From NCBI GenBank assembly GCA_030648835.1, contig JAUSGT010000001.1:133010-197009 (forward strand): a stretch of 64,000 nt of DNA, written 5' to 3'. Below, piece after piece: positions 1 through 64,000 of this stretch. How positions within the stretch are numbered: position 1 is the first letter of the stretch; every line of letters begins with the position of its first letter. This DNA is from Candidatus Moraniibacteriota bacterium (lineage in GTDB: Bacteria; Patescibacteriota; Minisyncoccia; Moranbacterales; UBA1568). The notes below the pieces were generated by a model that was given only the letters and a program-made list of their open reading frames with translations, was not told where the DNA came from and searched no databases. The position numbers and the translations under genes were made by a program.

Positions 1-991
1 GGGACCGATCACGCTGCCTCAGTATGGCTTGACGGTGGATGCGGATAATTTCATCCCCATCATTCAGGAGCAAGTGGAAGTGAAATACGATAGAGAGGAA
101 AATCAGCCGAAAAAAGTGTTGGCCGATCTCACGGCGCTCCTTTTGGAAAAAGTTTTCGATTCGCAGGACAAGATGACGCTGTATAAAGTCGCGGAGGCGC
201 TCGTGTTGGGGTTGAACGAGAAGCAGATGCTTATCTATATGCGTCATCCGGAAACGGAAGCGCTCATTGACGAGGCGGGCTGGTCGGGGCGGGTGCTCGA
301 GACAGAGGGTGACTACCTCTCCGTCATTCATACCAATATCAACGGATACAAAACAGATGGGGTAATCGATGAAACCCTGAAACACAAGGCGGAGATAGGA
401 GAAGACGGTTCGATCATCGACACGGTGACTATCACTCGGACGCACCGGGGTGGGCACACACCGTACGAGTGGTGGAACAAGGTAAACGCGGATTATCTGC
501 GCGTCTACGTGCCACTCGGTTCGGAACTTTTATCGGCCAAGGGGGCGACATGGGAGTTCCCCGAAGCGCCGCTTGATTATCAAGCGCTTGGTTTTCGTCG
601 TGACGCGGATGTCCTGCGTGAAGAAAATTCCATCGTCATTGACGAGAAAAGCGGAACCCGTATGTATCCGGATGCCGGTAAAACCGTTTTTGGCGCCTGG
701 GTATATGTCAGTCCGCAAGAATCGGTAACCGTCGAGTATCGATATCGTTTGCCGTTTGGCATAGATGTGAAAAAAATACGGGACGGCGGCGTCGCTTCGT
801 ATGCGATGTTGTATCAGAAGCAGTCCGGATCTATCGGTAGCAAACTTTTCTCAACAGTAGTTTTCCCCGAAAAATTGGGAGTAATTTGGCAGATGAATGG
901 AAATCTGATACCGTACGATCGTGAGTGGAAGCTTGAAACCGATTTGAAAACCGACGTCTTTGCCGGAATGGTTTTCGGTGCTGTAAAATGA
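1..991 (+). CDS. DUF4012-like membrane-anchored protein, C-terminal part (5' truncated by window)
   Basis: Frame is open from position 2. Motifs NINGYKTD, YLRVYVP and YQKQSG match NLNSFKTD, FFRAYVP and IQKQPG in the paralog at 54257. Confidence 0.65.
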   Translation, partial: GPITLPQYGLTVDADNFIPIIQEQVEVKYDREENQPKKVLADLTALLLEKVFDSQDKMTLYKVAEALVLGLNEKQMLIYMRHPETEALIDEAGWSGRVLETEGDYLSVIHTNINGYKTDGVIDETLKHKAEIGEDGSIIDTVTITRTHRGGHTPYEWWNKVNADYLRVYVPLGSELLSAKGATWEFPEAPLDYQALGFRRDADVLREENSIVIDEKSGTRMYPDAGKTVFGAWVYVSPQESVTVEYRYRLPFGIDVKKIRDGGVASYAMLYQKQSGSIGSKLFSTVVFPEKLGVIWQMNGNLIPYDREWKLETDLKTDVFAGMVFGAVK

Positions 992-2655
992 ATACCCCTA
1001 TGATCAAACGCTGGATACAAGGTCTTGCGCTCTGGAGCAGTACTCCGAGTAAAACAGTCGGCAGCGCGGCCTTGCTCATCGCGGTTGCCGGTATTGCCAG
1101 TCGTATCTTGGGATTTTTTCGTGATCGTATTTTGGCTTCGCATTTTGGCGCGGGGGATGTTCTGGACGCTTATTACGCGGCTTTTCGTATCCCGGATTTG
1201 ATTTACAGTTTTCTCGTTTTGGGAGCATTGAGCGTGGCGTTCATTCCGGTTTTTACCGAGTTTCTGGCCGATAAGAAAGAAGAAGAGGCATGGAAATTGA
1301 CTGCCGGCATTTTGCATCTGATGCTTTTCTTGCTCGGGGTGTTGGCGCTTCTCGGTATCTTTTTTGCTCCATGGCTGACGGGTCTGATTGCTCCGGGTTT
1401 CGCCGCGGAAAAAAGAGAAATCGTCATTACGTTGACGCGAGTGATGCTTCTTTCTCCGATTTTTCTTGCGGTGAGCGCGGTGTTCGGAGGAGTACTTGTC
1501 TCTTTCAAACAATTTGCGGCGTATTCGTTTGCGCCGGTTTTTTACAATATCGGCATCATCTGCGGAGCGCTGTTTCTGGTTCCTCTCTTTGGTCCGCTTG
1601 GTCTGGCTTGGGGTGTCGTCTTGGGATCACTCCTCCATATGCTGGTGCAGTATCCATCCCTCAGAAACTGCGGGTTCCGTTATCAGTTGTATTTTGTGCA
1701 TGCTTGGAAAGATCAGGCGGTTCGGCGTGTCGCGAAGCTCATGATCCCGCGTTCGCTCGGTATGGCGGTGAATCAGGTGAGCTTGCTGGTGATAACGATC
1801 TTTGCATCAACCTTGGCATCCGGAAGTCTGGCGGTTTTTACGCTTGCCAACAATATCCAAAGCGTGCCGCTCGGGTTGTTCGGTATCGCGTTCGCGCTGG
1901 CGGTTTTTCCGTCGCTTTCTTTTTTTGCCGCCAAGAAAAGGGAGCAGGATTTTTTTGAAATATTGACGCAGACATCGCGACGTATCCTGTTTTTCGTTTT
2001 GCCGCTCTCCCTTTTTATGATTATCTTTCGCGCCCAATTCGTGCGCGTTATTTTGGGGAGCGGACAGTTCGATTGGGAAGACACAATTCTGACTTTTCAG
2101 GTGCTGGGATTCCTTTCGGTGAGTCTTTTCGCCCAGAGTTTGATACCGCTGTTCGCGCGCGCGTTCTTCGCTCTTCAAAATACCAAGACTCCTTTTTATA
2201 TTGCTCTCTTCAGTACGGCGTTCCAAATCGCTCTCATCCCTATCCTTTTGCCGCAGTATGCCGTTCTCGGTTTGGCCATTGCGTTTTCGGTGGGGAGTGT
2301 CATCAATCTTGTATTTCTGTACCTTGCTTTGCGGAGAAGAGTCTCTTTGTGGGATGACCGTGCGTTTCTCTATCCGACGCTCAAAATTCTTTTTGCGGCG
2401 CTTGTGGCCGGGGCTATCGCGCAGGCTTCCAAATCCGTCTTCGCCCTGACGATAAGTGAACTGGATACGTTTGTGAAGGTTTTCCTCCAGCTTCTCATGG
2501 GGCTCGTCATCGGCGGGGTGTCCTTCGTCGTGGTGTGTCACTTGCTCCGGATAGACGAGCTTCAGATGGTGAAACGTTTTCTCATCTACAAGGTTTTGCG
2601 TCAACCGGAAACAGCCGCGTTGGCTGAAGACCATCCGGAACGGGGGGATTGGTAA
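988..2655 (+). CDS. murJ: Lipid II flippase MurJ/MviN
   Basis: SRILGFFRD..DAYYAAFRIPD motif; about 14 hydrophobic segments; LARAFFALQNTKTP. Confidence 0.93.
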   Translation: MNTPMIKRWIQGLALWSSTPSKTVGSAALLIAVAGIASRILGFFRDRILASHFGAGDVLDAYYAAFRIPDLIYSFLVLGALSVAFIPVFTEFLADKKEEEAWKLTAGILHLMLFLLGVLALLGIFFAPWLTGLIAPGFAAEKREIVITLTRVMLLSPIFLAVSAVFGGVLVSFKQFAAYSFAPVFYNIGIICGALFLVPLFGPLGLAWGVVLGSLLHMLVQYPSLRNCGFRYQLYFVHAWKDQAVRRVAKLMIPRSLGMAVNQVSLLVITIFASTLASGSLAVFTLANNIQSVPLGLFGIAFALAVFPSLSFFAAKKREQDFFEILTQTSRRILFFVLPLSLFMIIFRAQFVRVILGSGQFDWEDTILTFQVLGFLSVSLFAQSLIPLFARAFFALQNTKTPFYIALFSTAFQIALIPILLPQYAVLGLAIAFSVGSVINLVFLYLALRRRVSLWDDRAFLYPTLKILFAALVAGAIAQASKSVFALTISELDTFVKVFLQLLMGLVIGGVSFVVVCHLLRIDELQMVKRFLIYKVLRQPETAALAEDHPERGDW

Positions 2656-2680
2656 ATATAAAAAATTTCATTCGAGAATA

Positions 2681-2725
2681 AAAAATCCTACTTTTCCGTT
2701 AACCGATTGGAAGAGTAGGATTTTT
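2681..2725. terminator. Bidirectional intrinsic terminator between murJ and the convergent small ORF
   Basis: AAAAATCCTACTTTTCC...GGAAGAGTAGGATTTTT stem with A/T tails on both sides. Confidence 0.7.
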
Positions 2726-2758
2726 GATAACACTGTATCAGATGGGGAGTCTTCGGAT

Positions 2759-2938
2759 TTACGAAGAACATGGAAGAGAGAGATGCCTTCGTATGGGCAC
2801 TATTTTTTCTTTTCCACATGTGCAACGGTAAATCCGGTTGACAATTTCATACCCTTCATCCGGAGCCTTGGTGACGCTTGTTTCATCCGTACTGAAGTAC
2901 ACAAGAGATTCCCCGCAATGGTCGCATAGAGTGAACAT
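2759..2938 (-). CDS. 59-aa Zn-ribbon-like microprotein (not in ORF track)
   Basis: Hand translation MFTLCDHCGESL...IYRCTCGKEKIVPIRRHLSLPCSS*. AGGAG lies 7 nt upstream; CxxC...CxC pattern. Confidence 0.6.
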   Translation of the reverse strand: MFTLCDHCGESLVYFSTDETSVTKAPDEGYEIVNRIYRCTCGKEKIVPIRRHLSLPCSS

Positions 2939-2985
2939 CGTTATTCTCCTTCTGAAGGTGAAAAAGTTGAAATTATTTGGTTGTT

Positions 2986-3024
2986 AAAAAACAAAAAACC
3001 GACTATCGGTGAAGAGTCGGTTTT
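2986..3024 (-). terminator. Attenuator terminator hairpin (3:4)
   Basis: Minus strand AAAACCGACT-CTTCACCGAT-AGTCGGTTTT followed by TTGTTTTTT. Confidence 0.7.
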
Positions 3025-3057
3025 CATTTTGTAATCTTTTGAGCTACAAGACGAAAA

Positions 3058-3123
3058 TCAAACCTTCACCGGCGAGCCGGTAAAATAAAACCAAAAAAAG
3101 AATGACATCTGTATTTGTAGCAT
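3058..3123 (-). CDS. Aromatic-rich leader peptide MLQIQMSFFFWFYFTGSPVKV
   Basis: 21 codons with seven consecutive Phe/Trp/Tyr codons, overlapping alternative hairpins upstream of a terminator. Confidence 0.65.
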   Translation of the reverse strand: MLQIQMSFFFWFYFTGSPVKV

Positions 3124-3129
3124 ATATTT

Positions 3130-3158
3130 ACTGTATAAAATCCATTCTTTTTTGTCAA
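3130..3158 (-). promoter_or_regulatory. Sigma70-type promoter for the leader peptide
   Basis: TTGACA-17 nt-TACAGT on the minus strand; ATG follows 6 nt after the -10 box (leaderless spacing). Confidence 0.6.
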
Positions 3159-3249
3159 CAAGATTGTAAGGGGTTGACAATCCAGTTAAATAGTGCTTAA
3201 ATATAGTTTGTCATTTACCAACGTGTTTTTTCAAAAGGGAGTGAAGGCA

Positions 3250-3501
3250 ATGCCGGAAAAGCTGAAGATCGAAGAATATTTTACTGCCGCGAAAAAAAGA
3301 ATGCTCGGCCATGGCGGAATGAACGGCGAGTCGCTGACGGTTACATTGTCGGCAACGAGAGACATCCTCGACTTCGCCGAAAAGCGGGCGCAAGAATGGG
3401 GAGTTTCTTTGTCGCCCGATTTTCACGTTTTCCGGAAAAGTTTGAATGATCCCGAGAAAGTACAGGCCATTATTGAGGAAGGAGAAAAAACAGGCGCGTG
3501 A
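3250..3501 (+). CDS. Hypothetical protein (83 aa)
   Basis: ATG preceded by AAGGGAG; TTGACA upstream at 3174. Confidence 0.5.
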   Translation: MPEKLKIEEYFTAAKKRMLGHGGMNGESLTVTLSATRDILDFAEKRAQEWGVSLSPDFHVFRKSLNDPEKVQAIIEEGEKTGA

Positions 3502-3672
3502 ACCACGCGCAGCCAGACTCGTCTGGGGAAGCGTCACTTGGAATGTCAAGGACGCTTTTTTCATTTTTTCTTGCTTTGAAAGCATTTTTCATTTACCCTG
3601 TGTAATACGACTTGCTCCGCAAGTTGTCATCGTACTTTAGTACGATATTACACAGGGTGAACTCTGAACCAT

Positions 3673-5484
3673 ATGTCACTTCGCCAACAAAACATCCGCA
3701 ATTTTTGCATTATTGCGCACATCGATCACGGTAAGTCCACGTTGGCTGATCGTCTGCTTGAGCTGACCAAAACGGTGGAAATGCGCAAAATGAAAGAGCA
3801 GCTTTTGGATCAGATGGATCTGGAACGGGAGCGTGGCATCACCATCAAGCTGCAGCCGGTGCAGATGCATCATACCTACAAAGGTGTTGAGTATATGCTG
3901 AATCTGATCGATACTCCGGGGCATGTGGATTTTCATTACGAGGTTTCCCGCTCGCTAGCGGCTGTCGAGGGAGCCATTCTTCTCGTGGATGCGACCAAAG
4001 GCGTTCAAGCTCAGACATTGGCCAATCTTTACTTGGCTGTTGAACAAGGATTGACTATCATTCCGGTGGTGAACAAAATTGACCTGCCCAACGCGCAAAC
4101 GGAAAAAACAAAAAAAGAAATCGTGCATATTCTCGGCTGTCGAGAAGAAGATATCCTTCTGGCGTCCGGCAAGACGGGGCAGGGAGTTGAGCAGGTGTTG
4201 GAGCGGGTGATCGAATTGGTTCCTGCGCCGGGTGGGGATGAAGCCAAGCCACTTCGCGCGCTCATTTTTGATTCCGTCTACAACACGTACAAAGGAGTGG
4301 TTGCCTATGTGAAAGTCGTCGATGGTACCGTCAAGCGTGATGATGCACTCCATATGCTCGGAACGGAGAAAGAGGGGGTGACAGTGGAAGTCGGGTTGTT
4401 CAAACCGGGACTGGTGCCAACCGATATCCTGCGGGCCGGCGATATCGGCTATATTGCGACGGGGCTGAAAGAAGTGGGTCATTGTCGGGTGGGCGATACG
4501 GTGACGTGGAGGGTAGGAGAGCGTGAGAAAATGATTGCCTTGCGTTTGCCGGGGTACAAAGAAATCAAACCGGCCGTCTATGCTAGTCTGTATCCGGTGG
4601 AGGGGGATGATTATACGCTGATGCGCGATAGCTTGGATAAATTGAAACTCAACGATGCGGCATTCACTTTTGAACCGGAGAGCAATCAGGCCTTGGGCAG
4701 AGGTTTCCGTTGTGGTTTCTTGGGACTGCTTCATTTGGAAATCATTCAGGCGCGGTTGGAGCGTGAATTCAATCTGACACCGACCATCACGACACCGTCA
4801 GTCGTTTACGAATTGGAACTGCACGGCAGCGAAAAACGTATCGCGCTTTATTCACCCTCCGATTTGCCGGATCCGGCCAGCATCGAGAAGATCTATGAGC
4901 CGTATGTGGCCCTCTCCATCGTGACACCGAGCGAATACCTCGGTAATGTGATGTCACTTTCTCAGTCAATTCGGGCGGATTACAAGAATACCGAATACAT
5001 TGATGCGGAGCGAGCCCTCCTCACCTTCGAAGCGCCACTTATGGACGTCATCGTCAATTTTCATGATGATTTGAAGAGTGCGACATCCGGGTACGCATCG
5101 ATGAATTATGAGCCGATCGAGTACCGCGAGAGCGATGTGGTGAAATTGGAAATTCTTGTGGCCGGCGAACGCATCGATGCGTTCGCGCGAATGATTCCCA
5201 GGCGCGCCGCGTATGGCGAGGGCAAGCGTGTCGTGGAAAAGTTGAAAGAAGTTATCCCCAAACAGAACTTCGCGGTGGCTATCCAGGCGGCTATCGGTGG
5301 CAAGGTTATCGCTCGGGAAACTATTGCGGCCTATCGCAAGGACGTGACAGGGTATCTCTATGGCGGCGACTTCTCACGCAAGAAAAAGCTGCTGGAGAAA
5401 CAGAAGCGGGGAAAAAAGAAAATGAGAGACATCGGCAAAGTGAACATTCCCAGTCAGGCTTTTCTGGCTGTTTTGAAGAAATAG
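3673..5484 (+). CDS. lepA: Elongation factor 4
   Basis: IRNFCIIAHIDHGKSTLADRL, DTPGH, NKID; C-terminal RKKKLLEKQKRGKKKM. Confidence 0.98.
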   Translation: MSLRQQNIRNFCIIAHIDHGKSTLADRLLELTKTVEMRKMKEQLLDQMDLERERGITIKLQPVQMHHTYKGVEYMLNLIDTPGHVDFHYEVSRSLAAVEGAILLVDATKGVQAQTLANLYLAVEQGLTIIPVVNKIDLPNAQTEKTKKEIVHILGCREEDILLASGKTGQGVEQVLERVIELVPAPGGDEAKPLRALIFDSVYNTYKGVVAYVKVVDGTVKRDDALHMLGTEKEGVTVEVGLFKPGLVPTDILRAGDIGYIATGLKEVGHCRVGDTVTWRVGEREKMIALRLPGYKEIKPAVYASLYPVEGDDYTLMRDSLDKLKLNDAAFTFEPESNQALGRGFRCGFLGLLHLEIIQARLEREFNLTPTITTPSVVYELELHGSEKRIALYSPSDLPDPASIEKIYEPYVALSIVTPSEYLGNVMSLSQSIRADYKNTEYIDAERALLTFEAPLMDVIVNFHDDLKSATSGYASMNYEPIEYRESDVVKLEILVAGERIDAFARMIPRRAAYGEGKRVVEKLKEVIPKQNFAVAIQAAIGGKVIARETIAAYRKDVTGYLYGGDFSRKKKLLEKQKRGKKKMRDIGKVNIPSQAFLAVLKK

Positions 5485-5546
5485 TTTTGCCTTTTTTGGC
5501 GATTTTGAGTATACTGACTGCATATAATTATTTCAATCTTAACTCT

Positions 5547-5858
5547 ATGGCGATGGAATTTACCGATGCGAATTTTGATCAAGAGGTGTTGAAAAGCGAC
5601 AAGCCGACGCTCGTTGATTTCTGGGCGCCGTGGTGCGGGCCATGTCAGTTGATGGGGCCGGTGATTGACGACCTGGCCAAGGAAATGACGGCGGTAAAGA
5701 TCGGCAAGGTCAATGTGGATGAAAACCCTGCGACGGCGGCGGCCTATGGCATCATGTCGATTCCGACGATGAAAGTGTTCAAGGGTGGGCAGGTAGTCAA
5801 AGAGTTTATGGGGGTACAGGCGAAAGACAAGCTGAAAAGCGAGCTTTCTGCCATCTAA
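5547..5858 (+). CDS. trxA: Thioredoxin
   Basis: VDFWAPWCGPC; start moved to ATG 5547. Confidence 0.95.
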   Translation: MAMEFTDANFDQEVLKSDKPTLVDFWAPWCGPCQLMGPVIDDLAKEMTAVKIGKVNVDENPATAAAYGIMSIPTMKVFKGGQVVKEFMGVQAKDKLKSELSAI

Positions 5859-5877
5859 AAAACAAATCCTAACAAAT

Positions 5878-6008
5878 TATGCCCGGTAGTGAAACTTCGA
5901 CTGGGTATTCGTGTGAAATCAAACAATAGCAAGGGGTGTCAAAAATAAACATTAACTTAGACTTCCGCAGCATATAAAAAAGTTGTCGAAGTTCTACTAC
6001 CGGGTATG
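5878..6008 (+). mobile_element. Start-codon-associated inverted-repeat element, copy 1 (type A)
   Basis: TATG-CCCGGTAGTGAAACTTCGAC...GTCGAAGTTCTACTACCGGG-TATG; 123-bp core; ends on the yjbQ ATG. Confidence 0.8.
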
Positions 6009-6446
6009 AAAATTCACAAGGAGAGAATCGATCTCGAGAGCAAGACGCAGATCGAGTTTATGGATATCACGGACCGGGTGCAGGAAATCGTCGATCGTTC
6101 CGGTATTCGTGAAGGGCAGGCGCTCATTTATGTGCCACATACGACGATGGGCGTCGCCATCAACCACAACGAATCGATGCTCATTCAGGATTTTATGCGC
6201 ATTTTGTACAAAATGGTGCCGGTGGACGAGCACTATTCCCATGATCTTTTCGAATTGAGGCGTGCGTCCGGTTCCGACGGGCGGAGCAACGGCCACTCGC
6301 ATTGCAAAGCCATCCTTTTGGGCAACAGTGAAACGATCCCCGTAGAAAAGGGCAAGCTTCTTCTGACGGAGCGGCAGAATATCTTCGCCGTAGAATTCGA
6401 CGGTTCCCGCAAGCGTGATGTGTTTATTCAGGTAATCGGATTGTAA
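6006..6446 (+). CDS. yjbQ: YjbQ/UPF0047 family protein
   Basis: HTT..INHNE, NGHSHCK, EFDG.RKR motifs. Confidence 0.85.
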   Translation: MKIHKERIDLESKTQIEFMDITDRVQEIVDRSGIREGQALIYVPHTTMGVAINHNESMLIQDFMRILYKMVPVDEHYSHDLFELRRASGSDGRSNGHSHCKAILLGNSETIPVEKGKLLLTERQNIFAVEFDGSRKRDVFIQVIGL

Positions 6447-6461
6447 ATAATATTTCTTCCT

Positions 6462-6594
6462 TATGCCCGGCAGTGAAACTTCGACCGGGCATTTATAAAT
6501 ATCCGATAAGAGCGGGAATACTGCGAGGATAAGTATTAAATCCGAACTTCCAGGATTTCTACGGAAATTGTCGAAGTTCTACTGACCGGGTATG
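6462..6594 (+). mobile_element. Start-codon-associated inverted-repeat element, copy 2 (type A)
   Basis: TATG-CCCGGCAGTGAAACTTCGAC...GTCGAAGTTCTACTGACCGGG-TATG; 125-bp core; ends on the pcm ATG. Confidence 0.8.
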
Positions 6595-7218
6595 GGTAGC
6601 GGGCTTGTCGAACTGCTTATTCGTAATGGGTATCTGAAATCGGAGGCAATCATTCGGGCATTCAATGAGATAACGCGGGCGGAATTTGTCCCACCGGAGT
6701 TTGAAGAGCAGGCGGAAGCCGATGTTCCTCTCCCTATCGGCTTTGGTCAGACGATATCCCAGCCGACAACGGTGGCGATTATGTTCGAGCTTCTTGACCC
6801 GCGACCGGGACAAAAAGTCCTCGATATCGGGAGCGGTTCCGGCTGGACAAGCGCGCTTCTGGGGAATATCGTCGGCGTAGGGGGCAGGGTAGCGGCTGTC
6901 GAGTTGCTTCCGGAGCTTCACACAATGACCAAATGCAATGTGGAGAAATTCGGTTTGGTGAGCGCCGGTATCGTAGAATGTGTCTTGGGTGACGGCAATC
7001 TGGGGTATGAGCCGTTCAAGCCGTACGACCGGATCCTTGTTTCTGCCGCGGCCGATGAAATTCCTCAGGCATTCAAGAAACAGCTCGCTGTCGGAGGGAA
7101 AATAGTGATTCCCGTTCACAACCATCTGGTGTATCTCGAAAAGCGCGGGGAGGACGATTACTACAAGGAAGAGTTTGCGGGATTTGTTTTTGTTCCTTTG
7201 GTTCAGAAATCATTTTAA
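6592..7218 (+). CDS. pcm: Protein-L-isoaspartate O-methyltransferase
   Basis: LPIGFGQTISQP, VLDIGSGSGW, PYDRILVSAAA, FVFVPL. Confidence 0.93.
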   Translation: MGSGLVELLIRNGYLKSEAIIRAFNEITRAEFVPPEFEEQAEADVPLPIGFGQTISQPTTVAIMFELLDPRPGQKVLDIGSGSGWTSALLGNIVGVGGRVAAVELLPELHTMTKCNVEKFGLVSAGIVECVLGDGNLGYEPFKPYDRILVSAAADEIPQAFKKQLAVGGKIVIPVHNHLVYLEKRGEDDYYKEEFAGFVFVPLVQKSF

Positions 7219-7228
7219 ATTCATTTTT

Positions 7229-8242
7229 GTGCGCATATTTTTATTTATTGCTCTGCTTTTTTCCACACTCACCTTTGGAGGGTTTTTTTATCTTTCGTAT
7301 GCGGCGCAGCACGCGAGCGGTGGCAATAGTCAAGTACAGCGTTTCGAGGTGAAACAGGGAGAGGGAATGTTCAGTCTGGGGGAACGTCTGGAGGCGGCCG
7401 GATTGATTTCTTCACGCTATGTGTTTCTGTGGCATCTCGTTCGCGTCGAAAAAACTCACAATCTCGTCGCCGGGACATACAGTTTGAGTGGCGAGATGTC
7501 TGTGGCGGGTATAGCCTTGGTAATCACGGAAGGCAAGACTGTTTCACGGGACGTGCGGATCACCTTTCCGGAAGGGTGGAATAGCAAGAAAATGGCGGAG
7601 CGTTTGACGGCCAATGGTTTGCCGGGGGCGAGTTTTCTTAGGTTAGTAGAGAAACCGCAGCCGGAACTGAGGAATCAATTTGATTTCCTTTCCGCTCTGC
7701 CCATTGGAGCGACGCTTGAAGGTTTTCTTTTCCCAGACACTTACTTTTTTGACCCGCAAACGTCCGCGGAAGCGATTGTCGAAAAAATGTTGACGAATTT
7801 TGGAAAAAAGTTTGATTCAGCGCTTCGGATGGCGGCTGAGAAGCAGAAACGCAGTCTCTTTGCTACGGTGACGCTTGCCAGTATTGTGGAGAATGAGGTG
7901 AAAACCGAGACCGATCGGAAAATAGTGGCTGATATTTTTTCACGGCGTCTGGCTATTGGACAAGCTCTCCAGAGCTGTGCGACACTTCAATACATATTGG
8001 GGGTTGATAGAGTACAGTACTCATATGCTGAAACACAAACACCATCACCGTACAATACCTATATCAATCCCGGTCTGCCACCAGGCCCAATCGGCAATCC
8101 CGGTCTGATGACGCTCAATGCGACCATTTCCCCACAAGCCAATCCATACTTCTATTTTTTGAATGATCCAAAAACCGGCGAGACTATTTTTTCGATTACG
8201 TATGAGGAACATCTGAAAAATAAGAGCTTGCATGGATTATAA
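7229..8242 (+). CDS. mltG: Endolytic transglycosylase MltG
   Basis: N-terminal TM; ITFPEG, LEGFLFPDTY, LASIVENE, SPYNTY..PGLPPGPIGNPG. GTG start at 7229 is inferred. Confidence 0.92.
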   Translation: MRIFLFIALLFSTLTFGGFFYLSYAAQHASGGNSQVQRFEVKQGEGMFSLGERLEAAGLISSRYVFLWHLVRVEKTHNLVAGTYSLSGEMSVAGIALVITEGKTVSRDVRITFPEGWNSKKMAERLTANGLPGASFLRLVEKPQPELRNQFDFLSALPIGATLEGFLFPDTYFFDPQTSAEAIVEKMLTNFGKKFDSALRMAAEKQKRSLFATVTLASIVENEVKTETDRKIVADIFSRRLAIGQALQSCATLQYILGVDRVQYSYAETQTPSPYNTYINPGLPPGPIGNPGLMTLNATISPQANPYFYFLNDPKTGETIFSITYEEHLKNKSLHGL

Positions 8243-8329
8243 GAGAGGGTTTTGAAGGACGCAAAGAGGCCGCGGGGCCTCTTTTTTAGCACTCTCGCGG
8301 AAAACGGCATTTTGCGATAGAGTAAAGAT

Positions 8330-9436
8330 ATGAAAATAGCTTTGGTGCATGATTATTTGGTGCAGTACGGGGGAGCGGAGCGGGTGCTCGAAGCCTTCAC
8401 CGAGCTTTTTCCCTATGCGCCGATTTATACGCTCATCCATGATCGAGAGGCGATGCATGGGATATTTGAGGGCAAGCGTATCTATACGTCGTTTCTCCAG
8501 CATCTGCCGTTCTCGCACAAGCGCCATCGTTTTTTCCCGCCTCTTATGCCATTGGCTATCGAGCAGTTTGACTTTAGCACATACGATATCGTGTTGTCGG
8601 ATTCGTCGAGTTACGCCAAAGGCATCATCACGCGGCCGGAGACACTCCATATCTGTTATATGCATACGCCGATGCGTTACGCGTGGGATGATTGTCAGAA
8701 ATATACGCAAGATTTTGGGTTCCCGCAAATGATCAAGAAGCTGGTACCGTTTTTTATGAACCCGATTCGCCTGTGGGACAAGGCGAGCGCGGACCGAGTG
8801 GATGGCTTTCTCGCCAATTCGCAGTTTGTCGCGAAACGAATCAAGAAATATTACCGTCAGGCGGCCACGGTTATTCATCCACCGGTCAATATCGATCGTT
8901 TTGCTATTGCCGAGAAACCGGGCAACTATTTTCTTATGGTGGGCCGTCTCATCGCCTACAAGCGTCACGATATCGCGATCGAAGCATTCAATCGGTTGAA
9001 ATTGCCGCTCAAAATTATCGGTCGCGGACCGGAATTCGGTCGTTTGAAAAAAATGGCCGGACCGACGATTGAATTCTTGGGACGGGTGCCGGAAGAGGAT
9101 TTGCCGAAGTTTTATGCCGAGTGCCGCGGATTTGTTTTCCCGCAAGAAGAGGACTTCGGCATTGTGGCCATTGAAGCCATGGCGTCAGGGCGACCACTCA
9201 TCGCTTACCGAGGCGGTGACATCGTGGAACACCTGGAGGAAGGTACTATGGGTGTGTTTTTCGATACGCAGACGCCGGAAGCCATTGTGGAGGCCGTGAA
9301 ACATTTTTGTGAGCGTGAGTATGATTCGCACTATATTAGGAGCAAGGCCGTCCCTTTTGACAAAGAACGATTTAAGACTACAATAAAGGACTACATCACA
9401 AATGCTTTGGAAAAGCATTTAATGTCAAATACCTAA
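8330..9436 (+). CDS. Glycosyltransferase family 4
   Basis: ALVHDYL..GGAERV; EDFGIVAIEAMASGRP. Confidence 0.9.
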   Translation: MKIALVHDYLVQYGGAERVLEAFTELFPYAPIYTLIHDREAMHGIFEGKRIYTSFLQHLPFSHKRHRFFPPLMPLAIEQFDFSTYDIVLSDSSSYAKGIITRPETLHICYMHTPMRYAWDDCQKYTQDFGFPQMIKKLVPFFMNPIRLWDKASADRVDGFLANSQFVAKRIKKYYRQAATVIHPPVNIDRFAIAEKPGNYFLMVGRLIAYKRHDIAIEAFNRLKLPLKIIGRGPEFGRLKKMAGPTIEFLGRVPEEDLPKFYAECRGFVFPQEEDFGIVAIEAMASGRPLIAYRGGDIVEHLEEGTMGVFFDTQTPEAIVEAVKHFCEREYDSHYIRSKAVPFDKERFKTTIKDYITNALEKHLMSNT

Positions 9437-9530
9437 TACCAAATATCTAATAATTAATAACATGAATTTTTATTGAGGAATTTGATATTGAGATATTCAT
9501 TAGGTATTAGAAATTAGATATTAGGAATTA
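9427..9530. repeat. Inverted pair of degenerate heptamer arrays (AATAYCT / TAGATAT type)
   Basis: AATACCT AATACCA AATATCT ... TAGGTAT TAGAAAT TAGATAT TAGGAAT. Confidence 0.65.
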
Positions 9531-9552
9531 CAAATTCATATTTGTCATAATT

Positions 9553-10179
9553 ATGGAACTCAGGGATTACATCACTATATTCAAAAAACAGAAGAAAATA
9601 TTTTGGGCGATAGTGTTCCTCTCTGTTTTGGCGGCTACCGTTTGGCAGAAGAACCAGGAAGCGCAGTACCAAGCGACGTTGCTTCTCAATATTGGACGAA
9701 CGGGTGGAGAGGTTACCCAAGAGTATACTTATGACAGTTTTTATCGTTTGCAGGCGGATGAACGTTTTGCGGATACGGTCGTGCGCTGGCTCGGCTCTCC
9801 TCGGGTGGTAGAGGATATTTATGGCGCCGCAAACATAGATTTGGAGAAGAGAGGCATGCGTGATTTGAAAGGAATGTTCGGAGCGAAGCGTTTGTCTTCG
9901 CAAATGATCGAAGTGACCTATACGGATGTCAGCGACAAAACGCTCAAGAAAATTTCTGAAGCGGCGATTGTCACGCTCAATCGCTATACGGACAGTTTGA
10001 ATAAGGAGAATGACGAAACAAATTGGTTTACTGTGATCGGGAGTGATCCTATCGTCCGTGATGCCCATATTCCGCTTCCTCTCGCTTTGGTGATCGGGTT
10101 ACTCTTCGGGATATTTGTCGGGTTTTGGACAGTTTTGATAAGACACTATTTTCAGTTAACAAAGAACAATAAACAGTAA
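9553..10179 (+). CDS. Wzz/CpsC-like polysaccharide co-polymerase family protein
   Basis: MELRDYITIF N-terminus; two TM helices flanking an extracellular loop. Confidence 0.65.
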   Translation: MELRDYITIFKKQKKIFWAIVFLSVLAATVWQKNQEAQYQATLLLNIGRTGGEVTQEYTYDSFYRLQADERFADTVVRWLGSPRVVEDIYGAANIDLEKRGMRDLKGMFGAKRLSSQMIEVTYTDVSDKTLKKISEAAIVTLNRYTDSLNKENDETNWFTVIGSDPIVRDAHIPLPLALVIGLLFGIFVGFWTVLIRHYFQLTKNNKQ

Positions 10180-10240
10180 ATAAAAAAACTTGGCTTTTTT
10201 GGCGAAAACTGTTGATTGTTAACTGATGACTGTTTACTGG
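10153..10240. repeat. Inverted pair of degenerate heptamer arrays (AACAGTW / CTGTTRA type)
   Basis: CAGTTAACAAAGAACAATAAACAGTAA ... CTGTTGATTGTTAACTGATGACTGTTTACTG. Confidence 0.55.
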
Positions 10241-10242
10241 TT

Positions 10243-11406
10243 ATGCGCATAGGGATTGATATACGGTGTCTGGCGGAGGGGAAGCGCACTGGAGTGGAAG
10301 AATATACCTTGGCCCTTTTGGAAGGGCTTTTTCTGCGTGATACGGAGAATGAGTATGTGCTTTTTTTCAATGCTTGGCGCAAGACCCATTTGGATTTTGG
10401 CTGGGTGACCAAATATCCGAATGTTACCCTGAAAATCTTTCGTTTTCCCAATAAGCTTCTCAATCTCTCGCTTTGGTATCTGCGTTTCCCTAAATTGGAT
10501 AAGCTCCTCGGCGGTACGGATATTTTTTTTCTGCCGAATCTGAATTTCGCTTCAGTCTCGCGGAAGACCAGATTGGTAGTGACGGCGCATGATCTTTCGT
10601 TTGAATTGTTTCCGGAGACATTTTCTTTCAAGCGTCGGTTGTGGCATTTTTTCATCAACTTCCGGCGGTTGGCGCTTTCCGCCGACAAGGTGATCGCCAT
10701 TTCTCAGTCGACCAAAGATGATCTTATGGCGCAGTATGGTGTGTCGGGAGAAAAGATTATCGTTATCCAAAGCGGCATTGGAAAACAATTTCATGTGATG
10801 AGCCGAAACGACCAGGAACTCCTGCGAGTGAAGGAAAAGTACCATCTACCGTATAAATTTATCCTTTCACTCGCGACGTTTGAACCGCGCAAGAATATTC
10901 TGGCACTCATAAAAGCTTATGAGGCACTCTTGCGTCTCGGCCACACAGCTTTGGACAAGTACGCGCTGGTTATCGCCGGAACGCGTGGGTGGAAGAATGA
11001 GGAGGTGTTCGCTACCATTGCCCATTCACCGTATCGGGAAAAAATTCTCCTGCCCGGTTTCATCGCCGATGCCGATAAAGCAGCGCTCTACAATCTGGCG
11101 AGCGTATTTGTTTATCCGTCGCTCTACGAAGGCTTCGGTTTTCCACCGCTTGAGGCGATGGCTTGCGGGGTACCGGTCATCGTTTCTCATTCTTCATCGC
11201 TTCCGGAAATCGTCGGCAATGCCGGAGTTCTCATTGATCCGTATCAACCTGATGAGCTCTTGCAGGCGCTTCACCAGGTACTGACAGATCAGGAACTGAC
11301 CGATACTTTGCATAAAAAAAGCGAAACGCGCGCCACACTTTTTTCTTGGGAGAAAACGGTAGAGGAGACTCTCAGTGTTTTTCAGTCGTTAAAAGTGAAA
11401 AAATAG
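10243..11406 (+). CDS. Glycosyltransferase family 4
   Basis: MRIGIDIR..TGVEEY; EPRKN; PSLYEGFGFPPLEAMACG. Confidence 0.9.
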   Translation: MRIGIDIRCLAEGKRTGVEEYTLALLEGLFLRDTENEYVLFFNAWRKTHLDFGWVTKYPNVTLKIFRFPNKLLNLSLWYLRFPKLDKLLGGTDIFFLPNLNFASVSRKTRLVVTAHDLSFELFPETFSFKRRLWHFFINFRRLALSADKVIAISQSTKDDLMAQYGVSGEKIIVIQSGIGKQFHVMSRNDQELLRVKEKYHLPYKFILSLATFEPRKNILALIKAYEALLRLGHTALDKYALVIAGTRGWKNEEVFATIAHSPYREKILLPGFIADADKAALYNLASVFVYPSLYEGFGFPPLEAMACGVPVIVSHSSSLPEIVGNAGVLIDPYQPDELLQALHQVLTDQELTDTLHKKSETRATLFSWEKTVEETLSVFQSLKVKK

Positions 11407-11547
11407 GCGCCAGCCCGCCATATTTCTTGTTGAGAGGTGTAGGCGGGATTGACAGTTGCCTTTTCTCAGTCAAGAAAATCGGATATACTGTGGAGTGGGC
11501 AGGAAGCCCTTTTAAATACAAATATAAATAATCATTAAAGAAAGACT

Positions 11548-12948
11548 ATGTTGAAAAGAAGTACAAAAATGGGAACGGGATCGGCGCTGGTTATCGCTTT
11601 GCTGTCATTTGGCGCTTTTGTTGGGGCGGCGGTGCTTGTCACCAAAAATCAGTTGAATCTCACGGCGGTTTCGCTCGCCAATGACGGCGAGGACGGCGGT
11701 GGAGATAGCGGTGGAGATGAAGATAAGGACGAAGATAAGGATGACAGTAATGACTCTTCTTCAAAATCTGAAAAGGAGAAGGAAAAGAAGTCGGAAGAGG
11801 CTAAGAAGCAGGCTGAACGTGAGCGCGAGGATACCAAAAAGCAACTCGAGCGATCGAATAAGAGCTCTGACGATTCGGAGGATGATGAAAAAGAGAGTGA
11901 AGATATCAATGATGATAACGGAAATAAAGATGATTCGGCAGAGGAAGCCGATGAAATTGATGAGGCCGATGAAATCAATGACGACAATAATGGTATGTTC
12001 AAGGAACGTGCCAAGACATTGGAAAAATTACGAGAAGAGATAGCCAAGGCGAGGGAGAAAATCTTGGAAAAACAAGGGGAAGGAGTGGACGCCACTGCGG
12101 CGTTGGCGCGTTTGGCTTTGGCTGAAGCCGGACTTACTCAGGTAGGATCCTCGTTCGATGTGAATGATTTGGAAAAAGCCAAACTGCTTGCCAAACAAAT
12201 CAAGAAAGAGACTCATTTCACGGAAAAGGATCTGGAATTTTCCAAAAAAGTCGCTGAAGAAATGGCTAAAGTGGAAAAGCGCTTTGGGCAGGTAGAAAAG
12301 AAAATTGTCGAACTTGGAGCTTTGAGTGGCGATACCACAGATTTCAAATCCCAGCTCGCTTCACTACGTTCTGATTTTTCTGTTCTGAAAACTACGGTTG
12401 CGGCTGCTCCCGGAACGATAACTCGGGATATGGTGAAAGCTTTTGAAAAACGCGTGAAACGGTTGAAGAGTTTGGTTGAAAGCACCATTTTCGCTCTTGG
12501 TGGCACTGACGATGACGATCTGTTCGATGACCACAAGGATGATGCGGATGACCTTTTTGAGAATCTCAATGATGTGGCCGAGATTGAGGATGGCGATGAC
12601 AATGGCGTTTCCGGCAAGGTAAGAAAGATAGCGGCTGAGCATAAAGCGTCCACACAGGAAGTTGAGGACAGTTTGCAGGGTATCAAAGACCGCAGCGGTG
12701 TGACGAAAGTCCTTTTTGGGCCGAACTTCAACGCCCTGGATAGCTTGACGACCGAGGTTACCGCTATGGGTACCCGCGCAACCGCTCTCGAGTCGGCATC
12801 TACCCAGATCACTGATCCGGAGATCAAGCAGATTCTCGTGGATCAGGCAAAAGCTTTGCGGAGCGAAGTCACCAAGCTGCAGGCCTATATTGCCGCCGAA
12901 GACAATCAATTCAGTATCTTTGGAAAGTTTCTCTCGCTATTCCGCTGA
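11548..12948 (+). CDS. Membrane-anchored or secreted acidic coiled-coil protein
   Basis: N-terminal hydrophobic segment, D/E/K low-complexity tract, long helical region. Confidence 0.7.
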   Translation: MLKRSTKMGTGSALVIALLSFGAFVGAAVLVTKNQLNLTAVSLANDGEDGGGDSGGDEDKDEDKDDSNDSSSKSEKEKEKKSEEAKKQAEREREDTKKQLERSNKSSDDSEDDEKESEDINDDNGNKDDSAEEADEIDEADEINDDNNGMFKERAKTLEKLREEIAKAREKILEKQGEGVDATAALARLALAEAGLTQVGSSFDVNDLEKAKLLAKQIKKETHFTEKDLEFSKKVAEEMAKVEKRFGQVEKKIVELGALSGDTTDFKSQLASLRSDFSVLKTTVAAAPGTITRDMVKAFEKRVKRLKSLVESTIFALGGTDDDDLFDDHKDDADDLFENLNDVAEIEDGDDNGVSGKVRKIAAEHKASTQEVEDSLQGIKDRSGVTKVLFGPNFNALDSLTTEVTAMGTRATALESASTQITDPEIKQILVDQAKALRSEVTKLQAYIAAEDNQFSIFGKFLSLFR

Positions 12949-13007
12949 GAGAAGTATCTGTTGCGAGAAAGCCCTCATCTGCCGGTTGGCGGTGAGGGAT
13001 TTTCTTA

Positions 13008-13139
13008 TGTGCCCAGCAGTGAAACTTCGACCGAGTGCTCGTGTAGAATTGTAATTTGGAAGTGATATTATAAAAATAAGTATCTGATTTAAGTTTTTTT
13101 GGTTTTATGAAAATTGTCGAGGTTCTACTGCCGGGTGTG
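13008..13139 (+). mobile_element. Inverted-repeat element, copy 3 (type A, TGTG flanks)
   Basis: TGTG-CCCAGCAGTGAAACTTCGAC...GTCGAGGTTCTACTGCCGGG-TGTG; 124-bp core. Confidence 0.75.
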
Positions 13140-13159
13140 GTAGAATAGAAACAACTACT

Positions 13160-13915
13160 ATGTCCCAATATTACAACCCCAGGCGCAACAGAAATTTGTT
13201 CGATCCTCACTCGAAGGAGCCGTTTCGTTTGAGTCGTTCGCGGTTGGAGCTTTTTATGAACTGCCCCAGGTGTTTTTATCTGGATCGGCGTCTGGGTACG
13301 GATCGCCCGCCTGGCTTTCCCTTTTCGCTCAACTCGGCTGTGGATACGCTCCTCAAAAAAGAATTTGATATTCATCGCGCTTCTGGCACGCCACATCCTT
13401 TGATGCAAGCTTATGGTCTCGACGCGGTACCATTTCAGCACGAGAAGATGGAAGAGTGGAGGGATTCATTACGGCGCGGTATCACCTATCTCCACCCGAA
13501 GACAAATCTTTATTTCACAGGAGGAGTGGATGATGTGTGGGTGGATCCCAAGGGAGAACTGATCATCGTGGATTACAAAGCCACGGCCAAAGACGGTGAA
13601 GTGAATCTGGATGCCGAGTGGCAGGGTGGCTACAAACGTCAAATGGAAATGTATCAGTGGCTCTTTCGTAAAAATAATTTCAAAGTTTCCGATACCGGTT
13701 ATTTCGTCTACTGCAATGGTCAGACGGACCGCAAGGCTTTTGACGGCAAACTGGAATTTACCGTGAAACTGCTTCCCTATACGGGAAACGACGAATGGGT
13801 GGAGGGGATGCTTATTGCCGCTCACGACTGTTTGATGGGCGATGTTATTCCTGCCTCAAGCGCCAACTGTGATTACTGCGCCTACCGCCAAGCTACCTCG
13901 GAATTGGAGGGATAA
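13160..13915 (+). CDS. PD-(D/E)XK nuclease, Cas4/AddB-like
   Basis: LSRSRLELFMNCPRCF, GGVDD...IVDYK, QMEMY, C-terminal CDYC. Confidence 0.8.
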   Translation: MSQYYNPRRNRNLFDPHSKEPFRLSRSRLELFMNCPRCFYLDRRLGTDRPPGFPFSLNSAVDTLLKKEFDIHRASGTPHPLMQAYGLDAVPFQHEKMEEWRDSLRRGITYLHPKTNLYFTGGVDDVWVDPKGELIIVDYKATAKDGEVNLDAEWQGGYKRQMEMYQWLFRKNNFKVSDTGYFVYCNGQTDRKAFDGKLEFTVKLLPYTGNDEWVEGMLIAAHDCLMGDVIPASSANCDYCAYRQATSELEG

Positions 13916-13917
13916 AT

Positions 13918-14538
13918 ATGAAATTCTATCTTTCATCCTATAAAATTGGTAATCAGCCGGAAAAACTTTTGGCATTATTTTCGGATAACAAAAAGGTAGG
14001 CTATATACCGAATGCCTTAGATTTTACTGGGGCTGATCCGCAAAGAAGAAAAAGACACATCAAAACTGACATACAGAGTTTGATCGACAATGGATTCCAA
14101 GTGGAATTACTTGATCTGAAAGAATACTTCAATAAAAAAAACAACCTTCGAGAAAAACTCCAAAGCCTCGGAGGGGTCTTTATAAGTGGCGGGAATGTTT
14201 TTGTTCTTCGACAAGCGATGAGACTCTGTGATTTTGATACTATCCTAGAAGAATATAAAAATCGCGAGGACTTTGTTTATGCCGGTTACAGTGCCGCGGG
14301 GTGTGTTCTCTCTCCATCATTGAAAGCGTATGCGATCGTTGATGACGCGACTGATCATCCTTACGCCGAGCAAAGCGAAACGATATGGGAAGGCCTCAAT
14401 ATGATTGATTACGTTTTCTTACCACATTTTGACTCGAACCATCCTGAGTCCGAGGATGTTGCAAAAGAAATCCAGTATTGCATTCAAAACGGGATCCCGT
14501 ACAAAACGCTGAAAGATGGAGAGGCGATAATCATCTGA
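13918..14538 (+). CDS. Peptidase S51 (dipeptidase E-like)
   Basis: GGNVFVL, YAGYSAAG, LPH. Confidence 0.8.
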   Translation: MKFYLSSYKIGNQPEKLLALFSDNKKVGYIPNALDFTGADPQRRKRHIKTDIQSLIDNGFQVELLDLKEYFNKKNNLREKLQSLGGVFISGGNVFVLRQAMRLCDFDTILEEYKNREDFVYAGYSAAGCVLSPSLKAYAIVDDATDHPYAEQSETIWEGLNMIDYVFLPHFDSNHPESEDVAKEIQYCIQNGIPYKTLKDGEAIII

Positions 14539-15697
14539 AAAACCTGAGAAGTGTCTGGAGGGCTTTTTTTCTCTTGTTTTCGAAGACGACTTTTGGTGAC
14601 TGAAATTTGATATTTATTACGAACTCAGTCAAGGCCTGAATGGTTTTCATGCTGAGTTCCGCATTTAGATATTTTATATCGTTTGCCTCTTCATTATGAC
14701 AATAAAAAGCGGTCGGGGACCCCTCTACGAAGCAGCAGTCTACCCCATGTAGTTTGAAATAGTAGTGGTCGCTTACTTCAAGCATATTATCTACATCATC
14801 TATGGTCGTGTTACTGATGATTTCTCCAAAACTTTTCTCTATTTGTTTATGATAATCTTTTTCGGCATAAATGGAGGTATTGTCTCCCAGTCCTATTCCG
14901 TCGATAGCTACCATATAGCGCATGAGGCTGTTCTCTTCCTCCGTCAGCGTTTCTAAGAAGAATTTAGACCCGAACATGGAATTTTCCTCCGCTCCGAAAT
15001 ACACTACCCACACATCGAAGGGGAGCTTCATCTTTTTCAGGTTCTGAGAAACCAGTAGCGCGCCGGCTATGCCGCTGGCATTATCCAGAAGTCCTGTAGA
15101 GTGCGGTACGGTATCGATATGCGCCCCGACAATCAGTTTCAATCTATTTTTGCGATGCGTAATTTTGTGAATCAGATTGTAGGAATTTTTTACTACATAT
15201 TTGGTATCGGTTTTCAGTCTCACTTCTTTCCCGATATTTTTATGGAAAAAATCTTCGTAGGCGGATCCAATGATGAGGTTGGGTATCAGATACGTGGGAC
15301 CGCCTTTGTTGTAATAAAAAGGTTTCGGGTAGTTTCTTGAGACAGAGAGGAAAGATACGATAGTTTTGCTTTTGCTTCTGATACAATACACAGCGAACTC
15401 ATTTCCTTTTTCTTCCGTACTTTCGCCGAAGTATTCCAAGGTTCCTCTTATGTTGGACTTCGGGGAGTAGTACACAGAACGACAGGAGATAGTTTCATCG
15501 CCTATGGTCAAATGGGGCAAAGCCTCTTCTCTCCAGGTGAGAATCTTAAATTTCTGGATTATTGTTTTCCCGCCAATGTTTTTTGCAATATATTTTTTTA
15601 GGTACCGAACGGTATCGGACTCTCCTTTTGAGCCGGAAAGACGGGTCTTATTGCTGATGCTTTCTATGATATCGAGGAATTCTTTTGTGTTATCCAT
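14531..15697 (-). CDS. M28 family metallopeptidase
   Basis: VGAHID, DNASG, FGAEE, IDG, SDH motifs; AT-rich. Confidence 0.85.
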   Translation of the reverse strand: MDNTKEFLDIIESISNKTRLSGSKGESDTVRYLKKYIAKNIGGKTIIQKFKILTWREEALPHLTIGDETISCRSVYYSPKSNIRGTLEYFGESTEEKGNEFAVYCIRSKSKTIVSFLSVSRNYPKPFYYNKGGPTYLIPNLIIGSAYEDFFHKNIGKEVRLKTDTKYVVKNSYNLIHKITHRKNRLKLIVGAHIDTVPHSTGLLDNASGIAGALLVSQNLKKMKLPFDVWVVYFGAEENSMFGSKFFLETLTEEENSLMRYMVAIDGIGLGDNTSIYAEKDYHKQIEKSFGEIISNTTIDDVDNMLEVSDHYYFKLHGVDCCFVEGSPTAFYCHNEEANDIKYLNAELSMKTIQALTEFVINIKFQSPKVVFENKRKKALQTLLRFFR

Positions 15698-15863
15698 AAG
15701 GGTATTTTAAAAACAAGGCTAGCATTGTTTTGATTATATAGTATAAGTAGAATAATCTACAGTGTGCGAGGTAGCTGTTACAGTCATCACTTCAGCTTTT
15801 TGTGAGAACCGAGGTGTCGAGTTTATCCTTCTAGAAGGGGGAAAGTTAGCTTATGAGGGATTT

Positions 15864-15974
15864 ACCCCGTTAGATGTTCAGAAGGACTTTGTATGCTTAT
15901 AGATGAAAATCCGAGATGTTAACAGATTTTGCTTTTAACAAGGGATAATCGAGACCTGCTGATCTAACTGGGGT
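15864..15974. repeat. 111-bp element bounded by ACCCCGTTAGAT / ATCTAACTGGGGT
   Basis: 12-bp terminal inverted repeat with one bulge. Confidence 0.5.
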
Positions 15975-16002
15975 TGATTTTTTCGTGAAAAGGTGGTACA
16001 AT
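15974..16002 (+). promoter_or_regulatory. Sigma70-type promoter
   Basis: TTGATT-17 nt-TACAAT with TG at the extended -10 position. Confidence 0.5.
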
Positions 16003-16078
16003 AGACGGTTACAAAGATTCAAACCAATTTTGGTGCGAAATGTAACACGGCACCTTTACAATCAAGAGGAGAAGGAAA

Positions 16079-16792
16079 ATGACCCATGTCGTTATCGTGG
16101 TATTTCTCGCGATATTCGCTTCGATGGCGAGCGCAGCTGAATTCGATCGGACATTAGCAACTCCGCCAGCCATGTCGGCAGAAACGCTGACTGAAGCGCG
16201 AACTGAGCTTCTGCCGGAAAACGTCGATAAGACGAAAGTCGTCTTGGCGAGCGAGCACTTCGCCAAGTATCCGGAAAAAGCTGAAGAGCCTTCGCCGGTC
16301 AACATGCTGGAGTACCGCAGTTATCGGGGCGATTACGTCGCTCGGGCGTACTTCGAAAAATCGCTGACAGAGAAAGTTGCGGTATATCTCTCCGCATCGA
16401 AAGCCCGAGGCTTCGAAAGTCTTACCGTCGGGCCGGCATATTACATCACACCGGAGATGGAGATCGGTATGAGTATCGGGTCATCTCGGTACGCCGCCTC
16501 GAATGAGGATCAGAAAAGTTCTCATGGGACTGTCTCGTCGTTCTTTTATTGGAAGACGGACAGGATCGAGTCCGAAGTGATCGTGGAGAAGTATAGCCGC
16601 GATTCCAATCCATGGTATTACTACGCGTACGTACAGACGCCCATCACCAGCGGTTGGTTGGTGGGACTGCATAGTGAGAAGGATGTCGGCTGGGGTCCAC
16701 GATTCAGTCGAGCGTTTGGCAAGAACGCCAGTCTGTGGATTGTCCCACTCGTTAGCGGCGGTTTCATTGTCGGGGCCCAGTTACTATATTGA
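16079..16792 (+). CDS. Secreted hypothetical protein, beta-strand-rich C-terminal domain
   Basis: Signal peptide ending ASA; SD GAGGAG; amphipathic aromatic strands; ends GAQLLY. Confidence 0.65.
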   Translation: MTHVVIVVFLAIFASMASAAEFDRTLATPPAMSAETLTEARTELLPENVDKTKVVLASEHFAKYPEKAEEPSPVNMLEYRSYRGDYVARAYFEKSLTEKVAVYLSASKARGFESLTVGPAYYITPEMEIGMSIGSSRYAASNEDQKSSHGTVSSFFYWKTDRIESEVIVEKYSRDSNPWYYYAYVQTPITSGWLVGLHSEKDVGWGPRFSRAFGKNASLWIVPLVSGGFIVGAQLLY

Positions 16793-16899
16793 ATCTTAGG
16801 GCACAGCCTTTCTCTTTGTTGCGCAGCCTGTTCCGAACATCGGACCAGGCTGTTTTTCTTTTCTTTCTCTCGCTTTTATGGTATTTTAACAATATATTT

Positions 16900-17496
16900 A
16901 TGGACAAAAAATCAAAGATATTTTTTCTGGTCTTGGGGCTGCTTATTCTTGGATCAGTGGCTGTCTCGTATTACAGATACATGGTAAAGCGCGATTATAT
17001 CATCCAAGCGCAGTCCGATTGCAATCCGTATACCGAAAAGTGTTTTGTCCATGAATGTGATCCTGACCCGGATGTTGACGGAGAATGCACAGGCGATCCG
17101 GTGGAGGACACGTGGTATACGAAGAATGTCAGCCGGATAGCGTACAATATTCCTCATTGTGACCCCAGTGATGAAAACTGCATGGCTCTTGTGTGTGGAG
17201 AGAATGAACAAAGCTGTTCTTATGAGTTTTGCGATGAGATGAACGTTCCAGAAGGTGATACGTGCAATGACCCGGTTGTCTATACGCTGGAGAATCCGAT
17301 AGAAGAGGACGCCACAATGGAGGAAGAAGGTATTGAAGCAGAGTCAGATGAAGAAGGAATAACGGACGAAACGGAAGGTACTGCGACCGATTCTGTAGAA
17401 AGCGGTACTTCGGAGGAGGAGATGCCACCGCAAGCTGTAACGAATACCGGTAATGCCGGAGTGAGCACTATCGGAGCGAATCAGGCAAGACAATAG
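16900..17496 (+). CDS. Membrane-anchored Cys-rich protein with acidic tail
   Basis: MDKKSK plus TM helix; ten Cys; E/D-rich C-terminus. Confidence 0.65.
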   Translation: MDKKSKIFFLVLGLLILGSVAVSYYRYMVKRDYIIQAQSDCNPYTEKCFVHECDPDPDVDGECTGDPVEDTWYTKNVSRIAYNIPHCDPSDENCMALVCGENEQSCSYEFCDEMNVPEGDTCNDPVVYTLENPIEEDATMEEEGIEAESDEEGITDETEGTATDSVESGTSEEEMPPQAVTNTGNAGVSTIGANQARQ

Positions 17497-17660
17497 CTAT
17501 TTGAAGAGGTGTTTCGTTAAAACTGCTATAGGGCGGTTTTTTTGTTTGATTTCAGCCGTTTTCTCTTATGGTATTGTCACTCTTTACAAAATGGTAAAAA
17601 AGGTGTATAATAAACGATTGGTTAATTTAAAAACTGAATTTTTACCTCAAGGAGGGCATC

Positions 17661-18593
17661 ATGCAGAACTGGCTTCTGATGGCATTGATCGCCCCGTTTC
17701 TGTGGGCGCTGGTGGCAATAGTTGACACTTATTTCGTTCACGATGTTTATGAGGATGAGTACGACGGAATGGTGGTCTCGGGAGTGTTCCAATTGCTTCC
17801 ATGGCTTTTGGTTCCGGTGGGGGCTATAGAATTTACATTTTCCAGTGCACAAATTGCGGGTTTCGCATTTGTGGCCGGGGGGATGCTAGCCCTTTCCTTC
17901 TTCTGCTATTTCAAGGCGTTGTTTATCAGGAATGATGCCGTCTTGATGCAGACCCTATGGACGGTGGGCGTTCCTGTCGTACCGTTCTTTGCCTACTTTC
18001 TCATCGGAGAAGTTTTGACAAGCGCGCATTACGCAGGTATCGGGATCGCGTTTATAGGGATACTCCTGTTCAATTTCGACGGAAATGTCAAGCGGATCGG
18101 ATTTTCCAGAATTGTTTTTCCGATGGTTGGCGCGATAGTTTTTTTCTCCCTGTACATGGTATTCGCGAGGAAGGCGCATGATCTTTCTCCCTTGGACTTC
18201 TGGAGCGTCTATTTGCTCTTTTCGTTTGGGGCGACAGCTACTGCGTTCGCTGTGCTCGTCATCGCGAAGAAAAACGCTATTGAAAAGGCGAGAAAAATCG
18301 TCAGGCTGAGCGGGAAATACTTCTACGCTTTCCTTTGCACAGAGGGGCTGTACCTTGCGGGGACGATTACTTCGCAAAAGGCCATCAGTCTTGCGCCGGC
18401 GGTGTCGTTCGTGGTGGTAATCGAGAGTTTGGTGCCGGTATTCGTGATGGTAGTGAGCTTGTTTCTCATGTTGGTTTTGAAACGACTGGGAAACATAGCT
18501 ATTGGAGACGTTTATCGGCAGCAGCTTTCCGGGGTATGGATAAAAATCCTCGCTCTGGTATTCTTAGCTATCGGAATCTATACGGTGGCTTAG
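17661..18593 (+). CDS. EamA/DMT-family transporter
   Basis: Ten TM helices in two repeats; LIGEVL..HYAGI. Confidence 0.75.
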   Translation: MQNWLLMALIAPFLWALVAIVDTYFVHDVYEDEYDGMVVSGVFQLLPWLLVPVGAIEFTFSSAQIAGFAFVAGGMLALSFFCYFKALFIRNDAVLMQTLWTVGVPVVPFFAYFLIGEVLTSAHYAGIGIAFIGILLFNFDGNVKRIGFSRIVFPMVGAIVFFSLYMVFARKAHDLSPLDFWSVYLLFSFGATATAFAVLVIAKKNAIEKARKIVRLSGKYFYAFLCTEGLYLAGTITSQKAISLAPAVSFVVVIESLVPVFVMVVSLFLMLVLKRLGNIAIGDVYRQQLSGVWIKILALVFLAIGIYTVA

Positions 18594-18698
18594 ACGGGTT
18601 TTCGCAACAGCGAAGGCCCGTGTTTTTTTACCAATAGTTGTAGTTTTTGGAAAGTAGTCTAAGATGAGGGTGAATATGTCTTTTCTATTAGATTCTCT

Positions 18699-19595
18699 AT
18701 GAAAACCCCACATTTTTTTAAACTTCGGTCACGGCTTGGACTGCTTCATCCGCCGATACATAGTTTTGAAATGAATCAGGGCGTTGAAATGGGTGCTGAC
18801 GCCGTTCTTTCAAATGTATTTCTCGCTTCTTTTCCGGAGAGCCAGGTGAGCGTTTTTGATTTTCCAAATCCAGATGGTATTACAGGGGAGCAATATGGGG
18901 CTATGATTGCAGCGTCGTCGCAGGCGTGTGCCGCATTCATAAATACATCTCTTGAATCAAATGAGATTCAGGTGGCAGTTGGCGGAGATCATTCTATCAC
19001 TTTCCCATCGTTTCTGGCCGCGTTTGAACGGGAGAAAAATAGGCGAGAAATCGGGTATATTCAGTTTGATTCGCACGGGGATATGAATCTTCGAAAAGAC
19101 AGTTTGACGGATAATTTTCATGGGATGTACGTACGCGCATTCGTTGATCCGGCGTTTGACATGCCGGAGGTAAAAGATCTTATCTCACAGCCCCTCTCTC
19201 CGCGGCGGCTTCTTTTTGTCGGTAATCTGGATCTTGATTTGACTGGTGAGAAGCAATTTTTTGAGGCACAGGGTATCAAACATATTTCAAAACGGATGCT
19301 CCGTGAAAATAAAAAAAAGGCCCACTCACTCTTTCTTGATTTCGTACGACGATTTCAGTACCTTTATGTAACATTCGATGTTGATTCTCTCGATGAAACA
19401 ATCGCTCCAGCCACAGGTATACCAGCCGAAGATGGATTGGTGTTAGCGGATATTGAAGAAATGCTTGGGATAATCGCCGGACACCCGTCATTCTCAGTTG
19501 ATCTTGTTGAAGTAAATCCCCAAAAAGATGGTTCTGAAAAAACGATTCAAGTCGCACAAGAAATACTCCACATGATTCTCCAGGGTGCTGTTTAA
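18699..19595 (+). CDS. Arginase family protein
   Basis: GGDHS, FDSHGD, FHGM, FDVDSLD..APATG, VEVNP. Confidence 0.88.
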   Translation: MKTPHFFKLRSRLGLLHPPIHSFEMNQGVEMGADAVLSNVFLASFPESQVSVFDFPNPDGITGEQYGAMIAASSQACAAFINTSLESNEIQVAVGGDHSITFPSFLAAFEREKNRREIGYIQFDSHGDMNLRKDSLTDNFHGMYVRAFVDPAFDMPEVKDLISQPLSPRRLLFVGNLDLDLTGEKQFFEAQGIKHISKRMLRENKKKAHSLFLDFVRRFQYLYVTFDVDSLDETIAPATGIPAEDGLVLADIEEMLGIIAGHPSFSVDLVEVNPQKDGSEKTIQVAQEILHMILQGAV

Positions 19596-19817
19596 TTTTT
19601 CGTTTATATGCATGTACGGTACACATACGGAATTTATTTTTTGTAACACCATTCCATTTTTTGACCTAAGACGGATTTTGGGGTAGAATATGGGTAAATT
19701 GTGAGTTATATTTTGGCGTTTGATTAGATTTTATAGATTTGAAAGAGGTTTTATAATGGCAAAAACTCTTTACTCGCATTTTTCAGCTATTATTTCGAGT
19801 TCAGGCTTCATAATCCT

Positions 19818-21110
19818 ATGAAGATTCTTTTTGTTTCTGGGGAACTGATCGCCGGAGATGTCGCCTATCGCCTTAAAAAGGAAGGTTGTGAGGTGAAGCT
19901 TTTTATAGAACATCCTAACCTACAGCATGGTCTGGATGGCTTTATTGAGAAGACATCCGATTGGAGAAAGGAATTGTCTTGGGTCGGTAAGGAAGGGTTA
20001 ATCGTCTTTGATGACGTCGGATATGGGAAAGAACAAGACGAATTGCGAAAAGCCGGATATCGCGTAGTGGGTGGGAGCGAAAGCGGGGACAAACTTGAAC
20101 TAAACCGAGAGTATGGACAGTGGGTGTTGGCCCAACACGGAATGAATATCATCCCGACTTTTAATTTCCACGATGTCAGCGATGCTATCAAATTTGTTTC
20201 AGATCGCGGGGGTGTTTGGGTGGTAAAGCAAAATAGCCATCAAAGCGCTTTGAATTACGTTGGTGCTTTAGAGGACGGACGGGATGTGATAAACGTTCTG
20301 GAAATCTACAGACGTAATGGAATAAAAAATATCACTCTGCAGGAAAAAATTTATGGTATCGAAATGAGCATAAATAGGTATTTCAATGGGCGGGAGTGGG
20401 TTGGGCCAAGCGAGATTACCATCGAGCACAAGAGCTTGTTCAATGATAATCTTGGTCCAAAAACCGGTGAGATGGGCAATCTGATGTGGTATGATGATAG
20501 TGAGGGGAAGTTCTTTAAAGAAACGCTGGATAAGCTGAAGCCGTTTTTACAGGAAACCAACTTTCGCGGCGATATTGACATCAACTGTTTTATTAAGGAA
20601 GATAAGGTTTTTCCTATCGAAGCGACATCTCGCTTTGGCTGTCCAATCACTCACTCACAAAGCGTAATGCATATCTCGCCTTGGCGTGAATTTCTGGAAG
20701 CTGTGGCAGATGGGAAAGATTTTACGCTTGAGCATAAGAACGGCTATTGTATCGCGCTTACTATCGCCGTGCCCCCGTATCCGTATGAGGGATCTTTAGA
20801 TAAAGCATATTCGCCGGAAGGCCTCGAAATTTTTTTCAAGGATGACTGTATTGAAAAAGAAAGAGAGCATTTTCATTTCGAAGGGGCTATCAAACGGATC
20901 GAGGGTGAAAAAAAACGATATTTTGTATGCCGTAGTCTTGGTTGCGTATTGTATGTCACCGGATATGGCAAAAGTGTTGAGGAGGCACGTGAAGCGGTCT
21001 ATGCTCGTGCAAAAAAAGTTATCATACCGAAAGTGTTTTATCGCACCGATATAGGGATGCCATTTATAAATTCAGATCAGGAAGTACTGAAGAAATGGGG
21101 ATGGATCTAA
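19818..21110 (+). CDS. PurD-like ATP-grasp ligase
   Basis: EHKSLFNDNLGPKTGEMG, IEATSRFG, FYRTDIG. Confidence 0.75.
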   Translation: MKILFVSGELIAGDVAYRLKKEGCEVKLFIEHPNLQHGLDGFIEKTSDWRKELSWVGKEGLIVFDDVGYGKEQDELRKAGYRVVGGSESGDKLELNREYGQWVLAQHGMNIIPTFNFHDVSDAIKFVSDRGGVWVVKQNSHQSALNYVGALEDGRDVINVLEIYRRNGIKNITLQEKIYGIEMSINRYFNGREWVGPSEITIEHKSLFNDNLGPKTGEMGNLMWYDDSEGKFFKETLDKLKPFLQETNFRGDIDINCFIKEDKVFPIEATSRFGCPITHSQSVMHISPWREFLEAVADGKDFTLEHKNGYCIALTIAVPPYPYEGSLDKAYSPEGLEIFFKDDCIEKEREHFHFEGAIKRIEGEKKRYFVCRSLGCVLYVTGYGKSVEEAREAVYARAKKVIIPKVFYRTDIGMPFINSDQEVLKKWGWI

Positions 21111-21124
21111 TAATATAAAAATAT

Positions 21125-22813
21125 ATGGAATTCAACCTTATTAGTAATATCGAGAATTGTTATTTTGATATATCTCCGCTTATTTATTATTCCCATATCC
21201 CAACCTCCATCGCCGCTCTTATACTGAGCGTTTATGTCTTTTTTAAAAATCGATCGTTGGCCGGCGGAGCGCTTTTGACTATAGCCGTGCTTTTTTCATT
21301 ATGGAATGTGGTTGACCTTGTCGTGTGGGTTGATAAAGATAGCGGCATGGTAATGCTTTTTTGGTCTACCCTTTATATTTTGCAGAGTTTGATCTTAGCA
21401 GCCACCCTATACTTTTCTTACGTATATCTTGAGAAAAAAGATGTCCCTATAGGGAAGAAGATCATAGGATCGATTTTTCTCTTGCCTCTTATAATTTCCA
21501 TTCCGACAGAATGGCTTCTTACCGGATTTGATACGGTGATTTGCGAATCTCAGCAGGGACTCCTCATCAAATATTTTTATTATGTCCAAGGAATATTCTT
21601 ATTGTGGATTCTCCTGTATTTTATTTGGAAATTTAGGAATAAATCGGGGAAGATTGAAAAAAGACAGACCATATTGTTTTTTATAGGAGTAGTCTTTTTC
21701 CTCGTCGCGTTCACTTGGGGCAATTTCGTAGGAAGTTTGACATTGAATTGGGAGGCAGAGCAATATGGCTTGATCGGGATGCCGGTATTTATCGGGTTTT
21801 TGGCTTTCCTCATCGTTCGTTATAAGGCATTCGATATGAAATTACTCGGTGCCCAAGCCTTGGTAGCAGCCCAATTTATTCTCATCGGCGCGATGTTTTT
21901 CTATGCACAAAGCTTGACCAATAAAGTCTTGATTGGGGTAACGCTCTTCGGTACGACAATTATGGGCTGGTATGTAATCCGGTCGGTGAAAGTAGAAATT
22001 GAGCGCAAGGAGGAACTGCAGAAGATATCGGATGCCCTGGCGATTGCTAATACTCGATTGAAGGAGCTGGACCTGACCAAATCAGAATTCATTTCCATCG
22101 CGTCGCACCAACTGCGGACGCCACTGACGGCTATCAAAGGCTACATTTCTCTCATTCTTGAAGGTTCGTATGGTAAGGTGCCCGCCGTGATCCAGGATGT
22201 CTTGGACAAAGTGTACACGGTAAACAGTCGGCTGGTACATCTGGTGGAGGATCTCCTCAATGTTTCGCGTATCGAGGCGGGGCGCATCCAGTACAGTTTT
22301 GCACCGACACAGCTGGAGCCTCTCGTTGCCGAGTTGGTGGAAATGTTCACCTCCACAGCCAAGCAGAAAAATTTGTTCCTCAAGATGCAATTGGCGAAAA
22401 AGTCACTCCCGCAACTGACCATCGATCCGAACAAGATCAAAGAAGTGCTCTCCAATCTGATCGATAACGCCCTCAAATATACGAAAGAGGGCGGAGTGAC
22501 CGTGTCGCTCGAGAGTACTCCGGATATCGCGCGGATTGCCGTCACTGACACGGGTATCGGTATCCGTCCGGAGGATGAGAAGAATCTGTTCGAGAAGTTC
22601 GTGCGCACCAAAGAAACGACCAAGATGGTGGCGTCCGGCGCCGGGCTTGGTCTGTATGTCGGCAAGAACTTCGTCGAAGCGCATGGCGGTCGTCTTTTTG
22701 CCGAATCCGATGGAGCAGGGAAGGGTTCGCGGTTTATTATCGAATTGCCCCTCGTCAATCCGAACATTCATATAGGCACTTCCGATCAGCCATCTCCTTC
22801 GGAAAAAACATAG
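21125..22813 (+). CDS. Membrane sensor histidine kinase
   Basis: Multi-TM N-terminus; SIASHQLRTPL (H box), NLIDNALKY, DTGIG, GAGLGL. Confidence 0.93.
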   Translation: MEFNLISNIENCYFDISPLIYYSHIPTSIAALILSVYVFFKNRSLAGGALLTIAVLFSLWNVVDLVVWVDKDSGMVMLFWSTLYILQSLILAATLYFSYVYLEKKDVPIGKKIIGSIFLLPLIISIPTEWLLTGFDTVICESQQGLLIKYFYYVQGIFLLWILLYFIWKFRNKSGKIEKRQTILFFIGVVFFLVAFTWGNFVGSLTLNWEAEQYGLIGMPVFIGFLAFLIVRYKAFDMKLLGAQALVAAQFILIGAMFFYAQSLTNKVLIGVTLFGTTIMGWYVIRSVKVEIERKEELQKISDALAIANTRLKELDLTKSEFISIASHQLRTPLTAIKGYISLILEGSYGKVPAVIQDVLDKVYTVNSRLVHLVEDLLNVSRIEAGRIQYSFAPTQLEPLVAELVEMFTSTAKQKNLFLKMQLAKKSLPQLTIDPNKIKEVLSNLIDNALKYTKEGGVTVSLESTPDIARIAVTDTGIGIRPEDEKNLFEKFVRTKETTKMVASGAGLGLYVGKNFVEAHGGRLFAESDGAGKGSRFIIELPLVNPNIHIGTSDQPSPSEKT

Positions 22814-22907
22814 CTTTCTTTACAAACTAGTCAATTTAGCATACCCTCTTAATTAAGATGGTAAATAGTGGAACCTTAACAAATTACAGAGGGAAAGAGG
22901 CTTAATC

Positions 22908-23915
22908 ATGAGAAAAAATAGTTTTTATTTTCAGTGGCACATTACTGACTTTTGCGGAAACCGATGTGAACACTGCTATATAAACGAGTTTAACAAGAAC
23001 CGGGTTTCTCTGGTAGCAGCGAAGAATATTTTGGCGGATATGAAGGATTGTTGTGTGGAGCTGGATGCCGACATGATCCTTTCCATAACCGGTGGCGACC
23101 CGCTTACTCACCCTGAGATTTGGACTATTTTGAATGAGGCCAGGACGATTGCGGGCAAGTTGGCGGTGCTTGGAAATCCTGAACTGGTCAATGACAAGAA
23201 TATCCACAAGCTAAAGGCGGCTGGTATTAATTGGTATCAGCTTTCGCTTGATGGTTTGGAAATGACTCACGATAGGATTCGGAGTAAAGGAAGTTTCAAA
23301 AGAACCATCAAGGGCATCAAATTGTTAACGGCCACAGGGATTCCAGTCGTTATTAATTCCACTGTTTCTGGGACAAATTATCGCGAGATGGTGGATGTTA
23401 TGAAGCTTTCTCATGATTTAGGCGCTAGCAAATGGTCCTTTGCTAGGTGGGTTCCTGATAGCGGGACATGCGGAATGTCAGCAGTGGAATACCGCAAGTT
23501 TCTTGAAAAAATATGTACGGAACAAAAGGCATACAACGAGGACGCTACGGGTTTTGTAGCTGGTGATTCTTTGATGTATCCCGTTATTTCCGAGCCAATG
23601 AATTGCGATAGCATCGTAGGCGGGTGTGCCCTGGGAAGTTCGGTTCTGTGTATTTTGCCGGACAACACGGTAATGGCTTGTCGCAGACATAAAGACAGTG
23701 TTTTGGGGAAATGGCAGCTTGGCGGTGATTTATTGGATTTCTTTTTGTTTAATCCTAAAATGGAGGAGTACAGACAGACGGAAAAAATTATTGGGTGTAG
23801 TAAATGTTCTTTCAAATCTCAATGTAGGGGTTGCAGAGCCGTTGCTTTTGCTGACAGCGGCAACACACTTGGGAGAGATCCTCAGTGTGTTCTTATCAGC
23901 AATCACGTGTCATGA
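22908..23915 (+). CDS. Radical SAM/SPASM domain protein
   Basis: CGNRCEHC, TGGDP; SPASM cysteines C..MAC...CSKC..KSQCRGC...DPQC. Confidence 0.9.
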   Translation: MRKNSFYFQWHITDFCGNRCEHCYINEFNKNRVSLVAAKNILADMKDCCVELDADMILSITGGDPLTHPEIWTILNEARTIAGKLAVLGNPELVNDKNIHKLKAAGINWYQLSLDGLEMTHDRIRSKGSFKRTIKGIKLLTATGIPVVINSTVSGTNYREMVDVMKLSHDLGASKWSFARWVPDSGTCGMSAVEYRKFLEKICTEQKAYNEDATGFVAGDSLMYPVISEPMNCDSIVGGCALGSSVLCILPDNTVMACRRHKDSVLGKWQLGGDLLDFFLFNPKMEEYRQTEKIIGCSKCSFKSQCRGCRAVAFADSGNTLGRDPQCVLISNHVS

Positions 23916-23926
23916 AGGAGAGCAGG

Positions 23927-24058
23927 ATGAACAAGCGAATCAGTAAGCGCAGGAAGATGCAGGTACGGGCGGCCGTAAAGCGGCTGTCAAAACTGGGGTT
24001 CATCTCCAGGGCGAAAAACAAGAAGTGCACCATCTGTACGGGAATGGATGGGGACTAA
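23927..24058 (+). CDS. 43-aa putative RiPP precursor peptide (not in ORF track)
   Basis: MNKRISKRRKMQVRAAVKRLSKLGFISRAKNKKCTICTGMDGD*; AAGGAG upstream; starts 11 nt after the rSAM stop. Confidence 0.6.
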   Translation: MNKRISKRRKMQVRAAVKRLSKLGFISRAKNKKCTICTGMDGD

Positions 24059-24089
24059 TCCGGTCCAGGAATGTACGGCGCGTGGCACA

Positions 24090-24118
24090 GGGGAAGGGAC
24101 TCACCAGTCCTTTCCCCC
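24090..24118 (+). terminator. Hairpin after the small peptide gene
   Basis: GGGGAAGGGACT-CACC-AGTCCTTTCCCC followed by an AT-rich tract. Confidence 0.55.
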
Positions 24119-24144
24119 TATTATTTAAATTCATTTTGAATTAT

Positions 24145-24768
24145 ATGAGAAGCTTGGAGGTGAAAAATTTTTATAATAAGAATATCGATAAATACGCTAA
24201 TGGATTTAGCGCCTCTTTTGTTTTTGAAGAGGGCTTGGACCAGTTTGCGAGTTTTATACCTTCTGGTGCTTTGATTTTAGATGTAGGATCCGGATTAGGT
24301 CAAGATACTGAATATCTAGCTAAAAAAGGATATATCACTTTGGGAATAGACATTTCAAAGGAAATGATAAAATATTCTTTAGATAATAGAACGAAGGGAA
24401 TATTTATTAATACTGACTTTTTCAAGGTGGGTGACATTTTTAAGGATGATTGTTTTGGTGGATTATGGGTATCTTCTTCCATACTAACCCACATTGGCAA
24501 AAGAGATATCGGAAAGTTTTTTAAAGGGGTAAAAAAGTTGCTTTTACCTGAAGGTATCCTCGGTATGGTTGTCAGTCAAGATAAATTTAAAAGAAAATCT
24601 AAAATACCTTTTAATAATTTTTCTAAAAAAGAAATTACCTCGCTTATAACTGAGAATGGCTTTGAGCTTATTGAATTTAAGAATTTGAGGTTAGAAGAGT
24701 CAAATTGGTTTTTCATTCTTGCAAAAAACTCAACGAATAATGCTGGAAATACTGCTCAATCTGTTTAA
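24145..24768 (+). CDS. Class I SAM-dependent methyltransferase
   Basis: ILDVGSGLG, GIDISKEM; very AT-rich; start at ATG 24145. Confidence 0.85.
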   Translation: MRSLEVKNFYNKNIDKYANGFSASFVFEEGLDQFASFIPSGALILDVGSGLGQDTEYLAKKGYITLGIDISKEMIKYSLDNRTKGIFINTDFFKVGDIFKDDCFGGLWVSSSILTHIGKRDIGKFFKGVKKLLLPEGILGMVVSQDKFKRKSKIPFNNFSKKEITSLITENGFELIEFKNLRLEESNWFFILAKNSTNNAGNTAQSV

Positions 24769-24827
24769 TTCTTGATTTTTAGCCTCTTATCGGGTATTCT
24801 GTTGTTATTGGGAAAAACATATATACT

Positions 24828-25637
24828 ATGCCGAAAATCCTTTTTGTTGAGGACGATCCGTTTATTGCGGAGATTTATAAAAAGAAATTTGAAAGTTCCG
24901 GTTTCGATGTGTTGAATGTGGTGACCGGTAAGGCAGTGCTGAAAGAGGCATTGGAGCAGAAATTTGATCTGATTCTTTTGGATCTGGTGATCCCGGAATT
25001 GAGCGGGGTTGAGGTATTGCGTGAGCTGCGGCACAATCCGGCGTATGATCCGAATCTGAAGGTGGTTGTTTTCAGCAATCTGAGTTCGACGGAAGATCGT
25101 GAGGAATGCCTGAAACTGGGTGCCAACGGCTTCATTTCCAAAACGGAATTCTCCCCGAAGGAGGTAGTGGTGGAAATCAATCGTTTCCTCAACCAGTTCA
25201 GCGAGCAAAAGAAGAACTTCTCGCGTCAGGAGAAAGCTCCGGCGCAGCAAGTGAAGCTTGGAAAACGAATATTGCTTATCGAGGATGAAGAGGTGTTCGT
25301 CGAGATGTTCGGTAAGCGTTTGCGCGATGAAGGCTACGAAGTGGTGACTGAGATGAATGGTACAGCCGGCCTCGATACGGCGGTAAAAGAGCATTTTGAT
25401 ATGATTATTTCGGATGTGATGATGCCGGGGATGGAAGGCAGCGAAGCTATCCGCCGTTTGAAGGAGATCGAGGGCAAAGAATCCGTGCCGATTTTTTTCT
25501 TTTCTGCCTCGCTCGATGATCAGCATCTGAAAGCTTTGACTGATTCCGGCCTGGGGGATAGGACATTCCTCAAAACACAGATAACACCGAGCGAACTGAC
25601 CTACGCCGTCAATGATTTTTTCAAGGAGCGGAAGTAA
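24828..25637 (+). CDS. Response regulator with two receiver domains
   Basis: ILFVEDD...DLILLD and ILLIEDE...DMIISDVMMP. Confidence 0.9.
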   Translation: MPKILFVEDDPFIAEIYKKKFESSGFDVLNVVTGKAVLKEALEQKFDLILLDLVIPELSGVEVLRELRHNPAYDPNLKVVVFSNLSSTEDREECLKLGANGFISKTEFSPKEVVVEINRFLNQFSEQKKNFSRQEKAPAQQVKLGKRILLIEDEEVFVEMFGKRLRDEGYEVVTEMNGTAGLDTAVKEHFDMIISDVMMPGMEGSEAIRRLKEIEGKESVPIFFFSASLDDQHLKALTDSGLGDRTFLKTQITPSELTYAVNDFFKERK

Positions 25638-25640
25638 GGT

Positions 25641-25772
25641 TATGCCCGGTAGTGAAACTTCGACTGGGTATTTGAAAAAGATTTGATAAGAGCGGGAACG
25701 TCGCGAGGATAAACATTGATTTGAATTTCCAAGGTTTTTACGGAAACTGTCGAAGTTCTACTACCGGGTATG
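25641..25772 (+). mobile_element. Start-codon-associated inverted-repeat element, copy 4 (type A)
   Basis: TATG-CCCGGTAGTGAAACTTCGAC...GTCGAAGTTCTACTACCGGG-TATG; 124-bp core; ends on the aspS ATG; interior homologous to copy 2. Confidence 0.8.
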
Positions 25773-27179
25773 AATCGAATACTGATACAAGAAACGCCAC
25801 AACATATCGGAGAGACGGTAAAGCTTTGCGGTTGGGTGGATGTGCGGAGAGATCACGGCAAATTGATATTTATCGATTTGCGTGATATGAGTGGCAAGGT
25901 GCAGATGATAATTCTTCCGAATCATGCGGAGGCTCACCAAGTAGCACAAACACTACGCTGTGAATGGGTGATAGAAGTGACCGGGCAGGTAAACACTCGG
26001 CCGGAAAAACTGGTTAACAAAGAACAGCCCAATGGCGCTATCGAAATAGAAGTGCTGTCCATAAATATTTTAAATGAAGCGGAAACGCCACCGTTTGACG
26101 TAACTTCGGATGGCAAGGAGATCAACGAAGAGGTCCGTCTCAAGTATCGTTACTTGGATTTGCGACGTGAAAGGATGCAGCGCAATTTGAGGATGCGTGA
26201 TAAGGTCATCACTTTCTTCCGAGAGTATATGCATGGGGAGAATTTTGTGGAAATCGAGACCCCACTTCTTATGAAAGGTACGCCCGAGGGATCACGGGAA
26301 TATCTCGTTCCGTCTCGTTTGGAAAAAGGGAGGTTTTACGCGTTGCCACAATCCCCGCAACAATACAAGCAATTGTGTATGGTAGCGGGATTCGAACGGT
26401 ATTTTCAGATAGCTCGCTGTATGCGCGATGAAGACTTGCGCGGCGATCGCCAGCCGGAGTTCACGCAGCTCGATTATGAGATGTCCTTCGTTACACAGGA
26501 AGATGTTTTGCGGTTTACCGAGAAGATGTTTGTCGAGATGGTGCAGAAATTATTTCCTGAAAAACATATTTCGCAAGTGCCTTTTCCACGGTTGACCTAT
26601 AAGGAGTCAATGGAAAAATATGGTTCCGACAAGCCGGACCTGAGGCAGGATAAAAACAATCCAAACGAATTGGCTTTCGCGTGGATAGTGGACTTTCCGA
26701 TGTTTGAGAAAACAGATGACGGTACAATTCAGGCTGCCCATCACCCGTTCTGTTCCATAAAAGAAGAGGATGTCGAAAAGTTTATGCAAGGAGAGGATCT
26801 GTTCAATATTCGCGCAAATTCATACGATTTGGTATTGAATGGTTATGAACTCAGTTCGGGGAGTATTCGTATTCATAAGAGAGAAATACAAAAGCAGGTT
26901 TTCAAGCTACTCGATATTTCAGAAGAGGAGCAAAAAGAAAAATTTGGGCATATGCTGGAAGCGTTTACCTATGGCGCCCCGCCGCACGGGGGGTTCGCTC
27001 CGGGGATCGATCGCATCGTGATGCTTCTTATGGGTGAACCCAATATCCGCGAGGTGATCGCTTTTCCCAAGACGGGAGAAGGCAGAGAACTGATGACAAA
27101 ATCACCATCGAAAGTTTCACCAAAACAGCTCATTGAGCTTGGTTTGCGTGTTGTGACGGAACCAAAAACAGACAAATAA
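25770..27179 (+). CDS. aspS: Aspartate--tRNA ligase, short form, probably non-discriminating
   Basis: RRDHGKLIFIDLRD, LPQSPQ, RGDRQPEFTQLD, GAPPHGG.APGIDR. Confidence 0.95.
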   Translation: MNRILIQETPQHIGETVKLCGWVDVRRDHGKLIFIDLRDMSGKVQMIILPNHAEAHQVAQTLRCEWVIEVTGQVNTRPEKLVNKEQPNGAIEIEVLSINILNEAETPPFDVTSDGKEINEEVRLKYRYLDLRRERMQRNLRMRDKVITFFREYMHGENFVEIETPLLMKGTPEGSREYLVPSRLEKGRFYALPQSPQQYKQLCMVAGFERYFQIARCMRDEDLRGDRQPEFTQLDYEMSFVTQEDVLRFTEKMFVEMVQKLFPEKHISQVPFPRLTYKESMEKYGSDKPDLRQDKNNPNELAFAWIVDFPMFEKTDDGTIQAAHHPFCSIKEEDVEKFMQGEDLFNIRANSYDLVLNGYELSSGSIRIHKREIQKQVFKLLDISEEEQKEKFGHMLEAFTYGAPPHGGFAPGIDRIVMLLMGEPNIREVIAFPKTGEGRELMTKSPSKVSPKQLIELGLRVVTEPKTDK

Positions 27180-27186
27180 TAACCCT

Positions 27187-27948
27187 ATGTCTGTTGTCGT
27201 CGCTATTGGAGGAGGGGAATTGAAAGATTTGGAAACTCTTTCAATTGATCGAGAGATTGTCAGATTAACCGGCAAGAAAAAATCACGCGCGCTTTTTATT
27301 CCGACGGCCAGCGGAGATGCCCCGGGCTATGTCGAAACTTTTCACACGGTGTATGGGAAAAGACTACACTGCAAAACAGACGCGCTGCTTTTGATACGAG
27401 AAAAGCTTTCCAAAAAAACAATAGCGGAAAAAATTCTTTCTGCCGATATCATTTATGTCGGTGGCGGCAATACTTTGCGGATGCTTACAATCTGGCGGAA
27501 ACATGGAGTGGATATCCTGCTTCGAAAAGCATACGCGAAAGGTTGCATACTTTCTGGATTGAGTGCCGGCGCGAATTGTTGGTTTCGATATTGTTCAAGC
27601 GATGCGCGACTTTTCCAAAAAACCTCGCAGCCGTTTTCCTATATGCGGGTACGCGGATTGGATTTTATCCCAATGACAGTCAGTCCGCATCACATCCGAG
27701 AAAAAACGAGAGACAAGGGATTGGAAAAGATAATGCGTAAAACACCGGGTGTCGGATTGGCAATCGATGACAATGCGGCAGTGGTTTTTGAAGGAGACCG
27801 TTACAGGATAATCACATCTGTTCCTACTGTCGGAGCGAAAAAGGTTTCTGTGAAGAAAGGAAAAATAGTCTGGGAAATTTTGCCGAAAAGTGGAAAAATA
27901 TCGGAAATGCTCAAAAAATCTAAGTCGATTAAACGGCTGATTCTGTGA
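27187..27948 (+). CDS. Peptidase S51 family protein
   Basis: FIPTASGD, YVGGGNT, GLSAGA, SPH. Confidence 0.82.
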   Translation: MSVVVAIGGGELKDLETLSIDREIVRLTGKKKSRALFIPTASGDAPGYVETFHTVYGKRLHCKTDALLLIREKLSKKTIAEKILSADIIYVGGGNTLRMLTIWRKHGVDILLRKAYAKGCILSGLSAGANCWFRYCSSDARLFQKTSQPFSYMRVRGLDFIPMTVSPHHIREKTRDKGLEKIMRKTPGVGLAIDDNAAVVFEGDRYRIITSVPTVGAKKVSVKKGKIVWEILPKSGKISEMLKKSKSIKRLIL

Positions 27949-28048
27949 TTTTTCATTTGCATTACCGGTAACTGGAATATTTAGAGAAAATGGGATAGAA
28001 TGGGGTGTAAGGTCCTATTTTTTTGTCCGTTTTTTCTTTTTTATTGGT

Positions 28049-29143
28049 ATGTCCCAATTCCAACGTTTACTAAAAGGTCTCCAGAAAGGCATCATTGAGC
28101 GGTTTTTTGGCAATCTTACCCAGGATATCGGTATTGATCTCGGGACGGCCAACACGCTCGTCTATGTGCGTGGCAAGGGCATCGTCATCAATGAACCATC
28201 GGTTGTCGCGGTGAATCAACGGACCGGGCAGATCCTGGCTATCGGCCGCGAAGCAAAAAGGATGGTGGGGAAAACCCCGGGGCATATCGTCGCGACCCGT
28301 CCGCTTGTCGATGGAGTGGTGAGTGATTTTGAGGTGACTCAGCAGATGCTTCGTTATTTCATAAACAGGGTGACCAAGGAGAACTTCGCGTTTTTGCGTC
28401 GTCCCCGTGTGCTTATCGGTATCCCGTCCGGTGTGACGGAAGTAGAGAAGCGCGCCGTGATCGAAGCGACGCTCAATGCCGGGGCGCGCCAAGTATTTCT
28501 TATTGATGAACCGATGGCAGCCGCTATCGGGGCTCGCCTGCCGGTTATCGAGGCGACCGGCAATATGGTAGTGGACATCGGTGGAGGAACGACGGAAATT
28601 GCCGTGATCTCGCTTGGAGGAGTCGTCATCTCACGGAGCCTGCGCGTGGCGGGAGATGAGATGAATGAAGACATCGTGCGGTATAGTCGTGACGAATTCA
28701 ATATTTTGATTGGTGAGAAAACGGCGGAAGAGGCCAAGATCGCTATCGGGAGCGCCTATCCACTGCGTGATCGGTTGACTTTTCCTCTGCGCGGTCGGGA
28801 TTTGGTTTCCGGTTTGCCCAAGGAAGTGATCGCGACAGATGAACATATCCGTGAAGCCCTTTCGCGTTCCACTCGGATTATCGTCAACAGTATCAAAACG
28901 ATTGTCGAAGAAACTCCGCCGGAACTTTTGGCGGATATTATGCATAGCGGTATCATTTTGGCCGGCGGCGGCAGTTTGATTCGGGGTTTGGATAAACTGA
29001 TTGCCAACCAAACGGGTATCCCGGTACGTTTGATGGAAGACCCTTTGACCGCGGTCGTGCGTGGGACCGGTATCGTACTGGATGATATGGAAAGTTTGAA
29101 AGAGGTGCTTATTGCGGAAGAAGTGAATAGACCCCTTGGATGA
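28049..29143 (+). CDS. mreB: Rod shape-determining protein MreB
   Basis: GIDLGTANT, EPMAAAIG, VDIGGGTTE. Confidence 0.96.
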   Translation: MSQFQRLLKGLQKGIIERFFGNLTQDIGIDLGTANTLVYVRGKGIVINEPSVVAVNQRTGQILAIGREAKRMVGKTPGHIVATRPLVDGVVSDFEVTQQMLRYFINRVTKENFAFLRRPRVLIGIPSGVTEVEKRAVIEATLNAGARQVFLIDEPMAAAIGARLPVIEATGNMVVDIGGGTTEIAVISLGGVVISRSLRVAGDEMNEDIVRYSRDEFNILIGEKTAEEAKIAIGSAYPLRDRLTFPLRGRDLVSGLPKEVIATDEHIREALSRSTRIIVNSIKTIVEETPPELLADIMHSGIILAGGGSLIRGLDKLIANQTGIPVRLMEDPLTAVVRGTGIVLDDMESLKEVLIAEEVNRPLG

Positions 29144-29150
29144 GGAAAAT

Positions 29151-29257
29151 AATACCTAATTTCTAATATCTAATTCCTAATGAATGTTTCAATATCTCAC
29201 TTGAAAATTTAGAAATTAGACATTTTTTGGAAATTGGAAATTGGTAATTGGAAATTT
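29151..29257. repeat. Inverted pair of degenerate heptamer arrays
   Basis: AATACCT AATTTCT AATATCT AATTCCT ... TGGAAAT TGGAAAT TGGTAAT TGGAAAT. Confidence 0.7.
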
Positions 29258-29278
29258 GCAGGTACTCCTGCAGTGTCT

Positions 29279-30097
29279 ATGGCTGTTCACAGGAAATTTA
29301 CCCAAACAAAACTCTCTCGGGCGCTGATTGTTTTCGGCATGCTTTGGATTGCCGTGGTGTTCGGTCCGGCGTGGCTTGTCGCTCCCGCTCGAACGGCTCT
29401 GATGACCGTGACGCTTCCGCTTCAGAAAATTTTCTCCGTGACGGCGTTTGAAATAGCGGATACATTTCATTTTTTCACCTCTATCGGTGAACTGAAAAGT
29501 GAGAATGAGAATTTGGAGAAAGAGCGTTTGCGACTTATGGCTCTGAATGCCAAGTTTTCCCTTGTAGACAAGGAGAATGATGAACTGCGCCGCGAACTTA
29601 GGCTTGTGCCGAGAAACAAGTTTTCTCTCAAGCCGGCTGAAGTTACCGGTCGCGACGTGTCCGGTCTTGGCAACTGGCTTTCCATCAACGAAGGATCACA
29701 GAGCGGAGTGCGAAAAGGGATGCCCGTCATCGTAGACGCGGGAATTCTTATCGGAAGAGTGACAGAAGTGTTTCCGGAAAGTGCTCGAGTGATGCTTCTC
29801 TCGAATCCGGAGAGTTTGATAAACGGCGTGGCGCTCGATACCGATGCGCGAGGAATTGTGAAAGGAGAGTATGGGTTGGGGCTTCTTTTTGGCATGGTGC
29901 TTCAGGCGGATACGCTCAAGGCTGGCGATACCGTGGTGACGTCGGGGTTGGGCGGAGATATGCCGAAAGGTTTGCTCATCGGGACGCTTCAGGAAACGCG
30001 TTTTTCCGACGACCGTTTATTTCAACAGGCATCACTTTCTTCACCGGTGAGATTTGACCGCTTGCGGTATGTCTTCGTTATTGAAAATATTCTGTAA
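29279..30097 (+). CDS. mreC: Rod shape-determining protein MreC
   Basis: TM, coiled coil LKSENENL, VVTSGLGG..PKG; follows mreB. Confidence 0.92.
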   Translation: MAVHRKFTQTKLSRALIVFGMLWIAVVFGPAWLVAPARTALMTVTLPLQKIFSVTAFEIADTFHFFTSIGELKSENENLEKERLRLMALNAKFSLVDKENDELRRELRLVPRNKFSLKPAEVTGRDVSGLGNWLSINEGSQSGVRKGMPVIVDAGILIGRVTEVFPESARVMLLSNPESLINGVALDTDARGIVKGEYGLGLLFGMVLQADTLKAGDTVVTSGLGGDMPKGLLIGTLQETRFSDDRLFQQASLSSPVRFDRLRYVFVIENIL

Positions 30098-30101
30098 GTA
30101 G

Positions 30102-30229
30102 TATGCCCGGTAGTAGAATTTCGACTGAGAGAAAAATACGATATTGAAACGAAAGATGTTTTAAAGAGTTATTATTAAAAATTTTATGCTGCATATAAAT
30201 ACATTGTCGAAATTTCACTACCGGGTATG
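30102..30229 (+). mobile_element. Start-codon-associated inverted-repeat element, copy 5 (type B)
   Basis: TATG-CCCGGTAGTAGAATTTCGAC...GTCGAAATTTCACTACCGGG-TATG; 120-bp core. Confidence 0.8.
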
Positions 30230-30778
30230 AAAATATTTTTTCTTCGCCTATTTTTTATTCTCTCGTTGGTGTTTTTTCAATTTTCGTTTTTCAATATTCT
30301 TTTTTCGCGGGTGAGTGTGCCGATCATTCTCATTGTCGCTGTCGTGGCTTGGACACTCATTGTCGGTTTTCCACGCGTGTTGTATATGGTGATCCCCCTC
30401 TCGATATTCTTTGATATCGCTTCATTCGGTGCACTCGGGGCATTGACCCTGTATGCGGTGCCGCTTGCCTATGCGACGGACTTTCTTTCGAGGCGTCTCT
30501 TGGCCGAGCATCACGGGATGGGTATGATTTTGTACGCGCTCTTCGCATCCTTGGGGAGTTTTGGGTATGGTGTTTTTCATTTTGTTTTTACTCGAGGCAG
30601 TTCTTTTCTTTGGTCCGCCGAAACAGTCACTCGGTTTTTTCGCGCTACTGGTTTTTTGGAGCTTCTCCTGCCGATTTTCTCCAGTGTGGTGTTTTTCCCT
30701 ATCCTGTACTGGAGTATCCGACGTTTCGAAACGTATATGAGTTTTGCGGTTCAAAAAGAAATTTTACAGATGAGATAA
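30227..30778 (+). CDS. mreD: MreD-like membrane protein
   Basis: 183-aa multi-TM protein between mreC and mrdA; call rests mainly on synteny. Confidence 0.65.
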   Translation: MKIFFLRLFFILSLVFFQFSFFNILFSRVSVPIILIVAVVAWTLIVGFPRVLYMVIPLSIFFDIASFGALGALTLYAVPLAYATDFLSRRLLAEHHGMGMILYALFASLGSFGYGVFHFVFTRGSSFLWSAETVTRFFRATGFLELLLPIFSSVVFFPILYWSIRRFETYMSFAVQKEILQMR

Positions 30779-30800
30779 TCCACAAATATATTTTTTCCGA

Positions 30801-32705
30801 ATGGCTCTTTTTGTCAGAAAAAGTAGGTATATCGCTCCGCAACACGGCATGGAAATTGACGATGCGGTACTGACAATGACGGAAAGCGATGCCGCCAAGA
30901 TCGAATGGCCGCTCAATCGCTCGGTCATTCGATTTTTTTGGTGGTTCTCCGTGGTGGTGTTTTTTGGGCTGGCGCTCCGCGTGGCATATCTGAATATCAT
31001 CAAGGGAGCCCAGTATCAGGAGGCGGCTGAGCGTAATAGTCTTCGCTCGCTCGTTATTCCGGCGCCGCGCGGCATTATTTATGATCGTTTTGGAAAACAG
31101 CTCGTATCCGATACACCGAGTATGGATGCCATTCTCACTCCGGCTGATATTCCGAGAGATGAAGAATCACAGAACGAAATGAAGCGGCTTCTCGCGGCGA
31201 CATTTGTTTTGGAGCCGGGGACGCTTGATGATATTTTTCAGAAACTGGATCGGAAGTCGCTCCTCCCGCTTCTCATCAAAGAGCGGGTGAGCCAAGAGGA
31301 GATGCTCTTGTTTTTGAGCCGGAGCCAGGAGCTTCCGGGAGTGGGTCTTTATAACACGACGCGCCGTACGTATGCCGACAGCCTTATTTTTTCCCACCTG
31401 CTCGGATATGAGGGGAAGATTCGCAAGGAGGAGCTGGTGACACACCCGGAGTATCTTTTGACGGACTCCATCGGCAAGCAGGGTATAGAAAAAAGCTATG
31501 AAGCTTCACTGCGGGGGGTCCATGGTTTTCAACAGGCAGAAGTAGATGCGCTCGGTCATGTGAAAAAAGAACTCGGGGTTGTTCAGCCGATTCCCGGGAG
31601 CGATCTGATACTCAATATTGATGCCGATCTGCAAAAGAAGATTTTTGACAGTTTGCAGATGCTTCTCGAAAAGAACGGTTTGAAACGGGCAGCCGCCATA
31701 GCGCTTGATCCGCAAAGCGGAGCGGTCCGCGCGCTTGTCAGTCTGCCGAGCTTCGATAATAATCTTTTCGCGGAGAGAATATCGTCAAAGGATTATCAGG
31801 CGCTCATTGATGACCCCGCGTTGCCACTTTTCAATCGCGCGCTTTCCGGGGAATATCCGCCTGGGTCGACCATCAAGCCGGTACTTGCAGCCGCGGCGCT
31901 TACGGAAGGTACCATAAATGAACACACGCAAATTGAAAGTCGCGGAGGGATCAGTATCGGAAAATTTTTTTTCGGTGACTGGCGGGTAAACGGCTTTGCC
32001 GATGTCAGGCGGGCGATAGCCGTTTCGAGTGACGTCTTCTTTTATTCCATCGGTGGGGGCTATGGTGGAATTCAAGGGTTGGGGATGGAGCGGATGAAGA
32101 AATACGAAAATCTTTTCGGTTATGGGAATAAAACCGAAATTGATATGCCCGGAGAGGCGGATGGATTTATTCCCGATCCAGGGTGGAAGCAAGATAAGCT
32201 TGGTGAGCGGTGGTATATCGGTGATGATTATCACGCGGCTATTGGGCAGGGATTTGTAACGGCGACCCCGCTCCAGATTTTGAATGCGGTAGCGGCTATT
32301 GCCAATGGCGGGACGCTGTACGCCCCGCGGGTCGTATCGCAGGTACGTTCTCCCGATGGCAAGGTGATTCAAATTGACACAAAGGTGATCCGGAAAGATT
32401 TTATCAGTTCGGATATCCTGCGTATCGTGCGTGAGGGTATGCGGCAGACCGTGACGGAGGGCACTGCCCAGTCTTTGCAGACACTCCCGGTAGCTGTGGC
32501 CGGAAAAACAGGCACCGCTCAGTTCGGCAATGACAAGAAAACACATGGCTGGTTTGTTTCTTTCGCGCCGTACGAGCACCCCACACTGGCGATGATCGTT
32601 CTTGTGGAGGGGCAGGAAGGGGAAGGATACAATGCCGTTCCGGTAGCCAAGGATGTGTATGATTGGTACTTTTCTCGTCCGGATCTGACCGAAGTATCGC
32701 AGTAA
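30801..32705 (+). CDS. mrdA: Penicillin-binding protein 2
   Basis: APRGIIYDR, PPGSTIK (SxxK), SSD, GKTGTAQ. Confidence 0.93.
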   Translation: MALFVRKSRYIAPQHGMEIDDAVLTMTESDAAKIEWPLNRSVIRFFWWFSVVVFFGLALRVAYLNIIKGAQYQEAAERNSLRSLVIPAPRGIIYDRFGKQLVSDTPSMDAILTPADIPRDEESQNEMKRLLAATFVLEPGTLDDIFQKLDRKSLLPLLIKERVSQEEMLLFLSRSQELPGVGLYNTTRRTYADSLIFSHLLGYEGKIRKEELVTHPEYLLTDSIGKQGIEKSYEASLRGVHGFQQAEVDALGHVKKELGVVQPIPGSDLILNIDADLQKKIFDSLQMLLEKNGLKRAAAIALDPQSGAVRALVSLPSFDNNLFAERISSKDYQALIDDPALPLFNRALSGEYPPGSTIKPVLAAAALTEGTINEHTQIESRGGISIGKFFFGDWRVNGFADVRRAIAVSSDVFFYSIGGGYGGIQGLGMERMKKYENLFGYGNKTEIDMPGEADGFIPDPGWKQDKLGERWYIGDDYHAAIGQGFVTATPLQILNAVAAIANGGTLYAPRVVSQVRSPDGKVIQIDTKVIRKDFISSDILRIVREGMRQTVTEGTAQSLQTLPVAVAGKTGTAQFGNDKKTHGWFVSFAPYEHPTLAMIVLVEGQEGEGYNAVPVAKDVYDWYFSRPDLTEVSQ

Positions 32706-32850
32706 AAGGCTTTAAACAAGGGAAGAAATAGGTGGCATTGACATTTTTCGCACCTTTGATACCATAGAGAAACTTTGTGGCAGCCACCCCTTTTCTGTAG
32801 TAAGAGGGTTTTTGTTTGCTAAGGAAGGTACTTACTCTAATTATAAAACC

Positions 32851-33306
32851 ATGTCGAAGATTTTTACCGAAGAAGGTTTGAAAAAATTGCAGGTTGAGCT
32901 TGAAGATCGCAAAACCAAAATCCGTCATGAAATTGCCGAATCCATCAAAGAGGCCAAGGAACAGGGTGATCTTTCGGAAAATGCCGAATACAGCGAGGCC
33001 AAGCGCTATCAGAATGAGAATGAAACACGCATTTCTGAGTTGGAGGCTATGCTCAAAGATTCTGTCGTGGCTGCCAAAGAGAAGAGTTCAACGGTGGTGG
33101 GGATTGGTTCCCTACTGACGGTAAAAGTGCATGGCAAAGAACTCCATTTCGAAATTGTCGGTTCCAATGAAGTTGATCCGGCACAAGGCAAAATTTCCAA
33201 CGAATCTCCGCTGGGTAAGGAATTCATCGGCAAAGAAAAGGGTGACAAAGTGGAAGTGAGCGCTCCGGCTGGGACTGTCAAATACGAGATCGTTTCCATC
33301 AAGTAA
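32851..33306 (+). CDS. greA: Transcription elongation factor GreA
   Basis: GDLSENAEY, ISNESPLG. Confidence 0.96.
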   Translation: MSKIFTEEGLKKLQVELEDRKTKIRHEIAESIKEAKEQGDLSENAEYSEAKRYQNENETRISELEAMLKDSVVAAKEKSSTVVGIGSLLTVKVHGKELHFEIVGSNEVDPAQGKISNESPLGKEFIGKEKGDKVEVSAPAGTVKYEIVSIK

Positions 33307-33308
33307 TG

Positions 33309-33436
33309 TTAGGACTTTCGCGTTTGGCGAACTTCCGCGTTGCGGAGCCTCTGCTCCGTCTCCAGCGTAGCTAGTAGTACGCTTCCGTTGTCGCTTTCTC
33401 CGCGCCTCGAATTTCATCCAAACGCAAAAGTCCTAA
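33309..33436. mobile_element. 128-bp MITE-like element
   Basis: TTAGGACTTTCGCGTTTGG ... CCAAACGCAAAAGTCCTAA (18/19 match); no coding capacity. Confidence 0.65.
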
Positions 33437-33506
33437 GTTTGTGATAAAATCCCCACACTGGGGATTTTATCTTGCCTTTCGGCTTGAAAAGCGTTAGGAT
33501 AAGACC

Positions 33507-34973
33507 ATGCGCGAAGATATTTTGAACACAAAATTAGAAAAGCTGGCTCATCTTGAGAAGGCTTTTGGGACAGCCTATCCGGAGCAAACAAGCCGTTCGC
33601 TCGATAACGCGGAGGCGCTTTTGCGTTTCGATGAATTGTCGGCTTCTCACGAGGTGATCTGTCTTGTCGGTCGGGTGCGCTCCTTCCGTCCGATGGGCAA
33701 GATTGCTTTCGCACATATCGAAGATGGTCAAGGGAAAATTCAGCTTTTCCTTTCCGAAAAAGTCTTGGGCAAGGAGAAATTGAAATTGTTTGCCGATACG
33801 ATTGAAATGGGAGATTTTGTCGAAGCCCACGGGGCTCTCTTCACGACGAAACAGAATGAGAAGACACTCGAGGTGAGTGACTGGAAAATTTTAAGCAAAT
33901 CTCTGCGCCCCATCCCGACGGAATTTTACGGTTTGAAAGATGAAGAGGAACTGCTCCGTCGCCGCTATCTGGATTTACTCATGAACCCGGAAACTCGTGA
34001 ATTGTTTGTGAAAAAGAATCTTTTCTGGCAGACAGTGCGCGCTTTTTTGGCAGGGGAAAAATTTCTTGAAGTCCAGACGCCGGTACTGGAGCATATCCCC
34101 GGTGGAGCCGAAGCGGAACCTTTCAAAACGCACCACCACGCGCTTGATCAGGATTTTTATTTGCGCATCTCGCTTGAATTGCCTCTCAAGCGTCTCTTGG
34201 TCGGCGGGTATGAGCGGGTGTTTGAAATCGGACGAGTGTTCCGCAATGAAGGTATGGATCGCGAGCATCTGCAGGAGTTCGATCATGTCGAGTTCTACGC
34301 CGCGTATATGGATATGGAAAGCGGGATGCGATTGACGGAAAAAATGTTTCAAGCAGTCGTGAGGAAAGTCGTGGGTGAAACCATGCAGACGGAGTACGAG
34401 GGGATGAAAATTGACTGGAGCAAACCTTTTCCGCGAATTGACTACTTTACGGAATTCAAAAAAGAAACCGGTATTGATCTGTCTTCGGATATTAGTGTTG
34501 ATGAACTCAAAAAGAAAGCGGACGAGCTGGGTGTCAAATATGAACCTGCCTATGGGAAAGGGCGGATGATCGATACGTTGTACAAGAGAACGGTGCGGCA
34601 GAAATTGATCCAGCCGTGTTTTTTGGTCGGACACCCGCTTGAGGTGTCGCCGCTCGCCAAAGTCGATCCAAAAGATCCTCGTCGGGTACTGCGTTTCCAA
34701 CCGGTGGTTGCAAAAAGCGAAGTGGGAAATGGATTCGCGGAACTTAATGATCCGGAGGATCAACGCAAACGATTCGAAGAACAGATGAAACTGCGCGCCC
34801 AAGGCGACGTCGAAGCACAGATGCTCGATGAGGATTTTCTTCAGGCGCTCGAGTATGGTATGCCGCCGGCGTGCGGGTTTGGGATGAGTGAACGTTTCTT
34901 CGCCATTCTTATGAATCGCAGCGTGCGCGAGACGGTTATTTTTCCGTTGGTGAAGGAGAAGAGCAACGGATGA
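33507..34973 (+). CDS. lysS: Lysine--tRNA ligase (class II)
   Basis: RRRYLDL, GGAEAEPF, FEIGRVFRNEG, ALEYGMPP. Confidence 0.96.
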   Translation: MREDILNTKLEKLAHLEKAFGTAYPEQTSRSLDNAEALLRFDELSASHEVICLVGRVRSFRPMGKIAFAHIEDGQGKIQLFLSEKVLGKEKLKLFADTIEMGDFVEAHGALFTTKQNEKTLEVSDWKILSKSLRPIPTEFYGLKDEEELLRRRYLDLLMNPETRELFVKKNLFWQTVRAFLAGEKFLEVQTPVLEHIPGGAEAEPFKTHHHALDQDFYLRISLELPLKRLLVGGYERVFEIGRVFRNEGMDREHLQEFDHVEFYAAYMDMESGMRLTEKMFQAVVRKVVGETMQTEYEGMKIDWSKPFPRIDYFTEFKKETGIDLSSDISVDELKKKADELGVKYEPAYGKGRMIDTLYKRTVRQKLIQPCFLVGHPLEVSPLAKVDPKDPRRVLRFQPVVAKSEVGNGFAELNDPEDQRKRFEEQMKLRAQGDVEAQMLDEDFLQALEYGMPPACGFGMSERFFAILMNRSVRETVIFPLVKEKSNG

Positions 34974-35041
34974 TTAGCTCAGTTGGTTAGAGCACTGCAT
35001 TCACATTGCAGGGGTCACTGGTTCGAGTCCAGTGTTGCCCA
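34968..35041 (+). tRNA. tRNA-Val(CAC) with weak acceptor stem; possible pseudogene
   Basis: D arm GCTC/GAGC, anticodon arm CTGCA-TTCACAT-TGCAG, T arm ACTGG-TTCGAGT-CCAGT; acceptor GGATGAT/GTTGCCC. Confidence 0.75.
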
Positions 35042-35068
35042 CATAATGAAAATTAAAGAGCTGAACAT

Positions 35069-36382
35069 ATGTTGGATATTCAATTCATCCGCAGTCATAA
35101 AGAAGACATTTCTAAAGCCATCACGGATAAGGGGCTCAATTTGGATGTGGAGAAATTATTGGCGAAGGCAGAGGAGCGAGTAGCACTTATTCAAGAAGTC
35201 GAGGAACTCAAGAGCTTGAAAAACGATATCAATGAATTGATACAAAAAGCCAAGACTCCCGAGGAACGCGCGGAGATTATCGTCAAAGGAAAAGAGATCA
35301 AAGTCAAACTCGATGAGAGAGAACCTTTGTTTTTGGCGGTCAAGAGTGAATATGATACTCTCATGGCGCAAGTGCCGAATATTCCGAGTGAGGATACGCC
35401 GATCGGAAAAGACGAGAGTGAAAATGTTGTCTTGCGGCAAGTCGGCAACAAACCTGAGTTCGAATTCCCGGCTAAGGAACACTGGGAGTTGGGAGAAGCG
35501 CTGGGGATTATTGATGTGGAACGGGCAGTCAAGGTGAGCGGATCGCGGTCTGTTTATCTCAAGGGAGATCTCGTACTTCTGGAATTTGCTCTTATGCAGT
35601 TTGCTTTTTCAGTTCTGACGAGCGAAGAAAAATTGGCAGCCATAATTACTGAGAATCAACTTAAGGTAGCCACTACGCCATTTATTCCTGTTCTTCCGCC
35701 CGTTTTGATTCGGCCAGAAATAATGGCAAGAATGGCTCGTCACGATCCTGAAGAAATGTACGCCATTGAGAGAGATAATCTGAATCTGATAGGAAGCGCC
35801 GAACATACGTTGGGTGCGATGTATGCTGATGAAATTTTAGAAGCTGCTCAGCTTCCTATTCGCCTGGTGGGGTTTTCGGTAGCTTTTCGCCGTGAAGCTG
35901 GCTCCTATGGCAAAGATATGAAGGGGTTTCTTCGGATGCACCAATTCGACAAACTGGAAATGGAATCATTCACTCTGCCCGAACAATCGCGAGATGAGCA
36001 GGACTTTATGGTAGCTATTCAAGAACACCTGATGAAGGCATTGGGTATTCCCTATCAAGTTGTGGCGATCTGTACTGGAGATATGGGTAAACCTGACATA
36101 CGCCAGATCGATATTGAAGCGTGGATGCCAGGACAGAATCGATATCGAGAAACGAACACGTCGGATCTTATTGGGGACTTTCAAGCACGGCGGTTAAATA
36201 CAAAGATCCGAAGAGCGGATGGAAAAACAGAATTTGTTCATATGAATGATGCAACTGCCTTTTCGCAGCGCCCCCTCATTGCTATTCTCGAGAATTACCA
36301 GCAAGCCGATGGGAGCGTCGTGGTGCCGGAAGTTTTGCGCCCCTTCGTCGGCAAGGATGTGATTAAACCGAAGAACAGTTAA
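35069..36382 (+). CDS. serS: Serine--tRNA ligase
   Basis: MLDIQFIR, FRREAGSYG, HQFDKLE, ILENYQ. Confidence 0.96.
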   Translation: MLDIQFIRSHKEDISKAITDKGLNLDVEKLLAKAEERVALIQEVEELKSLKNDINELIQKAKTPEERAEIIVKGKEIKVKLDEREPLFLAVKSEYDTLMAQVPNIPSEDTPIGKDESENVVLRQVGNKPEFEFPAKEHWELGEALGIIDVERAVKVSGSRSVYLKGDLVLLEFALMQFAFSVLTSEEKLAAIITENQLKVATTPFIPVLPPVLIRPEIMARMARHDPEEMYAIERDNLNLIGSAEHTLGAMYADEILEAAQLPIRLVGFSVAFRREAGSYGKDMKGFLRMHQFDKLEMESFTLPEQSRDEQDFMVAIQEHLMKALGIPYQVVAICTGDMGKPDIRQIDIEAWMPGQNRYRETNTSDLIGDFQARRLNTKIRRADGKTEFVHMNDATAFSQRPLIAILENYQQADGSVVVPEVLRPFVGKDVIKPKNS

Positions 36383-36451
36383 CAGTCAACGAGGAACAAA
36401 TAACGACTGTTCCCTTGATTTTTTATTTTTTTTGTTGTTAACTGCTTATTG

Positions 36452-36472
36452 CCTGCCTGTCCGGTAGGCAGG
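36452..36472. repeat. REP-like palindrome CCTGCCTGTCCGGTAGGCAGG
   Basis: Short hairpin nested in a heptamer array; related copy at 50656-50676. Confidence 0.5.
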
Positions 36473-36494
36473 TTGTTTATTTACAAATTTGTAT

Positions 36495-36570
36495 GGGTGC
36501 GTAGCTCAGTCGGTAGAGCAGTGGCCTTTTAAGCCAACGGTCGAGGGTTCGATTCCCCCCGCACCCACCA
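36495..36570 (+). tRNA. tRNA-Lys(TTT)
   Basis: Full cloverleaf GGGTGCG/CGCACCC; loop CTTTTAA; encoded CCA. Confidence 0.95.
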
Positions 36571-36624
36571 TAAAACTAGGACTCCACTTTTGGAGTCCTT
36601 ACTTTTTACAGAGAAGCTACAAGT

Positions 36625-36947
36625 GGGAATCGAAGGGCACGAGTAGGATGCGAGTAAGCGAGCATCCTGTGTGTAGTGCTCAGGCTCCGAGTCGGTCATC
36701 GACTCTGAGCTCAGACTCGAAGAGAGCGAGGAGGATTCCCCCCGCACCCACTATAGGATAACAATAGATAACAAGAACTCCCGAACGGGAAGTTTTTGCT
36801 TTATAAAGAATTGCGGGGAATCGAAGGGTGCGAGTAGAATGTGAGCAAGCGAACATTCTGTGTGTAGCACCCAGGCTCCGAGTCGGTCATCGACTCTGAG
36901 CTCAGACTCGAAGAGAGCGAGGAGGATTCCCCCCCCCGCACCCACCA
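36625..36947 (+). repeat. Two tandem ~126-bp repeats ending in the tRNA-Lys 3' end
   Basis: Units at 36625-36751 and 36816-36947, both ending GATTCCCCCCGCACCCAC. Confidence 0.85.
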
Positions 36948-37042
36948 AATAAGTACCTTTTCCGTTTCGGAGAGGGTACTTTGTTTTTCTTTCACACAGG
37001 TTACTTTTCTGCTATACTAAGGGCATAAATACATTATTTTTT

Positions 37043-38203
37043 ATGGTACAAAAAATATTTGTTGTTGTAGTTGTGGCATTGCTGTTTTCTGGCTGTTCTC
37101 TGACCAGCGTGACTGCGCCGAAGATCGGTGGAACCTCTCCGGGAACGGGCGCTTTCGCGACACAGGCGGAACTGGGCAGCCTTTGGAAAACTGACAATAG
37201 TGGAGAGACATTCGTAGTGAAATCAAAAGTTAATGAGAAAACCAGTATAACGAAAGCGGACATTCTTTCTATCGCTTACCATCCGCAAAAGCCGATGATT
37301 ATTTATGTCGGTACGGTAGATAGTGGAATTTTCAAGACAGAAAACGGAGGTGATCAATGGACATCAATTCCTTTCCCTCCAAAAAAGATATATAGTTTTA
37401 TTCTGGATAAGAACGATCCTGATAATCGCATGTTTGCCTCCGGCGTGGTAAATGATTGGGGAAAGATATTCCGTACCGATGATGGTGGCAAGACGTGGAG
37501 TGACGTATATACGGAACCGGGGCAGAAGACACCTATCACAGCGCTCTCGCAACATTTTCGCGATAGAAACACCATTTTTGCGGGAACAGCCGCAGGAACA
37601 GTCGTGAAAAGTGTTGATAGCGGAAACACGTGGAAAAATATCGGTAATAAAATCGACGGCATCGTAGCGGATATCGCTTTTGATTCTACCAAGAATCTTT
37701 CAACATATTTGCTCGTGTTTGACCGAAAGCTCTACTATTCTGCGGACGGTGGAATGCAGTGGATAGATTGGGAGGAAGAAAAACAGAAGGAAACAGCCGT
37801 TCAAAACAATAACAGAGCTTCCCGGGTATCGAATTTGAGCGAACGCAACCAAAAAAATAAGATGCCGAAAGGCATCGTGGCTATCGCCAGTGATCCGAAT
37901 CAATCGGGTGTTATCTATGCTGGAACCGATGCAGGACTTTTTAGAAGTACGGACTTCGGAAAATATTGGAATGAAATAAATATTATTGAGAGCGCAAAAA
38001 AATTTCCTATCCGTTCGATAGCCATCAACCCAAAAGACTCACAGGAGATAGTATTTGTCGCGGGAAAAGCGTTCTATAAATCTATTGATGGTGGGGTTAC
38101 ATGGATGACGACAGGGCTGAATGTGGATCGCGGGGCGGCATTTGTTGCCTATGATCCGTTTGATTCGAAACAGCTGTTTATCGGACTGCGGAATTTCAAG
38201 TAA
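37043..38203 (+). CDS. Lipoprotein with BNR/Asp-box repeats (YCF48/VPS10-like beta-propeller)
   Basis: Lipobox FSGC; repeated S/TxDxGxxW. Confidence 0.85.
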   Translation: MVQKIFVVVVVALLFSGCSLTSVTAPKIGGTSPGTGAFATQAELGSLWKTDNSGETFVVKSKVNEKTSITKADILSIAYHPQKPMIIYVGTVDSGIFKTENGGDQWTSIPFPPKKIYSFILDKNDPDNRMFASGVVNDWGKIFRTDDGGKTWSDVYTEPGQKTPITALSQHFRDRNTIFAGTAAGTVVKSVDSGNTWKNIGNKIDGIVADIAFDSTKNLSTYLLVFDRKLYYSADGGMQWIDWEEEKQKETAVQNNNRASRVSNLSERNQKNKMPKGIVAIASDPNQSGVIYAGTDAGLFRSTDFGKYWNEINIIESAKKFPIRSIAINPKDSQEIVFVAGKAFYKSIDGGVTWMTTGLNVDRGAAFVAYDPFDSKQLFIGLRNFK

Positions 38204-38258
38204 ATTTGGAAGCAAGACTTCCAAATAATTTTATTCGTGCTATTTATTCACCAAACAT

Positions 38259-38816
38259 ATGGTCAAAGAACTCATCGCTCAAAAAATTGCCAGTTTCGAA
38301 AATGCTGTGGAACATTTCAAAAATGAAACGGCCAAAATCCGTACCGGCAGAGCCAACCCGGGGCTTGTTGAGGGACTGCTTGTGGATTACTACGGTGTCA
38401 AGACTCCGCTCAAACAGATCGCCAGCATTGCCATACCCGAAGCCCGTCAAATTCTCATTTCGCCTTGGGATAAGGGGAGTCTTGTCCAGATTGAAGCGGC
38501 CATTCGTGAGTCTGATTTGGGTCTCAACCCCAGCAATGATGGTCAGGCGATTCGTATCACACTTCCCGCTCTTACCGAAGAACGTCGACATGATCTGGTG
38601 AGAGCGCTCAACAGCCGAGCCGAAGAAAGCCGCATCGCTGTACGCAATGTTCGGGAAGAGATTTGGAAAGATATTCAGGATTTGGAACGCTCAGGGGATA
38701 TTTCCGAAGACGACAAGTTTCACGGTAAAGATGAATTACAAAAGGTCGTGGATGAATACAATCACAAACTTGAAGAAGTGCGTAAAAAGAAAGAAGAAGA
38801 AATTCTGACCGTTTAA
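38259..38816 (+). CDS. frr: Ribosome recycling factor
   Basis: IRTGRANP, NPSNDG, LTEERR. Confidence 0.96.
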   Translation: MVKELIAQKIASFENAVEHFKNETAKIRTGRANPGLVEGLLVDYYGVKTPLKQIASIAIPEARQILISPWDKGSLVQIEAAIRESDLGLNPSNDGQAIRITLPALTEERRHDLVRALNSRAEESRIAVRNVREEIWKDIQDLERSGDISEDDKFHGKDELQKVVDEYNHKLEEVRKKKEEEILTV

Positions 38817-38848
38817 GAAAACGGAATACCTAATACCTAATACTAGCT

Positions 38849-40177
38849 ATGCTCACCGTTCTCATTTTTCTCATTCTTCTTGGGCTTCTGGTGTTTGTCC
38901 ACGAACTTGGTCATTTTTTGACTGCCCGTTTTCATGGTATCAAAGCGGACGAGTTTGGTTTCGGTTTTCCGCCACGGATGGTGGGAATCCAATTTATGCG
39001 GGGCGAAGACAAGAAAAAAATTTCGGAAGTTGAAAGTATTCGGGTGGAGACTGTGGATATAAAGGTGGGAGAAGATGAGATTATTCGGGAAACGATCACC
39101 GAAAAAATGCATACCGTTGAAAAAACGGTGCCAGTCAAGAAATGGAGAATCATTTGGGGAGGGAGAGATGGTGATGATGAGAACGAAAAACAAGATTTGC
39201 ACGAGGCACATACGAAAGGATTTTCAGGTGGAACGATTTATTCTTTGAACTGGCTCCCGCTGGGCGGTTTTGTGAAAATCAAGGGTGAAGACGGACACAA
39301 TCATGATCCGGATAGCTTCGCGGGAAAATCGGCTTGGATTCGTGTCAAAGTTCTGGCAGCCGGTGTGTTTATGAATTTCGTCTTTGCCTGGCTTCTTATT
39401 TCCGTCGTATTCACGTTGGGGCTTCCTCAACCGATTGATCCGGGGCAGCGCGCGCAGTATCCGGATGCCAAGATCCAAATTCTGGAAGTGAAGAAAGGGA
39501 CACCGGCCGCGGCGATGGGACTCATGCTCGGCGATGAAATTCTTACCATCGCGGGGGACAAGATTACAACGCTCGCGCAAGTGAGTGATACGATTGTCGG
39601 GAGCAGGGGAAAAAATCTGGAAATAAAAATAAATCGTTTGGGGAAAGAGATGATTTTGACGGGGGTGCCACGGATTGAATATCCGGCGAGCGAAGGATCC
39701 CTAGGAATCTCTTTTTCGGAAACGGCAATCATAGCCTACCCTTGGTATCAGTCTCTCTATCAAGGACTCATAGCGACATACAATATTACGGGAGCCATCC
39801 TTCAGGCTTTCGGAAAAATGATTGGTGGATTGTTTGGGATGCAAACCGGTCAAGTAGTCGATGTGACTGGGCCTGTTGGCATTGTCTATCTTACCAAGCA
39901 GATGAGCGATCTTGGTCTGGTGTATCTTCTCCAGTTTGCGGCGCTCCTTTCCATCAATCTTGGTATCATCAATATTCTTCCTATCCCGGCGCTTGATGGT
40001 GGACGGATCCTTTTCATTCTTATCGAAAAACTGAAAGGTTCTCCCGTTAGTCAGCGGACAGAAGGGATGATTCACCAAGTCGGTTTCATACTGCTTCTTC
40101 TTCTTATGCTTCTCATCACAATTCGTGATTTCTCCCACTTCCAGATTCTCCAGAAAATCGGTAGCTTCTTCTCATAG
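38849..40177 (+). CDS. rseP: RIP metalloprotease RseP (M50, one PDZ)
   Basis: HELGH, PLGGFV, NILPIPALDGG. Confidence 0.92.
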   Translation: MLTVLIFLILLGLLVFVHELGHFLTARFHGIKADEFGFGFPPRMVGIQFMRGEDKKKISEVESIRVETVDIKVGEDEIIRETITEKMHTVEKTVPVKKWRIIWGGRDGDDENEKQDLHEAHTKGFSGGTIYSLNWLPLGGFVKIKGEDGHNHDPDSFAGKSAWIRVKVLAAGVFMNFVFAWLLISVVFTLGLPQPIDPGQRAQYPDAKIQILEVKKGTPAAAMGLMLGDEILTIAGDKITTLAQVSDTIVGSRGKNLEIKINRLGKEMILTGVPRIEYPASEGSLGISFSETAIIAYPWYQSLYQGLIATYNITGAILQAFGKMIGGLFGMQTGQVVDVTGPVGIVYLTKQMSDLGLVYLLQFAALLSINLGIINILPIPALDGGRILFILIEKLKGSPVSQRTEGMIHQVGFILLLLLMLLITIRDFSHFQILQKIGSFFS

Positions 40178-40329
40178 TGGCAGGGACAAGCCGTTGTATC
40201 GATGCCCTTTCGTTTCAGAGAGGGCATTTTCTTATACCCCTTGACATTTTTACGATTTTTTGGTACAGTGATATGTTTCAAGTTTTTAGTGGGTCAAAAG
40301 GTCTCTTATAAACGCGTATCAGAAAATAT

Positions 40330-40965
40330 ATGAATTTTGCCAGAAAAAAAGGGTTTTTACGGATCGCGAAGGAGAGCATCCCTCAAGGTCTCGCTTTGGG
40401 CATCTTGCTTGTCATTTTTGGCATTGCGGCGGCGTTTGTTTTTCAAGAGCGTTTCAAAGCCAGTGCCGACTTTATGATTTCATCCACTCAGGAAGGTCAG
40501 GATTATTACACAGCGACTCGTTCGGCTGAATATATGAGCCGGGTGCTCGGTGAAATTCTTTACAGTGAAAGTTTCATTACTGCTATCGTCGATACGGGGC
40601 GGGTAGATATCAATTTTTTACCGCGTGACAAGAAAACTCGTTTGGATGATTGGTCAAAGATGCTTCAGGTGAAAACGAATTCAGAGCTGGGATTTATCCA
40701 GGTATCTATTTCGGGCGGGAGCGAACGGGAAGTGTCAAAAATATCACAAGCGGTAATTGCGGTACTCGGTGAAAAGGGGAGCGCGCTTTTCGGGAGCGGC
40801 GGAGAGAAAGTGAGCGTGCGTTTGCTTTCCGGCCCCATCATTGAAAAAAATCCTTCTCCTTCCGAACTGAGCATTATCGTTATCGTCGGATTGATACTCG
40901 GATTCTTCTTGAATTTTACGTGGCATTTGGTGCGTGAGGAATTCCGTTTGGGTTCGCTCGTCTAA
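40330..40965 (+). CDS. Wzz/CpsC-like protein
   Basis: Two terminal TM helices; same layout as the 9553 ORF. Confidence 0.6.
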   Translation: MNFARKKGFLRIAKESIPQGLALGILLVIFGIAAAFVFQERFKASADFMISSTQEGQDYYTATRSAEYMSRVLGEILYSESFITAIVDTGRVDINFLPRDKKTRLDDWSKMLQVKTNSELGFIQVSISGGSEREVSKISQAVIAVLGEKGSALFGSGGEKVSVRLLSGPIIEKNPSPSELSIIVIVGLILGFFLNFTWHLVREEFRLGSLV

Positions 40966-41187
40966 GCGAATGGGGTATGTCGTTCCGCTCTTAAATAGTA
41001 TGGAGGGCGGTCGAGATGTCCGATTTGAATCATAAAAATTCAGATCATTAACAATTAGGCATCGTTTTTCGGGGGCTGTGTTTTCCACAGTCAGTTTTCA
41101 ATCGGAGAGAAGGAGGTAACCGTGAAGCAGCTCAATCCGGGTCGCCCCGCGGTGACCCATCTCAAACCAAGCCAGAAGGAGAGGACT

Positions 41188-42870
41188 ATGAAAAGCACGT
41201 GGATGGCCGCTTTGTTGGCGGTATTCGCTGCGCTCGCCTTCCTCGGGACGGCAGCGCAGGCAGCAGATTTATCGTGTGCGGTGACCCATACGGTCAAAAA
41301 AGGCGAAACGCTCTCGGGTGTTTTGGTAAGCCTTGGGATTCGTCCCTCGCAGAACAATGTCTCGAATGTGGTCGTGGCCAGTAGTCTCAAGGATCCGAAC
41401 ATGATCCTGATCGGCCAGAAGCTTTGCATTCCGCAAGGGATCAAGGTTTCGGTGAACAAACCGGTGAAAGTGAAACTGGTGGTTGATGCCCCTCAATGTA
41501 TCAATCTGGGGCGGGCTCCGTTCAATTGGAGCAACTCTCTCGAGCTTCGGCTCAAAGGGATCGATCTCAACCCTGACCTGACGTCGGCCGAAAAAATCGA
41601 AGCGAAAGCCAAGATTACGGCTGGTCCAGGAAAGAAACAGCTCATCACTTCCGACATGGTTTTCAAGTCCATGCCGTTCCAAGGGAAAGATGGCAAGGTT
41701 CACTTCCTCAATAACGTCAAAGTTTGCACGCCGGAACAAGGTGGGCGGACGGAAGCGATTGAGACGTGGATACTGTCTACGGGAACTATCGTCGGTGATC
41801 CGCTGCGTTGCGGAAATATCAGCGTTGTGTTGATTCCGAAACGGCCTGTTCCTGTTCCGGAACTGCCACCGGTAGAACCCGTCAAACCTGAGCCGCCTGT
41901 GTTTGTGGAACCACCTAAGGTAATAGAACCGCCTAAAGTGGAACCACCGCCGGTAGACGAAATTCCGCCGTTTCATGTGACACCGGAAGAAGTCGCCGGC
42001 AAACCGCGCTGTGAAGCACAGGCGGGTGTAGGCGCCTACGGCAATCGTGTCTATCACGGCAAATGGGCCTATGGCGAAACCATCTGTTACATTTGGAAAG
42101 ATGGTGAGTGGCAAGCCGGTCCTGGCATCTTCGCGATGTACGGTGATGGTCATTCCATGGGTTCCGCGTTTCGCAACAAGGAATACGGGATAGGTTTCCA
42201 AGTCGGAGCTCAACGCAATTGGATCAATGACAAGAACCGTTTGTCGTCATTCGATCTGAAGTTGCGGTTCCTCCCGTGGGATAAAAGCTGGGGTAGCAAC
42301 AATGACTCCGGCTATGCTTTCACTCAACGAGGCAAGAAGATTGGCCTCTACACTAGTTACGCCGAAAGGACGACTGGTGAGAGTGACGGACCATTGGTTG
42401 GTGTTATCGGCGAGTACTGGAAATCGTTCGGCCAAAAAGTGGATTCAACTTGGTCGGCGCAACCGGTGCAGGATCGTGGTTCAATCGCGGCCTATGCCTT
42501 CTACGACACGAAACTGTCGGATGATGGCAAATGGCGCATCCGCTATCTTGGCGGTATCGCACATACCAACTGGGATAGCCAAAACTGGCTCCGGTTGTCG
42601 CCTGAATTCCGCTATAACGAGTGGTTGATGTTTGGTCCACAGCTCACGCTACCGATCGGCATCAGTCAGGCGAATCTGCCGATGACTGCGCACGACTTGA
42701 CTACTCTCGGTGCGTTCGTACGCGTCGAGCTGGGTAAGCCGGTTCGCGAAGCCGATGCCAAACAACGCGAAGGACAGCTCGAATTTATTCCGGTCGGGGA
42801 AGTTGCAAAACAACCCCAAGGCCAACTCGAGTTTGTTCCCGCAACAGAAGCAGCCAAGCCTCCTGAATAA
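41188..42870 (+). CDS. Secreted LysM-domain protein with Pro-rich linker and beta-strand-rich C-terminal domain
   Basis: Signal peptide AQA; HTVKKGETLS...DPNMILIGQKL; PPVEP repeats; alternative in-frame GTG at 41122. Confidence 0.8.
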   Translation: MKSTWMAALLAVFAALAFLGTAAQAADLSCAVTHTVKKGETLSGVLVSLGIRPSQNNVSNVVVASSLKDPNMILIGQKLCIPQGIKVSVNKPVKVKLVVDAPQCINLGRAPFNWSNSLELRLKGIDLNPDLTSAEKIEAKAKITAGPGKKQLITSDMVFKSMPFQGKDGKVHFLNNVKVCTPEQGGRTEAIETWILSTGTIVGDPLRCGNISVVLIPKRPVPVPELPPVEPVKPEPPVFVEPPKVIEPPKVEPPPVDEIPPFHVTPEEVAGKPRCEAQAGVGAYGNRVYHGKWAYGETICYIWKDGEWQAGPGIFAMYGDGHSMGSAFRNKEYGIGFQVGAQRNWINDKNRLSSFDLKLRFLPWDKSWGSNNDSGYAFTQRGKKIGLYTSYAERTTGESDGPLVGVIGEYWKSFGQKVDSTWSAQPVQDRGSIAAYAFYDTKLSDDGKWRIRYLGGIAHTNWDSQNWLRLSPEFRYNEWLMFGPQLTLPIGISQANLPMTAHDLTTLGAFVRVELGKPVREADAKQREGQLEFIPVGEVAKQPQGQLEFVPATEAAKPPE

Positions 42871-43270
42871 GGCGGCTTGGCAAGGACTGACATATCATCC
42901 AAGGTGTATAAAAAGGCTATCGCATCGACGATAGCGGCCTGGTGTATGGAAGGACCTGCTTCGAAATCTATCGAAGGGACGTTAGTGCTTACGCGCTACC
43001 GTCCCTTTATTCTTTTTATGAGGTTTTTAGGAATTTATTTCGATAATGAGTCAATCCAATTTTCAATACCTTTGTATACTATCGCATTTACGTACAGAAA
43101 ATATTTTCTATTTTTGGCTTGATTAAGGGATTAATATGGGTATTGACAGAAACTGACTTATGATGTAGGATACGGAGTCCAGAAATTCCGGACTGTTGTG
43201 CCGAAATAAAGCATTAGGCACGGCAAAATCTTTTTAACGCAGCGCGCAATTACCCTCAAAGGAGGACCCC

Positions 43271-43750
43271 ATGCGCAATTCGCCCCTGAAGTTCGTTTCA
43301 ATTGCGGTCGCACTCGCCTTTTCCGGTTATGCCTACGCCACACCTGAAGCGCTGCCCGCGGGCGCCAAGGTCTCGTGTACCGCCAATGCGGACGGCACCG
43401 GCACGCTGGCAATCAGCGGTGTCGATGTCAAACGCGTGGAGCTGTATGTCCATGCACCGACCTCGAAGAAGAGCATCCTTGATTCGGCAGCCAGTTACAA
43501 GGTGCCGGCCAACGCCACGTTCAACTTTGTCTTCAAGAACGCGGCGGGTGAGGATCGCTACGTCCAGGTCGGCGGTGACAATCCAGCACGTGTTGCCCGG
43601 GTATTCGCGGCAAGCGGCACTGCGGCCAGCGCCAGCACATTCGACGGTGTAATGGCTGTGCCTGACGCGCGTAATGGCGGTATCGGCAACGGCGGAGCGT
43701 CGCTCGGTTGCAGCCACATGTTGCGTCGTACCACGGCCTCAGCCAAGTAG
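43271..43750 (+). CDS. Secreted hypothetical protein
   Basis: SD AAGGAGG; signal peptide AYA; high GC. Confidence 0.65.
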   Translation: MRNSPLKFVSIAVALAFSGYAYATPEALPAGAKVSCTANADGTGTLAISGVDVKRVELYVHAPTSKKSILDSAASYKVPANATFNFVFKNAAGEDRYVQVGGDNPARVARVFAASGTAASASTFDGVMAVPDARNGGIGNGGASLGCSHMLRRTTASAK

Positions 43751-43888
43751 CCCCGGCGCCGGCGACACCAGCGACCAGTACCTTTTTTCAATCACGGCGG
43801 AACCTCGCCACACCCAAGGCCCATGATCTATGATTATGGGCTCTTGACTTTTCTGGGAAAATGGAGTATAATAGCGGGTTGGTATAGT

Positions 43889-43961
43889 GTCACTCTGAGT
43901 CTTGCGAAGAGCCCCGAAGAAAGAGGTAGTAAACGAGATTCTTCGCTTTGCTCAGAATGAC
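43889..43961. repeat. GTCA...TGAC palindromic element
   Basis: GTCACTCTGAG..GCGAAGA ... TCTTCGC..CTCAGAATGAC. Confidence 0.6.
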
Positions 43962-44071
43962 GGAAAAAATTTGTGGTATGGCGGGCGGAATGTTGGTGAT
44001 CCAGTATTCTGCCCGCGATACCGAAAAAGGGTGTCGAGGAGTCAGTACCTACACAATCTTCAGGAGGCGCT

Positions 44072-44974
44072 ATGCGCACATTACTAATGTTAATCGTTGT
44101 TGCTTTACTTTCGGCATGCGCGACGCTTGGTGGCAACACCATGAATCTCGCGGCCGAAGATGGGAAAAAACAAGCGGTGTCAATCGACCCGATTGCTTTT
44201 ACCGGGGTGCAAATGACCCCGGCGATTCAGAGCGGGAAGTACAAAGCATATCTCGCAAGCTTCCCGGAAGAATTCTTTTCCGAGTTTCATCCGTTGCGCT
44301 TTCGCTACAACGCGATCGCGTACGGAAAGGATTCCGGCAAGGAATATCCGGCGCAGGCCATCTATGCCGGGTACGCCCAGTGCGCGTTGCGACTGGTTCT
44401 CATCGTCGAGGGCGACGTGAATGAACCAATTGTTGGCGCGTTCGTAACGACCCGTTTCACGCGGGTGTTCAATCTTCACGGCGAAGAAATCAGCGTGAAG
44501 ACTCCGGAGAAACTGATTTCCGACGCGAAGTATCGCAAGGAGGTTGTTCTTTCCGGTGGGACACTGACGAGCAAGCTGAAAGGTATACCTGTTTTGGGTA
44601 AGAGCGGGATGCAGGAAACATTCGCCTCGTGGAATACGGTGCGAGTGCCAGCCCTCGCGTATGAGATTCGTACGCCGCTTTCCGAAAGACTCGTGAAAAC
44701 GGTGGCGCGCGAGAATCCCGAGCTGAACTTTTCCGAGAAGCTGGTCGGTAACGGCCGTTTCGGAATCAGTCTCAGCTGGTTCGGAATAGCTGCGGGAGCT
44801 GTAGCTGACGTTTTTACGGCAGCCAATGCTCCGAGCAAGGGCTGGGACGAACAGAGTGAGCTCAAGCGTGGCCAGCAGGGCATGATTGCGCGCGTCATAA
44901 AAGCTCAGTACGATGGCGCGATCCGTGCAGGAATGACCTGTACCGCCTCGGACATCAGGCGAGCGGGGTACTGA
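44072..44974 (+). CDS. Hypothetical lipoprotein
   Basis: Lipobox LSAC; SD GGAGG. Confidence 0.7.
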   Translation: MRTLLMLIVVALLSACATLGGNTMNLAAEDGKKQAVSIDPIAFTGVQMTPAIQSGKYKAYLASFPEEFFSEFHPLRFRYNAIAYGKDSGKEYPAQAIYAGYAQCALRLVLIVEGDVNEPIVGAFVTTRFTRVFNLHGEEISVKTPEKLISDAKYRKEVVLSGGTLTSKLKGIPVLGKSGMQETFASWNTVRVPALAYEIRTPLSERLVKTVARENPELNFSEKLVGNGRFGISLSWFGIAAGAVADVFTAANAPSKGWDEQSELKRGQQGMIARVIKAQYDGAIRAGMTCTASDIRRAGY

Positions 44975-45092
44975 AGCAGGCGGCAAGGCGCGGATTTTCT
45001 GGAACGTTCAGGGAATCCGCGCAGTTTTTTTAAATACAACAGACAATTTTTTTTTGAACGCTTACGAACGGGTGAGGTATAATGAACATACG

Positions 45093-45230
45093 TATGCCCG
45101 GTAGTAGAACTTCGACCGAGCATTGAAAGAAATTATGATGAAGCATAAGAGGGTTGTAAAATAAAAGTATATTTGGTTTTGATTACTGTAGTTTTTGTAT
45201 TAAATTGTCGAAGTTTCACTACCGGGTATG
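45093..45230 (+). mobile_element. Start-codon-associated inverted-repeat element, copy 6 (type B)
   Basis: TATG-CCCGGTAGTAGAACTTCGAC...GTCGAAGTTTCACTACCGGG-TATG; 130-bp core; TATAAT 9 nt upstream. Confidence 0.8.
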
Positions 45231-46712
45231 AATCTTGATTCCATCATAGAGAGAGTAAGAGAAAAAATCACCGCTGATGATAAGGCCGTTTTTATTATTG
45301 TTTTGCTTTTTCTCATCACGGCTTTGGCGCGACTGTTGTTCGGTCTGGTGCCGTGGTATTTTCTCATCTTGATGGTGCCGCTGTTTTTCGTCACACTCCT
45401 GCGACCCAAAGCGGGACTGATGGCGATAGTTCTTCTCACGGTTTTATTTGAGCGTTTTTTTACCTTGGAAGCCTTTCAATTCGGACGAGATGTCCTTAAG
45501 CTTTATCCTTTGGACATCATCCTTTTGGGTGTGTACGGAGGGATGATAGCCAAGATATTTTTTGGAAAAATCCGTTATACATGGAAACCGGCTGATATTT
45601 TTTTCATCCTTTTCTTTTTGCTGGCGACGGCGTATTTCATAGCGAGCTTCGTCGGTTTTGGGAGCGACAACATGGCCGTGGCGTTCAGTACGTGGAAAAA
45701 TTATGTTTTTTATGGAATGCTTTTTTTCGCTCTGCCGATACTGTGTGACTCTGAGGCGGACGTGCGGCGTCTTGTGCGGTATTTTCTTGTGGCGGCAACT
45801 TTTGGAATAGTCTTCATCGTAATCGGCGCGGCACGGGGAGAGGGGTTGTGGACCGAGTTCACACCGCTTTCGACCGCGGGTGTGCGCCTTTTGGCGTTTC
45901 CGCACGCTTTTTACTTTTCATTGGCATTTCTCGGAATGTTTGTGTCAGCCGGTTATTGGTCAACAAATAAGTACCGCTTTTTTATCTGGCTGGTGATGGC
46001 GCTCTGGATGTTCGGTATCTTGGGATCGCTGATGCGGCATTTGTGGATCGGTATGGCGCTCTCTTTTGTATGCGCGTTCGTATTTCTTATGGATGAGCGT
46101 GGTCGTCAAGCGGCGAGAACGATGGGAGTGATAGCGCTGGCTTTTGCTACGACACTTTTCTCCCTTTGGTTGTTTCTTTCTTTTCTCTTCCCGACGAGCA
46201 CGGTAGGAGAAGCCTTCCAGGCTTCCAGTCAGGTAGTAGCCGGGCGCGTGATTTCTATCGGCAACGCGGCGGATACCAGTATTTCTTGGCGAGGATCCAC
46301 ATGGCAAAGCGCTTTTATGGAGCTTTCCAAAAACCCGTTATTGGGAACCGGTTTCGGTATGCGCATACCGGTGGAGTCCGGAGAGTATCGCGATTTTATT
46401 GAGATCCGAAATATTCACAACTCCTGGTTGGCGCTTTTGGTGCAGATGGGGCTCTTGGGATTTCTCATCTTTGTTTCTTCGCTGATAGCCTTGGCGCGGA
46501 GAGTTTTTTATCTGATTTTTGACTCCGGCGCAAAATTTTTATCCGCCGTGCGGATCGTGAGCCTGACCCTCTTTCTCTATCAGAGCATAGTGCTTCTGGC
46601 GCAACCGTATTTGGAAACCAACCTGATGGGTATATTTTTTTGGATGACACTGGGGCTCATGAACACCCTGCCTGCTCTTTCACGGAAAAGCATTGAAAAC
46701 CAAACCGTATGA
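45228..46712 (+). CDS. O-antigen ligase / Wzy-like membrane protein
   Basis: Multi-TM; SISWR..TW, PLLGTGFG, IHNSWL..LVQMGLLG. Confidence 0.8.
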   Translation: MNLDSIIERVREKITADDKAVFIIVLLFLITALARLLFGLVPWYFLILMVPLFFVTLLRPKAGLMAIVLLTVLFERFFTLEAFQFGRDVLKLYPLDIILLGVYGGMIAKIFFGKIRYTWKPADIFFILFFLLATAYFIASFVGFGSDNMAVAFSTWKNYVFYGMLFFALPILCDSEADVRRLVRYFLVAATFGIVFIVIGAARGEGLWTEFTPLSTAGVRLLAFPHAFYFSLAFLGMFVSAGYWSTNKYRFFIWLVMALWMFGILGSLMRHLWIGMALSFVCAFVFLMDERGRQAARTMGVIALAFATTLFSLWLFLSFLFPTSTVGEAFQASSQVVAGRVISIGNAADTSISWRGSTWQSAFMELSKNPLLGTGFGMRIPVESGEYRDFIEIRNIHNSWLALLVQMGLLGFLIFVSSLIALARRVFYLIFDSGAKFLSAVRIVSLTLFLYQSIVLLAQPYLETNLMGIFFWMTLGLMNTLPALSRKSIENQTV

Positions 46713-47893
46713 GAATTCTCGAGGTAAATAAATTTTATTATCCACGACGTGGGGCGGAACGCCATTTTTTGGATTGCATCAACCTTTTGAAACAAACCGG
46801 CCACAGCGTGGCCGTTTTCACGATGGATGACAAGCGTACTGTTTCGCGTGAAAACGAAAAATATTTTGTGTCGTCTGTCGGGTACAACGGCAGTGATTCC
46901 AATTTTTTGAGTCGACTAAGAGGTATAGGACGGCTTTTTTGGTCTTTCGAAGCGCGCCGAAAAATGCGAGCTCTCATTCGTGATTTTCGGCCGGAGCTGG
47001 TGCACGTGCACAACGCGTACCATCAGTTGTCGCTCTCGTTTTTTCCTCTGGTGAAGGAGGCGGGTATCCCGCTCATAATGACGGTTCATGATTACGCAAT
47101 GATTTCTCCGGACAAGGATGCTTACTATCCGGCAGTCGGAAAACAATATTTCAAATTTCTTTGGATAAAAAAATACAGCCTGGCGAAGCGGATGCTTTTG
47201 GTAATGAAGAAGTATTGGGAGGACTGGTACGGATTCTACGCTTTTGTGGATTGTTTCATCGTTCCCAGTCGTTTTGTGGAAAACATCCTTCTTTCCACCG
47301 GCATAAAAAAAGAAAAGATGATTGTTCTCCCGCACTTTATCAAGAATGAAAAGAGAGAGTCGGTTTCAAGCGAAGCCCCGACGGATGCGCCGTATGCTTT
47401 GTATTTTGGCGCCATTACGGAAGAAAAAAATATCAGAGAACTGACTGCGATTTTTGAGGAACTGCGCTTTCCGTTGTATCTGGCTGGGGTAAAAGGTATG
47501 GATATAGCGGAGGGGAAATACGTGAAGTATGTCGGAGAGAAAGACACAGAGGTTTTGCGAGTCCTCATAGGCCAGGCTCTGTTTGTCGTGAGCGCGACCC
47601 GACTTCCGGAAACGTTCGGTCTCGTCGCGCTTGAGGCGAATAGTCTCGGGAAGCCGTTTTTTGGCTATGCGACGGGAGCTTTTCCGGAGATTATCGATAA
47701 TGGAAAAAATGGTTGGCTTGTCGGCAGTCGCGGGGAATTGAAAGAGAAAATAGTCGATTTCATCTCGGGCGTTATCCATTCTGATTCTCCCGATAAGATT
47801 TCCGGAAATGCCAAGGAAAAATATGGGGCAGAAAATTATATGAAAAAATTCGAGCAGTTAGTGGGGCTTGTCAAAATGTCGGGAAGAGAGTAG
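46709..47893 (+). CDS. Glycosyltransferase family 4
   Basis: NKFYYPRRGAE, VHVHN, PETFGLVALEA. Confidence 0.88.
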   Translation: MRILEVNKFYYPRRGAERHFLDCINLLKQTGHSVAVFTMDDKRTVSRENEKYFVSSVGYNGSDSNFLSRLRGIGRLFWSFEARRKMRALIRDFRPELVHVHNAYHQLSLSFFPLVKEAGIPLIMTVHDYAMISPDKDAYYPAVGKQYFKFLWIKKYSLAKRMLLVMKKYWEDWYGFYAFVDCFIVPSRFVENILLSTGIKKEKMIVLPHFIKNEKRESVSSEAPTDAPYALYFGAITEEKNIRELTAIFEELRFPLYLAGVKGMDIAEGKYVKYVGEKDTEVLRVLIGQALFVVSATRLPETFGLVALEANSLGKPFFGYATGAFPEIIDNGKNGWLVGSRGELKEKIVDFISGVIHSDSPDKISGNAKEKYGAENYMKKFEQLVGLVKMSGRE

Positions 47894-47958
47894 AGTTTTC
47901 GCTTCTGGTTCTTTGGTGAATTATCTTTGATGTTCAATCAACGCTGGGGAGAGGGAAC

Positions 47959-48423
47959 ATGAGTTTTAAGCTGATGAGCTGGTTTTTGGTGACGGCTGTT
48001 TCATTGATGGTTGCTGTATCATCGCAGGCGGCGGAGGATGATCAGGCACAGGATAACAGTTCGCTTGTCACATTCGTGCCCGTGAGAGAAAAAGCACGGG
48101 AATTGGTTATCGTGGAACTCGTCCGTCCGGATGGTCAAAACAAGAACTATACGGCTCTCGAGAAGAGCATACTTTCGAGCGGTTGGCGGACGGAAAAAAA
48201 TGGCGATTTTTTCGATATTCCCGGCAAGTGTACGATAGAAGCGCTTGCCAATGGTCAATACGCCGTTGATTGCTGGCTCATCCACCTTGAAGGGCGTGAT
48301 GTTTTACGGCAGGAAGTGAAAACTTCCGAAGAAGCCGTTACGACCATCAAGACCTTCTCGCGACTGCGGACGTATCGTCAGCCGCCAAAAAAAGCGAGGC
48401 CGATCAGGACCATATTGGTCTAG
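47959..48423 (+). CDS. Secreted hypothetical protein
   Basis: Signal peptide SQA; G-rich SD. Confidence 0.6.
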   Translation: MSFKLMSWFLVTAVSLMVAVSSQAAEDDQAQDNSSLVTFVPVREKARELVIVELVRPDGQNKNYTALEKSILSSGWRTEKNGDFFDIPGKCTIEALANGQYAVDCWLIHLEGRDVLRQEVKTSEEAVTTIKTFSRLRTYRQPPKKARPIRTILV

Positions 48424-48454
48424 CGGTTCAGTGAGCGGAAAGCGAAATAACAAG

Positions 48455-48488
48455 AACGGGTACCGGGAGAATTTCCTTGTACCCGTTT
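48455..48488. terminator. Bidirectional terminator
   Basis: AACGGGTAC...GTACCCGTTTT between convergent genes. Confidence 0.55.
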
Positions 48489-48517
48489 TACAATTTTTTT
48501 AAGATAAAATTTCCTCT

Positions 48518-50623
48518 TTACTTTTCCAGGCGGATGCGTGCGTCGAGGACGCGGAAGTTTTCAGCCTTCGGGAAAGACAACAGGGGATTCAGATCCAGTT
48601 CCGCGATTTCCGGGAAATCCTCTGCCAGCTGCGAAAGACGACCGATCATCGTGATAAGCGTTTCGAGATGGATGCCGTGTTGCCCGCGCGTCCCTTGGAG
48701 GAGAGGGAAAGCTTTGAGTTCGTGGAGCATTTCCTCTGCGTCTTCGCGGGTGAGGGGGGCGAAGCGGAGAGCAGTGTCTTTGAATGTTTCGACAAAAATA
48801 CCACCGAGACCCGCCAGAACGACAGTTCCCAGTCCGGGCTCTTTCTTCAATCCGAGGATGATTTCTTGGCCTCCTTCCTCCGCCATTTCAACGACGAGCG
48901 CGCCGAGGAGTCGCGCTTTGGGAACATGTTCTTTCACTTGCGCCATCAGTTTTTCGTAAGCCTCTCCCGCATCTTTTGGTTCGACATTGAGTATGACGCC
49001 GCCCACATCGGATTTATGGATGATATCCGGTGAAACGATTTTGAGCGCCACTTTTTTATCGATTTTTTCCGCGACAGAGGCGGCTTCTTCTTTGTTGTTC
49101 ACGAGAGAGGTCGCAAAAAATGGAAATCCGTAGGCGATGAGTATTTCACTGGCTTCTTTTTCTGTGAGGGCGGCGCGACCGGCATTTTTCGCGGCCTGTA
49201 TGATAGTGGCGGCTTTTTCATGGTCGGGGTTTTCCGGAGAAAAAGGTGTAGGAGAAGTTTCTTTGCGCCAATTGGCCACCTGAGCGAGCGCGGCGAGTGC
49301 TTCCGCAGCGGCTTCGGGATAGGTGACGGTAGTGATGGCGTTTTTTTGGAGCGCGGCGAGTCCATCTTGAAAAGAAACCTTCCCCGCGAAGACGGCGATG
49401 ATTGGTTTCGGTGTATGTTGTTTGATGGATACGATGGCTTCAGCCGTTTCTTTGGCTTGTGTCATCGTTTGTGGTGTCACGATGACGAGCAGCATATCGA
49501 TTTGGTCATCAGCCACGACAATTTCCATGGCAGCCCGGTAACGATCGGCCAGAGCGTCTCCGAGCACATCGATCGGGTTCAGAGCGCTGCCGGCTTTGGG
49601 CAAGATGGTTGTCAGTTTTTCCTGGGTTTCCTGGGACAGTGTGGCAACGCGCAAGCCGTTTGTCACGGCAGCGTCGGTGGCCAGGACTCCCAGACCCCCG
49701 GCGTTCGTCACGATGGCCAAGCGGTTGTTTTCCGGCAGTGAGTTATGCGAGAAAGCCGTGAGAAAGTGAGTAAGCTGTTCGAGATTTGCGGCGCGAACGA
49801 TGCGCGCCTGTTTGAAAAGGGCAGAATACGTAGCATCATTACCGGCCAGCGCTCCGGTATGCGAGCCGGAAGCGCTCTCGCCGGCCGTGGTGGTTCCTGA
49901 TTTGAGGACGATGATCGGCTTGGCTTCCGCGCGGGCGAGAATCTCTCGGCCGATTTTGATGAGCGTGTTACCGTCCGTCAATCCTTCGGTATAAAAACCG
50001 AGTGTTTTGACGTTTTCATCTTTTGCAAAATAGCGGAGCAATTCATTTTCACCGATCATGGTCTTGTTGCCGATAGAGACGAAGTGGGAAAAATCCAAAG
50101 TATCCACACTGAGATCGATGAGGGCGGTAGAGAGCGCTCCGCTTTGCGAAAAGAAAGCGATAGACCCGTCATGGGGGAGATGTTTGGCAAAAGAGGCGTT
50201 GAGTCCGATCTTCGGATGGAGAAATCCGAGACAATTGGGACCGAGTAGTGTGATGTCGAATTCTTGGGCGATAGTCAGAACAGTTTCCTCGAGCGCTTTT
50301 CCTGTGGCTCCGGTTTCTTTGAATCCGGAAGAAATGATGATGGCGGCGCGGATATTTTTTTCTCCCGCTTCACGCAAGACCGCGGGCACTATGTCTGCCG
50401 GGACGATGATGATAGCCAGATCGACAGCCTCCGGGATATCGGCAACGCGTTTGTAACAAGGCAGATCGAACAGTCTGTCGGTTTTCGGATTTACCGGATA
50501 CACTTTTCCCCTGTAACCGTTTTTCAGGAGATTCTCGGTCAGGGTGTATCCGACACTGCCGGCTTTGGTCGACGCGCCGATGACAGCGATGGACTGTGGC
50601 GAAAAGAGGGTATCGAGATGCAT
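48518..50623 (-). CDS. Acetate--CoA ligase (ADP-forming), fused alpha/beta
   Basis: IAVIGAS, LLGPNCLG, SHTGALAG, NPIDVLGD, KIVSPDIIHKSDVGGV, LDLNP; start at ATG 50623. Confidence 0.9.
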   Translation of the reverse strand: MHLDTLFSPQSIAVIGASTKAGSVGYTLTENLLKNGYRGKVYPVNPKTDRLFDLPCYKRVADIPEAVDLAIIIVPADIVPAVLREAGEKNIRAAIIISSGFKETGATGKALEETVLTIAQEFDITLLGPNCLGFLHPKIGLNASFAKHLPHDGSIAFFSQSGALSTALIDLSVDTLDFSHFVSIGNKTMIGENELLRYFAKDENVKTLGFYTEGLTDGNTLIKIGREILARAEAKPIIVLKSGTTTAGESASGSHTGALAGNDATYSALFKQARIVRAANLEQLTHFLTAFSHNSLPENNRLAIVTNAGGLGVLATDAAVTNGLRVATLSQETQEKLTTILPKAGSALNPIDVLGDALADRYRAAMEIVVADDQIDMLLVIVTPQTMTQAKETAEAIVSIKQHTPKPIIAVFAGKVSFQDGLAALQKNAITTVTYPEAAAEALAALAQVANWRKETSPTPFSPENPDHEKAATIIQAAKNAGRAALTEKEASEILIAYGFPFFATSLVNNKEEAASVAEKIDKKVALKIVSPDIIHKSDVGGVILNVEPKDAGEAYEKLMAQVKEHVPKARLLGALVVEMAEEGGQEIILGLKKEPGLGTVVLAGLGGIFVETFKDTALRFAPLTREDAEEMLHELKAFPLLQGTRGQHGIHLETLITMIGRLSQLAEDFPEIAELDLNPLLSFPKAENFRVLDARIRLEK

Positions 50624-50832
50624 AGATATCGAAGAAGAATTATGAATTACGAATCCCTGCCCGTCCGACAGGTGGGATAAATTGTGAACAAAAGAAAACC
50701 AAAAAACCAAAGGATTTTTACCGTGATTCCTAATTCCTGATTCTTTCCCCAATTGTAGCGGAAAACCGCGGTATTGACAAAAATGCGGAAATTTGCTAGT
50801 ATATGATGTTTAAGAATTAATTGAACGCACCT

Positions 50833-51789
50833 ATGCAAAGTCGTAATTTTTGGCTCTCTAGAGAGGTAATTCTTGGTTTGGCGTTCGGGCTCGTGCTCGT
50901 TGTGCCGGTTTTTGTTTTTGGCGGTTCCCAAACGCTCTATGTCGATAAAGATGCCAGTGGAAGCGAAAACGGTACTTCTTCCCATCCGTATCGTACTATT
51001 TCCAAGGCATTGAAAAATGCCGATGGAGGGACTGAAGTGAGAATCAAGAACGGAACCTATAAGGAAAATATCACCATTCCCAAAGGAGTGAAGGTATTGA
51101 GTGACAGCAAAAAGCGCGACAAAGTTGTTATCGAAAACGATAACAAAAATTTGCCGACGGTGACTATGAAACACAATACGGCTTTGAGCTATGTCACGGT
51201 AAAGGGTGGCCGGCATGGGGTGCGTATTCTCGAAGATGCCAAGGCGCATATTTTTGATGCGGTAATCAAAAAAAGCGATCGGGATGGCATTCATATCGAT
51301 GCGGCAACGCGTGACAAGAAACATCAAGTTATAATCGATAAGGTGAGGGTTACCAATAATGATCGAACCGGTATTTTTTCCGAGAAGCGTTTTATCGTGA
51401 TTATCAACAGCGATATTGTTTCCAACGGCAGCGATGGTATCAATTTGGCGGCGGGGACGAAGGCCTGGTTTGAAAATGACCGTTTCAACGACAACAAGGG
51501 GAGTGGCGCGAAACTGGTTCTGGACGGAGCTTCTATTTTCAGCAAGAAGAACAGTTTCCGTGACAACAAGCGCGAAGGCGTCGAAGTAAACGCGTCCGGG
51601 GCGGCTGGAACTATCGAATTGAAGAGAGCTTCTTTCGTGGGTAACGATCGTTATGGTGTCGCTCGCGTGGCCCGCACAGTGGCCGGGACTCGTATGTTCG
51701 GCAATCTTTCTTTCGGTACCGGTATCAACGCGAGTCGCTTCGAAGCGAATGCGTTCGGCAGTCTCTCATCTATCGTCAAAGGGTTTTAA
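50833..51789 (+). CDS. Secreted right-handed beta-helix (pectin-lyase-fold, DUF1565-like) protein
   Basis: YVD...GTSSHPYRTISKAL..GTYKE; repeated NxxxG beta-helix turns. Confidence 0.78.
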   Translation: MQSRNFWLSREVILGLAFGLVLVVPVFVFGGSQTLYVDKDASGSENGTSSHPYRTISKALKNADGGTEVRIKNGTYKENITIPKGVKVLSDSKKRDKVVIENDNKNLPTVTMKHNTALSYVTVKGGRHGVRILEDAKAHIFDAVIKKSDRDGIHIDAATRDKKHQVIIDKVRVTNNDRTGIFSEKRFIVIINSDIVSNGSDGINLAAGTKAWFENDRFNDNKGSGAKLVLDGASIFSKKNSFRDNKREGVEVNASGAAGTIELKRASFVGNDRYGVARVARTVAGTRMFGNLSFGTGINASRFEANAFGSLSSIVKGF

Positions 51790-51835
51790 GTATCTTGTTT
51801 AAAGGGAGAGAACTCCTAGGGGTGTACTATCAAAT

Positions 51836-53005
51836 ATGAAAATAGCTTTTATCGGACAAAAAGGGATTCCGGCACTTTCCGGCGGTGTTGAAAAACACGT
51901 CGAGAAATTGGCTGTGCATTTGGCGGCCCTGGGTCACGATATCACCGTGTATACCCGCCCGGCGTATACCGACAAGACCTTGAAAGAATATCAGGGAGTG
52001 AAATTGATTTCTTTGTCGAGTATCAGGACAAAACACTTGGACGCCGTCTCGCATACTTTTTTGGCGACGGCGCATGCCCTGTTCCAGAATTATGACGTGG
52101 TGCACTATCATTCCATCGGACCGAGCGTCTTCTCGATACTCCCGCGCATTTTTCGTGGCGGGATGCGAGTCGTGGCGACGTTTCATAGCCGTGATTATTT
52201 TCACAAGAAGTGGAATGTGTTCGCCCGGCTGTTTCTTCAGTTGGCCGAAAAGATCACGTGCACGGTTCCGGAAAAAACCATTGTCATCAGTGAAACGCTC
52301 AAACGCTATGCCGAGGAAAAATACGCGCGCAAGTTTTCCTTGGTTCCCAACGGAGCCGATGTCGCCTTTGAGCCCGATACGAACTTTTTGAATCAGTGGG
52401 GACTCAGACCGAAACGGTATATTTTGTCGGTCAGCCGTCTCATCGCGCACAAGGGCATTCACTATCTCATCAAGGCGTTCAACGAGCTGGAGAATATGAA
52501 CAAAATTCCCAATAATTTCAAATTGGTGATTGTCGGCGCGCCGACGTACACGAAAGAATATGAGACGTATTTGAAAGTGCTGGCGGAGGGACACAGCAAT
52601 ATCATTTTTGTCGGTGAACAGACCGGGAAAACATTGGAGGAATTGTTTTCTCACGCGTATCTTTTTGTGCAGCCGTCGGAAGACGAGGGATTGTCGCTGG
52701 CGCTGCTCGAAGCGATGGGACATGGTTTGATGCCGATTGTCAGCGATATTCCCGCGAATCGTGAGGCGATTGCCAACACCGGAGCGTTTTTCCCGAGCAA
52801 AGACGCCGTGAGTTTGGAAAAAGAATTGGCCTATTTTATCAATCGTCCCGAGGATGTGGCGGTTCTGGGAAAACTGGCACAGGAACGGGTGCAGGATCAT
52901 TACAGTTGGGACGCCATTGCTCGGCGAACATTTGAAGTGTATGAAGAAGCTTTGCATCAAAACAGTAGCGCTCGAGAACCATATGCCTCATATCGTACAA
53001 AATAA
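51836..53005 (+). CDS. Glycosyltransferase family 4
   Basis: IGQKGIP..GGVEKHV; EGLSLALLEAM. Confidence 0.9.
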   Translation: MKIAFIGQKGIPALSGGVEKHVEKLAVHLAALGHDITVYTRPAYTDKTLKEYQGVKLISLSSIRTKHLDAVSHTFLATAHALFQNYDVVHYHSIGPSVFSILPRIFRGGMRVVATFHSRDYFHKKWNVFARLFLQLAEKITCTVPEKTIVISETLKRYAEEKYARKFSLVPNGADVAFEPDTNFLNQWGLRPKRYILSVSRLIAHKGIHYLIKAFNELENMNKIPNNFKLVIVGAPTYTKEYETYLKVLAEGHSNIIFVGEQTGKTLEELFSHAYLFVQPSEDEGLSLALLEAMGHGLMPIVSDIPANREAIANTGAFFPSKDAVSLEKELAYFINRPEDVAVLGKLAQERVQDHYSWDAIARRTFEVYEEALHQNSSAREPYASYRTK

Positions 53006-54122
53006 ATTCGCTTTTCCGGCTTCCTGGACACGCGCCTTCGCGGTGACGCTGTTTTTTGTTACGCTTTCGGCGGGGCTGGTCTGGTTGGATTTTTTTCGCA
53101 GTTACAGCGCGGAAGTGACTGTTCTCGTTGTTTCTCGTCCGACTATCTCCCAAAGCGGCCAAGATGTGGCGGGAAATCTCGTGGCGCTCACGCGGACTCT
53201 TTCTTTTTATGATCGGGTGCTTGTCGACAATGATCTCATTGACGATCCTTTTGACGGATATGCTCCGGATAAACGCAAAGAATTTTGGAACGATACGGTT
53301 ACCGTGAAAAAGTTGGACGGCGGCAGCGTACTTGGAGTGCGGGCGGTTGGAAACACGCCGGAAGAAGCGACCCTGCTCGCTGCCCAGACAGCTCAGACGC
53401 TTTTTTCTGTCGCGGGTCTTTATTACAACGTGAAGACGGATATCGATCTTCGGATCATCGATGGACCGCTTCTCCGCTATGTCCTGGTGAAACCGTTTCT
53501 TTTTGGCGGAGTGAGTCTCCTCAGCGGATTTTTTGTTACGGCGCTTTTCTTCTTTCTGTTGAACGCAATACCGGGATTCATCGTGGGGCGGAAAAGAGAA
53601 TTTTCTCTGGATGAAATTTTAGACGAACACGCTCTTGCGGAAAAATATGCCGTACCGGAAAAGGCGTATCCGGAATTTTCTCTTGGTGAAACGGTGCCTT
53701 GGATCGACCCCAGGAAGTTTATTCCCGCCAAGCCCAAGACGCTTTCCTTTGAGAATATGGTACAGGAAGTGGAAAAAAGAACATCTTCCGGCGGTATGCG
53801 CGCTCCGGCGCCGGTGAATTTGCCGACCGCTCCGAGTGATATGGAACTTCCCGTCATGGATGAAGCGGAACTGCCTTTTGAATTTGAAACTCCGGTGGAG
53901 GAACCGGAAGCCTTCTTTTCATCCATACAAGGAGAGCCGCTCGGTTTTCCTGTCCGAGGTGAGCATTCGATCGCGCCGAATACGGAAACGCCGGATCAGG
54001 ATGAATCCATTTCGTCCGAACGAGAACGAGGTGAGCCAGCTTCCGCTAAGCTTCAGTCTGGTGAACCGACAGCCGACGAATACAAACGTCGTTTGAACGA
54101 ACTTTTGTCCGGAAGCGATTAG
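52983..54122 (+). CDS. Wzz-like protein with acidic, Pro-rich cytoplasmic tail
   Basis: Two TM helices, IIDGP before TM2, disordered tail ending EYKRRLNELL. Confidence 0.6.
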   Translation: MPHIVQNKFAFPASWTRAFAVTLFFVTLSAGLVWLDFFRSYSAEVTVLVVSRPTISQSGQDVAGNLVALTRTLSFYDRVLVDNDLIDDPFDGYAPDKRKEFWNDTVTVKKLDGGSVLGVRAVGNTPEEATLLAAQTAQTLFSVAGLYYNVKTDIDLRIIDGPLLRYVLVKPFLFGGVSLLSGFFVTALFFFLLNAIPGFIVGRKREFSLDEILDEHALAEKYAVPEKAYPEFSLGETVPWIDPRKFIPAKPKTLSFENMVQEVEKRTSSGGMRAPAPVNLPTAPSDMELPVMDEAELPFEFETPVEEPEAFFSSIQGEPLGFPVRGEHSIAPNTETPDQDESISSERERGEPASAKLQSGEPTADEYKRRLNELLSGSD

Positions 54123-54124
54123 GT

Positions 54125-54259
54125 TATGCCCGGTAGTAGAACTTCGATCAAATATTGAAACGAAGTTTTTTAAACCGAAGCCTTGGTAATAAAGTAACAT
54201 TTGATGCACAGAGATAGTTCACATAATGAAAGACTATCGAAGTTTCACTACCGGGTATG
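54125..54259 (+). mobile_element. Start-codon-associated inverted-repeat element, copy 7 (type B)
   Basis: TATG-CCCGGTAGTAGAACTTCGAT...ATCGAAGTTTCACTACCGGG-TATG; 127-bp core. Confidence 0.8.
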
Positions 54260-55630
54260 CAAAAAAAACACTCGACAAAATTTTGGATAATTTTTTACGC
54301 CGGAGCGATTCTTTTTCTTTTCGGTTGGTTTGTTTTTTGGCAGGTAAAAAATCATACATGGGGGAGTCTCGAGAGTCTGCTCGCGGTGGCGCCGCTTACG
54401 GAGGAGACAAAAACCGATTTGCAAACCATCGTTTCTTTGGCTGACGCGCTGTTATCTCCCGACGGTCGAGAAAAGACGTTTCTCATTCTTTTCCAAAACA
54501 ATTTGGAATTGCGTCCCGGGGGCGGTTTTATCGGATCATTCGGTATTTTGAAGTTGCAGAACGGCAATGTCGTTGATTTCGCCGTACACGATACCGGTAA
54601 TTTTGATGGCCGCATCCCGAGTACGGTCGAGCCTCCGTACCCGATGCATGAAACACTCAGAATCAATTCGTGGAAATTGCGTGACTCGAACTACTCGCCC
54701 GATTTTTCGGAAAACGCCAAATGGGCGGAAACTTTTTATCAAATGGGGCAGGGAGAAGAGCGTTTCGATGGGGTGATCGCCGTGACAACCAATGTTTTGA
54801 CGTCGTTTTTGAAAGTGACCGGACCGGTTGACATTCCGGGATTCCCCGGTACGTACGGTCAAGATAACGCCATTCTCGATCTTGAGTATCAGGTTGAGAA
54901 AGGGTATCGCACGCAAGACATCACTCCGGGCGAACGGAAATCCGTAATGGGGAGTTTGGGGATGGAGATTCTGCGACGCGCGAAAGCTTTGTCACTTTCC
55001 AAGAAATATGAACTCTTCCGGACGGTCTTGGCTGATTTGCATACAAAAGATATTCAGATTCTTTTCAAAGACCCGCTTCTCCAAGAGCGGGTAGCGGCGG
55101 CCGGTTGGGATGGCGCACTGGACCGAACGTGGAGAGACGATTATTTGTATCTGGTTGATGCGAATCTCAATTCTTTCAAGACCGATTACTTCATCAAGCG
55201 ATCGTACGCGTATACGGTAGATCTCACAGGGGAGATACCACGCTCTACGCTCGCGGTTACCTACCGCAATACGGCACAAGTGCGCGATTGGTTCGCCAAA
55301 GATTATCAGACTTTTTTCCGCGCCTATGTTCCGGGGGGAAGTTTTTTGGAGAAGGTTGCCGGTGCTGCCAGTGATCCTGTGTATGGCGAGTTTCTGGGTA
55401 AGAAATATTTCGGAGTATTGGTGCAGGTGCCCATTCAGATGGAAAAGACGGTAACGTTCGAATATACGTTGCCGAAAAATATTGAGCGGGAATGGTACGA
55501 CCTGAAAATCCAGAAACAGCCGGGACTCAGTGACATACCGGTTACTCTGACGGTTATCAAAAAAGATGGATCAAGGGAAGAAAAGAATTTGCTACTGACT
55601 AGAGATACGATATGGAGTGAATTGAAATAA
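54257..55630 (+). CDS. DUF4012-like protein
   Basis: LILFQNNLELRPGGGFIGS, LRDSNYSPDF, QKQPG. Confidence 0.75.
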   Translation: MQKKHSTKFWIIFYAGAILFLFGWFVFWQVKNHTWGSLESLLAVAPLTEETKTDLQTIVSLADALLSPDGREKTFLILFQNNLELRPGGGFIGSFGILKLQNGNVVDFAVHDTGNFDGRIPSTVEPPYPMHETLRINSWKLRDSNYSPDFSENAKWAETFYQMGQGEERFDGVIAVTTNVLTSFLKVTGPVDIPGFPGTYGQDNAILDLEYQVEKGYRTQDITPGERKSVMGSLGMEILRRAKALSLSKKYELFRTVLADLHTKDIQILFKDPLLQERVAAAGWDGALDRTWRDDYLYLVDANLNSFKTDYFIKRSYAYTVDLTGEIPRSTLAVTYRNTAQVRDWFAKDYQTFFRAYVPGGSFLEKVAGAASDPVYGEFLGKKYFGVLVQVPIQMEKTVTFEYTLPKNIEREWYDLKIQKQPGLSDIPVTLTVIKKDGSREEKNLLLTRDTIWSELK

Positions 55631-55789
55631 TGGAGGTTTGCATGTGCGTCACTTTGTAAAAATGCCCATTTCCGGGCATTTTTGCTTTTATTTTTGTGAT
55701 ATAATAGGAGAGCGACGATTTAATATTTCCCAAAACTATTTTTTCTTACTCTTGATTCCTGATTCATAATTCTTGATTCCTCTTCAAAC

Positions 55790-56482
55790 ATGCGTTTCGA
55801 TATTATTTCTCTTTTTCCGGAAAGTTTCACCTCGTATTTTGGCGTGTCCATTCTGAAGCGGGCAGCGGAGGACGGGCTTATCGAGATTCATACGCACCAT
55901 CTGCGTGACTTTACTCATGATAAGCACAAAACGGTCGATGATACGCCGTATGGCGGTGGAGCCGGGATGCTTCTCAAGGTGGAACCGCTGGCGGAAGCGA
56001 TTGAGGCAGTAGTAAATAGTAAGCAGCAAGTAGCAAGCGAAGAAAAAAAAAGAGTGATACTTTTTTCTGCCAAGGGAAAAACTTTCACACAAGCCGATGC
56101 CCGGCGTTTATCCGAATATGAACGTTTGATTTTGGTGTGTGGCCGATATGAGGGGGTTGATGAACGGGTGGCGGAAAACTTCGTGGATGAAGAACTTTCT
56201 ATCGGCGATTATGTATTGACGGGCGGAGAATTACCGGCGATGGTGGTTGTGGACGCGGTGGCGCGGCTCTTGCCGGGAGTCCTCGGCAACAGCGAGAGCG
56301 CGGAAACGGAATCGCATACTCTTTCAGGTATTGTGGAGTATCCGCAGTATACGAAGCCGGAAGAATTTCGGGGCTGGCGCGTACCTGACGTACTCCTTTC
56401 CGGACACCACGCCGAAATTGCCAAGTGGAGAGAAAAACAGGCGAAGGAGATAAGTGAGAAAAGAAACAATAGAAATACCTAA
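55790..56482 (+). CDS. trmD: tRNA (guanine37-N1)-methyltransferase
   Basis: [32 protein letters not shown]. Confidence 0.97.
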
Positions 56483-56597
56483 TATCTAATCAATACTTCA
56501 ATGCTTCAATATAAAATAATCTTGTCAAGATATTAAAAAATTAGACTTTGGAAATTAGATATTCATTAGGTATTAGAAATTAGGTATTAGATATTTA
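56474..56597. repeat. Inverted pair of degenerate heptamer arrays
   Basis: Shares AGATATTCATTAGGTATTAGAAATTAG with the 9427-9530 element. Confidence 0.7.
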
Positions 56598-56599
56598 CT

Positions 56600-57700
56600 A
56601 TGTCCAAGTCCATCGATCGCCCGCTCCTCATCGCTATCTTGATCCTTTTGTGCATCGGGCTTTTGATGATTGCCAGTGCCGGAGTGTTGTATGGCCGAGT
56701 GCGTTTCGGCGACGCGTACTATTTTTTTAAACAACAACTTATCGGTCTCGGCGTCGGACTCATCCTTCTCTACATATTTGGGCGTGTGCATTATCTGACC
56801 TGGCGTCGTTTTGTTGTGCCAATATTTTTTGTCGCCCTGGGACTTCTGGTGTTGGTTTTCATCCCTCCTTTCGGTACGACGGTGTATGGCGCGGCGCGCT
56901 GGGTGGCCATCGGTCCGATTTCGTTTCAACCTTCGGAAGTGATGAAACTTTCCATTATTCTGTATCTGGCTTCGTGGTTATCGAGCCGGGGCAAGACGCG
57001 GGTGGCGGATTTTTTTGAGGGACTTGTTCCGTTTCTGATAATTCTTTCCAGCGTCGGGTTTCTTATCATCAAGCAGCCGGATACCGGAACACTGGCTCTT
57101 ATTTTTTTCATTGCCATTTCTATTTTCTTCGCTTCAGGAGCCAATATTTCACACATCCTCTATCTTTTTCTCGCTGCGTTGGCATCTCTTGTGGTGCTTA
57201 TCAAGATAGCCCCATATCGTTTGCAACGTTTTCTTGTTTATGTCAATCCCGATCATGACCCTCAGGGGTTCGGTTACCAGATAACCCAGGCGCTTCTGGC
57301 TATTGGCGCGGGGGGTATTTTCGGTGCGGGTTTGGGACAGAGCCGGCAAAAATTCAATTATCTTCCCGAGCCGGTGACGGATTCCATTTTCGCGGTGCTT
57401 GGAGAAGAGCTCGGTCTCATCGGTACCACAATTGTGGTTTTGCTTTTCCTTTTTGTGGCATACAGGGGGCTTCGTATAGCGCGCCAGGCGCCCGATGAAT
57501 TCGGCAAACTGGTTGCGGTGGGTATCGTCTCATGGATTGTTTTTCAAGCTTTTATCAATATGTCGGCTATCAGCGGACTCATTCCCTTGACCGGTATTCC
57601 TCTGCCGTTTATCAGTTATGGCGGGACGTCCTTGGCGGTGCTCCTGGCCTCGGTGGGAATCTTGCTTAATATTTCCAAACATTCTACACTTAAAGTATAA
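56600..57700 (+). CDS. ftsW: SEDS peptidoglycan polymerase FtsW
   Basis: GAARW, FQPSE..K, QPDTG, YLPEPVTD, LPFISYGG; upstream of murG. Confidence 0.92.
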   Translation: MSKSIDRPLLIAILILLCIGLLMIASAGVLYGRVRFGDAYYFFKQQLIGLGVGLILLYIFGRVHYLTWRRFVVPIFFVALGLLVLVFIPPFGTTVYGAARWVAIGPISFQPSEVMKLSIILYLASWLSSRGKTRVADFFEGLVPFLIILSSVGFLIIKQPDTGTLALIFFIAISIFFASGANISHILYLFLAALASLVVLIKIAPYRLQRFLVYVNPDHDPQGFGYQITQALLAIGAGGIFGAGLGQSRQKFNYLPEPVTDSIFAVLGEELGLIGTTIVVLLFLFVAYRGLRIARQAPDEFGKLVAVGIVSWIVFQAFINMSAISGLIPLTGIPLPFISYGGTSLAVLLASVGILLNISKHSTLKV

Positions 57701-57862
57701 AAAACCTTTATATTCGGTACATTTCGTCGTTATAGCTTCCAGTACTCGACATCGTATTGTGAATACGATTTACTCCGTGCTTCAGTTATGTCTAGAACCG
57801 CACACGAATCTAAAAGTTTTTAAGAACAATTTTGCAGTTTGATATTTATATTTTTCATTTTT

Positions 57863-58990
57863 ATGGCTGATATTCCTCGCGTAGTTTTGACGGGTGGCGT
57901 GTCGGGTGGGCATATGTTCCCGCTTATCGCCGTCGCGCAGTCGCTTCGGAAGCTATTTCCGGGAGGGATAGAATTTTTGTTTATCGGATCGCGTGGAAAT
58001 TTTGAGAGCGATGAGATTGCGGCGGCCGGTATTCCTATGAAGCGCGTTTTGACCGGTAAGTGGCGGCGCTATTTTTCTTTACTGAACATAGTGGATTTTT
58101 TCAAGGTGCCTGTCGGTTTCTTTCAGGCGCTCTGGCATCTTTTTTTCTTTATGCCGGACGCCGTGTTTGCCAAAGGAGGCGCCGCATCGGTGCCTGTCGT
58201 CTTGGCGGCATGGCTCTATCGCATTCCGGTATTGATCCACGATTCTGACGCGGTCGCCGGACGGGCGAATCGTTTTCTTTCTCATTTCGTACAGCGTATC
58301 GCTATCGCTTACCCGAGCGCTCACCAATTTTTTCCGGCCGAAAAAACCGCGCTGACCGGCAATCCGGTGCGACAAGAAATACTTTTGGGTGACGGAGTTC
58401 GAGCCGCTACGCGTTTCAAACTTTCTTTGGAAAAGCCTACCGTCTTTGTTTTTGGCGGCAGTTTGGGCGCGCAAGTTTTGAATATGGCGGTGTTGCGTGT
58501 TCTGCCGAGACTGCTTGAGAAAAATATCCAAGTGCTTCATCAGACGGGCAGTCAGAATCACGAGGCGATCGTTGCCGCGGTTGCGGCTTCCGGTTTGAAA
58601 ATCGGGGAGAGCGGCTATGTGCCGCAGGCATTTTTCAAAGTGGACGAATTGGCCGACGTTATCGCTCTTGCCACGGTGGTTCTTTCGCGCGCGGGGGCGA
58701 GTTCTATCGCGGAGTTGGCTGCCACGAGGAAAGCGGCAATTCTCGTACCGCTTGAGGGAGCCGCCAACGACGAACAACGGATGAACGCGTATGACGTAGC
58801 GGCATTGGGGGGAGCGCTGGTTTTGGAAGAGGCCAATCTCGGAGAGCATATTTTGTTTGAGAAGATCGAAGAGCTTTTGGGGAACGCGGAACTGAGGAAA
58901 GCGATGGGAGAGAAACTGCAATCTTTTTTTCATCCGGACGCGGCCGACGCCATCGCTTCGGGTGTCTATGATCTCATTCAAAATAAATAA
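57863..58990 (+). CDS. murG: MurG N-acetylglucosaminyltransferase
   Basis: TGGVSGGH, TGNPVR, GGSLGA, SRAGA, Q..NA. Confidence 0.94.
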   Translation: MADIPRVVLTGGVSGGHMFPLIAVAQSLRKLFPGGIEFLFIGSRGNFESDEIAAAGIPMKRVLTGKWRRYFSLLNIVDFFKVPVGFFQALWHLFFFMPDAVFAKGGAASVPVVLAAWLYRIPVLIHDSDAVAGRANRFLSHFVQRIAIAYPSAHQFFPAEKTALTGNPVRQEILLGDGVRAATRFKLSLEKPTVFVFGGSLGAQVLNMAVLRVLPRLLEKNIQVLHQTGSQNHEAIVAAVAASGLKIGESGYVPQAFFKVDELADVIALATVVLSRAGASSIAELAATRKAAILVPLEGAANDEQRMNAYDVAALGGALVLEEANLGEHILFEKIEELLGNAELRKAMGEKLQSFFHPDAADAIASGVYDLIQNK

Positions 58991-59072
58991 CAGCCAACAA
59001 TTAACAGATAACAGTTGATGATTCGCTCCAAAATACCAAATACGAGATACTAAATACTGAATACTTTCTCAA

Positions 59073-60485
59073 ATGTCCGAGCGGTTGTCTCATTTCAAAG
59101 ACGTGCATATGATCGGCATCAAAGGTGCCGGTATGACGGCTTTGGCCGAACTTTTGACCAAGCAAGGTGTCAGTGTTACCGGTTCCGATACGGCCGAGAT
59201 TTTTTTTACCGATCGCATCTTGCAAAATCTCAACATCAAATACCGGGAGGGGTTCGATCCGAAAAATATTCCGATCCAGACCAAGGCGATTATTTATTCG
59301 ACGGTGTATACCAGAGAGAAAAATGAAGAATTGGCCAAGGCTTTTGCGAGCGATCTACCGGTATTCAGTTATCCGGAGGCGGTGGGGATGCTCTCGCGCG
59401 AGAAGTTGACACTGGCGGTTTGCGGTACGCACGGCAAGACGACGACGAGCGCCCTTCTGGCGGAGACCCTGAAATTTTCCGGACTTGATCCGTCGGCCAT
59501 TGTCGGGAGCCGGATTATGAATTGGGAAGGCAACGCGCTTTCCGGAAGCGGAGAATACCTGGTGTTGGAAGCGGACGAATATCAGAACAAATTGGCACAG
59601 TATACTCCTTGGGGCGTCATTCTGACGAGCGTCGATTGGGATCACCCGGATTTTTTCCCCGACGAAGAGAGTTATAAACAAGTGTTTCGTGATTTTGTCG
59701 CGCGCATTCCGCGGCATGGTGTGCTCGTCTACTGCGGTGACTCGGCGGATGTCGCGAAAATAGCCGAGACAGCCATTTGTCGGAAAATTTCTTACGGGCT
59801 GCTTCCGGGGGCGGAATTTCGCATCAACGATTATCTGCCCGCGAAAATGGGTTTTGTCGGCGAGGCCGATGTAGTGAAACAAACATTTACGGTTACGCAT
59901 GGTGAAGAATCTCTTGGCGCGTTCGAGCTCCGGTTGGCGGGAGAGCATAACGCTCTCAATGCGACGGCCGTCTTGGCGCTCGCGGTTCATTTGAAACAGG
60001 ATGTCGAACGTGTCCGCAGAGCCTTTGAAAAGTTTTCCGGTACCGAGCGGAGATTCGAGTATATCGGTGAGCGGTACGGGGCGCTCATCTATGATGATTA
60101 CGCCCATCATCCGGAGGAGATCCGCGCGACGCTCAAGGCCTTTCGTGAACTGTACCCCGACCGGCGTTTGAGAGTCATTTTTCACCCGCACACCTTTACA
60201 CGGACCAAAGCATTTTTGACTGATTTCGCCCAGAGTTTCGATGCGGCCGATGAAGTGATGATTCTCGATATTTACGGGAGCGCCCGGGAAGAGAAGGGGA
60301 GCGTGTCGTCCCAGGATCTGGTCAACCTCATCAATCGATTCATTTCCGGCAAAGCGGAATACACACCTGTCGCGGCGGAACTCCTCACTCATTTGGAAGA
60401 GACAATCGGCCGTCAAGATGTTATCATCACTCTGGGAGCCGGCAATGTGTGGGAAATTTCCCATCGTTTGGCAAAGAGAAAATAA
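59073..60485 (+). CDS. murC: UDP-N-acetylmuramate--L-alanine ligase
   Basis: GIKGAGM, GTHGKTTT, EADE, DDYAHHP. Confidence 0.95.
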   Translation: MSERLSHFKDVHMIGIKGAGMTALAELLTKQGVSVTGSDTAEIFFTDRILQNLNIKYREGFDPKNIPIQTKAIIYSTVYTREKNEELAKAFASDLPVFSYPEAVGMLSREKLTLAVCGTHGKTTTSALLAETLKFSGLDPSAIVGSRIMNWEGNALSGSGEYLVLEADEYQNKLAQYTPWGVILTSVDWDHPDFFPDEESYKQVFRDFVARIPRHGVLVYCGDSADVAKIAETAICRKISYGLLPGAEFRINDYLPAKMGFVGEADVVKQTFTVTHGEESLGAFELRLAGEHNALNATAVLALAVHLKQDVERVRRAFEKFSGTERRFEYIGERYGALIYDDYAHHPEEIRATLKAFRELYPDRRLRVIFHPHTFTRTKAFLTDFAQSFDAADEVMILDIYGSAREEKGSVSSQDLVNLINRFISGKAEYTPVAAELLTHLEETIGRQDVIITLGAGNVWEISHRLAKRK

Positions 60486-60563
60486 TTCGTTTTCGGATCA
60501 TCCCCGCCCTCCAGTTGGCGGGTAAACATCCGGCGGGGATCTAATATTAAAATAAAAAAAATT

Positions 60564-60896
60564 ATGTCTCTTATCAACGTACTTATTCTTGTGTGTGTCG
60601 GCGCGGTTCTTACCGGTGGTGATTTTGCCATGAAAGCATGGTCGAATGGCCAGACTAGCCAGATCTCTTGGTATGTGTTCGCGATTCTTCTTTACGTGGT
60701 CGGGCTTTCCGCGTATGGCTATATACTGCGTTCTGCCGATTTTGCAGCCGCGTCATATTCCATTCTCCTTTTCAACATGATTTTTGTTGCTTTAGCCGGG
60801 TATTTGTATTTTGATGATGCGCTTTCATATTATGAATTAGCCGGTATTGTTTTGGGCATTACTTCTGTCGCGATGTTCACGTTATCAAATGAATAA
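60564..60896 (+). CDS. SMR/DMT-like 4-TM small membrane protein
   Basis: 110 aa, four hydrophobic helices. Confidence 0.6.
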   Translation: MSLINVLILVCVGAVLTGGDFAMKAWSNGQTSQISWYVFAILLYVVGLSAYGYILRSADFAAASYSILLFNMIFVALAGYLYFDDALSYYELAGIVLGITSVAMFTLSNE

Positions 60897-61830
60897 CGCT
60901 ATGATGCATCTGAAAAAAAACGTCCCTTTGACACCGCTCACGACTTTTCGTATCGGCGGGAAGGCGGATTATTTCGTGGAGGCAACAGGTGCTTTGGAGT
61001 TGGCGGAGGCTATCGAATACGCGACACAGCACGACTTGCCGGTTTTCATCTTCGGCGGAGGGAGCAATATACTTTTTTCGGATACAGGTTTCGCGGGGAT
61101 GGTCATCCGGATGGCGGATGGCGGTCTAAAGGTTTCCGGAGAGAAGATCCTCTCGGGCGCCGGTGTGCCGCTGTTTGACGTGGTGCGGGCCGCGCGGGAT
61201 GCGGGGCTTTCCGGCATCGAGCGATTGGCGGGTATTCCGGGATCCTTCGGCGGGGCGGTGCGGGGGAATGCCGGCGCTTTTGGCGCGGAAATAGGCAGTG
61301 TCATCAGTTCCGTCAAAGTGTATGTGAGGGATACCGGTATGGTGAAGGAATACAGCCGGAAGGAATGTGGGTTTGCCTATCGAACCAGTTTGTTCAAGAA
61401 AAATCCCGATCTGGTTATTCTTTCGGCTGAAATGAATCTGACGCTCGGAGACAAAAACGAATTGGGGAAAATTATCGATGACACGGTCGGCAAGCGCGAA
61501 GCGAAGCATCCGCAGGCCGCATCGTGCGCCGGGTCGTTTTTTATGAATCCGTTCGTCAAGGATGAAGATCTGCGTCGGGAATTTCAAAAGGATACCGGTA
61601 TGGTTCCCAAGGACGACAAGCTCCCGGCCGGCTGGCTCATCGATCACGCCGGTTTGCGCGGTAAAAAAATCGGCGGGGCGATGATAAGCAACCGGCATCC
61701 GAATTACCTCGTGAATACGGGGAACGCCACGGCAGAAGATGTCATTACTCTGGCGAGCTTGGTGAAGACCCGGGTGCGCAATGAGCTCGGGGTACGGCTC
61801 AAAGAAGAAGTCCAGTTTGTCGGTTTTTGA
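60889..61830 (+). CDS. murB: UDP-N-acetylenolpyruvoylglucosamine reductase
   Basis: TFRIGG, GGGSN, GIPGS.GG..GNAGA, AGSFF.NP. Start may be 60901. Confidence 0.95.
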   Translation: MNNAMMHLKKNVPLTPLTTFRIGGKADYFVEATGALELAEAIEYATQHDLPVFIFGGGSNILFSDTGFAGMVIRMADGGLKVSGEKILSGAGVPLFDVVRAARDAGLSGIERLAGIPGSFGGAVRGNAGAFGAEIGSVISSVKVYVRDTGMVKEYSRKECGFAYRTSLFKKNPDLVILSAEMNLTLGDKNELGKIIDDTVGKREAKHPQAASCAGSFFMNPFVKDEDLRREFQKDTGMVPKDDKLPAGWLIDHAGLRGKKIGGAMISNRHPNYLVNTGNATAEDVITLASLVKTRVRNELGVRLKEEVQFVGF

Positions 61831-62010
61831 ACTGAGCATTGCTTTTTAATGCAGTTGACAAGATTATTTATTATTACCTGTTTTTTGGTATAATAAAGTC
61901 GTTAGGGAATTGGTAAAAAAATAAAAAAAGTAAGGTCGAAAATTCATAGGGGCGAAAGGGGATATCTCTTTCGTTTTTTCATTTTAATTTTGACGGAAGG
62001 AGGGCGCATC

Positions 62011-62247
62011 ATGATGGGTTTCGAAGAGGAGCAAAACTATTTGCGGGAAACTCGCCTTGAGTGCGCCAGTTGCCACAGGTTCGCGTGGGGCAACGAAATG
62101 ATCAAGGATGGAAGCGGCAAGCGGCACCATCCGGATTGTTTGGCGCGCGCCAAAGCCAAGCGGGCCGAAAACAAGGCCCCGGTTATCCAATTGGTGCCGC
62201 GGGAAGAAGTTTCTTCAACACCGGACAAGGAACAGCTTGCCGCATGA
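62011..62247 (+). CDS. Small putative Zn-binding protein
   Basis: SD AAGGAGG; CxxC...HxxC pattern. Confidence 0.55.
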   Translation: MMGFEEEQNYLRETRLECASCHRFAWGNEMIKDGSGKRHHPDCLARAKAKRAENKAPVIQLVPREEVSSTPDKEQLAA

Positions 62248-62416
62248 AGGGAAAACCGAAGAGGTCGGGACTATTCGCGGGAGGAGACAGAATCTGTCAC
62301 ACCCCCGCTAAATTTTTGGGTGGGATAACTCAATATATGATATGATTATGCAGACTGGCGAAGCCGGATTACACAGAGTATAATGAAAATATAATTCCTC
62401 ATAAATACAGAATCAA

Positions 62417-62767
62417 ATGAACACACGCTTTCTGTTCAAGGGAGTAGAGATCGATGAACGGACACAGGATTATATTTTGAAGCGATTAACCAGGATCGCA
62501 AAGCTCGTGGACAAATTAGCGGAGTTCGAGATCGAAGTGAGTCGGGATAAGAAGGGAAAGTTTCGGATAGAGATGATGGTGAAAACTCCGAAGAATCTCT
62601 ATCGGGCGGAGGAGACCACGCAGAGTATCGAGGGGTCGACGGATATCGTGATTGACGAGTTGGAGGTCCAGATTGCCAAGAAGAAAAACAAACAGCGCGA
62701 TCTCAAGTTGCGCGGTAAGCGTTCCATCAAAAAAAAGCTCGTCTTTGATAAAGATTCACGATTCTAA
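62417..62767 (+). CDS. hpf: Ribosome hibernation factor HPF/RaiA family
   Basis: About 116 aa, S30AE-like pattern, immediately upstream of secA. Confidence 0.75.
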   Translation: MNTRFLFKGVEIDERTQDYILKRLTRIAKLVDKLAEFEIEVSRDKKGKFRIEMMVKTPKNLYRAEETTQSIEGSTDIVIDELEVQIAKKKNKQRDLKLRGKRSIKKKLVFDKDSRF

Positions 62768-62903
62768 GCAGTTAACAGTCAACGAAAAACAGTTAACAGT
62801 ACCCTCAAACCCTTTCCTTTGACGGAGGGGGTTTTTGCTTCTACAATAGGAAGGGTAGAAAAGTAGCTTTCTGTTCCTTGGATTACGAAACTCAATTCTC
62901 GGT

Positions 62904-62982
62904 TGTCATTCCGGGCTTGACCCGGAATCCAGGTTCTTGAAAATAAGACATATTCTGGATCCCCGCCTTCGCGAGGATGACA
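62904..62982. repeat. TGTCA...TGACA palindromic element
   Basis: TGTCATTCCGGGCTTGACCCGGAATCCAG...CTGGATCCCCGCCTTCGCGAGGATGACA. Confidence 0.65.
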
Positions 62983-63044
62983 GAAAATGGGAGTTTCGTA
63001 ATTCACAGTCCCGTTATCTGTTAATTGTTATCTGTTAATTGTTT

Positions 63045-64000
63045 ATGGCCTTCTTAGAAAAACTCTTCGGATCCAACGAGCGGGAAATAAACCGATTCCG
63101 TCCGCTGGTGGAAGAAATCAACACGTTCGAACCGACGCTCCAAGCTTTGTCGGATGAGGAATTGAAAGGCAAGGCGCAAACCTTCAGAGAGCGTTTGGCG
63201 GCTGGTGAGATTTTGGATGATATTTTGCCGGAAGCCTACGCGGTCGTGCGCGAGGTGGCAAAACGGGTGATCGGGGAGCGACACTACGATGTCCAGATGC
63301 TTGGTGGTATTGCTCTTCATCATGGAAAAATCGCCGAAATGAAAACCGGTGAAGGCAAGACGCTTACCTCGACGTTACCGATATATCTGAACGCGCTTAC
63401 GGGGTTGGGCGTGCATGTCGTGACCGTCAATGATTATCTCGCCAAACGCGACTGCAATTGGATGGGACGCGTGTATGAGGCGCTCGGACTGACGACCGGA
63501 TGTATCGTGGGACAGAATGTTTCGTACCGCTATGAATCCCACGTGAAAGACGATAACGCGGTCAGTGTGGAGAACTTGTCTGCCGTTGGGCAGATGGAAA
63601 ACCTGATTCCGGCGACGCGCCAGGAAGCGTACCGCGCCGATGTCACCTATGGCACCAACAATGAATTCGGTTTTGACTATCTGCGCGACAATATGGTTTC
63701 CGAACTCGCCGAAATGGCGCAAAAGGAACTCAATTTTGCCATCGTGGACGAAGTGGACTCGATACTTATTGATGAAGCGCGCACCCCGCTTATCATTTCC
63801 GCGCCGGATATGGAGTCGACCAAGCTCTACGAAAAATTCGCCAGAATTGTGCCGCTGCTTGCCGCGGAAGTGGACTATGTCGTGGATGAAAAAATGAAAG
63901 TAGTGACACTGACCGACGAGGGGATGAACCATGTGGAGCGCTTGCTCGGGATGGGAAATATTTACGCGTCGGGAAATATTCAGTACGTGCATCATCTGGA
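63045..64000 (+). CDS. secA: Preprotein translocase SecA (3' truncated; not in ORF track)
   Basis: Hand translation MAFLEKLFG...[11 protein letters not shown]...VTVNDYLA...GFDYLRDN...[20 protein letters not shown]. Confidence 0.97.

Follow-up and report, generated by a model that had tools for sequence, protein, structure and literature searches.

Short inverted-repeat elements sit on start codons across the genome of a Candidatus Moraniibacteriota bacterium, and they are probably gene-less inserts of a Patescibacteria element of ~310 bp, whose sole gene, encoding an Slx1-like GIY-YIG nuclease, would move both forms. We analyzed a stretch of 64,000 nucleotides from this genome (the window), together with the rest of the genome carrying it (G000), relative genomes (other G numbers) and element loci (L numbers).

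Seven inverted-repeat elements in the window

All seven copies described in the original prediction were borne out in the window sequence (Table 1), where 12 sites match the 19-nt arm pattern exactly, versus 0 in 200 shuffles. The TATG flanks expected on every copy are present on six, copy 3 being flanked by TGTG instead, and in the same six copies the second TATG is indeed the start codon of an ORF. The arms had been taken for inverses of each other, but they are never perfect ones, as one carries GA and the other AG at positions 10 and 11. Orientation was only partly as anticipated: the interiors all face the same way (+), but the ends do not, since GA stands on the left in copies 1 to 4 and AG in copies 5 to 7. 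The hexamer next to copy 3 is a putative promoter box, judging from its consensus and conservation. If the insert is discounted, aspS starts 3 nt past the stop of the upstream response-regulator gene.

Table 1. Inverted-repeat elements and an associated motif in the window
Feature	Position	Strand	Structure	Position relative to host signals	Orthologous site in relatives
Copy 1	5878..6008	+	TATG + 123-bp core + TATG; GA arm left, AG arm right	right ATG (6006) is start of UPF0047/YjbQ gene	element missing in 5/5 same-genus genomes
Copy 2	6462..6594	+	GA arm left; right arm with one extra base	right ATG (6592) is start of pcm (PCMT)	empty in 4/4 genomes with a readable junction
Copy 3	13008..13139	+	GA arm left; TGTG duplication within extended -10 promoter-like motif	not on a start codon; within TG-n-TAGAAT extended -10 motif, 20 nt 5' of the ATG of a PD-(D/E)XK gene (start 13160)	one TATG (G054, G004) or one TGT (G041) directly 5' of the same TAGAAT hexamer
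TAGAAT -10-like hexamer	13141..13146	+		upstream TG restored by right duplication copy of copy 3	
Copy 4	25641..25772	+	GA arm left	right ATG (25770) is start of aspS (AspRS)	complete element in 0/25 relative loci with a visible start; right-arm-only remnants in 2
Copy 5	30102..30229	+	AG arm left	right ATG (30227) opens an ORF after mreC (no Pfam match; mreD by position only)	29 relatives: 24 empty, 3 filled (G041, G046, G054), 2 with short remnant or other
Copy 6	45093..45230	+	AG arm left	right ATG (45228) is start of Wzy_C/O-antigen ligase gene; TATAAT 9 nt 5' of left TATG	empty in 2/2 genomes with a readable junction
Copy 7	54125..54259	+	AG arm left	right ATG (54257) is start of DUF4012 gene	not present in 5/5 relatives; in G041 one TATG two bases past the upstream stop, as expected of an empty site

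Every window copy folds as a long stem (z between -3.4 and -5.7, + strand), and an Rfam scan of the window returned only two tRNAs, with no family matching the copies. Freeing the AUG at the stem base costs ~19 kcal/mol on average (20 copies). The translation of aspS and other genes with an AUG in this position is left unexplained by our preferred explanation.

Copies across the genome and empty sites in relatives

G000 contains a total of 23 paired copies and one variant-arm copy. The start-codon placement seen in the window extends genome-wide: 22 of the 23 paired copies abut an ATG that opens an ORF of at least 141 aa, copy 3 of the window being the only one off start codons, and identical 4-mers stand on both flanks in 19 of the 23. 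The short copies have cores of 120 to 133 bp, 20-bp imperfect inverted arms and no ORF, as MITEs do; taken alone, they would be a new MITE family.

Empty orthologous sites, which the original prediction had named as a sign of mobility, were found for all seven window copies. Most orthologous sites in same-genus genomes lack the element, showing that the window copies are insertions with a target-derived duplication of 3 to 4 bp. In 128 of 138 cases, the two flanks have the same base before the ATG (T/T in 123, A/A in 3 and C/C in 2). The duplicated 4-mer thus follows the target, as from a staggered cut; a crossover core carried by the element would not be expected to yield A/A and C/C flanks in addition to T/T and is therefore disfavored. 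Empty sites, the target-following 4-mer and a longer form bearing an enzyme gene (see below) support the initial view of a non-autonomous element with a 4-bp target duplication at start codons. Precise excision joints were not seen among the 15 joints listed, out of 50, for the contigs of two DNA runs, contigs being assemblies that drop rare variants.

The strict paired pattern is present in 11 of 40 nearer relatives, whereas a sample of 400 other genomes from across the phylum yielded none, which places this exact subfamily mainly in one order. Viral contigs contained neither an arm match nor a nuclease relative, and L041 had no match in phage and plasmid collections.

Conserved arms and divergent interiors

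A GA/AG or AG/GA arm pair is found in 208 of 210 elements. This pair has switched sides at least 7 times with the interior direction unchanged (7 changes on the nuclease tree versus 21 on average after shuffling), a pattern suggestive of a cruciform step. In G000, interiors of opposite arm types reach a best match of 0.64 in the same direction versus at most 0.55 when reversed. One and the same small hairpin lies beside the AG arm, proximal to the gene, in L001, L013 and L213 and beside the GA arm, distal to it, in L002 and L035, suggesting that interiors are inverted at times. Such inversions, together with inverted arms with a fixed bulge, would also fit site-specific invertible promoters or attC-like recombination sites that do not transpose. 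We regard this as very improbable, given that the opposite-arm interiors match better in the same direction, that the interiors show no promoter enrichment and that invertible promoters are not marked by empty sites, target duplications or a long form with a nuclease gene. Specifically, -10, extended -10 and TTGAC motifs are not enriched in 110 non-redundant interiors, on the sense strand of which only the 4-mer TTGA is raised (59 versus 46 expected).

The arms of the short copies are conserved and their interiors have drifted to ~50% identity. Tetraloop-like hairpins adjoin the arm in many copies, and a CGGG/TGGG motif in the interior shows covariation with the left end (18,12 / 3,19; P = 0.001, with kin that are not independent). 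These features, along with the presence of RNase III in G000, an enzyme that cuts Correia repeats (PMC10969869, in the part available), would be expected if the short copies were domesticated cis-acting RNA modules, i.e., RNase III sites or translational switches kept for the benefit of the host. The original prediction had offered a domesticated cis-regulatory module as its second option, but patchy occupancy in close relatives, with each site filled in only a few of them, and the lack of internal promoter enrichment lend it little support. The downstream genes share no common function, and concerted copying during movement predicts conserved arms equally well, so we consider domestication improbable.

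A full-length form encodes a small GIY-YIG nuclease

A longer copy enclosing an enzyme gene between the same ends had been proposed as a check and does exist: in 72 paired full-length elements of 294 to 390 bp (median, 312), the ends surround a single GIY-YIG gene of 85 to 95 aa, which is the only ORF between them and has the orientation of the downstream host gene. Among 68 distinct full-length sites, 58 have an exact duplication of 3 to 5 bp, the element borders an ATG whose ORF spans 60 aa or more (or runs open to the end of the locus) at 52, and at a further 5 the ORF behind the bordering ATG is short or unclear. The captured left ATG can be read in frame and without interruption into the nuclease in only 15 of 57 full-length cases, and it starts short ORFs about equally often in each of the three frames; on these grounds, we discarded translational fusion or read-through as an explanation. 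In full-length elements, the signal for an internal guide complementary to the junction of the target was weak.

Five nuclease residues (Y6, Y18, G20, H32 and E64) do not vary among 71 sequences, and R28 is retained in 70 of them. Together with a pooled pN/pS of 0.17 over 14 independent pairs, this pattern shows that the gene is under purifying selection. NCBIfam holds no specific family for the protein. In structural comparisons of the model, the closest folds are those of At-HIGLE (Z 8.1, rmsd 3.1, 83 aligned) and Slx1 (Z 7.7, rmsd 4.1, 87 aligned), which are tied, making the predicted fold Slx1-like. The nuclease is also predicted to form a homodimer (score of 0.83 versus 0.00 for the best control, with 100% of contacts shared between runs and a pLDDT of at least 90). 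Among solved homodimers, 20 of 30 attain this mark, as does 1 of 23 monomers, and the pass may reflect likeness to solved GIY-YIG dimers.

End sequences track nuclease clades. When loci were gathered by the nuclease alone, at least 90 of 109 carried this arm type directly upstream, among them all 12 at 70% identity or more; other nuclease clades come with other arm types, and five TTAAA-type loci form one branch.

This association bears on whether the nuclease is the mover or whether the elements, though mobile, carry it as cargo or helper and are moved in trans by another enzyme, such as an unseen IS, a Y1/HUH transposase or a tyrosine recombinase of the host. The 23 copies in G000 are short; a full-length one was not found in this genome, which is 99.84% complete, and its six small GIY-YIG genes all lack these arms. 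The genome does encode two tyrosine recombinases and one Y1 transposase gene. Likewise, G003, G004, G014 and G024, which contain short copies, have no nuclease match at an E value of 1e-22 or below. Movement in trans nevertheless appears unlikely, as the nuclease is the sole ORF of the 72 elements and is under purifying selection, the arm type follows its clade and the duplicated 4-mer derives from the target, as for a staggered cut. The Y1 gene of G000 is flanked by a different palindrome, and this gene and the two tyrosine recombinases were rejected as movers for want of any link to the arms; no IS1380 (PF13701), DDE_Tnp_1 (PF01609) or IS110 (PF01548) transposase was found in G000. The interiors of the G000 short copies have no clear similarity to full-length interiors, so that an origin by internal deletion is unsupported for these copies.

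Docking at start codons

The visible initiation signal of the host is TATG, with a T at position -1 and almost no Shine-Dalgarno sequence. In G000, T precedes 598 of 866 called starts (69%) versus 31% of internal Met codons, and starts make up 47 to 52% of TATG sites outside coding sequence. TATG is thus the start context of the host itself, which partly explains the docking at starts. These T-ATG starts are not scars of old elements, since GGG precedes the T in only 22 of 598, about the number of elements. The 22 of 23 copies at starts exceed a null of 0.47 (P = 8e-7) or, for the majority strand only, 0.52 (P = 7e-6), an excess that is overstated, since both nulls use crude ORF calls and treat promoters and RNA genes as if they were free intergenic DNA. 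Insertion sites are also enriched for starts with an upstream stop within 25 nt, which make up 14 of 23 versus 167 of 633 in the background. A preference for leaderless starts was rejected, given that a -10 box lies 4 to 10 nt upstream at only 5 of 23 sites (51 of 633 in the background) and that 14 of the 23 closely follow a stop.

The insertion register varies among TATG, ATG, ATGA and TGNA, where the last A of the element restores the ATG, and the start is intact in every register seen at starts. Related subfamilies occur at other signals, e.g., TTGA(C) -35-like boxes. It is quite possible, if somewhat short of an even chance, that starts are not recognized as such and that any TATG is hit, with selection keeping the insertions in which a start or promoter box is rebuilt; this concerns targeting only and is compatible with movement by the nuclease. 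The native TATG at 69% of starts, the share of starts among noncoding TATG sites, the intact start in every register and the restoration of promoter boxes at copy 3 and the TTGA(C) sites all fit this view, but the excess at starts over both nulls and the enrichment near upstream stops go beyond it. Much of the start bias comes from the native TATG context and from selection against insertions in coding sequence, and a further bias towards real starts likely remains, without explanation.

A proposed mechanism and its implications

In the mechanism that we favor, with the nuclease as the presumed mover, base pairing between the two ends of the element would produce a hairpin or cruciform, in which the fixed GA/AG bulge would mark the substrate. 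A nuclease dimer would then nick the base of the stem and cut TATG in a staggered fashion, after which the polymerase and ligase of the host would complete the join, generating the target duplication. GIY-YIG nucleases are hydrolytic, and we know of none that carries out strand transfer, a point that also speaks for movement in trans; the joining step is assigned to the host by assumption for this reason. Resolution of the four-way junction in either way would let the GA/AG patch switch sides with the interior direction kept. The subfamily would prefer TATG, which is the whole visible initiation signal of the host, and the duplication would restore this signal, making the insert tolerable.

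We give about even chances to the broader proposal of a new class of prokaryotic transposon: ~310 bp long, with an 89-residue Slx1-like GIY-YIG dimer as transposase that resolves the cruciform of its own bulged ends (flipping the bulge) and actively finds starts and promoter boxes, which are rebuilt by duplication, such that the element could sit before essential genes and borrow their expression. Its newness as a class depends on the enzyme being the mover. The element is undescribed in the literature found, a coverage that leaves out most subscription journals and ISfinder. Were the element moved by its nuclease, a transposon of ~310 bp would be self-sufficient, and a purely hydrolytic nuclease would underlie a new chemistry of transposition. 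The element also illustrates how selfish DNA can persist in streamlined genomes that have almost no spare DNA, namely, by duplicating the minimal start signal of the host.

Comparison with known systems

No transposase of the known IS classes (DDE, DEDD/IS110, HUH/Y1 or serine) lies between the ends of the 72 full-length elements, which at 294 to 390 bp are too short to hold a further gene. IS200/IS605 and the REP-associated tyrosine transposases (RAYTs) with their REPINs share the tiny enzyme, hairpin recognition, a short tetranucleotide target and non-autonomous inverted-repeat doublets. These transposases use HUH chemistry and are not known to produce a target duplication, whereas the element described here has a duplication of 3 to 4 bp and a GIY-YIG gene. 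A REPIN/RAYT system would have an HUH Y1 gene with the same repeats, and the arms enclose a GIY-YIG gene instead.

Like bacterial MITEs such as the Correia elements of Neisseria and enterobacterial ERIC, the short copies are gene-less, with terminal inverted repeats, target duplications, scattered intergenic copies and a transcribed hairpin that may be an RNase III substrate (PMC10969869). They differ in that the partner element encodes a GIY-YIG nuclease and not a DDE transposase, in the target (here TATG at start codons, as opposed to TA) and in the fixed, side-switching GA/AG mismatch of the arms; the main text of that article contains none of the terms GIY-YIG, start codon and Patescibacteria. 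GIY-YIG ORFs are also found in the same phylum in insertions in CPR rRNA genes, which are unlike either intron class, sparse and, according to the authors, outside spread by homing (PMC11270868). The available text of that article describes neither ends nor duplications, and "inverted repeat" and "start codon" do not occur in it.

The best structural matches of the nuclease, Slx1 and At-HIGLE, are eukaryotic repair enzymes with extra domains that act outside mobile elements, unlike the element nuclease. At-HIGLE is active as a homodimer, introducing a coordinated pair of nicks into Holliday junctions and cruciforms, and it dimerizes through a C-terminal region that the element nuclease lacks (PMC9071465, as far as available).

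Ssn nucleases with NTS/SRM repeats have a comparable layout: a single-domain GIY-YIG gene of ~90 aa lies between its own inverted repeats, and Chenal et al. 2025 (PMC11893778) likened NTS-ssnA-NTS to an insertion sequence. Nonetheless, the published SRM pattern is present in 0 of 210 elements, and the same pattern found separate, true SRM repeats around an SsnA-like gene in G000. In a quick tree (88 columns), the element nuclease stands apart from this NTS-flanked SsnA-like protein, itself a long branch, and the element nuclease does not appear to be an Ssn (cd10448). Ssn is reported to cut single-stranded DNA adjoining a hairpin, and each NTS forms its own hairpin, whereas the two ends of our element pair together; the word "duplication" does not occur in the main text of that article (PMC11893778). 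If the nuclease is the mover, the idea raised there, of small GIY-YIG genes and their repeats as insertion sequences, becomes directly testable on an element with clear ends and duplications.

Results

Longer copies with the same ends around an enzyme gene exist, and the gene encodes a GIY-YIG nuclease. Examples are L041 (317 bp, 89-aa protein) and L025 (305 bp), two of the loci (L numbers) carrying related ends or nucleases. Searching with the nuclease protein alone yielded 110 loci, of which 109 were scored for arms; the arm type of the element lies directly upstream of the nuclease in at least 90 of these, and several scored as "none" show arms by eye. Both arms are paired in 72 full-length elements (median, 312 bp; one locus counted twice), a set that was not chosen for ATG adjacency. 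Among its 68 distinct sites, 52 adjoin an ATG whose ORF is long or open and 5 an ATG whose ORF is short or unclear; 2 others duplicate TTGA in a TTGACA box, and the last 9 fit none of these groups. Two full-length elements, L277 and L282, lie at TTTA or TTCA, which form a target class distinct from start codons; their insertion point presumably falls within a type IV pilin G-F-T-L motif.

The GIY-YIG catalytic residues are invariant or nearly so across 71 nuclease ORFs, of which 2 contain an internal stop, and the pooled pN/pS is 0.17. More distant homologues have other arm types, which cluster on the nuclease tree; GIY-YIG homologues at L218 to L226 have CCCGTTAGA or CCCTGTTAAA ends. The confidently predicted structure (pLDDT, 92.8) is nearest to the folds of At-HIGLE and Slx1. 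The predicted homodimer scores 0.83, versus 0.00 for the best control; that mark is attained by 20 of the 30 solved homodimers tested and by 1 of 23 monomers. The score supports self-binding of the modeled nuclease, although resemblance to solved dimers may account for it. We consider the GIY-YIG nuclease the probable mover of the element.

In the genome that contains the window (1.01 Mb, four contigs), no full-length copy was found, and none of the six small GIY-YIG genes has element arms. The closest relative of the element nuclease there is the C1 tRNA-flanked protein (see table; 55% over 69 aa). A full-length member from the same genus, L200, shares the terminal arm sequence with this genome. 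All seven copies of the original prediction were recovered at their positions in the window, where exact matches to the arm pattern number 12, versus 0 in 200 shuffles. The genome holds 23 paired copies plus one variant-arm copy in tandem, and 19 of the 23 have an identical 4-mer on both sides. Docking on start codons held genome-wide, with the right TATG opening an ORF of 141 to 854 aa in 22 of 23 copies; the exception is copy 13008, whose flanks are TGTG rather than the predicted TATG. Given that relatives carry a single TATG or TGT ahead of the same TAGAAT hexamer, this copy lies within an extended −10 promoter-like motif. A variant-arm subfamily (L132, L135, and one copy in this genome) likewise docks on ATG and in one instance is arranged in tandem with a standard copy. 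Most named matches to the element ends come from Patescibacteria, many under the title Ca. Moranbacteria, and the genome probably belongs to that lineage; some records are titled Bdellovibrionales or Gammaproteobacteria (labels as in the records), and a few are lone-arm chance matches.

Empty orthologous sites were found for the window loci. Among 29 relatives, the mreC-mreD junction is empty in 24 and filled in 3, with a short remnant or different sequence in the other 2. For aspS (29 loci, 4 unreadable), none of the 25 readable loci has a complete copy, and 2 have the right arm alone. The element is absent from all relatives compared at trx-yjbQ (5/5), yjbQ-pcm (4/4), the copy 13008 site (3/3), wzy (2/2), and DUF4012 (5/5). 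In 128 of 138 cases, the base preceding ATG is identical on the two sides, A/A and C/C among them, as expected for a duplicated target. At L093, L130, L029, and L107, copies are arrayed in tandem with a single TATG at each joint. The window copies are insertions, and the feature is real and mobile.

Even though the arm pairing filter accepted any purines at positions 10 and 11, the two arms differ there in 208 of 210 elements, one carrying GA and the other AG. In the host genome, 6 copies have GA left, 16 have AG left, and 1 is irregular. The remaining arm positions change jointly in both arms (partly forced by the filter), and position 20, outside the filter, pairs in 188 of 196. Interiors of opposite types still match in the same direction, and the nuclease gene is codirectional with the host gene whichever type is present. 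Where one arm carries an extra base (14 cases), it is the right arm in 13, with both types represented. The nuclease tree shows at least 7 switches of arm type, and no like-for-like pair (GA/GA or AG/AG) occurs among the 72 full-length elements. The change involves four bases, and intermediates are nearly absent, which points to the arms having exchanged reciprocally. Cruciform resolution would yield such an exchange and would fit a dimeric Slx1-like enzyme; At-HIGLE has been described as making paired nicks in cruciforms (PMC9071465).

For the docking on start codons, the start context of the host offers a partial answer. T precedes 69% of called starts (598/866) versus 31% of internal Met codons, a Shine-Dalgarno-like motif occurs at 89 of 866 starts (10%), and the DNA upstream of starts is A-rich, by which measure the genome has a strong U-AUG initiation signal. 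Given the T-ATG context and scarce Shine-Dalgarno motifs, TATG is the host's own start signal, and its duplication keeps that of the gene intact. Noncoding TATG sites are starts in 47% of cases, or 52% on the locally dominant strand; 22 of 23 exceeds both nulls (P = 8e-7 and 7e-6), which rest on rough ORF calling and count too much intergenic DNA as free. Element sites are enriched at starts closely following an upstream stop (14/23 versus 167/633) and more weakly at leaderless starts (5/23 versus 51/633). The target also tracks the subfamily: a distinct arm variant (L078, L080, L122) duplicates TTGA/TCAA, and in elements ending in TCC the duplication is TGNA, the final base of the element itself rebuilding ATG. 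The former subfamily is 70 to 137 bp long with different inner arms, several at TTGAC −35-like boxes. Much of the start-codon pattern is explained by sequence preference plus selection, to which true recognition of starts may add.

In the complete computed fold, the AUG lies paired at the stem base, and its release takes about 19 kcal/mol. An internal motif is complementary to the left end and covaries with it; this pairing could divert the stem. Element interiors show no enrichment of internal promoters. RNase III, which is described as cutting Correia repeats in Neisseria (PMC10969869), is present in the genome and may offer another way of releasing the AUG.

Other repeats were noted. Further ATG-docked inverted-repeat families (two in the table, a third element in L130) have ATGAAT on both sides and CCCGTTAGA-type and CCCGCAC-type ends. 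The array behind the window tRNA looks like repeated integration at that tRNA.

Locations of individual features (C1, C2, and C4, contigs of the host genome)
Location	Feature	Details
Window 13008-13139	Copy 13008	
L093:3001-3429	Head-to-tail array	At least 4 copies; single TATG joints; two units identical
C1:30726-30845	Variant-arm copy	Subfamily with GTGGCACAA or GTGGGACAA centre
C1:136364-136573	Small GIY-YIG gene	Between tRNA-like repeat and tRNA gene
C4:143528-143725	Small GIY-YIG gene	Between tRNA-like repeat and tRNA gene
C2:11129-11529	SsnA-like gene, one of the six small GIY-YIG genes	Between true inverted NTS repeats
C1:340063-340155	Other ATG-docked family	
C4:27871-27972	Other ATG-docked family	
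Window 9414-9543, 29150-29256, 56467-56595	Clusters of degenerate 7-bp units (TAATATC/TAATACC type)	Intergenic; facing inverted blocks
Window 36495-36567	tRNA	
Window 36551-36982	Two 119-bp copies, 92% identity	tRNA 3' end in three copies; 28-bp palindrome in each unit
C2:11805-12506	Y1 (RAYT-like) transposase gene	Own CTTGGGAG-type palindrome, four times, around and inside gene

Discussion

We found no description of the element in the main texts of the open literature, and it is apparently undescribed in print. It works like a MITE and its parent insertion sequence, except that the parent here is without a transposase of known class. The Ssn nuclease system has a similar design, but its published SRM repeat pattern is matched by 0 of 210 elements, and in a quick 88-column tree, where the SsnA-like protein of the host genome forms a long branch, the element nuclease lies on another branch. 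SRM doublets are scattered in the host genome, that of a patescibacterium, with about 24 pattern matches genome-wide; Patescibacteria go unmentioned in the main text of the Ssn paper (PMC11893778). GIY-YIG-encoding insertions in CPR rRNA genes, described as neither introns nor spread by homing (PMC11270868), may be related to the element.
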